A stretch of DNA of 55,774 nucleotides. Origin: Macrostomum lignano. Taxonomy: Eukaryota. Numbering within the stretch: the stretch's first letter is position 1; each line of letters begins with the position of its first letter. The notes beneath the pieces were generated by a model. That model was given only the letters and a program-made list of their open reading frames with translations. It ran no database searches and had not been told where the DNA came from. Position numbers and translations under genes: made by a program. Below, in pieces: positions 1-55,774 of the stretch. The stretch lies in assembly GCA_002269645.1 (NCBI GenBank), contig NIVC01002243.1, positions 1-55,774 of the forward strand, written 5' to 3'.

Positions 1-280
1 ACTAATCCGGCTGATCCTATTAGAGGACAAATCCAGGTGGCGCAGGTTGGGGGCGCGGTCCAGGCCGGCCAGGGCCCTCGATTCGGTTGCAGTGGCAGTT
101 GAGCACGGACAGCCGATCGTGCAGCGGCAGGTCCAGCAACCGGCCGACTCCGCAGTCGATGTAGCTCAACTCTGAGGCTTCCGTCGGGTCCGCTTTGAAG
201 CCGCGAGCGCCGCCGGGGCGCTTGACCACCTCCTGCTGCTGCCGCTTTGACTGCTGGGTCCGCTGAAGCGATGCCAGCAA
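1..280 (-). CDS. LRRCC1: Partial exon of an LRRCC1-like leucine-rich-repeat protein; +1 frameshift at 75-77; continues beyond the window start
   Basis: Frame A reads ELSYIDCGVGRLLDLPLHDRLSVLNCHCNRIE. Removing one G at 75-77 continues it as ALAGLDRAPNLRHLDLSSNRISRIS, i.e. consecutive LRRs whose spacing matches my recollection of the LRRCC1 N-terminus (..AVNLHCNNISKIEAIDHIWNLQHLDLSSNQISRI). Possible acceptor AG at 282-281; true start not located. Confidence 0.6.
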
Positions 281-296
281 CTCAGTTCATATATTG

Positions 297-407
297 CCCT
301 CCCAGTTCCAATCTCAATGACAGGGGAGATGTCCCTCCCAGTTCCAATCTCAATGACAGGGAGATGTCCCTCCCAGTTCCAATCTCAATGACAGGGGAGA
401 TGCCCCT
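297..407. repeat. 35-36-bp tandem repeat, about 3 copies
   Basis: Unit cccagttccaatctcaatgacagg(g)gagatgtccct starts at 301, 337 and 372. Confidence 0.9.
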
Positions 408-2490
408 CCATTCTGCGGCTGACTGTTTTATAGTTCCCTGACATCTTTATTAGTGCACCACACGAAAATAAAATCAGGGTTCCTATGTATTTTAGGATTT
501 TGCAAGATTGTGCAAACAATGCTAACCATACTACTGTCAAGCATATAAGTTGTTGATGACACTAAAAACCTTTTTTGCACAGAAAAGCAACACTAATTGA
601 TAGTCCAGAGAAAAATCAATATGCTTTTGATTTAGTATGCTATTTGTCTTAGTTTTCTTAGTCAAAGCACTTGTCAATATGTGTTTGTTATAATTATATT
701 TAAACTTTTACTTCATTCAACTATTGATATGGTTAGTTTTCTATTAGCTATGTGTTAAAATTTATATCAGTTTGTTTCTCAAACTAAATACATTATAGCC
801 ATATGAAATTAAGAAAAATGGTATAAATGGATGATAGTTAATATGACAAAATCATATGACAAATGTGCTAATGATAAATTTGACCCAAATCTTCATTGTC
901 CAAGACAAATAAGACACAACAAGAAATCCTGAAATTTTTCTTGTCTTTTGAGAAAATTACCTAGTAAAAATTATTTCAATTTATTTAAATCAAAATACTT
1001 AGACAAAATTGTCTTATTTTATATTTTTATTATTTTGGATAATTATAGGGTATCTTTATTACTTATTTTTTTAAACTAGCCACTTTTTCCTAATCCCAAT
1101 TTCTGTTAATGTGCATTTAAACAAATTTGTAACTTTTTTACTATATTCATGTTAGTTTAAAAAAACTTTCTATAAAAGTTCATTACTTTTGTTGAATAGA
1201 TTTTTCAAAAATACAAAATGAATAGCTTTATGTATATTTGGTAATCTTTTACTTTACTAAAGGTTTATTTTTTCTTGAAAATTTGCAATTATAATAGGTA
1301 TAGAATGACATGGCTTGAAAGATTTGTTTTTTGCATAAAATCTCTGATAAATTGTCTAATAGGTAGACTTAGCCAATGCAAGATAGATACACTAGACTTA
1401 GCTCGTATAACTAAAGCAATCAAATAAGTCAATTATCGTAGTCCAGCTACATCTATAGCTCTATCTATTATACTAGTTGATGACTTGCTTGACCTTGTTT
1501 ATGACCTTGATATTACAATATAGCTTCCTATAAAGTTTTTGAAACTTATCAATCCATCTATTGAACCTATTTAGTAATAAATCTAGGAAGAGAGAATGGG
1601 GGGGTGGCTGTGCTCCTTTTTTGCTATGGCTAGACTAGACTTGTATATAAGGAGAAGGTATTTTAATTTTGGACTTCTTTCAGCCCAACCTGAACATTTT
1701 GGCTAGGCCTAACCTGCCCCCATACTTAAGAACCCCTAGATCTTCTGCTACTGAATCCAATATAGTATTCATCATTAAACTAAATGAAATAGCAAATTTT
1801 CAAAATAAAGTACATTTTAACAAGTAAAGATAAAAGATTGCCATAATGCTATATATATTTATATGCTTTAAGGCCTCAAAATGGTTGATTAAAATAAACA
1901 ATTTATGTATTATAATTTATAAATGCCTATAGGGCCTAGGCTATATTTAAATAAGAGATAGGCCTAGGCTAAGTGAAAATGATACGAAATAGGAAAAATC
2001 AATTTTAAATCAAGAAATAAATAATGGCCTTTAAGAAGGTATTCAAATTATATAGTGAAATCTTTATAAAAAAAGAAAAAATCTTATTTATACATAATGT
2101 TGTTTTCAAATAACAATTAATCATAATAAATAGGCATTAACTAATAGTTACATGATAAAATTAAAAATATGGAGTTGAAGCATTTTATTTCAACTTTCAA
2201 GTACATGTTTTTAAATTGATTTAAGAATTAACAACATTGAATCATTATATAGGCTTTTGATACACAGGAAGTGGTTTCAATTTTTTGGCTAGTAGAAAAA
2301 TGCAGCATTTTTGTTTAAATCATATGGAATGCTACTAAATTTTATTAAATTGCCTAAGACTTTAAGAAAATAATATAATTTAGTTTGTAGCTGTAGAATT
2401 AAATTTAATAATACACTAATTAGATACATGCAAAATTAATTAGAAAGGGAAGTAAAATAGGCCTAGTAAAGCACAAAGTCTCCAAAAATA

Positions 2491-2867
2491 GGCTTTTCAC
2501 GAAGATCGGTTCTAGAACCAAAATAATTCTGATTCCAGAACCAGAATCGGTAGGAAAATGAAAAGCTTCGAACCCATTTTATGTTTGTCAGTCTTTACAG
2601 TTTAATTTTGTTTTTCCTTGACTTTGTTTCCTCTTGGATATTACAAAAACGGAATAATTATATAGTATATACCAATAATAAAATTTGACGATTTCAAATA
2701 GATTTCACTGTTAAAGTGTACTTCAGTAAACATGACAACGGATCAAGAAAATTTCTCGATCCAAATTCCAGATCCAGAACATGGTTCTGGAACCGATTCT
2801 GAAAACGGAACAGACAATATGAAGCTTCGAACCGATTCTGGTTCTGAAATCGGTAATATGAAAAGCC
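2491..2867. mobile_element. Non-autonomous MITE-like DNA transposon, TA-flanked
   Basis: ta|ggcttttca ... tgaaaagcc|ta termini; internal repeated/inverted gaaccgattctggttct and gaagcttcgaacc motifs near both ends; no real ORF. Confidence 0.6.
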
Positions 2868-4324
2868 TAAAAGTCAAAAGACAAAGAGCAGCATTGTTAA
2901 AAAATCGTCAGATGGATAGAAGTTGAACATAACCAATTTAGTGAGAGAAGCCTTTCTTTCTTTAACAATATTTTACAATTTACTAGTTTTTTTTTAAACG
3001 AAGACAAACATACGCAGGAAAACGTTTAAATTTGACTGGTTGGTACAGTCCGTACGTTTTTGTTAAACTGTTTATATTTAATTTCCCGCCAGGTTTATTT
3101 TAAGGTCTAATATAAAATATTGAAACGATCTCAGCGACAGGCTACACTCTAATTGTTTTCGGACTATATAGGTTATAGGTTACAGGCCGTTTGTAATTTT
3201 ATCGAATCTTTTACGACTGACAGGGTATTGGCAACTCTTCTCATGATGGTTAAATTTGCATACACTAGTGCAGTTTGACACGATTCAGTTGCCAGGAATA
3301 CGCGCGTGTACGTGATGCGTTACACGTAGTTTAAGTTTTTGAGTAGCTTAGCGGTAAACACGTCTGACTCTCTCGCACCACGATCGTGCGTTCGATACCG
3401 ATAATTTAGCCCTTGTGTGAAAAATGGCTAGGGTTGTCGTGCGATTCACACACAAGAATCCCCAATTGCGCCAATCCCCAAAGCACAGCAGCTAAAAGGG
3501 TGTACATACCTGTGACGTAATTCAGACTGCATGAAAACACCTGTGCAAACCCTTGGGATATATGAGTCATCACGGGGGCACAGGGATCACAACTGGGAGA
3601 AAGTGAGGGTGCGCGCAAACATTAGTGGGGAGGCCCAGGATTTCCCAACGCAATAAATGTCATAGCTGCAGCCTGCAAAATTCAATGTACTCGTGCTTTA
3701 TTAAAAACAAATAAACGAATGCAATTAATAAAATTTTATTTTAAAAAGAGGAACTTTCAGATATGTGTTACGAACGTGGACGTTTATATATTGTGTTACA
3801 CAATTTCTGACTATTAAAAAAGTAACATTTCACATACGGAAGTGGAGCTGCTGATGTTTTTCGAATGTTTGATTCGAAGCATTCTATTTATAAAAGTACG
3901 ATGGACTGTATAAATTAGCGAACTATAAGGAACTAATAAGAACTATTTGATTTGTGACTTCTATCACAGAGACGCCAGCGCTGTAGTATCGGAAAATAAG
4001 TCTAGAAAAGATTTCGCATTTCGTGATCAGCAGAGCAAAATTAAAGGAAGAAATTGCATGGCTTTTCATTTTCTTCATTTGGATTCGACTAATTGTTCTC
4101 ATGCTACAGTGTAGTTCTTACCTGGTGTGCCGCTTTGCTGAAGAGTAGGAGGTGGCATTTTAGGATTAGAGTCAGGGGCGCACTTTAAGCGACATTGTCA
4201 CACAACCGGTGAGAGGCATTACGGCCGATTCCGCAGACTCCCCTGAGCAGGCACACAAGCGCGCGGATCCGTACGCAGTCATACGCACAGGCACTCACAC
4301 AGGAGTGTACAGCGGCCCAAAAAT

Positions 4325-4500
4325 TTATTTATCGTTAGGCATGTACACTTCACGGTGCCTTGGGGTGGCTCTCAAGAGCGTTAATGACACGAGCAGAGCC
4401 AAGCCGAGATTCCAATTCAGCCCTAAATTAATGTGACTGCACTTGGAATCGAGCCTGGGCCGCTGGCACACCAGAGCGCCGCGCTGGACGCACTGGGCTT
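4325..4500 (-). mobile_element. Possible tRNA-derived SINE fragment
   Basis: Minus strand has a tRNA-like head with B-box-like GGCTCGATTCC (plus ggaatcgagcc 4445-4455), then a body ending in gataaataaa. A-box is poor. Confidence 0.4.
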
Positions 4501-4806
4501 ATGGTATCCTTCCCCCTCTGAACTGTTGGACGGGAGCAATCCACCGGTGAACCGGGGATATTTAGAAACCCACACCAGTGAAACGGGAATCCGCAGGGTA
4601 ATCGAGGAAATGGGGCAATGGCCATCTATGGACTGGGGTTAGTCTAGCAACTTTAGACTGCATCAATATTATCCAAATGAAGAAACACGTCAAGCTTGAT
4701 TGCTAAGAGGAAATTCTACTAACCAACTGAGTGAAGTGTAAATGAACAATTGTGACTCGTAGGTCAAAAAATGTAAGACAACCATCGCCACTTTCAAACG
4801 ATCCAA

Positions 4807-5327
4807 TTACGATCGAAAGTCCTCCACGCCCGCCTGGGTCATCAGGTCGGCGACGCTACGCTCGAGTTCGTCAATACGCCGGCCCATTTCGTCGATTCGG
4901 CCGGTGATGCGGTCGCTGGTGTGGCCGAAATTGTCGGTCATGCCCTGCAGCATGGCCTGCAGCTGCAGGTGGCGAGGAGGGTAGCGGATCGGTAAGCATA
5001 TCCCGGACTACAGATATTAAAAAACCATAGACAGTTCGTTAGTAATACTCGTTTAAGCTAATATTAATTTAGTAGCTTGAACGAACAGGCCGATCCACGC
5101 AGAATGTCGCTTTAATTTTCGACAGTGCCCAAAAAAGCAATACGCTAAATACTGTTGGCTTGAATCCGGTTCTAACATGGTGTTCCTTAAAGCTTTGTGT
5201 TTTTGCCTTCTTCTGGTTCGTCAAGACGTCCCCAGACCAACAAGCCCCAGCTTACGTGATTCGTGAGCTCTTGGACATTGTGCGGATCAACAACTCCATA
5301 TGATTTATCCTTGGCGAAGTCGGCCAT
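4807..5327 (-). CDS. HSBP1: Heat shock factor-binding protein 1 (75 aa, 2 coding exons)
   Basis: Exon 5327-5256 (MADFAKDKSYGVVDPHNVQELTNH, donor gtaag) plus exon 4962-4807 (LQAMLQGMTDNFGHTSDRITGRIDEMGRRIDELERSVADLMTQAGVEDFRS*). Typical HSBP1 coiled coil ..GRIDxMxxRIDxLExxxADLMTQAGVE. Missing from the ORF track because it is spliced. Confidence 0.92.
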
Positions 5328-5910
5328 GCTGCAGTAACTGTCTGTTCCAGCTGCTAGTCAAGTCTGGAGAGCTTGAAAAGAAAAATTTTAATTTCTCTGC
5401 CTTCCTTCCTTTATTTCAAAGCCTCTCTCTGCTGCTGCAGGTAAGCTTTTAGGCATGGGGAGAGGCAGTGATAAGAGGGAAGCAAGTCAACGGTAGAGAG
5501 ACGGTTTGCGTTGCCATTGGTTACGACAGGCACAGCTGAGGCAGGGGTAGCGTTCGGGGACAGAGAAATTCAGAAGAGAGAAAAAGAGACGGAGAGACGG
5601 AAGGGTGGAGCAGGGGATGAATCAGCTGCGTGCCTGATGCCCACTGGGCCGTCCCTGCACTCAGCTAGCAGTGCAACTCTCATGCTTCCACTTTGCTCTC
5701 TCCTCCTCTGTCTCCACATGCTTCTCATGTGGCGCCCCGGATCGAGGGCAAACATTGCCAAGTGCAAATATTCGCAAGACTCTCTACGAGAACCAGCTGG
5801 GACAGCGCGACATATGCTAGCTACTTAATGCGTCCAAATTTTATTGAAAAATGCAAACAAAAACTTTAAGTTCAACGCCAATTCTTTGCGCCATTCTTTC
5901 GAACAGTCAA

Positions 5911-6266
5911 ACTGACTGACTGACTGACTGACTGACTGACTGACTGACTGACTGACTGACTGACTGACTGACTGACTGACTGACTGACTGACTGACTGAC
6001 TGACTGACTGACTGACTGACTGACTGACTGACTGACTGACTGACTGACTGACTGACTGACTGACTGACTGACTGACTGACTGACTGACTGACTGACTGAC
6101 TGACTGACTGACTGACTGACTGACTGACTGACTGACTGACTGACTGACTGACTGACTGACTGACTGACTGACTGACTGACTGACTGACTGACTGACTGAC
6201 TGACTGACTGACTGACTGACTGACTGACTGACTGACTGACTGACTGACTAACTGACTGACTGACTG
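5911..6266. repeat. (ACTG)n microsatellite, about 89 units
   Basis: Near-perfect actg run with one acta variant near 6250. Confidence 0.98.
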
Positions 6267-6418
6267 TCATGAGGGCTGTATGGACGCCAAAAAGATTAAA
6301 GAGAGCCGATAGAATAAGTTTTGAATTAATATATTTTGATCAAATTGAAAAACTCCACCAAATGTTAACTTTTCACCGAATTTGTCAGATAATCAGAAAA
6401 GGAGAATCAGTTTCAGAG

Positions 6419-9400
6419 TCATTTGCAGTAGCCGCAAGTCCTGGCGCACAGACTGCGCATTGAGCGGCACATGTTGCTCTTCTTCACGAACAGGCAGTCA
6501 ACAGGGCGGATTTTGTCTTTGCATTCTGGAAGACGTGCGGGATTCGTGGGATTTGCGGAAGGTATTCAGGAAAGATTAAGTTAAGAATGACAGCTAATGA
6601 AAGCTTTGACTTACTCTGAGTTGAGGCGCACTTCTCGCTGGAGGTGTAACGTTTCGGCACGCAAACGTTCGATCCGGGATACGTGACGTAATATATAAAG
6701 CAGCGGATTCGCTTGCCGCACTTGCACTGAGACACGGTGGACCGATCGCGCGGACATTTCGGCGAGCAAGAGAAAACGGCGAGACTTCGGCGAACAATGC
6801 AGTGACCCTTCACACGGATTGTGTACAGTGTGACTACCTGCCGGATCCATTTCTTGCCGTGACGATAGCACTTGCTAATCAGCTTTCTGGTGACTAAGCC
6901 GCAGTTCTTGCAGCTATAAGTCTTAGCATGAGAGCTGATGCGACATCGGCCATTGACAAAGCGGGCGACGATCTTTGTAATTTTGCGTTGGCCATTTTTG
7001 CACGGTCCGATCAACTGGTAAGAGCCGACTTGGCAACGGACGCAGCGCAGGTTTTTGATTCTGACAGAAACGCGCCACAGACGTAGTTTTTTATCGTAGT
7101 AGACCTGAACTCTAATGTCCTTCTGCCAGCCGGACTTGGAGCAGCGGCTGCGCCAGTGGTAGCCTCTCGGTTGACGCTTGCAAACACCGCAAGTGTAATT
7201 GCACAGATGACGTACGAGGTGCCTGGAACACTTCGACTTCTTGCAGAATTCTCGTCTGTCCTCGCATTTGCGACATGGCACTCGCAGTTTGTGCACCCGC
7301 CTTTGGCAGCTACCGCTGCGATTCCGCTTCCACGTAGCCACCGCTGCTGTCCTGTAGCATACGCGCTGCTTGCCTAATTTGATGCAGCTGCACTTGTATT
7401 GCTTCAGGATGCGGCGGAAGGGACATTTAGTAGGACAGATCCGCTCAAACAAAATACAGTCTCGCGTCTTGCGCAACTTCAGCGACGGGAACCGCAGGAG
7501 GAGACCTCTGCGATTGATTCGCAGAAGGAGACACTTTCGCGTTGAATGATCATAGTCGAATGCCCGGCATTTGCTGTTTTTCTGACAGCTGCTCATGCAA
7601 ACGTCGAATGAGGTGCGCTGAGCCAAAATGAACGAGCGTCGGAAGTGCCGCTGCTTGCTGAGGCAGAAATTTTTGGCATAAATGAGCCGCGTTTTGGGGC
7701 AGCCTGTGGGAGAATTGGTTTTGAATTACAGTTGAAAATATCAATATTCGTGTTCTATAAAGCAAAGTTAGTGCTTACCATAGCAACGATGGCAGGTCCT
7801 CGCGCAAAGACGCTTGGCGAAATACGGGTATTTGTCGCACAATTGAATCTTGTTAGAAGCGGCCCACTTTCTGCATATTCCAGTGGGTAGCAGGTCTCTA
7901 CACTTGGACTTGCATTGCACCACGCGTCTGTAGATCTTCGATACGCATTTACATTTTACAGGCTTGTGAATGACAACAATAACTGCTTGAGTCTTGCCTG
8001 TACATTTTGACACCTTTGTGCGCGCCTTCGGACAACGTATAAGTCTGTAGCTTGTAAACTTTCGAAGCTTGCAACTGTTACCACTTACAAAGAAGCGATA
8101 CTCAGTTACCACTAAGCGGTTGTTTCTAAGGCAACTGTAGCGTTTGTATGGCTTCTGACAGGCGCAAAGCTTCAAGAAAGAATTGGAAACGGTTTTGCAG
8201 CTGCAACCGACGCGTCGCTTCCATGTCTGCACGACTCGCGCGTACTTTTTATTTCCCTTAACGATATTACACGGGCCAGTAACACTATGACGCTTGGAGC
8301 TGCACGTCACACGAACTCTTGAGGTGATCTTGCTGCGTGCAATGCACTTATTTCCAGACTTCTGCCAATAATGGTGAATGTAAACCCACGAGCCGGAGCG
8401 GCACTTCTTGGTTGCGTAACCGCGCCTACATCTGCAAAGCTCATAGCGCGACTTTGTGTACTTGATGCAGACACAATTTCTCTTCTTCCAATAGCACTCG
8501 ACCCACTTTCGATAGAATCCATTCTGTCTGGCAGCACATTTGGATTTTTTCGTTCGAGGTGAAGGACAGCGGACTGGTCGGTAAATTTTGCGAGACACGC
8601 GGCGACAACTGCGTTTGTGGAATTCAAGCCAAGAATGGACTTCAACATGCTGCTGCGAACGTTTGTCGCAGTAGCGGTATTTCTGAAGTTGCCGCTTGCA
8701 ACCTGAAATAACATAACACTTAGGGTTTGTAACTGTTTGATTGAGTAGAAAATTAACTACATTGGTAGAAAATTGAACTTACAGCAAGTTTCCTTCCACA
8801 CTTTATAATGACGCTTGCATTTGCAGTTTCGCACAGTGTACCATATGCTTCCCATACTTCTCTTGCAGCTCGAACGATTGCATTTACCCCTGACTATTTT
8901 TCGAGTCTTGCACGTTACGCGAGAAGTGCGGCATCTGCGGTTTTTGGTGCACCCAGTCGGTTTGAGAGTGTAAGTATAGTGGCAGCGCTGCTGGTGATTT
9001 CCCCGAACGCAGGTGTTGACAACGTGCTGCTTAGGACAACGGCAGCGTATGAGCTGGTGTCGGCGGCCAACCTTACAGCGGCACTGTGCAACATGCCGAG
9101 TTACTATCGTGTCTTTCCTCCAGCCATCTTTGCGACACGGTCCTCGGTGAAGCTTGGAGCGTGGCCGACAGGCTGCATGCACTTGAGCGGAAATGTCATA
9201 CCGGCGCACGCTTCGATGACAGGCGTGCTTCTTGAATCGGTATGAGGTGACAACTCGGTACAGTCTGTTTTTGTAACACTTCTTTTCAACGCTGTCTCTG
9301 TGAATGCAGCAGCACAGCTTCCACCAGCTTTTGGATCTGCGCACGCATTTCTTTCTACGCCGATCCAAATAGAATGTGGTGCGTGTATACACTCTCCTGC

Positions 9401-12400
9401 AGTTGTGTTTGTGACAAGCGGAATGCTTAACGACCGGCTTGGCACAAGCTTTCTTGCAGATTCTCTCAAACAGGCGCGTGGCGGAGAAGTGATACCTACA
9501 GAATGTATGAGTTGAAGCATCTTAACATTGAAACAAGTGTCATAAACTTAATTCAAATACAGAAAATTTGCATCAAAAAGAAATGGTTAACCTACTTGCG
9601 GCGAATTCCAAGTTCCATGTAATGCATTTTGATTGGTTTTGAAGCCAGCCACTTGACGTATAGACCGGATTTGGGAATCGGACGGAAGCCAACAACGAAA
9701 ACGCTGGCTTTGCGCTTAATCTTGTCGGCCAGTGCGACTGTCTTGTGCTGCTTGCTATGTTTGCCGCAGGTAATGATTACTACAATCTTTTCTACACCCG
9801 GTCGGGACTTAGCGTGTAGACGCCTATTGACTTCCTTAAGAGCCCCGCACAAATCGGTTCTTGTGTTGGTAAATGCCTTGATAGGTAGATTTTTCAAATG
9901 CTTCAATTTGTGAACGTGTACATTCCAGTTGTAGGAAACCATAGTAATGTGAACACTTGCAGAGGTGTGCAAAAAGTAGGTGGAAACGGTCTTTAGGAAG
10001 CTGACTATTCGTTTCTTGTAGCCACGCCTGTCTTTTCCGTACAGGTCAACTACCAAGAAAAGATCGACAGCTTTGTGGGCACAAGCGCACTTTCGGAATT
10101 CAGAGCGGACACGGCGCACACAACGGCAGCCAATCTTTACCCAGTAGTGCACGATGTACCGTTGTTTTCCTCCTTTGCACCTTCCCTGGATAGCCCTGAG
10201 CACGCGGCGTGTGCAGTTCACACGCCTGAAAGAGTCCTTTGTTTTTGAGTAACAGCGACCATTTCTTAGCGTGTGAGTAATCCGTCTGATTCGTATCGCA
10301 CCGCGAATACAAACTCGGGTCGTTGTTGCCTTGTTGCAACAGCATTTGCTCTTCTTCACTTGCTTCTTCATAATGCACTTACACTTGCGAACGCTGTATT
10401 GCTTGATTATTACTGTGCGATTACAGCGCTTGCAATTTCGTTGTATGGTCGATTTAGGACATGACACACGCTTTCTAGAGACAGTTCTATAGCTGACGCA
10501 ACGACATCCAACCAAACGCCAACAGTTTCGAATGGCCGCAACTTGATTGCCATTTTCGCACCTGTATGACAAAGTGCACCGACGACAATCAGAGTAGCAC
10601 AGCACTCGTTTGGTTTGCCGTATGCATTTGCATCCAGATCGGACAAAGCGCTTGTATACCTTATAGTATTTTGGTTTTCCTGCTGTACTGTGTGACAGCC
10701 GCCAAGTTGTGTCGCATCGAACCGCCTGTGATTGACGCTTAACGTCCCGCACACAGCGACCACGACTTAATCGGTAAGAATAATGGAATGTAACTATATG
10801 TCCCCGGTGGCAGATCTTCTTTTTGTGTGGCTTCAAACAGCGGCAGACAACCGAACGAGTTTGAACTCTTTTATGACAGCGACATGCCTTTTGATACCAG
10901 GAGACGGTCGTCTCAACCAAATAAAATCCGTACTTTGTTGGTTTACTGCAGCAACTACGAGTCATTTTTTTCGGTTTGCAAAGGATCGGTTTATCCACGC
11001 GACGTGTCTGCTTGAGGCATCTACCATTCGATAGTCTCCACACGGTGATGTAGCGCTCCTTACGACAACGGCCACGAGAACACTTGCAAAGAACTCTTTG
11101 CACTGGCTTCTTGCATTCTGTAATGTTAATGTTAGAAAAAACGATGTTCATTCGCCACCTTGCCTGAGCGGAAGAAAAATGAAAATAAAATTTTAAACGG
11201 GACTCACTGTATCTCAAGAACACAGTTTTGCAGCTTTTCACGCACTTGCAATCCTGCCGCTTAACCGAGCAACGGGTAACCTTCAGCACACCGCCAGGAA
11301 GCTTTTGTTTGGAAACCGTATTATGACGCTTGCACTCTGAAAATATCATGAAACATTTTATATTGCATGTCAAATACTTAAGGTAACATTTCCAGTATTA
11401 AGAGCTAAAAACAACAGCACATACTAATTTTCCTGCTGCTCTTAGTAACCTTCTTGATACACTTCCACTGTTTGAGAACTCGCTTGGTGATAGTTGTGAT
11501 GACGTACCCTCGTTTGCGGTCGCATTTAACTGTGCGTCTGTAGCCCTTACAGCAACACACGCGATGCCGATGATAACTCTTCCAAATGCATTTTTCGCCA
11601 CTGAGAACCTGTTTCTTAAAAAGCAGCCTCTGGCGACACGATTTCTTGTTGCACGGTGCAGTCGAAACTAGTTTGCTACCGCGATGACAACCTGAAAGTA
11701 TTTTGTTTGAGTGTGCATTATTACTTAAAAATAAGATACGTTTGACGCCATGATTTGCACGAACTAAGCTAAAAATTAAACGCAATACTTACCACACGAC
11801 GTATGTGTCCGCGTTACTTTTTTAAAGCATCTGCAGTGCTTAACGTATGGCCTCGTCACAAAAACGTTAAGCTGTCCAGACTTCTTGTTGCAAACCTTTT
11901 TCACTTCACCTGACCACAGCTCAAGCGTTGGCGTCGCTTGCCAACGAGAATTCGTCGACAACGACCACGTACCAGTCGTCGTTCAGTGATTTTCGTGACC
12001 TTTATATGCCAGCCAGACAGCTGTTCTTAACTTGACGACGCTTGTCACAGCCGCAGAGTTGATGAGTAACTTTGCGAACGCTTCGGCATTTGCAGTTCCG
12101 GACTGTCCATTGAATGTGCGTCAGCTTGCGGTACTTGTCTCCATTACGTCCTCTCCTGCACGGACCACGAGTTTTAGTAGACTTCTTACAGCGCACAGCT
12201 TTGCGGGAAACTTTGCTATCTTTATAGCACGCACAGTTACGAAGCTTAGATGCTGTTTTCACTGTGACCAAAATGCGACCATTTTTACAGAAGCGTCGAT
12301 CAGGTATCTTTCGGCAGTGACAGCGGCAGCTGCGTCGGGTCACACGCTTACGACAGAGGCAGTTATTGAGGCTGATTTCGGTCGTTTCAATGTGCTTGAC

Positions 12401-15400
12401 CCCTTTGAAGTTGCACCGCGATTGTTTTACATATCGACCAACTTTGCACGGCACCTTTCTTTTGTGAGTACGTTTTACAAGCTTGCAGTGGGCCTTCAGC
12501 TTCTTGCCAACAAGAAGCCACTTCTTTGTAACTGTCACAACTTCATTGGATATGCACTTCTTTGTGACGACCGTTTTGCGGCACCTGAATTGGTGAATTC
12601 GGTAATTAAGCAACTAGAAAAATAAAACTATGACAGCCACTCATATCAAAGATACATTTTCTAATGTTTTTCTTACCTGCATGGAACAGTCACGCGCTTC
12701 ACGAGTACCCAAATACATTGGCATTTTTTCGCCCGCCGCTGGTACAAATAATAGATGCGGAAACCTTTCCGACTGCAATTTCCGGGCACAATCTTCGCGC
12801 CCTTGCAGCGCACAAGTCGCACCGATTTATGAGACATCTTTTTGCAACCGTAGCCCTTGGGCACCCACCACTCTGTGTAAGTCACCACTTTGTTATTGCC
12901 CACGCATTTAACCAGCTTTTTTCGACCATGCCTCTTAGCGCAGTCACATATACGCGTGTGTTTTCGAGTCACATAGAGGCACTTGCAGTTCTTAGCATAG
13001 ACGTAGATTTTCTTAATAACTTGAACGTATTTATTTCGACTACTGCAGGCACGAGGCATTACCTGTGTGCGAACCCATCGAAGTTTTGTAGAACACGGTA
13101 GTCGATTATTGCGAACGCTACGCTTGCGCTCGCAACTGTTTCCACGCAGATGATAAGTGACGGTCTCGAAAATTTCCAGATTATGCCTCTTGCAAATGCG
13201 CTTCCTGAAGCCTTTTGGGCATTTACAGCGGCGCTTTTTCTTATGGGCCACATATTTCACGCATTTTTTCTGAGGCTTGTTAGTTCCTGGTATATTCTTT
13301 CCGGTTGGCTTGAGCTTATAAGCCAGCCAGATGTCAAGAGCGAACCAGCCAACACACTTCCCGCGGACATATTTTCGTACCGAAGAACAAGCACAGCGCT
13401 GCTTGTACACAGTCGTCTTCGACTTGCATCCGCATCCGACAGCATAGTAGATGGTTTTGAAAATTTTGCGGAAACCTTTTTGACATCGTGAAAATTTATA
13501 GACGGGATTTTTTCTACCACACCGCACTAGTTTAGTGTAAACTGTTCGCTTGGGGATGCACCTGTAACGACGCAGCTTGTAGCTAATAGTAACAGTCACC
13601 CACATATGCCGACTAGTGTCGCATGATCGCTTAGTGACACTTTTCTGACAACAGCACCTCAGCTTCTCCACGCGCACCCGTCGAGTAACGCACTTGCAAT
13701 TGATAGGTTTAGAATTGTAGTGGTGCACGATGAATCCACAGCGGTGACATTTGGTTTTTTTACTATAGGTTCCTCTGCAGCGTATCTTTTTGTCGCTTCG
13801 TTTCAATCGGCGTCTGCAGATCCGTGCTCCTCGCACCGGGTGGAATGTAAAGAGATCAGTGCGCCGGGTGTTATTGTTCACACACCGATTAACTCGTTTC
13901 GCCTTTCGGCACCGACAGATTCGGTATTTCAGGCTTTTTTGCTTCCAAACGCAGCCGCATCGTCCGTTGCTAACCAGGCGCAACAGACGGATCTCAGAAT
14001 ACCTGTCGCCATATTTGTTAAGCTTGCATTTTCCAGTAACCGTTTTGATCTCGAGCATTCTGAAAATTAACCGTATAATTTGCATCAATTTTGCATCTAA
14101 ACAATCTAGGCTGAATGCGAAAGCAACTGAGTGTTTTAATTTGCCACAACTGTCATCATCAACTTACTAATTTTCTTGTGTCGTGTCTGCACTTTTCTGA
14201 TACATTTGTAGCCAACCAGCTTGTAGAAGACAGTTGTATGGCGAACAGTTGAGCCACCGATACACTTTGAAAAGCGGCGCGTCCTGTACTTGCTGATTAG
14301 TTTGCACACGCATGGAACCCAGCGCACGATATGCTGACGCACGCACCTACACTTTCGGTTTACTTTCCATTCAGTTATGAGCTTCTGATAGCCCCGATGG
14401 CTACTTCCTCGGGCTGTGACGCAGCTGCCACGAATAATCCTGCTTCTACGTCGCCCATCGCAATCTATGGAGTTGGTGGTTATTGAATTTCCAATGAACG
14501 CGCAATTCACCGGTCAGGAATACGAGCAGAAAATATGTAAGTAGGCAGAAGCCGATTTATTACTTACATACAGGTTTCGCCACTTTGGAGACGGATCGGA
14601 CGCATCGCTCCCCAATCAGTTTGTATCGGAAATTGTAGTTATAAATGCGCCGCGCTTGCATTCAGTCCTGGAACTATTCTTCTTGTGACAGTCGCAGTCA
14701 GCCCGCCTGGTCTGTACACGCCTTTCACATTTGCACTTCTTCTTGTTAAGGTGCCACACGTATCGCGTGATTATTCGGCGGCAGCGGATGCACGGACCGC
14801 GTTTTTCTCTTGGCGCAGAGCAAGTGTGCGGCCGACTGCGGCACTGCTTCAGTTTTAAACAACGCTGCTTTTGTCGCTGCAGTTGGTAGCTGATCTGACA
14901 AGTCTTCCAGCGACCACGTCCATCGCACACTGTAAACTTGCGATCCTTCAGACATGCGCACAGATATCTGTGCCTCCTTACCTGCCGGATGCACTCTCGA
15001 TTCTTCAGTGTGAAGTATATCACTGTTTTTACCATATACCGATTGCGGCACTTGCCCCATCGAACTTTCGGAGGCTGGCAGCCTGGTTGATAAAACGAAA
15101 ATGTTTTAAAAGTTGCATTAGTTTTCCAGCAGATAACACTGAATAGGTAGAAGGAACAATAATATAAAAAACTCACGACATCTTCCACTATAGCGCTTCA
15201 GCCTCTTAACGCATTTGCAACCGACTATGTGCCAGGTAGTTACCACTTTTCTCCAAAGCCCGGTGCGTCGATCACAATGTTCTTTCTTCTCCCCTCTGGG
15301 ACATCGGACATTCACGTATCGATAGCTCTTCCTGGATACGACTTTAAGCTGTGGAACCCGCACTCGACCATCGCGATCCTTCAAGAGGGGCTTGCTCGGG

Positions 15401-18400
15401 ACCAGAGAGTATGTTGTCGTCTCCCATACACGGCGACCCTTTCGGGCATCGCAATAGTGACGCGTCTTGGGCTTTGGAGTGCAGCAGCGCTGCAGACCTG
15501 ATTTTCTATAGTGATGAATACGGCAAGAATGCACGTAGCACTGACTGAGAGAAACACGCCGCCGGCACTTTGAACATCCATAAAATTTGATTTGCACTTT
15601 CTTGCCCTTGCATTTAACAGGCCGTCGCTGTTCAGTTCGAGTCAAGTGGCAGGTGGAGCCCTTGCGTTTGTATGTGTAGCGCACTGTCACGAAGTAGCGA
15701 CCGCTGCGGCTACATTTAGTGCGGCTTGAATTTTTCTTGCAACGGCACAGCTTCATCTCTTTCTTTTGCTTACTGACGCACTTACAGTCCTGTCGTACCT
15801 TCCATGTCAGCAGATACTTGGTGTACCAACCGTGCTGATGCATAATACCGCATTTCCGAGATAGTCGGGAGACACGCTCACGCTTTGAACATTTCACCGG
15901 ATAATACGAAGTTTGGCTCTTGGAACTGCAGCTGGTGGCACCGCAGCAAGAGTGAAACGATTTCTGGATTACAGCAATGATACCGGTTTTGTGATGGCAG
16001 ACTCGTTTCTTGTATGACTTCTTGTTACAATCTGAAATATTTGAGCAAATGTTTAAATATGTGGAGAAAACCGGTGCATTAAGAAATTAGTCATCAACCC
16101 TGGCATACTTACTGCAAGCAAATACTTTTTTCTTAACAAAGCTTTTGCAGTGGCAAAGCACAGGCTTCTGTCTAATAACAGTACGAGTCGTGCGGAAGTT
16201 TTTGCAGTTAGACCATTTGACACTCTTTCCTTGACATTCTACCGCTTCTTGCAACAATGAAGTCTTCAGTACACACTCCCTCCGGCCGTGGCGCTTGCAC
16301 AAATTCCATTTCTTGATTACAGTTACGAAAACTCGCCCATTAGAAGCGCAAGTTTTGGTTCGCTGTGACGCCTTGCACCGGCACGGCTCCCAGTACAACA
16401 GATAGCGCTTTGGTTTGCAAACAACTTTGCCATTCTGATGATAGAGCTGGAATACAATGCGAAACACTCGTCGCTTGGATTTTTTACCGCACTTCTCGAA
16501 CTTTTTTGTTGAAGGCCGACACTTGCAATGCACGTACTTTACTTGAAGCTTCTTGACACATTTACAGCCTTGAAGTGAATAGCTGGTGATTTCTGCCTTC
16601 TGCTTGAGTGACTTCATGTTGCAAGCGAACCGTTTTATTGTACTGCAAGGACAAATCACTTTAGAGGTAGTGACGTGTCGCTTCTTTAAACAGCTGCCGG
16701 AACACAGGCTCCAGGACAAGCATACCTTCTGCTTCACGCCACCCTTGCACTGCACATACTTGCGAGGCTTGGGGCAGCAACAAAGACTTTTTCGGACTTT
16801 TCGCTTTTTCAACAGACATTTGCAGCCTCGAACGTGGTAGTACCATGTATAGTGCTTCCTGACACAGCCCTTGCACTGTCCACGCTTGGTTTTCTTTTTT
16901 GGACAAGCAACGGGTACTTGTTTTTTGCAGACAGTCTTCTTACAGACACCATGTCGCAATCTATATTTCACTTGCTCGAAAAGCCACTTGTTTCCAAGGC
17001 AACGCTTCTTGTGGTGGGACTTCGGACAACAACAGCGAATGCGGTAAGAACGTGTTTTTCGAAGACAATGGCAGCGTCGCATTAGGTAGTGATGAATATG
17101 CTTCACTCCCTGGCAACCTTTGCATGAACGTGTCACCCAATGGTTCTTTGGACAGACTAGGTGATTAGTCACGCGCTTCACCATTCGAATGCACCTGTTT
17201 TCTCGAGTTGAAAGCTTCCAATATGTAATCACTGATATCTTCTTTGTGTGGCCCTGACAGAAGCTAACGCGCTTGCTTTGTTGACAGCCTGGATTTCGGT
17301 AAAATTTACAAAATACAACTTCATATAAAACAAGAAAAATTATAAAGATTAGAGCTTATAAAAAATTTACTCACTGCAAATAATTTTTTCTGAGTAATGC
17401 GTTTGTTGCATCTGCACAGACCCCGTACTTTGGTAAAATGGTAACAGTAGCGCACTTTGTAGCCAGTCTTCTTATTGCACTTGCTTGACCGACAGTAATT
17501 CTTTGGGCACACTAAAATGTAATGACGGCCAGTCAGTTTTCATTGCATAATGGATTCATTTCGTTTATACTGAAATGAACGGGTAAGATTTCTCACCAAG
17601 TTTTTTCACAACAACAGTGGAATGCCGCTTTATGCATGTTCTGCTTGACGCGACGAACACAGTCCGCGTGAGCCGCTTCATGGTGGAGCCAGTTCGCTTG
17701 TTGCAGAACAGCTTGTATGTCGGTCGAGGGTGGCAACAGCAGCGCAGGTAGAATACTCTCTGGTGTCGCTTGCATTTGAAATTGTCAAGTTTACCATGAG
17801 AGGTGAACCACGTTTTTACAATAGCCATTTTGCAGGTAGTCTTGCTGCACTTTCCTCTCTTTTCGCTCGAACCTTTGCATCCTAAAAGTATGACATTTAG
17901 TAAAAATAAACAAACTGCATTTGATTTTGTCTGTCTAGTAAAAATATTGCAAATGAGAACTTACTGCACAGCACCCGGCGCGTTGATCGGCGGTACACAA
18001 TGCATTTGCATTTGTGAATCTTTCTGTGTGTAATGTAAACAGTAGAGTGTCGCGTTCGCTTGTTACAGGCTCCTCTCTTTTCGGTGGTACGACAGTTGCT
18101 AACCTTGTACAACAGGCGCTTTGTTGTGCGACTGACACACACACGCTTCTGATTGAGTCTTCTGGTGGTTTTGTAGCGATAGAGGTAACGGTTTCGCTCG
18201 CACCTGGTGTTGATAATGTGTGCTGGCCGGCAGCAGCAGGTTCGCTGTGTCACTCGCCAACTGCTTAAACAGCGGCAGCGCTTCAAACTCACGACCTCGC
18301 GCCTCACAACTTGACGGCATGTGGCTTTGTTGCAGCGAAGCACCCTTATGACACCTCTGCGACACTTAACAGATCGTATTGACTCTTTGACTTTAGAAAC

Positions 18401-21400
18401 GCATTGACCATGAACCAGCTTCCAAGTTTTGTAGTACCACACCCGATATCGATTCTTTTTACAAACTGGACCCGACACGGACGGTTTTGGGCAGCAGCAG
18501 GTTTTGTAGCGATAGTAAGTGCGCCTCTTGCATTTACATTTGTCCATTGAATATGTAAAATACGTGATGCGCCGTCGACAAGTCTTTTTATTGCACTCGC
18601 CAACTGCAGGACTTTTTCTTGGACAACTGACGCAGTTAGTCCTGCGGTTGATCTTAGCAACGCATACCCGACGCCGTCCATCAAATTTATAACTCGTGTA
18701 AGTGGTCACCCAGCAGTTTTTCAAGCACTTCGTGTTTTTATGCGGCTTCTTAATGCAGCAGCACCGTCTCCTGTGTCGGTTGCGCACAACGTTCTTGCAA
18801 CGACAGCGCGGTTTATCAACTACACTTATTAGAGTGTGTACGGACTGATAGCAATTCCCTTTATTGCATCTGTAGAGTATTGGAATCAGAATATGCGAAT
18901 AAGTTTAATTGTTTGCCTGCTAAAACAAATAAAAAAAAAGATTAAGTAACAATCACCTTCCAACTTTTATGACTGGCTTTTGCTTGCAGCTCCAGCGATG
19001 CAGAAAACGGTTGCGAACGCGCCGTCTACAGCGCCAGTTGTGCAGTTGGTAGTAGATTTTCTTTTCGTAGACGCTGCTGTTCTTGCAAAATTTGCTAAAC
19101 CGTGGCTTCGTCAGGCAACAGCAGACGCGCTTACGGCCAGTCAGGCGTTGCCTCTTTTCACAGCGGCACCGCTTAGCTTTATAGTATGTTACCTATTGAA
19201 GGAAAAGTAAGGACTGGATTCAATAACTGCTCATTTAAATGTGAAAATTTATGCTAACTACCTGTTGGTGACTGTGGCATGAGCGACGATTACATTTCAA
19301 CCACTTGTAAGTTTTTCTGGTCGAACAGGACACTTTCTCGCGGCGGCGCGTCTTCCATTTCGGCAACCGCAGCGCCGTCCGGTAAGAGGAGCATTGTGCG
19401 TGAAAACTCTCTCCCATTCGTCAAAAGTGTTGGAACCTTTGGGGCAGCAGCAGGGACAGCGCCGCCGTTCAATCGCAGAAAAGTAGCAGGCGCATCGCTT
19501 TGGATCCAGGCGCCGCTCCAGCGTATAAATGTATCGGTGACAGCCTTGACAAGAGGCGTCGGTGTCTGTAGACTTTTTTATAGCAGGCGTATTTTTTAGA
19601 ATGAACCGCACTGACTTCGTCACCCACTTTCCGGCCTCGCAATATCGGCGCTTGTAGCCTTTGGGGCAGCGGCAACGGATCTGGCGGGTGAACTGGCGCT
19701 TGGTGCGACACCGACGATGCTTCATGTCCCACACGCGAACTTCAACTACTTCGCGACGTGTATAGCCATGTCGTGGGCACTTGCCGCGTCGGATAATTCG
19801 CTTACAGTCTAGCAAAGAAAAAACAAGGTAAAAAAATTTAGCGGAATTTATACTAACTATGATTTATTAAGAAAGTATAATACTTACGGCAATTTCTCTT
19901 TCGTTTGAGTCGCTTTTCAATGCACTTGCAACCCTTGCGCTCGTGGTAGATCGTTGTCTCAATGTAGTATTTGTTTTTGATGCACTTGCTGTTGACATAT
20001 CGCTTCTTGCTGCGACACACTGCGAAGGGTAATGGTGGCTTTTAGAAACAAGTGTTATTTTGTACAGTTCCCTATTTTTTGTGATAATAGCACCTGGCGC
20101 GTTTTTTTAGTCAAGCTGCAAAAGTCTGTCGTCTTATGCCACGATTAGACTATGCTTCATGTGCTTGAAGACTAGAATATTTAACAACAGTTGATTAACT
20201 TACAAACTCGGTGACTCGTGGTCTTCTTCTTAGTAACGCACACGTGGCGTCGGTTGCTCCACCTTCTTGTTATTCGGACTTTTATTATTTCACCTTGCAC
20301 CTTTTTACAATAGCGTTTAAGCTCAACTTTTTTGCCACTGCAACCGCATTTGACGTGTTTGCGCTGTACGAGTTTGACACACTTGCAGTTCCTCTTCACT
20401 GAGTAGTACCTCAGCACCAACTGCAGGCGCCTGGCCTCGTTGCAGTTTCGCTTCTCATAGTAGGCTCGAGGACAGCGGAAGTTTCTGTAGGTCTTCTTAG
20501 ATCGTTTAACACACCTGCCGCGCACCAGGACGAAGTGAAATTTTTCGGTTCCCTTGCGGTTCTTGCGCTTGTCGCAGAAGTGCACGGTCAGCCGGCCTGC
20601 TTGCTTGTTTTCTCGGTGGCAATCTAAAGTTATTTTGTAAATTGCCTTCTAATCACGAAATTTCAACTCAATATTAGCAGTAGTTTTTCACAATTTTACT
20701 TACTGCATCTCTGCCTCTTGTTGTGCACAGACCAGACTAGGCGGCATTTGCAATTCTTGGGTCGCATTACACCGATGTAGATAACCTTAACGCCGCTCTT
20801 AGGCTTGCATTCCGATCTTTTCTGAACTTTGCAGGAGCATTTTACCTTTTTTCTTTCTATACGACTTCGCTTCAGGCAGCGGCCTTTCGACAGAATCCAA
20901 AAAGTGATTTTCTTCTCGAAGGCGTTTCGTTTGGGATTGCAGTAGCTGCGGCCCGTTATTGGCTTTGGACATCCTGTTTTGTATGAATGAGCATGGTGTG
21001 AGTTGAGGTTATTGGCTTTGGGCATCCTGTTTTGTATGAATGAGCATGGTGTGAGTTGAGGTTATAGGCTTTGGACATCCTGTTTTGCATGAATGAGCAT
21101 GGTGTGAGTTGAGGTTATAGACTTTGGACATCCTGTTTTGCATGAATGAGCATGGTGTGAGTTGAGGTTATAGACTTTGGACATCCTCTTTTGCATGAAT
21201 GAGCATGGTCTGAGTTGAGGTTATAGGCTTTGGACATCCTGTTTTGCATGAATGAGCATGGTGTGAGTTGAGGTTATAGACTTTGGACATCCTCTTTTGC
21301 ATGAATGAGCATGATCTGAGTTGAGGTTATAGGCTTTGGGCATCCTGTTTTGTATGAATGAGCATGGTGTGAGTTGAGGTTATAGGCTTTGGACATCCTC

Positions 21401-24400
21401 TTTTGCTTGAATGAGCATGGTGTGAGTTGAGGTTATAGGCTTTGGACATCCTGTTTTGCTTGAATGAGCATGGTGTGAGTTGAGGTTATAGGCTTTGGAC
21501 ATCCTGTTTTGTATGAATGAGCATGGTCTGAGTTGAGGTTATAGGCTTTGGACATCCTGTTTTGCATGAATGAGCATGGTGTGAGTTGAGGTTATTGGCT
21601 TTGGACATCCTGTTTTGTATGAATGAGCATGGTGTGAGTTGAGGTTATAGGCTTTGGACATCCTGTTTTGCATGAATGAGCATGGTGTGAGTTGAGGTTA
21701 TAGACTTTGGACATCCTGTTTTGCATGAATGAGCATGGTCTGAGTTGAGGTTATAGGCTTTGGACATCCTGTTTTGTATGAATGAGCATGGTCTGAGTTG
21801 AGGTTATAGACTTTGGACATCCTGTTTTGCATGAATGAGCATGGTTTGAGTTGAGGTTATAGGCTTTGAACATCCTGCCTTGCTTGAATGAGCATGGTGT
21901 GAGTTGAGGTTATAGGCTTTGGACATCCTATTTTGCTTGAATAAGCATGGTCTGAGTTGAGGTTCTAGGCTTTGAACATCCTGCCTTGCTTGAATGAGCA
22001 TGGTCTGAGTTGAGGTTATAGACTTTGGACATCCTGTTTTGCATGAATGAGCATGGTGTGAGTTGAGGTTATAGACTTTGGACATCCTGCCTTGCTTGAA
22101 TGAGCATGGTCTGAGTTGAGGTTATAGGCTTTGAACATCCTGCTTTGCTTGAATGAGCATGGTCTGAGTTCAGGCAGCTCAGAAGAGATCAGAGAGGCGA
22201 TGGATCAGCAGTGTAAACATAATATGTATTATTAATATGATTCGATACTTACCGCAACGAAGCTTCTTCGTGGTCGTTCTCTTCAGACATTGGCAGTCTT
22301 TTCTATACCACCACTGTCTGTAGTGCGTGACAATGCCGGTACGCTTGTTGCAGTGCTTCCACTTCTTAACAGTTTTGCTGCAGCGAACAGGCACTCTGCG
22401 ATCGTGCACCTTAGAGATGCATTTGTTGCAACCTTGCAGACGCCAGATTATGTGTCGAGTGACTTTTTCACGGCGAACTTTGTCGCAAAAGCGAATTATT
22501 TTCTTCGATCGGCAGTGCGTTCTACAGACTCGTTTGGTAATTCTCACCCGGCACTTGCACTTCGAGACGTACCAGCTGTAAGTAGCCAGATAGTAGTAAC
22601 CCTTCTTCGGATGGGGAATCCTTTTGGTCTCCGGCTTTCGATTGCAGTGCACCCGCTTACTGCTTGTTTTGTATACTTTACGGCATCTGTACGCTTTCAG
22701 TTGATAATAGCTAATTTGCCGCATCTGATACTGATTCTTCCTGCACCAATTTTTCACGCGCCGGTTGGGCCGGCAGCAGCATCGGAAGTGAAGCCTCTTA
22801 AAGATATGCTCACGGCAACGCTTTCCAAAAGCTTTGTAGAAATAGAAAAGCTTGGAGAACGTGCACTGGCGACCGCAGTTCTTCGTAGTGCAACCCTTAG
22901 GACACTTTGTTACCCTGGTGTGTTTGCCGCCGCGGCAGCCGCACATTTCGCGAGCGACGCGTTTTGCCGGGACGCAGGAGCAGCTGCCTGAGCGTCGCTT
23001 GTAATACCGGAACTCAACCCGCCGGTAGCGAACGTTGCCCGACAGCAGGCGACATGGACCCGCTAGTCGTTTCACATCGCGTCTGCACTCTGAAAATGGA
23101 ATTAAATCGGTTTTATAAGCGACATGGATCGGCACCATCAATAAAGCTTCAATTGCTAATCGACAGTCATTCTGTCTCCACTTACTGACAGTAACCTTCT
23201 TCGTCAACGTTCTCTTAATGCAGTTGTTTCCTTTTTTCTCATACCAAAACTTCGTGAAGATGCGCTGACCTTTTCGTCCGTCGCAACTAACAATTACACC
23301 ACCTTTCGGGCATTTGATTCGGATTTTGCGAATAATAATCTTTTTTATACAGCGATATTTTATCAGTGTATAAGTCACAGTAATGATCTTCTTCCAGTAT
23401 TGATTAATGCGAGCAACAACTCTGGAGGTACGCGGACAGCCTGAAATTCAGTAATAAACTTGTCTATTAATTTCAAAAGTAGAAACTATTTTGACGAGTT
23501 GAAATACAAAAACTCGTACAAAAATACCTACAGCATTTTCCGATGTGCTTTACTTTGGAGTACTTCCGGCACTTGCAGTTGCGCACGTGAAAATAGCTGA
23601 TATGCCTAAAAGCCTTGCAAGAGCGTCGATGACAGCGCACAAAATTTTGTTGGTTACGATCGCAGCGGATTTTCCGTGTCCTTTTTGTTTGATGAGGCAC
23701 GCAGCGGCCGTTCTTCAGCTTCCAGTGGGTCGTCACGATCAGATAGTAGCTGCCTTTGCAGACAGAGACAGACTTTGGCTTGCTGCAGCGGCACATAATT
23801 TTCTTCCGGCTCACTTTGCGAGACCGGCAGCGACATTTGTGAGCATAGCGCTTATAGGTGATTCGAAAGTAGTATTTGCGGCCTGGAGTGCACTTTCCAG
23901 TGTGGAAGAAGCCTGTACAGTCTGAAATTTTTGTTGTTAGAGTAAAGTTTCGATGCAAACGCGAGTTCAGTGGAGAAGCGCTTAAGATGCTCGCTAGCTA
24001 ACTTACTGATTTTCCTCACAACTTTTGTGCTCGTTTTTCTCTCGCATCGAGAACAACGTCTTGTAGGCTTATACGTTTTGGTGATTCGCACTGTGACAAC
24101 ATTATTCCTGCACTCGGTATAGCTGATGCTCTTCTTCTTGCCAATGGGCGGACAAGGGCACTTGCGCTTAATAAGAAGTAGAACTCTTACACACCTCTTC
24201 TTTCCGTGCTTCTCTCGGTACTGCAGAAGTCGCTTGCCAATCTGCACACCTTTGCAATAGTTGCAGTTGTACCAACGGACTTTGCTTATGTACGGGCAAG
24301 CTGCAATCGAGAAAGCAGTGAAACATTAGCTCATAATATGTGTAGAAATACTATTGGCTCCAGACAGAAAATACGCTTCCAGCTTACCTCCGCAAGGATG

Positions 24401-26992
24401 GTAGCGTATCAGTACGCTCTTTCTGCACCGGCCTCTGGAGTCTGGAAACCAGCGAAGCGTGGTAACAGCCTTGTTCTTGTATTTGTCCGAGCACTTTGAC
24501 ACTATGCGTCGCTTAGCTGAGCAACCTGGAATAGAAAGTTTTGCAGACTCAATTTAAGCACGTGTTCGCCATTTAAATACACGAGCGTAGCAACGAGTTG
24601 GGTGACGACGAACTTACAGCATTTATTCGGTTGGCAGGTGGCCTGGCACATGACGCGATAAAACTGTTTGCTACATTTGCCCTTCTTCTTTATCTGTTCG
24701 CAAAGGAGCGTGCTTATCTGGTTGCGACAATGAGGCGTGCACATGCCGCAGGTGAGCCGGCAGAACCTGCCCATCACTTCTGGGTATCTACGACATCTGC
24801 CTTGGGCCTTCCAGTGGCGGCACTTGTGGTGCGACACTCGGTCGATGCACAGCTTGGCCAGACACTCGCAGTGTTTTGGCTTCACGCACTTGGTGCCATC
24901 CAATACGTAGCCTTTGTTGCAGCGACATCCCTCCGCTTTCGGAAGCTTGTAACAACGCCTCGGGGTGCCGAAGAAATGGTTGTCGCAAGTCTTCGGGCAG
25001 GGGTTCGCTTTGCGGCTAAAGTGTTGGTGCCGACCGCAACTCAGGACTGAAAATCAAAATCGCCAGATTGTTAACGAGATTTCTCTATTTCAGCTCGCTT
25101 ATAGTCTCGTATGCCTAAAAAGATTCCCATCTCACCGCAGCCGCTCTTGTGTCTCCAGGCGATTGGACGGTGATTACGGGCGCATCGTCTCGAGTGCAGG
25201 TAGAAATTGGCGCACAGAACTTTCCTCTGCAGGTCTGGGCGATACCTGGTGCTGCAGTAATCGATCACGCATGGCCTCAGGACCTCCGTGTTTGAACAGC
25301 CATGGCGTCCAATTACTTTTCTGCAAGCTCTCTCAGCCTCTCGACTCTCTTTTTTAGTATGGCACCCGCACTTCTTTGGCCGACCTTTGCAGTTCTTCAC
25401 CCAGCCTTTGCTCTTCCACAGCTTGTAGGCGTGGCTCAGATTGCCGAAGTTGTCGTTGGCCTTGTTGCCATCGCAGTTGCCAGCAAGGCCGGACACTCGG
25501 CCTCTGTATAACTTGGAGCTCAGGCGGAACGTGGCCGTAAACTCGCCGTCAAAGGTCACCCAGAATCCGCACTTGTTGCTCACCAGTACGAGATCCTCGC
25601 CAGAGTAGAAAGCTCGAATTTTGTGCTCGCTGTACGGCACATTCACGGACTTTCCGTTCACCTGACCGAAATATAATTCAGGGTACCCGTAGTTATTAGA
25701 GGTATTTTTCAAAACTCTACCATTCCTAAAGACTAAGTTTTTTTTGCGAGTTTAAACCACTCACCAGCAAGCGTCGTCCTCTCAGCAGCTTGAATTCTTT
25801 GCCATCAAGCTTGACTATCAGCGCTTTCAATCGTGACAGTCCGTGACGATGCTTTTTATGGTGCTTGTGCTTGGACTTTGAGCAGCCAAAGCTGGCGTAC
25901 AGCTCCAGATGGCAGAGCTTGAGATGCGAACGGGCCAGCAAAAACTGGCAGCCTCGAGAGAAAGTCGTCACGTGACCGCCATCAAACTGATAGATATGGC
26001 CGTTGGCCCCTCCGACGCTTCCGTAGCATTGTTCAACTGTTAATTGGAAGTAACAGAGCAATTCATCAGGGTCGTGTGCCAGCCATGGGATTGGGTCAGG
26101 GTCGTGTGCCAGCCATGGGATTGGGTCAGGGTCGTGTGCCAGCCATGGGATTGGGTCAGGGTCGTGTGCCAGCCATGGGATTGGGTCAGGGTCGTGTGCC
26201 AGCCATGGGATTGGGTCAGGGTCGTGTGCCAGCCATGGGATTGGGTCAGGGTCGTGTGCCAGCCATGGGATTGGGTCAGGGTCGTGTGCCAGCCATGGGA
26301 TTGGGTCAGGGTCGTGTGCCAGCCATGGGATTGGGTCAGGGTCGTGTGCCAGCCATCATGGTGCCAGCCATTGGGTCAGGGTCGTGTGCCAGCCATGGGA
26401 TTGGGTCAGGGTCGTGTGCCAGCCATGGGATTGGGTCAGGGTCGTGTGCCAGCCATGGGATTGGGTCAGGGTCGTGTGCCAGCCATGGGATTGGGTCAGG
26501 GTCGTGTGCCAGCCATGGGATTGGGTCAGGGTCGTGTGCCAGCCATGGGATTGGGTCAGGGTCGTGTGCCAGCCATGGGATTGGGTCAGGGTCGTGTGCC
26601 AGCCATGGGATTGGGTCAGGGTCGTGTGCCAGCCATGGGATTGGGTCAGGGTCGTGTGCCAGCCATGGGATTGGGTCAGGGTCGTGTGCCAGTCATGGGA
26701 TTGGGTCAGGGTCGTGTGCCAGTCATGAGATTGGGTCAGGGTCGTGTGCCAGTCATGGGATTGGGTCAGGGTCGTGTGCCAGTCATGGGATTTAACCTGC
26801 TCCGCCATCGGCGCTAATAACATTTGTCCCACGAGTTCAAAGAATCTTTAAAAACCTGTGATTTAACTGCATGCAGAAGTGTAGATCTTAGAAAAGTGTT
26901 TTCAACTCACCATGTCTCGCATTCACGCTTTGCGACTGTGTGGCCAGGAAGGCCAGCAGGAGGACAATTGTCAGGCTCGGAGACCACCCCAT
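6419..26992 (-). CDS. Giant secreted Cys/Lys/Arg-rich multidomain protein, about 5,309 aa, 30 exons (signal peptide, vWD-C8-TIL, 2 ShKT, Cys-repeat array, vWA, Cys repeats, ShKT, PAN, 2 ShKT)
   Basis: Hand-built GT-AG exons, 5'->3': 26992-26911 (MGWSPSLTIVLLLAFLATQSQSVNARH), 26036-25765, 25661-25136, 25046-24618, 24525-24388, 24300-24007, 23921-23532, 23440-23186, 23089-22253, 20973-20704, 20623-20204, 20019-19888, 19808-19262, 19192-18957, 18869-17965, 17881-17597, 17511-17375, 17288-16113, 16031-15177, 15082-14568, 14464-14168, 14059-12677, 12584-11793, 11691-11425, 11336-11208, 11117-9596, 9495-8783, 8702-7779, 7703-6615, 6525-6419 (ends ..CARTCGYCK*). Phases are consistent once six missing bases are restored; no premature stops. 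Confidence 0.85.
6422..7905 (-). other. C-terminal ShKT, PAN/apple, ShKT, Cys repeats, ShKT region
   Basis: ShKT CRDLLPTGICRKW..LCDKYPYFAKRLCARTCHRC; PAN SFDVCMSSCQKNSKCRAFDYDHSTRKCLLL; ShKT CEDRREFCKKSKCSRHLVRHLCNYTCGVC; terminal ShKT CKDKIRPVDCLFVKKSNMCRSMRSLCARTCGYC. Confidence 0.8.
9600..10075 (-). other. Degenerate vWA domain of the giant protein
   Basis: VDLFLVVDL...IVSFLK...VHITMVSY...TRTDLCGAL...RPGVEKIVVIITCG...LADKIKRKASVFVVG follows the vWA strand/helix pattern. Confidence 0.8.
20961..22169. repeat. 53-bp minisatellite (about 23 copies) in intron 9 of the giant gene; the unit contains the exon-10 splice acceptor
   Basis: Unit ggctttggacatcctgttttgtatgaatgagcatggtgtgagttgaggttata, period 53 (20961, 21014, ...). 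Confidence 0.95.
24618..25046 (-). other. TIL domain followed by two ShKT domains (exon 4)
   Basis: TIL: CGRHQHFSRKANPCPKTCDN..RRCYKLPKAEGCRCNKGYVLDGTKCVKPKHC. ShKT: CIDRVSHHKCRHWKAQGRCRRYPEVMGRFCRLTCGMC and CRNQISTLLCEQIKKKGKCSKQFYRVMCQATCQPNKC. Confidence 0.85.
25136..26036 (-). other. vWF type D domain plus C8 domain of the giant protein (exons 2-3)
   Basis: C..VGGANGHIYQFDG...CQFLLA...VNGK.V.VP...CGFWVTFDG...YRGRVSGLAGNCDGNKAND, followed by the C8-like ..ACRKVI...PCVIDYC...VLCANFY...RCA...IAWRHKSGC. Confidence 0.85.
26067..26790. repeat. 30-bp minisatellite (about 24 copies) in intron 1 of the giant gene
   Basis: Unit gggattgggtcagggtcgtgtgccagccat, with one irregular unit near 26358-26372. 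Confidence 0.97.
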
Positions 26993-27045
26993 GGTGAGAA
27001 TTGTCGCCGAGATTCCTCAGCTTTGACAAGACCGAAGTTTGCTTT

Positions 27046-27053
27046 CTTTTATA
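27046..27053 (-). promoter_or_regulatory. Candidate TATA box of the giant gene
   Basis: TATAAAAG on the minus strand about 55 nt upstream of the ATG at 26992. Confidence 0.55.
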
Positions 27054-27421
27054 CACATCAAGCCACCTGTCTCCGGCAAAAAATAAAATCTGCCGGATCG
27101 ACACGAAATAAAACTTGCTGACGTTGACGAAATGATTTGAGCTTGGCAGGTTGTCTGCTCGGCATGCCGTCGAATGTCTATTGATCTAGCGATCGAGCGC
27201 ATGCATTTCGATATTGATTGATTTCCCTCCTGACGCCGGCCCGCCTGCCACCTGTTGTCGCTCAAAACGTGAAAAAAACTTCCCTTTTCTTTCGTTTCCA
27301 CATGTCTCTTCTTTTCAACCTGGATTTTGGATCATTTTAAATTTTAGTTCGAAAGAGTTGTGCTACTTAGTGTGTGCATTATTTATCATCCGTGCCAGAT
27401 TTTTAAGATTCAATTAACTAT

Positions 27422-28000
27422 CTTTTTTATTACACCTGCCCCTATGGGGGCAGATGCGCAACTGACAGCTCAGCCGCAGCTATTGCGCGGCGCATCAAAA
27501 GGCTGCGTACGCGGCTGTTCAGTCCAAGGACTGGGGGGGGGTGTCGCCACACACAGCCTCAATTATCCCAGCTAATGCTGGCACCCATTTTACAGCTGGG
27601 TGAACTGAAGCAATGCAGAGTTGAGTGTATTGCTCAAGGACACAAATTATTCCAGTGGAATCGGGAATCGAACCCCCGACCTTCAAGTCGGGCCAAACGC
27701 GGTTCTCTCCGACGTTCTCCGACGGCTCGAGAGCATCCCGCTGCTCGCCCGGTACCTCAGGGACACGGGACGAGCTGAATTCTTCCCCACCGCCGGTTAG
27801 GAGTGGAGGACCGCGCTGCAGGCGAGACCGACGGGTCCCCCTGAGCGGCATCGCTTCGATGGAAGTCTTTGGTCGCCAGGGGCTAGCGGAATAGGCGGTC
27901 CCCTCCGCCTCCTCGCTGCATCCGCCGGACGCCCCCTGCAGCTAAGTCAAGTAAGGCAACCATCAAGTCGTGATTCCGACGCTCTAACCACTATATAGGC
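27422..28000 (-). mobile_element. tRNA-derived CORE-type SINE, interrupted by a LINE fragment
   Basis: Minus strand: A-box-like tagtggttagagcg (about 27993-27980), B-box ggttcgattccc (27674-27663), a 60-nt block at 27643-27584 matching the MIR CORE consensus as I recall it at about 44/60 positions (gtgtccttgagcaa...ctgtaaaatggg), and an A-rich tail at 27422-27431. Confidence 0.75.
27691..27962 (+). mobile_element. 5'-truncated LINE 3' end inserted in the SINE head, 8-bp TSD
   Basis: Direct repeat tcaagtcg at 27683-27690 and 27963-27970; removing the insert restores the tRNA head. The insert reads PNAVLSDVLRRLESIPLLARYLRDTGRAEFFPTAG* (stop 27798-27800), resembling a LINE ORF2 C-terminus, followed by a 3' UTR. 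Confidence 0.65.
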
Positions 28001-28513
28001 CTCTAACATACTCTGTTAGTTTATTAGAGAACCTGCCGTAGTCAAGCGATACTTCAATAACCATTGTCACACTGCGTCTAGAGTATAGAATAGAACAGAC
28101 TCTAACAGACTCTGTCGCCCAGTCTCGTAATTCATCCAAACGAAACATCTCACCGTAAACGAAACAAATGTCTTATCCGAGCTAGGTGCGATCGCAAGTT
28201 TTATCAATTGATCTTTTAATTCCTGAACTGCCACCGGAGGCCGGAAAACAAGCAAAGTTGCGGAGAAACTCCATCTGTTCCATGTAGTGTGCTTTTCTAG
28301 ATGGATTTGTCTCGACCCCCTTTGTCTATGGCAAAACCTCGCCAATGGAGAGATAGTGCACGGCTTGATCTTGCAAGGATATGCCATAGACACTCGTGCG
28401 CTAAGGCGCACTTTTTGTCTATGGTAATCTTAAAGTCTTCTCCACAGTTGGCTCTACCAATGACTCCGAAGAGATTCGGATTCTAAGAAATTGTCAGATG
28501 TTCTATAGCTCGC

Positions 28514-29675
28514 AAATCCCAGCTAGCCAGACTTCACCTACTGTTACAAAATGTTATTAGGTAGTTTTTACACGAGCTCATTATTTTTACTACGTCATTT
28601 TATGACTGGCCGCTTCCGGTGCCTAAAATGAGCCATGGATTTTTGAGTAAGTCGAGTAGGTCTGCTCATGTTGCTCTGGTGTCATAAAAAATTAAATATA
28701 CACTTTTTGTTGCTTACTGCTGCTAAATGATTTGCCCGTGTAAATGAGTATTTGAAAACCTGAGTAAATTGCAATTAAACCCTTGAATGTATTAATCAAT
28801 GTGCGGGTCTGCAGACTAAATGCTAATCAATTAAATAATGTTGAACACGAAACGCCAAACAGATTATAAGTACTCGTATTTGCCCGAACTAATTAAATCC
28901 AGTACAAAATTAATCTCAGTGTAGGGAATACTTTATTAAATTATATTTCAGTCAACAATACAGTTACAGTACATGGTTAGCAACTAGAAATAATCTGATT
29001 GAGTCCCACAGTTCAAAGGCCAGCGATCATGGGCGGTGTCCGGTCCGTGTCCGAGGTCAGTGGGTGCAGCGGAGCACCTGCCTACAGTCTACCTACTTGC
29101 CTAGCGGCAGGTGGCGGTAGATCCTGTAGGCCCTGCTGGCAACGCGGAGCACCCTCCTCCACCTGATGCGGATGCGGCGAAGGAGCCACTTCTTCTGCAG
29201 CTCGGCGGCCCTCTCGTCCGTCATCTCCGGCTCGTCCATGTCGGCCAGAGCCTCCAGCGCCGCCATCGCCTCCGCGTCCTCTTGGCTGTTCTCCTGGCTG
29301 TTGGGTCTGGCGGCGGCCAGGGCTGCGCACAGCAGGAGTCCGAGAACAAACTGCCACCTCATGATGAAGAAGTTAAGAGCTGTAGCCTGATGAAGCTGAG
29401 AAGCTGGTAGAGTTATCTAGCCTTGGCTGCTTGGTTGTCCGCTAAGCATCCAAGGGCCCTGTATTTATAGTGTAGAAATCAGCACGTTTTTCCGGTCGTT
29501 GGAATGCCAAGGGCTCCGCTGTGTCCCCTTCACGTGCTGCCGTCTTTTCTTGGATGGTTAGACCCTTACAGTATGTCTTAGCCATCTTTTAGCTTTATTG
29601 TCCATTTGTCCACTCATTGCCAAGGCTCTGAGGGCATTGAACTTGAATACTACTGCATTTGAATTGAATTTGTTG
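28514..29675. repeat. Inverted segmental duplication, about 1.16 kb (partner 33634-34794), containing the peptide gene
   Basis: Reverse complement matches from caacaaattcaattc through the promoter, CDS and 3' flank to gctagctgggattt, with only a few differences seen. Confidence 0.92.
29093..29362 (-). CDS. Prepro cationic peptide, copy 1 (putative antimicrobial peptide precursor, 89 aa)
   Basis: Signal peptide MRWQFVLGLLLCAALAAA, acidic pro-piece, KK, WLLRRIRIRWRRVLRVASRAYRIYRHLPL, GK*. TATAAATA at 29469-29462 and AATAAA at 28937-28932. Confidence 0.85.
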   Translation of the reverse strand: MRWQFVLGLLLCAALAAARPNSQENSQEDAEAMAALEALADMDEPEMTDERAAELQKKWLLRRIRIRWRRVLRVASRAYRIYRHLPLGK

Positions 29676-30261
29676 GCCTGCCCGCCTGCATGCAATGTGT
29701 TATAGAAAGCACACTGAGCTTCTCAAGTAGTTTGAGAACAATAGCTAAAGGTTTGAGTCGCTAAAATTGTGTATTCCATTTTATAGAAGCCTAAAAGTTG
29801 AGTTTGAGATTGGAGAGGGCTGTCTGGACACCTCAGGTCGAGTTCAAGTTCGCTGCTTTGAGATAACGATTTGGCTGAACAAGCATGTTGTGCATCACTG
29901 CTGACAAGATGTTTGATTGTGATCGGCAGCTGATTCACTTCACCAATGAAGTTTTTTTCTTTGAACATCTAAAACGCATTTGTCTTTTCATTTGAAGTTT
30001 CTGCTGTTCGTAGTACACACTGCAGAAATAAGTACAATAGTTCATGTTACGAGCAACTTATCCTTATCAATTTTTTAAATGATATGATGCTTTCTAGGTC
30101 CTACATTTAATTAACTTCTACGTGTAATTTTGAGTTCTGCATGCAATAATTTTTTAAGAATCTGGAAAATAACGTTTCTGTCAATAATTTTAACTTGTCC
30201 TATACTCAACAACTATTAAAGACTCACGAAGCTTGCTTGGCTCTAGTGTTTTCTCGGGTAT

Positions 30262-31529
30262 CATGCTGAGATGCCTTATGCTCAGATGCCATATGCTCAG
30301 ATGCCATATGCTCAGATGCCATATGCTCAGATCCCATATGCTCAGATGCCATATGCTCAGATCCTATTTGCTCAGATGCCATATGCTCAGATCCTATTTG
30401 CTCAGATGCCATATGCTCAGATGCCATATGCTCAGATGCCATATGCTCAGATCCTATTTGCTCAGATGCCATATGCTCAGATCCTATTTGCTCAGATGCC
30501 ATATGCTCAGATCCTATTTGCTCAGATGCCATATGCTCAGATGCCATATGCTCAGATCCTATTTGCTCAGATGCCATATGCTCAGATCCTATTTGCTCAG
30601 ATGCCATATGCTCAGATCCTATTTGCTCAGATGCCATATGCTCAGATGCCATATGCTCAGATGCCATATGCTCAGATCCTATTTGCTCAGATGCCATATG
30701 CTCAGATCCTATTTGCTCAGATGCCATATGCTCAGATGCCATATGCTCAGATGCCATTTGCTCAGATCCTATTTGCTCAGATGCCATATGCTCAGATCCT
30801 ATTTGCTCAGATGCCATATGCTCAGATCCTATTTGCTCAGATGCCATATGCTCAGATCCTATTTGCTCAGATGCCATATGCTCAGATGCCATATGCTCAG
30901 ATGCCATATGCTCAGATGCCATATGCTCAGATCCTATTTGCTCAGATGCCATATGCTCAGATGCCATATGCTCAGATCCATATGCTCAGATGCCATATGC
31001 TCAGATGCCATATGCTCAGATGCCATATGCTCAGATCCTATTTGCTCAGATGCCATATGCTCAGATGCCATATGCTCAGATCCTATTTGCTCAGATGCCA
31101 TATGCTCAGATGCCATATGCTCAGATGCCATATGCTCAGGTATACCATATGCTCAGATACCATATACTCTGATGCCATATGCTCAGATCCTATTTGCTCA
31201 GATGCCATATGCTCAGATGCCATATGCTCAGATGCCATATGCTCAGATGCCATATGCTCGATGCCATATGCTTAGATGCCATATGCTCAGATCCTATTTG
31301 CTCAGATGCCATATACTCAGATGCCATATGCTCAGATGCCATATGCTCAGATGCCATATGCTCAGATGCCATATGCTCAGATGCCATATGCTCAGATGCC
31401 ATATGCTCAGATGCCATATGCTCAGATGCCATATGCTCAGATGCCATATGCTCAGATGCCATATGCTCAGATGCCATATGCTCAGATGCCATATGCTCAG
31501 ATGCCATATGCTCAGATGCCATATGCTCA
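30262..31529. repeat. 15-bp minisatellite with two variants (inverted partner at 42171-43319)
   Basis: Units ATGCCATATGCTCAG and ATCCTATTTGCTCAG interspersed. Confidence 0.97.
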
Positions 31530-31989
31530 TGTAGATTTGTTCAGATGTCTCAATTATACCAGAGCAGCTGCTTTCTGCAACCAAAACGATGTGCCGTGTT
31601 ATGAAGGCTGCTGTGCTAACATATCCTCTGAGGTGCTTCAGGAATTTGTTAGGCGCCGTTCCGGTTCGTTCTGGTGCTTCACTGTACGCTGCGAACTGCT
31701 CTTCCTTCGACGAGAACTTCTGTTGCGGTGACGCGTGGGTCGACGCGAACCGTCAAGGCGGCTCGGCATGCTTGGTGGCCAACACGCTGAAAACCGTAGT
31801 CTTATGCACCGCGCCGACCTGTTCCGATGCTGGCGACTCCTGCTGGCAGGCCGCAAGATCCCCGGAGCCCCAGATTCGGTCAGCGCGAGGCCTACGTTCG
31901 CGTCCAAGCCCAGACAGATGCGCCCTGACGCTGATTCTGCAAGACCCCGATATCATAATTTTTTCTGTTGTTCAGAAAGATTTTCCCAG

Positions 31990-32361
31990 ATGCAATGTGC
32001 TCAGGTAAATTAGCTTAGATATGCAATGTGCTCAGGTAAATTAGCTTAGATATGCAATGTGCTCAGGTAAATTAGCTTAGATATGCAATGTGCTCAGGTA
32101 AATTAGCTTAGATATGCAATGTGCTCAGGTAAATTAGCTTAGATATGCAATGTGCTCAGGTAAATTAGCTTAGATATGCAATGTGCTCAGGTAAATTAGC
32201 TTAGATATGCAATGTGCTCAGGTAAATTAGCTTAGATATGCAATGTGCTCAGGTAAATTAGCTTAGATATGCAATGTGCTCAGGTAAATTAGCTTAGATA
32301 TGCAATGTGCTCAGGTAAATTAGCTTAGATACAATGTGCTCAGGTAAATTAGCTTAGATAC
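31990..32361. repeat. 31-bp minisatellite, about 12 copies (inverted partner at 41370-41710, about 11 copies)
   Basis: Unit atgcaatgtgctcaggtaaattagcttagat, period 31. Confidence 0.96.
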
Positions 32362-32384
32362 GAGCGTATGTAATGTGCGCGTGG

Positions 32385-33250
32385 CGATTCGTCATATTCT
32401 CGGGGAGATTCGCCATATTCTTCGGGAGATTCGCCATAGTCTTCGGGAGATTCGCCATATTCTTGTGGAGATTCGCCATATTCTCTGGGAGATTCACCAT
32501 ATTCTTTTGGAGATTCGCCATATTCTTGGGGAGATTCGCCATATTCTCTGGGAGATTCACCATATTCTTTTGGAGATTCGCCATATTCTTGGGGAGATTT
32601 GCCATATTCTTGGAGAGATTTGCCATATTCTTTTGGAGATTCGCCATATTCTTGGGGAGATTTGTCATATTCTTGGGGAGATTCGCCATATTCTTGTGGA
32701 GATTCGCCATATTCTTTTGGAGATTCGCCATATTCTTTTGGAGATTCGCCATATTCTTGGGGAGATTCGCCATATTCTTGAGGAGATTTGCCATATTCTT
32801 GGGGAGATTTGCCATATTCTTTTGGAGATTCGCCATATTCTTTTGGAGATTCGCCATATTCTTGAGGAGATTTGTCATATTCTTGGGGAGATTCGCCATA
32901 TTCTTGTGGAGATTCGCCATATTCTTTTGGAGATTCGCCATATTCTTTTGGAGATTCGCCATATTCTTGGGGAGATTCGCCATATTCTCTGGGAGATTCA
33001 CCATATTCTTTTGGAGATTCGCCATATTATTGGGGAGATTTGCCATATTCTTGTGGAGATTCGCCCTATAAAATTTTGTAGATTCGCCATATTCTTTTGG
33101 AGATTCGCCATATTCTTGGGGAGATTTGCCATATTCTTCGGGAGATTGGCTATATTCTTGGGGAGATTCACCATATTCTTGGGGAGATTCGCCATATTCT
33201 TGAGGAGATTTGCCATATTCTTGGGGAGATTTGCCATATTCTTGGGGAGG
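32385..33250. repeat. 21-bp minisatellite (short inverted partner at 41265-41347)
   Basis: Unit gagattcgccatattcttNNN with variable last bases. Confidence 0.96.
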
Positions 33251-33374
33251 TCAACACAGAGGTCAACATTAGGCTTCAGAAACATTTTTAAATTCTTAGG
33301 AAGCATGTTCTTCAATTTTTAAACTTTGGTTTGAAACTTAATCAGCTCTAGTAGAGTCGCTTCTTTGCTAACAT

Positions 33375-33486
33375 CTCTCTGGAATCTGTGACCTCTCCCC
33401 GCACCCTGCCCAGTGGCGCTAGCTAGAGTGCTCTCTGGAAGCTGTGACCTCTCCCCGCACCCTGCCCAGTGGCGCTAGCTAGAGTG
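33375..33486. repeat. 56-bp tandem duplication
   Basis: ctctctggaa..gtgacctctccccgcaccctgcccagtggcgctagctagagtg at 33375 and 33431. Confidence 0.9.
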
Positions 33487-33946
33487 TCTTTGGCTAGGTG
33501 GCTGGGGGGGGGGAGTTATGAGAACAGCAAGCTCTATTGTTCTCAATAGAAGCTACTATACTCGTAAGAGCTTGGGCAGCGCTGTAGAGTTCAATGCCGC
33601 GCTTGTGCACAAATTCAATTCGACAAATTTGTACAACAAATTCAATTCAAATGCAGTAGTATTCAAGTTCAATGCCCTCAGAGCCTTGGCAATGAGTGGA
33701 CAAATGGACAATAAAGCTAAAAGATGGCTAAGACATACTGTAAGGGTCTAACCATCCAAGAAAAGACGGCAGCACGTGAAGGGGACACAGCGGAGCCCTT
33801 GGCATTCCAACGACCGGAAAAACGTGCTGATTTCTACACTATAAATACAGGGCCCTTGGATGCTTAGCGGACAACCAAGCAGCCAAGGCTAGATAACTCT
33901 ACCAGCTTCTCAGCTTCATCAGGCTACAGCTCTTAACTTCTTCATC

Positions 33947-34216
33947 ATGAGGTGGCAGTTTGTTCTCGGACTCCTGCTGTGCGCAGCCCTGGCCGCCGCC
34001 AGACCCAACAGCCAGGAGAACAGCCAAGAGGACGCGGAGGCGATGGCGGCGCTGGAGGCTCTGGCCGACATGGACGAGCCGGAGATGACGGACGAGAGGG
34101 CCGCCGAGCTGCAGAAGAAGTGGCTCCTTCGCCGCATCCGCATCAGGTGGAGGAGGGTGCTCCGCGTTGCCAGCAGGGCCTACAGGATCTACCGCCACCT
34201 GCCGCTAGGCAAGTAG
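33947..34216 (+). CDS. Prepro cationic peptide, copy 2 (protein identical to copy 1)
   Basis: Same ORF as copy 1 on the opposite strand. TATAAATA at 33840-33847 and AATAAA at 34372-34377. Confidence 0.85.
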   Translation: MRWQFVLGLLLCAALAAARPNSQENSQEDAEAMAALEALADMDEPEMTDERAAELQKKWLLRRIRIRWRRVLRVASRAYRIYRHLPLGK

Positions 34217-44666: not shown

Positions 44667-47600
44667 ACTACTAAGCAACGGCAGATGGCTTGATTTTGGA
44701 GGTGAGGTGGGTGTCAACCCTCCTCGCCTCTCATTGGCTGGCGCCCCGATCACTAGGTGATCGATACCCGTATCGATATCGGCGACTCGAACCCGCGACC
44801 CTCCCCAGCCGCAGGCGCACCTACCGATATTAGATCCCAATAAATCAATCAGATCCCAAATCAATCAGATCCCAAATCAATCAGATCCCAAGCGCACCCT
44901 CCCGAGCCGCAGGCGCCCATGCAGCAGGCGCCCATGCCGCAGGCACCCCGAGTGTACACTCTCCCGATATGTGTGTACACCGATATGTAGTCATCGATAC
45001 GGGCCTCTTCCCCTCTCTCACCTACATCTCAACTAGCGAAATCGAACCCAGGTCGCGCCCATACTAGGACACTACACGGTTGTGGGGTATAGGGAGCGAG
45101 AAGTTTCAACCCTAACGCTGACGCAGCCCTGTACAGTGAGAGTGTACGGGCAGAGAGGGGTGGGGCGGACAGAGAACCAGCCACTAGGTTGTTATACTGT
45201 TGAAGCATAGGGAGCGAGAAGTTTTAACCCCGATGCTGACGCAGCCCTGTACACTGAGCGTGTACGGGCAGAGGGTGGGTGGAAAGAGATGTGAATAACA
45301 CAGCCTGCTGCAGGAGCCGGATAGAGAGGCGCATGCTAGGACAGAGAGGTAGTGTGAGTCACACACACCCCACAGAGAAAGCCATACAGAGGATAGAGAG
45401 CTCCCTCCCCAGTTGCAGGGGACAGAGGGGCAGGCAGGGTATGCAGGGGCATGCGAACCGTCAAGGGGCCACGCGAGGATAGAGTGGAGGAGCAGAGATG
45501 TGTTTGGACAGAGAGCCAGCCACGTGTGCGTAGTGTGAGGGAACAGAAACATATGGAGCAGGAGGGAGATAGGAAGCAAACGCGCAGGGTAAGGGAGCCA
45601 TGCAGCAGGGAGCAGTGTACAGTGAGACACGGGCAGGGGTGGAGCCGTGCGTGGACAGAGCTGAACGGCACGGTCAGCTGCAGGAATAGGATGATAGAGA
45701 GGCGCGGAGGGGGACAGAGAGCAGTGTGCAGGGTAGGCAGCCACGCAGGCTGGGGAACAGAGAGGCGCGTGTCAGCCAGTTACAGCCCGGGACAGAGAAG
45801 TATGAAGGGGGGCCTGGGACAGAGAAGTATGAAGGGGGGCCTGGGACAGAGTTGCGAGCAAGGCACAGAGAGAGGTAGGGTCCGGTAGCTATGTATAGGC
45901 AGGGACCCACGCGAGGGCAGGACAGGGCATGCAAGGCATGCAAATTACATACAAGGGCAGTGAGGTGTGCGCGGAGGGAGACAGAGAGCAGTGTGTAGGG
46001 GTAGGTAACAGCAAACTTTAGTAGAGGCGCGTGCGGGGACGGAGAAACCAGTCTGAGCGTACAGAGACGTTACAGAGAGGTACACAAACAGAGACCAAAG
46101 CGGGCAGAGCACGTGTAGGGACAGAGACGTGAGGGAGAATAGACCAAAACACGCTATGTATTTTCAAAAGTTGGTTTTAGTGCAGCATATTTAATAGCGG
46201 GTAGTATAATAGTATGTACATAGTAGGTATAATGGTAGTAATAATAGTAAGTATATTAGCCCAAAAGGTAGGCTAAAACAGGCTAAACTGTGTGTACGCA
46301 TCCTCATCACCCCACAAGCCCCCTCTCCCGCCAGACTCACTCTTCCATACCCTCCTGTATTGCTGTATGAAGGAAAATATAGTGTAAAAATACAGATCTT
46401 AACCGTCAGACCGCTGAAATCAGGGCACACTAGAGGGGTTTCGGGGTCTGCATGCTCTATGTAAGCTGTTTCAATTATGTTTTGAAAAAACTAGGGGCTT
46501 AAATACAACGTTTTATTCAAAAAGTAGGTTATTTTAATGAAATAGCTGACACAATCATTGTCGAGAGTAGAAATTTTTATAAGAAACCAGGCATTTTAGC
46601 AAAAATAAACCTTCAAACCACATAAAATTGAATAAAAAGCAGACATTTTCAATTATAAACCGCAAGTATTTTAATAGAAAAGTAAGCAAACAAGGCACAA
46701 AACCAGCAAATTTTACCTTTTTATTTTAATGTTACTGATAAGGTAGAGAGTAGAAACTTGTGAGCTGTACGGAGTTAGAAAGTATTAACCATTATGTATC
46801 GTATGAATTATTAGTTCAGTACCAGCCATTGGTCAAGCGAGCATTTATGAAGTTATTACGAGTGATGAAGGGATAGAGAGCTATATACAGGAAGACAGTA
46901 TCCTTCTAAACCACCACGAACAGATTGCTAATAGAGATAAGCTTTGTCTGTGTGCAGTATGAGTAAGCGAAGGCGGGGCAAATACTTTTCCACATGCCGG
47001 ACAGAACAGTATTGTGCTAGGATTTCTCTCGAAATCACGGTACGTTACTAGTTTTTATCACACCATCCAGATGCGTCAACTAGTCAGCAGTAGTCATTTA
47101 TATGTTATTAGAACTTACAAACCCAGGTCAAGTAAATATTACAAAGAGTATATTACGTACACACGCCAACTCCGAATACCAAGCCATACTAGTCTACTTG
47201 CAGTGCTCCTGGAGGGAAGGGACGGCGGGGTGTACATCCGGCAGGGTGGGCGTCCAGCGAGTGTACATCTGACAGGATGGGTGTTCAGCAAGTGTACATC
47301 TGACAGGGTGGGCGTTCAGCAAGTGTACCTTCAGCGTCGAGTAGGTGTACACCCGTCAGTGGGGAACTCCACCCCTCCCACCAATGTCGTGTGCATGCGG
47401 TTAGTCAGTATAGTGGTGGGGTAGACGGTGCAGGAAGGAAACCCAGATGCTGACGCTGCCCTGTACAGCGAGCAACCAGCCCCCTGTAGCAGGAGGGGGA
47501 CAGAGAGTGCGTGGAGGCAGTAGGAGATAGAGGACGCTACCCGGCATGTCGCAGCACGCGGCGCGGGACAGAGGCAGTGTGTAAGTCACCCCGCGGAGAG

Positions 47601-50600
47601 AGCTCCCCTGGCAGGAGGCGCGGGACAGAGAGGCGGTGAATCACACCCCACGGAGAGAGCCGTACAACGAGCTTCCCCACCCGAGTCCGGTAAATATTAC
47701 AGAGTATTACGTGCACACGCCAGCCCTGAATACCAAGCCATACTAGTCTACCTGCAGTGCTCCCAGAGGGAAGGGATGGTCAGGAGTTACACACCAAGAA
47801 TGCATTCATACAAAGAGTACACAACTCGAGCCCAGACACCAAGTCACAGTCTACTTACAGTAGAGATGGTAGATTAATAGCAAGATTATATTACAATTAG
47901 ACCTCCCTAGCACATGAGGAGTGAAATTCAATAATAATTGAATTCAATAATAATACAACATTTAGACGTAGTAATTTAATTACAAAATACCACTAACACT
48001 GAGCCAACGAATTGTAGGTTACAAAGGAGTTGCCACTCATATGGAAAGCCAGTATAATGCAGGTGTGTATTATTAAAACATAGACAAAAACGATGCAGAC
48101 GTATATACACACTATTGATTTTGTACATGTACATTTCGGCATATTACCACACATCGCGGGCACATATTATATATCGGGGGATAGGTTAAAATACACACAT
48201 CGTAGATGTAGAAGCAGACACAATGCAGAAAAATTATGATACGAGTGTACATATTAGTGCGTAAAAGTATCATATTATGACACCCTGTAGCACATATTGA
48301 CATAATGCAGGGGAAAATATTGACAGAAATAGTACACAATTGTAGAGGTAACAACCAGCCAACTAGTAAGGGCATCCAGCACTTGTTCAGGTTTTTTTTT
48401 TATTTCGAGACGAGTGTCATGCCCCCGCAAGAGATCTTATCAGAAATTTGTTGAACTCCACTGCAACTCTCCCCAGAACCTCCAAATGGGAGTTTTAACA
48501 CTTGAGGGGATCCCGCTCAATGTACAGTGCGGACGGAGAGGGGTAACAGAAAGCGCTGCATCAGACCGCGGAGCTGCATTCCTCCCCGAGGTAGGCGCGT
48601 CAGCTCCCACTCCTCATTTAACCATCAAGTAAACTAAAGAAGTCAAGCAGAAAGCCTTACAATCACCCGCAACCAGCACAAGTAAGAGTACTTTCCACTA
48701 GAGAGCCATAGTGCAAGATTCGCGAGCCAAGTTGAAGAAGCACACCAAATTACACTAAAGACATATGTATTAAAAAGCATACCGGCACCTCTACAAAAAC
48801 ACAGTATGTACCGATTAAAGTTGCTTTTGGTGCAGTGTATTTAATAAAAAGCAGGTACCTAACACAAAAGTAGGCATCAATGCAGTGCACGGGCTAAACT
48901 GTATTTACAAACGCAGGGCAACGAACTACACACAATGTAGCGCATAGACATAATTGTACACATAAATGTACGCAATTTCCGGTATATAGGACCAAATGTA
49001 CGCAAATGTACACAATGTACACAAACACACACACACTCAGGCGTATTCACAGCAAGAGCTTCCTGCCGATGGCGCCATCGCCTGCGGCGATCGGTGCTGC
49101 AGGATGCGCTGCAGGATGCGCCTGAGTGTGTGTGTGTTTGTGTGCATTGTGTACATTTGCGTACATTTGGTCCTATATACCGGAGATTGCGTACATTTAT
49201 GTGTACAATTATGTCTATGCGCTACATTGTGTGTAGTTCGTTGCCCTGCGTTTGTAAATACAGTTTAGCCCGTGCACTGCATTGATGCCTACTTTTGTGT
49301 TAGGTACCTGCTTTTTATTAAATACACTGCACCAAAAGCAACTTTAATCGGTACATACTGTGTTTTTGTAGAGGTGCCGGTATGCTTTTTAATACATATG
49401 TCTTTAGTGTAATTTGGTGTGCTTCTTCAACTTGGCTCGCGAATCTTGCACTATGGCTCTCTAGTGGAAAGTACTCTTACTTGTGCTGGTTGCGGGTGAT
49501 TGTAAGGCTTTCTGCTTGACTTCTTTAGTTTACTTGATGGTTAAATGAGGAGTGGGAGCTGACGCGCCTACCTCGGGGGAGGAATGCAGCTCCGCGGTCT
49601 GATGCAGCGCTTTCTGTTACCCCTCTCCGTCCGCACTGTACATTGAGCGGGATCCCCTCAAGTGTTAAAACTCCCATTTGGAGGTTCTGGGAGAGTTGCA
49701 GTGGAGTTCAACAAATTTCTGATAAGATCTCTTGCGGGGGCATGACACTCGTCTCGAAATAAAAAAAAAACCTGAACAAGTGCTGGATGCCCTTACTAGT
49801 TGGCTGGTTGTTACCTCTACAATTGTGTACTATTTCTGTCAATATTTTCCCCTGCATTATGTCAATATGTGCTACAGGGTGTCATAATATGATACTTTTA
49901 CGCACTAATATGTACACTCGTATCATAATTTTTCTGCATTGTGTCTGCTTCTACATCTACGATGTGTGTATTTTAACCTATCCCCCGATATATAATATGT
50001 GCCCGCGATGTGTGGTAATATGCCGAAATGTACATGTACAAAATCAATAGTGTGTATATACGTCTGCATCGTTTTTGTCTATGTTTTAATAATACACACC
50101 TGCATTATACTGGCTTTCCATATGAGTGGCAACTCCTTTGTAACCTACAATTCGTTGGCTCAGTGTTAGTGGTATTTTGTAATTAAATTACTACGTCTAA
50201 ATGTTGTATTATTATTGAATTCAATTATTATTGAATTTCACTCCTCATGTGCTAGGGAGGTCTAATTGTAATATAATCTTGCTATTAATCTACCATCTCT
50301 ACTGTAAGTAGACTGTGACTTGGTGTCTGGGCTCGAGTTGTGTACTCTTTGTATGAATGCATTCTTGGTGTGTAACTCCTGACCATCCCTTCCCTCTGGG
50401 AGCACTGCAGGTAGACTAGTATGGCTTGGTATTCAGGGCTGGCGTGTGCACGTAATACTCTGTAATATTTACCGGACTCGGGTGGGGAAGCTCGTTGTAC
50501 GGCTCTCTCCGTGGGGTGTGATTCACCGCCTCTCTGTCCCGCGCCTCCTGCCAGGGGAGCTCTCTCCGCGGGGGTGACTTACACACTGCCTCTGTCCCGC

Positions 50601-53495
50601 GCCGCGTGCTGCGACATGCCGGGTAGCGTCCTCTATCTCCTACTGCCTCCACGCACTCTCTGTCCCCCTCCTGCTACAGGGGGGCTGGTTGCTCGCTGTA
50701 CAGGGCAGCGTCAGCATCTGGGTTTCCTTCCTGCACCGTCTACCCCACCACTATACTGACTAACCGCATGCACACGACATTGGTGGGAGGGGTGGAGTTC
50801 CCCACTGACGGGTGTACACCTACTCGACGCTGAAGGTACACTTGCTGAACGCCCACCCTGTCAGATGTACACTTGCTGAACACCCATCCTGTCAGATGTA
50901 CACTCGCTGGACGCCCACCCTGCCGGATGTACACCCCGCCGTCCCTTCCCTCCAGGAGCACTGCAAGTAGACTAGTATGGCTTGGTATTCGGAGTTGGCG
51001 TGTGTACGTAATATACTCTTTGTAATATTTACTTGACCTGGGTTTGTAAGTTCTAATAACATATAAATGACTACTGCTGACTAGTTGACGCATCTGGATG
51101 GTGTGATAAAAACTAGTAACGTACCGTGATTTCGAGAGAAATCCTAGCACAATACTGTTCTGTCCGGCATGTGGAAAAGTATTTGCCCCGCCTTCGCTTA
51201 CTCATACTGCACACAGACAAAGCTTATCTCTATTAGCAATCTGTTCGTGGTGGTTTAGAAGGATACTGTCTTCCTGTATATAGCTCTCTATCCCTTCATC
51301 ACTCGTAATAACTTCATAAATGCTCGCTTGACCAATGGCTGGTACTGAACTAATAATTCATACGATACATAATGGTTAATACTTTCTAACTCCGTACAGC
51401 TCACAAGTTTCTACTCTCTACCTTATCAGTAACATTAAAATAAAAAGGTAAAATTTGCTGGTTTTGTGCCTTGTTTGCTTACTTTTCTATTAAAATACTT
51501 GCGGTTTATAATTGAAAATGTCTGCTTTTTATTCAATTTTATGTGGTTTGAAGGTTTATTTTTGCTAAAATGCCTGGTTTCTTATAAAAATTTCTACTCT
51601 CGACAATGATTGTGTCAGCTATTTCATTAAAATAACCTACTTTTTGAATAAAACGTTGTATTTAAGCCCCTAGTTTTTTCAAAACATAATTGAAACAGCT
51701 TACATAGAGCATGCAGACCCCGAAACCCCTCTAGTGTGCCCTGATTTCAGCGGTCTGACGGTTAAGATCTGTATTTTTACACTATATTTTCCTTCATACA
51801 GCAATACAGGAGGGTATGGAAGAGTGAGTCTGGCGGGAGAGGGGGCTTGTGGGGTGATGAGGATGCGTACACACAGTTTAGCCTGTTTTAGCCTACCTTT
51901 TGGGCTAATATACTTACTATTATTACTACCATTATACCTACTATGTACATACTATTATACTACCCGCTATTAAATATGCTGCACTAAAACCAACTTTTGA
52001 AAATACATAGCGTGTTTTGGTCTATTCTCCCTCACGTCTCTGTCCCTACACGTGCTCTGCCCGCTTTGGTCTCTGTTTGTGTACCTCTCTGTAACGTCTC
52101 TGTACGCTCAGACTGGTTTCTCCGTCCCCGCACGCGCCTCTACTAAAGTTTGCTGTTACCTACCCCTACACACTGCTCTCTGTCTCCCTCCGCGCACACC
52201 TCACTGCCCTTGTATGTAATTTGCATGCCTTGCATGCCCTGTCCTGCCCTCGCGTGGGTCCCTGCCTATACATAGCTACCGGACCCTACCTCTCTCTGTG
52301 CCTTGCTCGCAACTCTGTCCCAGGCCCCCTTCATACTTCTCTGTCCCAGGCCCCCCTTCATACTTCTCTGTCCCGGGCTGTAACTGGCTGACACGCGCCT
52401 CTCTGTTCCCCAGCCTGCGTGGCTGCCTACCCTGCACACTGCTCTCTGTCCCCCTCCGCGCCTCTCTATCATCCTATTCCTGCAGCTGACCGTGCCGTTC
52501 AGCTCTGTCCACGCACGGCTCCACCCCTGCCCGTGTCTCACTGTACACTGCTCCCTGCTGCATGGCTCCCTTACCCTGCGCGTTTGCTTCCTATCTCCCT
52601 CCTGCTCCATATGTTTCTGTTCCCTCACACTACGCACACGTGGCTGGCTCTCTGTCCAAACACATCTCTGCTCCTCCACTCTATCCTCGCGTGGCCCCTT
52701 GACGGTTCGCATGCCCCTGCATACCCTGCCTGCCCCTCTGTCCCCTGCAACTGGGGAGGGAGCTCTCTATCCTCTGTATGGCTTTCTCTGTGGGGTGTGT
52801 GTGACTCACACTACCTCTCTGTCCTAGCATGCGCCTCTCTATCCGGCTCCTGCAGCAGGCTGTGTTATTCACATCTCTTTCCACCCACCCTCTGCCCGTA
52901 CACGCTCAGTGTACAGGGCTGCGTCAGCATCGGGGTTAAAACTTCTCGCTCCCTATGCTTCAACAGTATAACAACCTAGTGGCTGGTTCTCTGTCCGCCC
53001 CACCCCTCTCTGCCCGTACACTCTCACTGTACAGGGCTGCGTCAGCGTTAGGGTTGAAACTTCTCGCTCCCTATACCCCACAACCGTGTAGTGTCCTAGT
53101 ATGGGCGCGACCTGGGTTCGATTTCGCTAGTTGAGATGTAGGTGAGAGAGGGGAAGAGGCCCGTATCGATGACTACATATCGGTGTACACACATATCGGG
53201 AGAGTGTACACTCGGGGTGCCTGCGGCATGGGCGCCTGCTGCATGGGCGCCTGCGGCTCGGGAGGGTGCGCTTGGGATCTGATTGATTTGGGATCTGATT
53301 GATTTGGGATCTGATTGATTTATTGGGATCTAATATCGGTAGGTGCGCCTGCGGCTGGGGAGGGTCGCGGTTCGAGTCGCCGATATCGATACGGGTATCG
53401 ATCACCTAGTGATCGGGGCGCCAGCCAATGAGAGGCGAGGAGGGTTGACACCCACCTCACCTCCAAAATCAAGCCATCTGCCGTTGCTTAGTAGT
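44667..53495. mobile_element. 8,829-bp foldback element: inverted arms of about 4.38 kb (44667-49043 and 49119-53495), 75-bp spacer, ACTACT/AGTAGT termini, 6-bp TSD; Polinton/Maverick-like ends, non-coding
   Basis: actgag|actactaagcaacggcagatgg ... ccatctgccgttgcttagtagt|actgag (TSD at 44661-44666 and 53496-53501). The paralogous flank of copy 2 shows the empty site ccctacactgagattaattttg. ORFs are mirrored between the two arms in the track. Confidence 0.88.
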
Positions 53496-54149
53496 ACTGA
53501 GATTAATTTTGTACTGGATTTAATTAGTTCGGGCAAAAACTTATAATCTGTTTGGAGTTTCGTGTTCAACATTATTTAATTGATTAGCATTTAGTCTGCA
53601 GACCCGCACATTGATTAATAAATTCAAGGGTTTAATTGCAATTTACTCAGGTTTTTAAATACTCATTTACACAGGCAAATCATTTAGCAGCAGTAAGCAA
53701 CAAAAAGTGTATATTTAATTTTTTATGACACCAGAGCAACATGAGCAGACCTACTCGACTTACTCAAAAATCCATGGCTCATTTTAGGCACTGGAAGCGG
53801 CCAGTCATAAAATGACGTAGTAAAAATAATGAGCTAATGTAAAAACTACCTAATAACAATTTGTAACAGTAGGTGAAGTCTGGCTAGCTGGGATTTATAA
53901 AACATGATCGAAAAATTCAAATTTACAATGCATTTGGATTAGATTAATATATGCCAATTGACTTAATTAGTAACTGGTAGATGAAAAATGACTAAGTGTC
54001 GGGTCATGATTAAAACTTATATTATACAAAACAGATGGAAATGCACATTGCATTGATACCGATTTCTTCCTAACACGGATTAATAACGTTCACCAGTTAG
54101 TTATTGGATTGGAAGTAATCCGACCGAAAATATTTGTCCTTTCAAAAAC

Positions 54150-54790
54150 AGTAAGTGTGCCAGTTGTGCCACAAATATGCCCTTTGACAGAGTTATAAAT
54201 GTCTTTGTATGTCATATTTGGCACACTTGATACAATTGTACCAATTGTGCCGTAGCTATGCCATTTGGCACAGTTTGTAAATGTCGATGTATGTCCTATT
54301 TGGCACACTTGACACAAATAGTATTTTTACTGCTAATTGGCCAATGAAACCAATTGGCACACTTAACACACTTGCTACAATTGTGCCAGTTGTGCCACAG
54401 CCATAACATTTAGCACAGTTATAAATGTCTTTGTACGTCCCATTTGGCACACCTGGCACAAATAACATTTTTATAGCTAATTCCCCTTGGAAACCATTTG
54501 GCACACTTGGCGCACTTACTACAAGTGTACCAGTTGTGCCACAGCTATACTATTTGACACAGTTATATATGTCTTGGACTGTCCTTCTTGGCACACTTGG
54601 CACGAATATCCTTTTTATAGCTAATTGGTTATTAAAACAGACTGGCACACTTGGCCCACTTGCTACAATTGTACCAGTTGTGCCACAGCTATGACATAAT
54701 TGGCACAGTTATATGTCTTTGTCCTTCTTGGCACACTTGGCTCAAATAACCTTTTTTATTGCTAATTACTAACAAAACTATTTGGCACAC
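54150..54790. repeat. Degenerate tandem repeat, about 145-bp period
   Basis: gt(g/a)ccagttgtgccaca and tttggcacacttg blocks recur, with anchors near 54156, 54238, 54383, 54526 and 54671. Confidence 0.75.
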
Positions 54791-54899
54791 ACCTGGTGCA
54801 ACTTGCACTGAGGCTGCGACGTCAGTAGCTTCGATTTCGGCAGATGACCGGCAGGTTTTCACTCCCAACTTGCGGCATGATCTGCTCAGACGCTCGAAA

Positions 54900-55624
54900 A
54901 TGGCGCAACCGCGTTTGATTGACGCCATTACAAAAGAACTAAAGCAGCAGATCACGCAGCATTTCGCCGTCCATCTAGATCAGCTCGTGGACCCAGCCGT
55001 CACAGTTGATAACATGCTGGTCGACGACAATGGAAAGAAATTATACCACGGTAAGAAATTAATAGTCCTTCATTTATGATCGCGCAAATATCCTATTGTT
55101 ACTCTCAAACGCTCTTCAATCCTTAAAAAAACACCTCTGCAGCCAATCGGTTTCGCCTTTACGTCCAACGTCGCTCGGACCAGGGTCACGGCCAGTAAGG
55201 ATATATCAAGAACCAACGACTCCGGCCAACCTCAATGCACTTCTCCGCGAGATGGTGGCGGGGTGCTTCAGCGACGACGAGATTTTGGTAACGTCGTTGA
55301 GCGGTCGCGCTACTGAGCCTGGTCGGCCACGCCTGCTACCTGGCTGGAATCGACATCCCAACCAATGAATGCGATTGAAAAGGTCACGTCCGATGCTCCA
55401 TCACCGTCAGTCGGCGTGAAAAGCAATCCGGACGTTTGCCTGTAAAGAAACTTCGTCAAGGTGCGGCTAATGCACTCGCGAGGACTGAGCGCCGGATGTC
55501 TGCTGTTGCATCTAGCAAAACTAAACTTGTTTGGCAGATGCGGGACCCGTCTAGCTTGGCCTGTCTCCCTCATGTTTCTGGTTTTGTTTTCCCCTGGAAA
55601 TATGCTCTTTCCCACATAAAGTAA
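54900..55624 (+). pseudogene. Possible disrupted gene fragment with a BEN-domain-like segment
   Basis: ATG at 54900 (MAQPRLIDAITKELKQQITQ..KLYH|gtaag), then in shifting frames NLNALLREMVAGCFSDDEILVTSLSG, MNAIEKVT and VKKLRQGAANALAR, reminiscent of the BEN pattern. No continuous frame. Confidence 0.3.
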
Positions 55625-55774
55625 CGAAACTACATTACTATAGTTAGTTCCAGACTCGTAAATTACAATAGCACCAGGAATCAGACTTGTTGTCTAACTA
55701 GAAAAGTATAGGGGAACAGAGGTATTGGAGTTGGTTTCACTAATTGCTTGTTTTTTTATCTAGTTGTTTGTTTG

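What the first reader, a model, noticed from the sequence alone, without database searches (positions are those of the whole stretch)
6419..26992. About 5,300-aa secreted polycationic protein built mostly from an unassigned Cys-rich repeat
Between a mucin/vWF-type N-terminus (vWD-C8-TIL) and C-terminal vWA/PAN/ShKT modules lie dozens of roughly 40-50-aa units. They alternate C-x(7-9)-C..(L/V)xxGxC..C and C..GxC..C..CxC..C(C)C patterns, are rich in Lys, Arg, Val and Thr, and contain very few Asp/Glu. They lack the Trp ladder of canonical TSP1 repeats and I cannot assign a Pfam family. The design suggests a disulfide-stiffened cationic fibre for mucus, adhesive, rhabdite or egg-case secretions, possibly binding polyanions or microbes. 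Flatworm adhesive proteins are known to pair vWD/C8/TIL/vWA with K/R-rich regions; this is an analogy, not an identity.
Basis: partly seen in the sequence, partly recalled or inferred. Interest (0 to 1): 0.8.

Follow-up and report, generated by a model that had tools for sequence, protein, structure and literature searches.

The report
Giant cationic flatworm protein, undescribed repeat
The window holds a real, intact gene of the flatworm Macrostomum lignano for a 5,309-residue secreted, extremely positively charged protein made of 93 copies of a small disulfide-stapled beta-sheet module that no domain or structure database describes, although related giant proteins occur across free-living and parasitic flatworms.

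Summary
A minus-strand gene runs from ATG 26992 to stop 6419-6421 (30 exons, 5,309 aa). The order is signal peptide, VWD, Cys-rich linker, TIL, two ShK, 79 repeat units, VWA, 11 units, ShK-like, PAN, ShK-like, 3 units, terminal ShK. Composition is Cys 9.9%, K+R 28%, D+E 3.4%, pI about 10.5.

The window is a whole contig of Macrostomum lignano Mlig_3_7. Six one-base gaps break the frame, but a second gene copy carries the missing base at every site, so these are PacBio errors and not decay. GenBank holds only a 1,526-aa fragment (PAA59660.1).

The roughly 44-aa unit alternates as A and B variants. It has no Pfam or PDB match. AlphaFold2 models it confidently (pLDDT 97 and 92) as a three-stranded beta-meander, and Foldseek finds no PDB analogue.

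A profile search finds 111 relatives, and every named one is a platyhelminth. Echinococcus granulosus W6UV63 aligns co-linearly over nearly its full length but is not cationic. The module is therefore flatworm-wide, and the extreme charge is lineage-specific.

It is not the known adhesive Mlig-ap1. The function (a multimerising, polyanion-binding secreted scaffold) is inferred, not shown.

The parts
6419..26992 (-). Whole gene: 30 exons, 5,309 codons plus stop. GenBank annotates only the first ~1,500 codons (PAA59660.1, BOX15_Mlig029998g6, partial).
   Evidence: Gene model. PAA59660.1 (P0008) matches model residues 1-1513 at 99.3%. Source contig.
26911..26992 (-). Exon 1: ATG in Kozak context, signal peptide MGWSPSLTIVLLLAFLATQS, phase-1 GTGAGT donor.
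26066..26792 (.). 30-bp minisatellite (24 copies) inside intron 1. It is open in several frames but is not coding.
   Evidence: The intron 1 acceptor lies at 26037.
25449..26001 (-). VWD domain (residues 40-189), split by one intron.
   Evidence: Pfam PF00094, E 4.9e-14, 53.4 bits.
25039..25448 (-). Cys-rich linker in the position of C8 (residues 190-296, 10 Cys).
   Evidence: Cys pattern read directly from the sequence. No Pfam C8 hit at E<=10.
24868..25038 (-). TIL domain (residues 297-353).
   Evidence: Pfam PF01826, E 7e-07, 29.7 bits.
24524..24849 (-). Two ShK-type modules (residues 360-396 and 398-437).
   Evidence: The first passes the Pfam ShK gathering score. The second shows only the 6-Cys pattern, with weak Crisp/PLAC hits.
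10081..24523 (-). Repeat array I: 79 alternating A/B units of ~44 aa (residues 438-4204) across 21 exons. Introns are ~80-100 nt, phase 1, at unit boundaries.
20955..22174 (.). 53-bp minisatellite filling the one long intron (1.28 kb). Each copy repeats the splice acceptor and the first ~20 nt of the next exon.
   Evidence: There are 21-23 copies here against 7-10 in the second gene copy.
23090..23185 (-). In-frame, stop-free intron that a naive ORF reading would translate.
   Evidence: It is removed in the transcript-based product PAA59660.1.
19358..19359 (-). Assembly 1-nt deletion number 1 in coding sequence. The others are at 17384, 14629, 14043, 12007 and 11906.
   Evidence: The second copy L003 carries one extra base at each of the six sites. 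Inserting those bases gives one uninterrupted ORF.
9438..10071 (-). VWA domain (residues 4208-4385), with a degenerate MIDAS motif (DLYGK instead of DxSxS).
   Evidence: Pfam PF00092, 29.1 bits. MIDAS comparison.
7909..9437 (-). Repeat array II: 11 units (residues 4386-4868).
7783..7902 (-). ShK-like module (residues 4871-4910).
   Evidence: Pfam ShK 17.5 bits, below the 20.9 cut-off.
7435..7701 (-). PAN/Apple domain (about residues 4913-5001).
   Evidence: Pfam PF00024, E 4e-08, 33.5 bits.
7180..7266 (-). ShK-like module (residues 5058-5086).
   Evidence: Pfam ShK 13.6 bits.
6625..7035 (-). Three further repeat units (residues 5135-5271).
6422..6523 (-). Terminal ShK module, ending at the stop codon.
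   Evidence: Pfam ShK 17.6 bits. Sequence.

Best explanation
WHAT IT IS (shown). This is an intact, transcribed Macrostomum lignano gene. It encodes a 5,309-aa secreted protein in which 93 copies of a ~44-aa module make up about 77% of the chain. The module has 4-5 Cys and comes in two homologous variants (A and B) that alternate strictly. It defines a domain family that is not in Pfam and has no PDB sequence or fold match. Every member I could put a name to is a platyhelminth, and the family is used to build giant extracellular proteins together with VWA, VWD, ShK and PAN modules. This gene is the orthologue of Echinococcus granulosus W6UV63 and differs in two ways: it has an N-terminal VWD-linker-TIL-ShK head, and its charge is shifted from about +0.04 to about +0.25 per residue.

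HOW IT MOST LIKELY WORKS (inferred). The signal peptide sends the protein into the secretory pathway. Each unit folds into a three-stranded antiparallel beta-meander (one short strand and two 12-residue strands) held by two or three disulfides. Consecutive units share a CxC/CCC junction, so the array would form a long, semi-rigid, protease-resistant rod. By analogy with gel-forming mucins and VWF, the VWD-TIL head allows disulfide-linked multimers. The result would be a polymeric polycation (net about +1,300 per chain, evenly spread). Its role would be to bind, condense or cross-link polyanions such as sulfated glycans, mucus, glycocalyx or microbial surfaces in a secreted matrix. VWA (MIDAS lost) and PAN would add protein or glycan contacts.

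The confidence of 0.55 is for the whole statement. The 'what it is' half alone would rate about 0.9, and the functional half about 0.4.
For: GENE AND INTACTNESS. Gene model. The transcript-based GenBank product equals the model over residues 1-1513 (annotation method in PMC5730564). The second copy supplies the missing base at all six frame breaks, with only 6 substitutions against 15 indels in 11.3 kb.

REPEAT ANATOMY. Cys spacing. 49 di-unit and 93 single-unit HMM hits in ABAB order. A versus B by hhalign: probability 93.5%, E 2e-7. Units are only 17-35% identical, with only the Cys conserved. The optional loop Cys co-occurs with the middle Cys of CCC (26/0 versus 3/12, Fisher p 6e-8), as expected for a disulfide pair. 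Exon lengths are multiples of ~44 aa with phase-1 introns.

NO KNOWN FAMILY. Pfam. PDB sequence profile. Foldseek against the PDB for the 2-unit and 4-unit models: best E 0.5-0.7, TM <= 0.37.

FOLD. AF2 pLDDT 97.1 with pTM 0.69 for 2 units and pLDDT 91.7 with pTM 0.51 for 4 units. Every unit shows the same beta1-beta2-beta3 pattern.

FAMILY. 111 hits among 1.84 billion representatives, 27 at E <= 1e-30. All named members are flatworms. Full-length co-linearity with the Echinococcus protein.

CHARGE..

FLANKING MODULES..
Against: No expression site, binding assay or phenotype is available, so the functional half of the statement is inference from composition and domain content. The orthologue in Echinococcus and most trematode and monogenean relatives are near-neutral, so polyanion binding cannot be the family's conserved activity. 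The C8 module that normally accompanies VWD in multimerising D-assemblies is not detected, and there is no CTCK dimerisation knot, so multimerisation is uncertain. pTM falls from 0.69 to 0.51 with four units, which allows for flexible junctions. The window copy lacks two short Cys-bearing segments that the other copy has, so one or two units may be damaged in this copy.
Confidence: 0.55

Rival explanations
1. The protein is a conserved structural component of flatworm extracellular matrix, such as basement membrane, sub-tegumental or sub-epidermal matrix, or a duct lining. Its job would be mechanical, a long disulfide-stabilised spacer or rod with VWA/PAN anchoring. The high charge in Macrostomum would be a secondary compositional drift with no specific polyanion-binding role.
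For: Full-length orthology with a near-neutral cestode protein of the same size and module order. Relatives occur in monogeneans, trematodes and cestodes, which lack rhabdites and duo-gland adhesive organs. VWA and PAN are typical matrix modules. A Taenia genome paper lists 'collagen alpha-3(VI) chain' genes among presumed tegumental components, but by annotation name only (PMC8384839).
Against: A shift to 28% K+R and 3.4% D+E, kept uniform over 5,000 residues, is hard to see as drift. It also recurs in several other family members (P0003, P0007, P0016). There are no expression data either way. The Taenia statement rests on a misnomer and may concern other genes.
Confidence: 0.25
2. It is a component of the duo-gland temporary adhesive of M. 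lignano, acting like Mlig-ap1 as a cationic cohesive protein that is released by a polyanion.
For: Same species. M. lignano adhesion depends on a polycationic cohesive protein, and polyanions such as heparin block it (PMC6410801). It shares VWD and TIL modules and a high Cys content.
Against: The adhesive-gland screens traced all ten adhesive-organ transcripts to Mlig-ap1 and Mlig-ap2, and double RNAi removed the adhesive vesicles entirely (PMC6410801). The architecture differs: no C-lectin, no EGF array, and structured Cys-rich units in place of Cys-free GRK low complexity. The orthologue exists in cestodes, which have no such organs.
Confidence: 0.07
3. It is a decaying pseudogene or an assembly chimera, so there is no 5,309-aa protein.
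For: There are six frame breaks in the contig. GenBank annotates only a 1,526-aa partial product. The right half of the contig contains 100%-identical palindromes that look like assembly artefacts. Two short in-frame deletions relative to the other copy remove Cys residues.
Against: All six breaks are single-base deletions. There are no in-frame stops in about 16 kb of K/R/C-rich coding sequence. The other copy has the missing base at each site and carries its own private one-base deletions elsewhere. Substitutions are 6 in 11,310 bases, against 15 indels. The assembly is Canu on PacBio reads. All splice sites are canonical, and the transcript-based annotation follows them.
Confidence: 0.03
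4. It is a defensive polycation: a surface or mucus barrier protein that agglutinates or kills microbes, possibly co-regulated with the neighbouring antimicrobial-peptide-like genes.
For: Extreme positive charge. ShK and PAN modules are frequent in secreted defence proteins (my own knowledge). A small gene 2.1 kb upstream on the same strand, present in three copies on the contig, encodes a signal peptide, an acidic propiece and a cationic amphipathic C-terminus ending in GK.
Against: The evidence is purely circumstantial. The AMP-like ORF has no Pfam match and is itself unverified. Two of its three copies lie in suspect palindromic sequence. The neutral orthologues argue against an ancestral antimicrobial role.
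Confidence: 0.1

Closest known systems
Echinococcus granulosus EUB62272.1 / XP_024353468.1 / UniProt W6UV63 (5,275 aa, auto-named 'Collagen alpha-3(VI) chain')
   Same: Nearly the same length. It has the same ~44-aa A/B Cys module (53 profile matches, E 3e-186). The order is the same: array, VWA, array, ShK, PAN, ShK, units, terminal ShK. A single BLASTP HSP covers our 401-5308 and its 64-5275.
   Different: It has no N-terminal VWD-linker-TIL-ShK head. Its MIDAS motif is intact (DESVS against our DLYGK). It is near-neutral (K+R 15.2%, D+E 11.6%, against 28% and 3.4%). It is only 22-23% identical and is uncharacterised. The name is an annotation artefact of its VWA domain.
Macrostomum lignano paralogues (PAA50356.1/A0A1I8GF89, PAA86075.1, PAA75931.1/PAA91016.1, PAA94294.1, PAA78532.1) and the near-identical second copy PAA60779.1
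   Same: They share the repeat module and combinations of VWA, VWD and ShK. Several share the VWD-TIL-ShK head. PAA60779.1 is the same gene on another contig, at 97.8-99.9% identity.
   Different: The paralogues are 25-27% identical and less cationic (K+R 17-26%, D+E 6-10%). Their module orders differ, for example VWA_4 x2 then VWD in PAA86075.1. All are annotated as hypothetical.
Mlig-ap1, the cohesive protein of the M. lignano temporary adhesive (GenBank MH586844; PMC6410801)
   Same: Same species and similar size (5,407 aa). It is secreted and very rich in Lys and Arg, and contains VWD and TIL. Its function depends on positive charge and is blocked by polyanions.
   Different: In ap1 the charge sits in Cys-free, low-complexity GRK regions at both ends, and the Cys-rich core is C-lectin, vWD-C8-TIL and 17 EGF. 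Here the charge is built into 93 folded disulfide-rich units, and there is no lectin or EGF. The two proteins are analogous at most, not homologous in their cationic parts.
Gel-forming mucins / von Willebrand factor D-assemblies
   Same: An N-terminal VWD followed by a Cys-rich segment and TIL directly after the signal peptide, in a giant secreted protein with a long central repetitive region.
   Different: There is a single D-assembly rather than three or four. C8 is not detectable. There is no CTCK, and no Ser/Thr/Pro-rich O-glycosylated mucin domain: only 12 N-glycosylation sequons, and the repeats are folded beta modules.
Thrombospondin type-1 repeat (TSR) arrays, as in SCO-spondin, hemicentin and Mlig-ap2
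   Same: Small (~45-60 aa), elongated, three-stranded antiparallel disulfide-bonded modules rich in basic residues, strung in long tandem arrays in extracellular proteins. The TSR description comes from my own knowledge.
   Different: There is no WxxW or CSxxCG motif at all. Cys number and spacing differ. No Pfam TSP_1-type hit appears at E<=10. No TSR structure appears among the 50 listed Foldseek hits in either search.

Membership tests
Thrombospondin type-1 repeat (Pfam TSP_1 and relatives) | WxxW(xxW) tryptophan ladder on strand A | tested here: not met
   0 WxxW motifs in 4,253 repeat residues. W makes up 1.6-1.7% of residues and is scattered.
Thrombospondin type-1 repeat (Pfam TSP_1 and relatives) | CSxxCG motif and a 6-Cys pattern in ~55-60 aa | tested here: not met
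   0 CSxxCG motifs. Units are ~44 aa with a C-x8/9-C-x18-22-C-x12-C spacing or the CxC variant.
Thrombospondin type-1 repeat (Pfam TSP_1 and relatives) | Match to the family HMM | tested here: not met
   No TSP-type Pfam hit for four-unit stretches at E<=1 or for 31 di-units at E<=10.
Mucin/VWF-type D-assembly (VWD-C8-TIL) | VWD domain | tested here: met
   PF00094, E 4.9e-14, 53.4 bits, residues 40-189.
Mucin/VWF-type D-assembly (VWD-C8-TIL) | C8 domain between VWD and TIL | tested here: inconclusive
   A 107-aa linker with 10 Cys occupies the position, but there is no Pfam C8 hit even at E<=10.
Mucin/VWF-type D-assembly (VWD-C8-TIL) | TIL domain | tested here: met
   PF01826, 29.7-32 bits, above the 24.5 cut-off.
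Mucin/VWF-type D-assembly (VWD-C8-TIL) | Disulfide-linked multimerisation | not testable with these tools
   This needs non-reducing gels or EM of the native or recombinant protein.
Flatworm adhesive protein ap1 (Mlig-ap1 / Mile-ap1 / Tmed-ap1) and ap3 | C-type lectin plus vWD-C8-TIL plus a long Ca-binding EGF array | tested here: not met
   No lectin or EGF Pfam hit anywhere in the protein. Architecture of ap1 is from PMC6410801 and PMC9229212.
Flatworm adhesive protein ap1 (Mlig-ap1 / Mile-ap1 / Tmed-ap1) and ap3 | Cationic regions that are Cys-free, low-complexity G/R/K repeats | tested here: not met
   Here the cationic regions contain 10% Cys in a fixed framework and fold into beta units.
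Flatworm adhesive protein ap1 (Mlig-ap1 / Mile-ap1 / Tmed-ap1) and ap3 | Expression in adhesive gland cells and presence in footprints | not testable with these tools
   The published screens assign all adhesive-organ transcripts to ap1 and ap2.
Unnamed platyhelminth giant-protein family with the ~44-aa A/B Cys module (type: E. granulosus W6UV63) | Tandem ~44-aa modules matching the di-unit profile | tested here: met
   The profile was built from this gene. It recovers 111 proteins, 27 of them at E<=1e-30, with up to 53 matches per protein.
Unnamed platyhelminth giant-protein family with the ~44-aa A/B Cys module (type: E. granulosus W6UV63) | Co-linear non-repeat modules (VWA, ShK, PAN, ShK, terminal ShK) | tested here: met
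   BLASTP of ours 4162-5308 against Eg 4029-5275 gives E 5e-58. A full-length HSP scores 810 bits.
Unnamed platyhelminth giant-protein family with the ~44-aa A/B Cys module (type: E. granulosus W6UV63) | Restriction to Platyhelminthes | tested here: inconclusive
   All named members among the 30 representatives looked up, plus Schistosoma and Heterobilharzia, are flatworms.
VWA domain | HMM match | tested here: met
   PF00092, 29.1 bits, above the 23.8 cut-off.
VWA domain | MIDAS motif DxSxS | tested here: not met
   DLYGK in this protein, against DESVS in the Echinococcus orthologue.
ShK/ShKT domain | Six-Cys pattern and HMM at gathering score | tested here: met
   Residues 360-396 score 22.9-29.3 bits against the 20.9 cut-off. 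Four further modules have the Cys pattern but score 13.6-17.6 bits or not at all.
PAN/Apple domain | HMM match | tested here: met
   PF00024, 33.5-34.4 bits against the 21.4 cut-off.
Processed or decaying pseudogene | Frame breaks that are real, plus nonsense mutations and loss of splice sites | tested here: not met
   There are only single-base deletions, each filled in the second copy. There are no premature stops, and the splice sites are canonical.

The most novel reading that the evidence does not exclude
The ~44-aa module is a previously undescribed extracellular fold: a three-stranded, disulfide-stapled beta-meander in obligate A/B alternation. On the names available it arose in, and is confined to, Platyhelminthes. 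Flatworms, including the major human and livestock parasites, use it to build half-megadalton rods. Macrostomum has 'supercharged' one ancient orthologue to about +1,300 net charge. That would make it a folded polycationic polymer with a role in secreted matrices (mucus, adhesion or release, or an antimicrobial barrier), mechanistically distinct from the disordered GRK polycations known from flatworm glue.
Probability: 0.4. Interest if true: 0.72.

Novelty: new variant of a known kind. Interest (0 to 1): 0.6.

Why it matters
There are four reasons.

1. **An uncurated domain family.** Its members are among the largest predicted proteins of flatworms, including Echinococcus, Schistosoma, Paragonimus and Dicrocoelium. 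They are currently labelled 'hypothetical', 'VWFA domain-containing' or, wrongly, 'collagen alpha-3(VI)'. A phylum-restricted giant extracellular protein is a candidate structural, diagnostic or vaccine-relevant component and deserves a proper family definition.

2. **A testable new fold.** AlphaFold2 models the module at very high confidence from paralogous repeats alone, and it has no PDB analogue. This makes it a cheap and concrete target for structure determination.

3. **A natural experiment on charge.** Two orthologues share the same architecture but differ about seven-fold in net charge per residue. They can be used to ask what extreme positive charge on a folded scaffold does. This bears on the charge-based attach-and-release chemistry already shown for Macrostomum glue, and on bio-inspired adhesives and coatings.

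4. **A practical annotation point.** Uncorrected PacBio indels fragment giant repetitive genes in Mlig_3_7. A near-identical second copy can be used to repair them.

Tried and rejected
- **Word-indexed protein search** with one 391-aa repeat exon found nothing. The exhaustive profile search later showed this was a sensitivity limit and not true absence.
- **Pfam on the repeats** at E<=0.01, <=1 and <=10 gave only scattered single chance hits.
- **PDB sequence-profile search** gave nothing below E = 1.
- **Foldseek against the PDB** with the 2-unit and 4-unit models gave only long-hairpin look-alikes such as GFP barrels and EFF-1, all non-significant.
- **Identity with Mlig-ap1** was considered because of species, size and K/R content. 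It was rejected on architecture.
- **Pseudogene** was considered after the frame breaks appeared. It was rejected with the second copy.
- **My first placement of one frameshift** (about 19312) was wrong. The second copy puts it at 19358. It also revealed a sixth break at 17384, which restores a canonical TGC A|GTGAGT donor.
- **The 30-bp and 53-bp tandem arrays** are open in several frames, but both are intronic.
I rebuilt them from within-exon pieces.
- **Exact look-up of P0043** failed. P0043 is a messy alternative model and confirms only one 3' junction.
- **Literature searches** for locus tags and accessions returned nothing.
- **Smp_335600**, a 'ShKT-domain protein' used as a protonephridial marker, could not be linked to the family. 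Schistosomatid members retrieved are labelled VWFA proteins.
- **The 'collagen alpha-3(VI)' mention in a Taenia genome paper** is based on the name only.


Full report

Yes. Stop-free, Cys-rich and Lys/Arg-rich segments lie on the minus strand from about 25.7 kb down to 6.4 kb. Splice-site analysis shows short introns (mostly 80-100 nt), nearly all phase 1, with donors of the type TGC A|GTAAGT and acceptors just before a Cys codon. Exon 1 starts at the ATG at 26992 (ACCATGG) and encodes a signal peptide. Intron 1 contains a 30-bp minisatellite. The last exon ends with a ShK module and a stop codon at 6419-6421.

Pfam confirms VWD, TIL, ShK, VWA and PAN_1. It does not detect C8, even at E<=10. 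Composition is Cys 9.9%, Lys 14.0%, Arg 13.9%, Asp+Glu 3.4%, pI about 10.5 and net charge +1304. K+R stays at 22-33% in every 250-residue window beyond the first.

**2. Source, and whether the gene is intact.**

An exact look-up of a small neighbouring ORF shows that the window is the entire contig NIVC01002243.1 of GCA_002269645.1. That assembly is Macrostomum lignano Mlig_3_7, a Canu assembly of PacBio reads. Its GenBank annotation derives from RNA-seq transcript assemblies (PMC5730564).

The contig does not give one open frame. I found single-base frame breaks inside otherwise perfect repeat units. GenBank annotates only a 1,526-aa partial product, PAA59660.1, which ends at the first break. 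That product matches my model over residues 1-1513 at 99.3%. It also confirms an in-frame, stop-free intron that I had suspected.

A second copy of the gene lies on contig NIVC01002112.1 (L003). Over 11.3 kb the two copies differ by 6 substitutions and 15 indels. L003 carries one extra base at each of the six positions where the window's frame breaks (19358, 17384, 14629, 14043, 12007, 11906). L003 also has private one-base deletions where the window is intact. This is the signature of long-read assembly error, not decay. With the six bases restored, the gene reads as 30 exons and 5,309 codons without interruption.

**3. Anatomy of the repeat.**

Cys-to-Cys spacings show a strict super-repeat...C-x-C (or CCC)-x8/9-C-x18-22-C-x12-C-x9/10-C-x16-18-C-x-C-x10-C.... 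An HMM iterated on the protein itself finds 49 di-units covering about 4,180 residues. Single-unit HMMs find 93 units in almost perfect ABAB order: 79 before the VWA, 11 after it and 3 after PAN. The A and B halves are homologous (hhalign probability 93.5%, E 2e-7).

Units are only 17-35% identical, and only the Cys framework is conserved. The array is therefore old and diverged, not a recent amplification. About 30% of B units carry an extra loop Cys. This extra Cys co-occurs with a CCC junction in place of CxC (Fisher p 6e-8), as expected for an additional disulfide. Exon sizes are multiples of about 44 aa, so introns mark module boundaries.

**4. Is it a described domain?**

Not in the resources available here.
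- Pfam gives nothing for the repeats at E<=1. At E<=10, 31 di-units give only scattered single chance hits.
- A PDB sequence-profile search gives nothing.
- There is no WxxW and no CSxxCG motif, so it is not a TSP1 repeat.
- AlphaFold2, given only the paralogous units as its alignment, models two units at pLDDT 97.1 (pTM 0.69) and four units at pLDDT 91.7 (pTM 0.51). Each unit is a short strand followed by two 12-residue antiparallel strands, and about 70% of residues are in strands.
- Foldseek finds no PDB analogue for either model (best E 0.5-0.7, TM <= 0.37).

One caveat applies. I could not inspect the coordinates, and short disulfide-rich modules are hard for Foldseek. 'New fold' is therefore likely but not proven.

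**5. Relatives.**

The word-indexed search missed everything. An exhaustive HMMER profile search of 1.84 billion representatives found 111 proteins at E<=1e-3 and 27 at E<=1e-30. Many are giant, with up to 53 matches per protein.

Every named member I looked up is a platyhelminth. There are several M. lignano paralogues. The others are Echinococcus granulosus, Sparganum proliferum, Echinostoma caproni, Paragonimus kellicotti, Dicrocoelium dendriticum, Trichobilharzia regenti, Heterobilharzia americana, Schistosoma haematobium and the monogenean Cichlidogyrus casuarinus. All are labelled hypothetical, VWFA-, VWFD- or ShKT-domain proteins. Unnamed hits come from Logan and JGI assemblies. One is a 12.9-kb intronless contig from run SRR8820788 that encodes a 4,171-aa cationic member in one uninterrupted reading frame.

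The best non-Macrostomum match is E. granulosus W6UV63 (5,275 aa, auto-named 'Collagen alpha-3(VI) chain'). It aligns in a single HSP from our residue 401 to 5308 and its residue 64 to 5275. The module order is the same: VWA, ShK, PAN, ShK, units, terminal ShK. It scores above M. lignano's own paralogues, so I treat it as the orthologue.

It is not cationic (K+R 15.2%, D+E 11.6%), and neither are most neodermatan relatives. It also keeps the VWA MIDAS motif that our protein has lost.

**6. What it most likely does.**

Shown: it is a secretory-pathway protein made of extracellular modules. It is rich in structural disulfides and overwhelmingly beta, and it belongs to an ancient flatworm family.

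Inferred: the array forms a long, semi-rigid rod. The VWD-TIL head may give disulfide-linked multimers, as in mucins and VWF. The uniform, extreme positive charge makes this Macrostomum orthologue a folded polycationic polymer. It would bind, condense or cross-link polyanions in a secreted matrix.

Because the neutral orthologues share the architecture, the family's ancestral role is probably mechanical or scaffolding, with the charge as a derived specialisation.

The main rivals are a plain ECM role with incidental charge, a duo-gland adhesive component, an antimicrobial barrier, and a pseudogene. The adhesive rival is disfavoured because the published screens account for the adhesive transcripts with ap1 and ap2. 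The antimicrobial rival is circumstantial. The pseudogene rival is rejected.

**7. Comparison with what is known.**

It is not Mlig-ap1. That protein's cationic parts are Cys-free GRK low complexity flanking a lectin/vWD/EGF core. The resemblance to mucins and VWF is limited to the N-terminal head. The resemblance to TSR arrays is topological only.

**8. Novelty and verdict.**

The gene and its relatives already sit in databases as uncharacterised or mis-named fragments. No paper in the searchable library mentions their identifiers. What is new:
- the full-length model of the gene;
- recognition of the module as an undescribed domain family that, as far as names are available, is flatworm-only, with a confident predicted fold;
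- the orthology to the cestode giant protein;
- the charge shift between the two orthologues.

I rate it a new variant of a known kind (giant modular secreted Cys-rich proteins), with interest 0.6.

Noticed in passing
window 29093-29362 (-), 33947-34216 (+), about 44219-44488 (+): An 89-aa ORF is present three times, and one copy is slightly diverged. It has a signal peptide (MRWQFVLGLLLCAALAAA), an acidic Glu/Asp-rich propiece and a cationic amphipathic C-terminus (KKWLLRRIRIRWRRVLRVASRAYRIYRHLPLGK) ending in GK, a possible amidation signal. The layout is that of an antimicrobial-peptide precursor. It has no Pfam hit. It is called as a gene in the public collection. One copy lies 2.1 kb upstream of the giant gene on the same strand.
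   Followed up: partly
window 44793-48473 versus 49689-53370; also 28736-29675 versus 33634-34573, and 29780-32332 versus 41368-43801: Large inverted duplications. Three blocks are 100% complementary and together form a ~4-kb-arm palindrome centred near 49.08 kb. This suggests either a fold-back artefact of long-read assembly or a very recent palindrome. The right half of the contig should be treated with caution.
   Followed up: partly
window 20955-22174: A 53-bp minisatellite fills the gene's only long intron. Each copy reproduces the 3' splice site plus the first ~20 nt of the following exon (...ACAAAACAG|GATGTCCAAAGCC), so about 22 potential acceptors are lined up. Copy number is 21-23 here and 7-10 in the second gene copy.
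   Followed up: partly
window 26066-26792 and 5911-6266: A 30-bp minisatellite (24 copies) in intron 1 is open in several frames and could be mistaken for a 10-aa coding repeat. An (ACTG)89 microsatellite starts ~150 nt downstream of the stop codon.
   Followed up: partly
window 35769-36343 (-): Two exons of a mitochondrial carrier gene (Pfam Mito_carr, E 2.5e-11), embedded among 32-bp minisatellite arrays.
   Followed up: partly
window 26320-19570 versus 19567-8255, compared with L003 (NIVC01002112.1): The two gene copies are about 97.8% identical over the 5' third but 99.95% identical (substitutions) over the 3' two-thirds. This suggests gene conversion between homeologues or a mosaic or collapsed assembly. 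Near 19423-19570 the window copy lacks 15 nt (RRCVK) and about 39 nt relative to the other copy, which removes Cys residues from one or two units.
   Followed up: partly
window 30263-33249 and 41263-43318; 35038-38859: Long arrays of 15-, 21-, 31- and 32-bp minisatellites occupy much of the non-genic part of the contig. This fits the reported very high repeat content of this genome.
   Followed up: no
family members P0003 (L004, Logan SRR8820788), P0007, P0032, P0052, P0110: Several unnamed relatives are even more cationic than the window's protein: up to 32-37% K+R with under 1% D+E, and some are Arg-dominated. The source organisms are unknown. If they come from other free-living flatworms, supercharging of this module is recurrent.
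   Followed up: no

What the first reader, a model, noticed from the sequence alone, without database searches (positions are those of the whole stretch)
44667..53495. 8.8-kb almost fully palindromic mobile element with Polinton-like ends
More than 99% of the element is two inverted arms. A 6-bp TSD and termini made of a short repeated motif are established features of Polinton/Maverick elements (integrase; protein-primed replication with slide-back). Here the ends are ACTACT rather than the usual AG-start, the arms are far longer than typical TIRs, and no pPolB, integrase, ATPase or capsid ORF is visible. One model is a snap-back, defective-interfering-like derivative: replication from one end folded back and made a molecule with two functional termini, which was then integrated in trans. 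The paralogous empty site shows the insertion postdates the peptide-gene duplication, and the near identity of the arms suggests it is young.
Basis: partly seen in the sequence, partly recalled or inferred. Interest (0 to 1): 0.86.

Follow-up and report, generated by a model that had tools for sequence, protein, structure and literature searches.

The report
Palindromic satellite of a split Polinton
This 8.8-kb mirror-image DNA belongs to a family of gene-less mobile elements found at many sites in the genome, and its ends match two half-sized virus-like elements there, one carrying only the DNA-copying enzyme and the other only the insertion and capsid genes, so it is likely a parasite of a virus-like transposon that has split in two, an arrangement we did not find described.

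Summary
Confirmed, and part of a larger system. The element (44667-53495; 6-bp target duplication, 4,377-bp arms, 75-bp core) belongs to a family seen at about 27 sites, nearly all with their own 6-bp duplication. The core is conserved in 21 of 23 copies. Variants are mostly shared by both arms of a copy (580 vs 61), so arm identity reflects arm-to-arm correction, not age.

Its ACTACT ends, down to a hypervariable 28-nt terminal haplotype, are shared with two ~10-kb elements: 'A' encodes only an intron-split protein-primed polymerase; 'B' encodes integrase, capsid proteins, protease and ATPase but no polymerase. A second A/B pair has ACTACG/ACTACA ends. Both halves show purifying selection, and no A polymerase lies within 40 kb of a B integrase. 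Complete Polintons in this genome have AGTAGT ends.

Best reading: a non-coding satellite of a bipartite Polinton, copied by A's polymerase through a snapped-back hairpin and integrated by B's integrase. Complementation, replication and packaging are inferred, not shown. Only ~20% of the arm matches the helpers, so it is not a simple fold-back of one helper end. Ten literature searches found no split Polinton; Repbase was not searchable.

The parts
44661..44666 (+). left copy of the 6-bp target-site duplication ACTGAG
   Evidence: single copy at the empty paralogous sites
44667..49043 (+). left arm, 4,377 bp, no recognisable gene
44667..44694 (+). terminal 28 nt: (ACT)2 trinucleotide end plus a hypervariable haplotype; identical to both ends of a polymerase-only element (G000:C307) and one end of an integrase/capsid element (G000:C150); inferred replication origin and integrase site
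44667..44999 (+). segment homologous to the terminal repeat of the polymerase-only helper A1 (99% over nt 1-123, 72-81% to nt 333)
47226..47639 (+). internal segment 71-73% like the terminal repeat of the integrase/capsid helper B2
48483..48529 (+). 47-bp piece 98% identical to sequence just downstream of the A1 polymerase gene
48977..49185 (+). imperfect hairpin tip; two arm-specific T/C differences (G.T pairs on the + strand) inherited by a young subfamily
49044..49118 (+). 75-bp asymmetric core, conserved in 21 of 23 copies compared; the + strand folds as a near-continuous hairpin
49119..53495 (-). right arm, inverted copy of the left arm
53496..53501 (+). right copy of the target-site duplication ACTGAG
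44219..44488 (+). host gene for an 89-aa protein that looks like a secreted precursor (hydrophobic N-terminus, acidic middle, dibasic site, cationic C-terminus; antimicrobial-peptide-like by inspection, no Pfam hit); the element inserted 17 nt after its AATAAA (44644-44649)
34389..34394 (+). empty target site in a paralogous peptide gene
28915..28920 (-). empty target site in a second paralogous peptide gene

Best explanation
The element is a member of a multi-copy, non-coding palindromic family that shares its ends with two complementary half-Polintons, and it is likely a satellite copied by the polymerase of one half and integrated by the integrase of the other. Shown: element A (9.4-9.7 kb, ~900-bp terminal repeats, 6-bp duplications) carries an intron-split protein-primed family-B polymerase and no integrase or capsid gene. 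Element B (10.2-10.9 kb) carries a retroviral-like integrase, a double-jelly-roll capsid protein, putative minor capsid, protease and ATPase genes, and no polymerase. Inferred cycle: (1) A's polymerase initiates at the (ACT)2 ends by protein priming and displaces a full-length strand. (2) The self-complementary strand snaps back into a ~4.4-kb hairpin whose open end is again an origin. (3) Copying around the tip restores the two-ended 8.8-kb duplex. (4) Correction within the folded strand (3'-end re-extension or mismatch repair) makes the arms alike but spares G.T pairs beside the tip. (5) B's integrase inserts the duplex with a 6-bp duplication. More speculatively, doubling brings a ~4.4-kb unit into the 9-10.5-kb size range of the helpers, which would suit packaging in B's capsid.
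For: Family: 26 of 28 end-paired copies have an exact 6-bp duplication, and the core is conserved in 21 of 23. Arms evolve together: over arm nt 700-4300 in 22 copies, minority states occur in both arms 580 times and in one arm 61 times, 31 of the latter in one recombinant copy. The two tip mismatches persist in 9 copies at 8 sites. The + strand tip folds better than the - strand (-148.6 vs -140.5 kcal/mol). Helpers: A1 has 12 of 12 exact duplications; the A1-type loci screened had polymerase exons and no integrase or capsid hit. B2 and B1 each have 5 of 6 exact duplications and none of the 12 has a polymerase hit. The B2 capsid model (pLDDT 80) matches PBCV-1, Sputnik and mavirus major capsid proteins at E~1e-16; the integrase passes the Pfam rve cut-off. 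Terminal haplotypes vary widely, yet 5 of 31 are shared across classes, and the window's own occurs in all three. A second pair, A2/B1, shares ACTACG/ACTACA ends. Selection: dN 0.07-0.42 against dS 1.7 or more between the pairs. No linkage: 100 A-type polymerase hits and 71 B-type integrase hits share three contigs, 44, 168 and 466 kb apart (compared by eye). The five complete Polintons with both ends resolved have AGTAGT ends; the one compared at DNA level (C114) shares nothing with the arm. Exchange among classes: an arm/A1 chimera and an A2 derivative with 2.3-kb copied-back arms.
Against: No free molecule, virion, spliced transcript or enzyme activity was observed; everything is read from integrated copies. 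About 80% of the arm has no match in the helpers, so its origin is unexplained and an unrecognised spliced gene or RNA is not excluded. One copy has 1.6 kb of one arm from another subfamily, so correction is not obligatory at every round. Shorter, centre-deleted and single-arm forms of 4.1-7.5 kb also have target duplications, which weakens the size-selection idea. The short-read contigs laid did not list a piece bridging arm-core-arm. The terminal-protein domain of A's polymerase was not identified. A full-length parent could be missing from the assembly.
Confidence: 0.72

Rival explanations
1. A, B and the palindrome are all defective passengers of an undivided ACTACT-ended Polinton or exogenous virus that is absent from this assembly.
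For: An undivided relative with an intronless A-like polymerase beside an rve integrase exists elsewhere (L192). The assembly has 5,269 contigs and searches score only the best candidates.
Against: Both halves kept their genes under purifying selection across near-saturated synonymous divergence, and the same split recurs in two end-matched pairs. No linked copy was found among 100 polymerase and 71 integrase hits.
Confidence: 0.12
2. The element is a Foldback-like long-repeat transposon moved by B's integrase alone (cut and paste), with arms kept alike by gene conversion in the chromosome and no polymerase-driven hairpin stage.
For: Only the ends are needed for integration. Centre deletions typical of chromosomal palindrome instability are seen. 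Arm-to-arm conversion in chromosomal palindromes is known (recalled).
Against: Copies only a few substitutions apart carry different terminal haplotypes matched at both ends, which points to correction at or near each mobilisation. The same end-matching is seen in A and B. The two tip mismatches pass unchanged to 8 sites. The arm carries pieces of both helpers.
Confidence: 0.1
3. The palindrome, A and B are mobilised in trans by the complete AGTAGT-ended Polintons of the same genome.
For: Several complete Polinton families with long open reading frames are present and also make 6-bp duplications.
Against: Their ends differ in sequence, the one compared shares no DNA with the arm or helpers, their polymerases are barely alignable to A's, and A and B conserve their own enzymes.
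Confidence: 0.04
4. The palindrome is an assembly artefact (fold-back reads or collapse of long repeats).
For: Homopolymer indels suggest noisy reads. No bridging short-read contig was listed.
Against: The two flanks are different and joined by an exact duplication, empty paralogous sites exist, the same core recurs in 21 of 23 copies, and a second contig holds the same insertion. Contigs from three studies cover all 30 bins of flank, arm and core.
Confidence: 0.02

Closest known systems
Polintons/Mavericks, the group with the divergent polymerase (pPolB2 / Beta type) (PMC8097293, PMC8502044, bioRxiv 10.1101/2023.08.22.554363; passages read)
   Same: 6-bp duplication, long terminal repeats, a twice-repeated terminal trinucleotide; A plus B together hold polymerase, integrase, major capsid and putative minor capsid, protease and ATPase genes in about 20 kb.
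   Different: The genes lie on two separately integrating elements; the ends are 5'-(ACT)2//(AGT)2-3' instead of 5'-(AGT)2//(ACT)2-3'; the polymerase has GT-AG introns, whereas intact vertebrate Mavericks are described as intronless; the window element has no genes and is 99% palindrome.
Bidnaviridae (bidensoviruses), as described in PMC8502044 and PMC11161782 (passages read)
   Same: A Polinton-derived protein-primed polymerase on one of two segments whose termini match.
   Different: Bidnaviruses are ssDNA viruses; an integrase, double-jelly-roll capsid and chromosomal integration are not part of their description in those passages. Here both halves are integrated dsDNA with target duplications.
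Hairpin/duplex deletion derivative of the kalilo linear plasmid (title seen in the reference list of PMC11161782; paper not read); yeast killer-plasmid hairpin derivatives (recalled)
   Same: A defective derivative of a protein-primed replicon that exists as a hairpin and as its duplex.
   Different: Those are extrachromosomal derivatives of the helper itself; this one integrates, is a long-lived family and is mostly unrelated to its helpers.
Snap-back defective genomes of adeno-associated virus (PMC8235507; search listing and start of abstract only)
   Same: Self-complementary, helper-dependent genomes.
   Different: Those are heterogeneous by-products of one virus; here the centre is fixed and inherited through the germ line.
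Foldback/Galileo-type and other palindromic non-autonomous DNA transposons (recalled, not tested)
   Same: Very long inverted arms and no coding capacity.
   Different: The ends and duplication length tie this family to Polinton-type helpers, not to a cut-and-paste transposase family.

Membership tests
Polinton/Maverick (autonomous) | 6-bp target-site duplication | tested here: met
   window copy; 26 of 28 end-paired family copies exact
Polinton/Maverick (autonomous) | terminal inverted repeats of about 100-1500 bp | tested here: not met
   arms are 4,377 bp; the helpers' ~570-930-bp repeats do meet it
Polinton/Maverick (autonomous) | end motif 5'-(AGT)2//(ACT)2-3' or (AG)3//(CT)3 | tested here: not met
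   ends are (ACT)2//(AGT)2; an AC-starting variant is reported for one fish (PMC8097293)
Polinton/Maverick (autonomous) | polymerase and integrase encoded on one element | tested here: not met
   none in the window element; on separate elements in the helpers
Polinton/Maverick (autonomous) | double-jelly-roll capsid, ATPase and protease genes | tested here: not met
   absent from the window element; present on helper B (capsid by fold; ATPase and protease only by weak Pfam hits and tblastn to canonical Polintons)
Non-autonomous Polinton-dependent element (satellite) | ends identical to those of elements that encode the enzymes | tested here: met
   first 123 nt 99% identical to A1; 28-nt terminal haplotype shared with A1 and B2
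Non-autonomous Polinton-dependent element (satellite) | mobilisation depends on the helpers | not testable with these tools
   inferred from shared ends, duplications and chimeras
Bipartite (segmented) virus-like element | complementary gene sets on separate molecules with matching termini | tested here: met
   two end-matched pairs
Bipartite (segmented) virus-like element | both segments maintained by selection | tested here: met
   dN far below dS for 8 of 8 ORFs compared; dS near saturation, so the ratios are approximate
Bipartite (segmented) virus-like element | segments replicate together and are packaged | not testable with these tools
   no virion or extrachromosomal data
Snap-back defective-interfering genome | arms derive from one end of the helper genome | tested here: not met
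   875 of 4,464 arm bases align to helpers, from two different helpers
pPolB2 with VSR-like nuclease insertion (helper A) | VSR fold inside the polymerase | tested here: inconclusive
   a conserved VDG..F.GC..H stretch aligns with relatives, but no Pfam or PDB hit and a pLDDT-33 model

The most novel reading that the evidence does not exclude
This animal carries the first segmented polintoviruses: two independent bipartite systems, each with a spliced polymerase segment and an integrase/capsid segment that integrate separately and exchange hypervariable termini, plus a heritable hairpin satellite that doubled itself into a palindrome of segment size. Such systems would be invisible to published Polinton screens that require polymerase and integrase to lie close together, and may be widespread.
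Probability: 0.5. Interest if true: 0.94.

Novelty: new variant of a known kind. Interest (0 to 1): 0.87.

Why it matters
Polintons are defined by carrying polymerase and integrase together, and the three surveys whose methods I read select on that co-location, so split systems would be missed. A segmented, integrating double-jelly-roll element would extend multipartite genome organisation to this virus lineage. Introns in the polymerase imply nuclear, host-spliced expression. How Polintons replicate has largely been inferred from sequence. Here a young, multi-copy, gene-less palindrome records the intermediate (arms corrected against each other, tip spared) and gives a simple target for detecting free hairpin forms. 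The protein labels point to a laboratory flatworm, so the tests are practical. Large germ-line palindromes at dozens of sites may also bear on host genome stability (inference).

Tried and rejected
Coding or structured-RNA role for the arm: 0 of 47 ORFs hit Pfam; Rfam gave only a sub-threshold hairpin match.

Canonical Polintons as helpers: AGTAGT ends; the one compared shares no DNA. The 40.6-kb ACTACT-ended element on C271 is an A element with a canonical Polinton nested inside it, not an autonomous parent.

Origin of the core from a truncated A1 terminal repeat: 3 of 60 shuffles scored as high, so inconclusive.

VSR domain in A's polymerase: no Pfam or PDB hit, unusable model.

Unknown helper ORFs: no usable Atlas hit for the two tried. 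One other B2 ORF is a Fic domain.

Relatives elsewhere: the B2 capsid search found three ~80% proteins without context; the metagenome scan gave one distant locus; two viral-contig scans were empty; the phage collection gave no match.

Expression: no holder on record as RNA was listed, and contigs cannot show level or strand, so nothing is concluded.

Earlier findings: three look-ups returned nothing.

Literature: ten searches listed no paper on a split Polinton, a palindromic Polinton satellite, or Polintons of this host; I judged most hits from titles and abstract starts. The 2006 founding paper was not held. Repbase, Dfam and paper supplements were not seen and may hold these families.
Full report
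OBSERVATION. The element at 44667-53495 (8,829 bp) is one inverted alignment at 99.5%. It is flanked by ACTGAG on both sides, begins ACTACT and ends AGTAGT. The arms are 4,377 bp and differ by two substitutions (48977/49185, 49018/49144) and six one-base homopolymer indels. The core 49044-49118 is asymmetric. It sits 17 nt after the AATAAA of an 89-codon gene that looks like a secreted cationic-peptide precursor; two paralogues in the window carry the empty site. No ORF scanned matches Pfam (0 of 47), and 17 Polinton marker ORFs do not match the window.

IT IS A FAMILY. The terminal 234 bp finds 40 scored matches of 279 candidates, mostly in inward-facing pairs 8-9 kb apart. A terminal pattern finds 159 ends against 3 for the reversed control. 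I examined 29 loci of the palindrome family, chosen; this is not a census. Of these, 28 gave an end pair, 26 of 28 have an exact 6-bp duplication, and two pairs are the same site on two contigs, leaving about 27 sites. The two exceptions are a copy with an extra terminal ACT (its duplication is exact once that is counted) and a one-base mismatch at a duplicated site. The core is conserved in 21 of 23 copies; the other two have deletions across the centre. Short-read contigs from four studies lie on the arm, three of them covering all 30 bins including the core, but no listed piece bridges arm-core-arm. An artefact is very unlikely, though not excluded by reads.

THE ARMS EVOLVE TOGETHER. Over arm nt 700-4300 in 22 copies, 197 columns vary. 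Minority states appear in both arms of a copy 580 times and in one arm 61 times, 31 of these in one copy whose outer 1.6 kb comes from another subfamily. Copies differ by up to 83 substitutions there, while 19 of 22 have 0-5 between their own arms. The first 28 nt are hypervariable between copies yet identical at both ends in 26 of 28. These ends are anchored to unique flanks, so polishing cannot explain the match. In contrast, two T/C differences 67 and 26 bp from the core are inherited by 9 copies at 8 sites. On the + strand they are G.T pairs, and that strand folds as a near-continuous hairpin (-148.6 vs -140.5 kcal/mol for the - strand). Arm identity therefore reflects correction, not age. 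Youth is shown by copies 0-2 substitutions apart over this interval at different sites.

WHO SHARES THE ENDS. A Pfam PF03175 search placed polymerase hits inside 9.4-9.7-kb elements with the same ends. These 'A1' elements have ~900-bp terminal repeats and exact duplications in 12 of 12. They show polymerase exons and no hit to integrase or capsid markers. The polymerase keeps exonuclease and polymerase motifs (read; motif names recalled) and is interrupted by GT-AG introns. Donor motifs for three introns and acceptor motifs for two were found in 10 of 10 copies, and the fourth intron's motifs in fewer. Its best database matches (97-100%) are labelled Macrostomum lignano; others are about 28%.

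A different ACTAC-ended element proved to carry an rve integrase, capsid-like, protease-like and ATPase-like ORFs and no polymerase. Its integrase finds 71 hits at 72% or more, in two families. 'B2' (five copies of 10.3-11.9 kb and one of 14.0 kb; 59 pattern matches genome-wide) has ACTACT ends; 'B1' (10.2-10.9 kb) has ACTACG/ACTACA ends. Each has exact duplications in 5 of 6, and none of the 12 has a polymerase hit. The B2 major capsid model (pLDDT 80, pTM 0.81) matches PBCV-1, Sputnik and mavirus capsid proteins. The ATPase, protease and minor-capsid calls rest on weak Pfam hits and tblastn to canonical Polintons. A second polymerase-only family, 'A2' (62% to A1), has the ACTACG ends of B1: 6 of 8 loci gave both ends, all 6 with exact duplications.

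Of 31 terminal haplotypes, five are shared across classes; the window's occurs in the palindrome, A1 and B2. Between the two pairs, dN is 0.07-0.13 for B genes and 0.23-0.42 for polymerase exons, against dS of 1.7 or more, near saturation. Both halves have thus been kept functional through a long separation, and the split probably predates it (inference). The 100 A-type polymerase hits (134 of 134 candidates scored) and 71 B-type integrase hits share three contigs, 44-466 kb apart (compared by eye). The five complete Polintons with both ends resolved begin AGTAGT, and their polymerases barely align with A's. An undivided relative with an intronless A-like polymerase beside an integrase occurs in a viral contig (L192).

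WHAT THE ARM IS MADE OF. Only 875 of 4,464 bases align to the helpers: A1's terminal repeat (nt 1-333), a 47-bp piece from behind A1's polymerase, and a 71-73% copy of B2's terminal repeat at nt 2560-2973. The rest has no identified source; a 901-bp probe returned 40 scored matches of 121 candidates, on contigs holding family members where checked. The family exchanges DNA with the helpers: one element joins arm nt 1-4215 to the 3' half of A1, and a B2-ended element carries arm sequence. A 5.96-kb A2 derivative with 2.3-kb arms and an exact duplication shows copy-back in a helper itself.

MECHANISM. Shown: shared ends, complementary gene sets, selection, concerted arms, spared tip. Inferred, by analogy with adenovirus panhandle replication and linear-plasmid hairpins (recalled; the kalilo case seen only as a reference title in PMC11161782): A's polymerase primes at the trinucleotide ends and displaces a strand; the strand snaps back into a hairpin with a fresh origin; copying round the tip restores the two-ended duplex; correction in the folded state equalises the arms; B's integrase inserts it. 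The recombinant copy argues that the whole 8.8-kb strand, not a half-length unit, is what is passed on. Packaging is speculative: full copies (8.1-9.4 kb) resemble the helpers in size, but shorter forms also carry duplications.

COMPARISON. It works like a Polinton satellite but is not an autonomous Polinton: no genes, reversed end motif, oversized repeats. Passages read: PMC8097293 gives the (AGT)2//(ACT)2 motif, intronless genes and a screen needing integrase and polymerase 4-40 kb apart. BioRxiv 2023.08.22.554363 requires five genes within 20 kb and describes VSR-bearing pPolB2. BioRxiv 2024.01.15.575659 uses the same co-location rule and notes polymerase-plus-repeat remnants without integrase at 10 loci, treated as remnants. 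PMC8502044 notes that the two bidnavirus segments share termini. PMC3014272 reports no non-autonomous Polintons in anole. PMC6431247 is a general review. Ten searches listed no split Polinton. Subscription journals, supplements and Repbase were not seen.

VERDICT. Real. A new variant of the Polinton kind: a palindromic non-coding family tied to what appears to be a bipartite Polinton. Confidence in the full reading 0.72; interest 0.87.

Noticed in passing
G000:C2301:56054-70947 and C3189:41270-55822 (L133-L138): One site on two contigs: a ~15-kb inverted dimer of the integrase-capsid-ATPase module of a canonical AGTAGT Polinton with a 2.1-kb spacer; both run into contig ends, so the second duplication is not visible.
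   Followed up: partly
G000:C3085:7233-13192 and C4430:35943-41903 (L154, L155): 5.96-kb derivative of polymerase element A2 with 2.3-kb arms copied from the polymerase 3' end and an exact duplication.
   Followed up: partly
L030 (C4851) and L031 (C428): 8.7-kb chimera of palindrome arm nt 1-4215 and the 3' half of A1; exact duplication in L031.
   Followed up: partly
L038, L039, L040, L047, L051: Small ACTACT-ended elements of 145 bp to 1.3 kb; the 145-bp one shares a 16-nt stretch with the palindrome core (1 of 60 shuffles as high).
   Followed up: partly
nt 8-28 of all A, B and palindrome ends: Modular hypervariability: short blocks reassort among otherwise near-identical copies and across classes; cause unknown.
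   Followed up: partly
P0042, P0069, P0070, P0074 (alignment A2): Distant (28%) polymerases from other sources lose alignment into a pyrimidine-rich read-through at the position of A's third intron, suggesting an unspliced intron at the same place and a wider spliced lineage.
   Followed up: no
P0045-P0047: Three capsid proteins ~80% identical to B2's on short contigs from other collections; hosts unknown.
   Followed up: partly
G000:C382:258000-278600; C261:122657-139759; C271:276939-317558: Family members cluster or nest: A2 end, half palindrome and B2 within 20 kb on C382; a tandem palindrome pair beside a B1-type end on C261; a canonical Polinton inside an A1 on C271.
   Followed up: no
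L106:1419-2225 (-): B2 carries a Fic-domain ORF (E 7e-14) as accessory gene.
   Followed up: no
window 28514-35016 and 41263-44666: Three copies of the peptide gene within inverted and direct segmental duplications rich in minisatellites; the gene region is very deep in two runs guessed to be RNA, whose contigs show the empty-site junction.
   Followed up: partly
window ~6500-26000 (-): A series of long cysteine- and lysine-rich open frames, probably exons of a large host gene.
   Followed up: no
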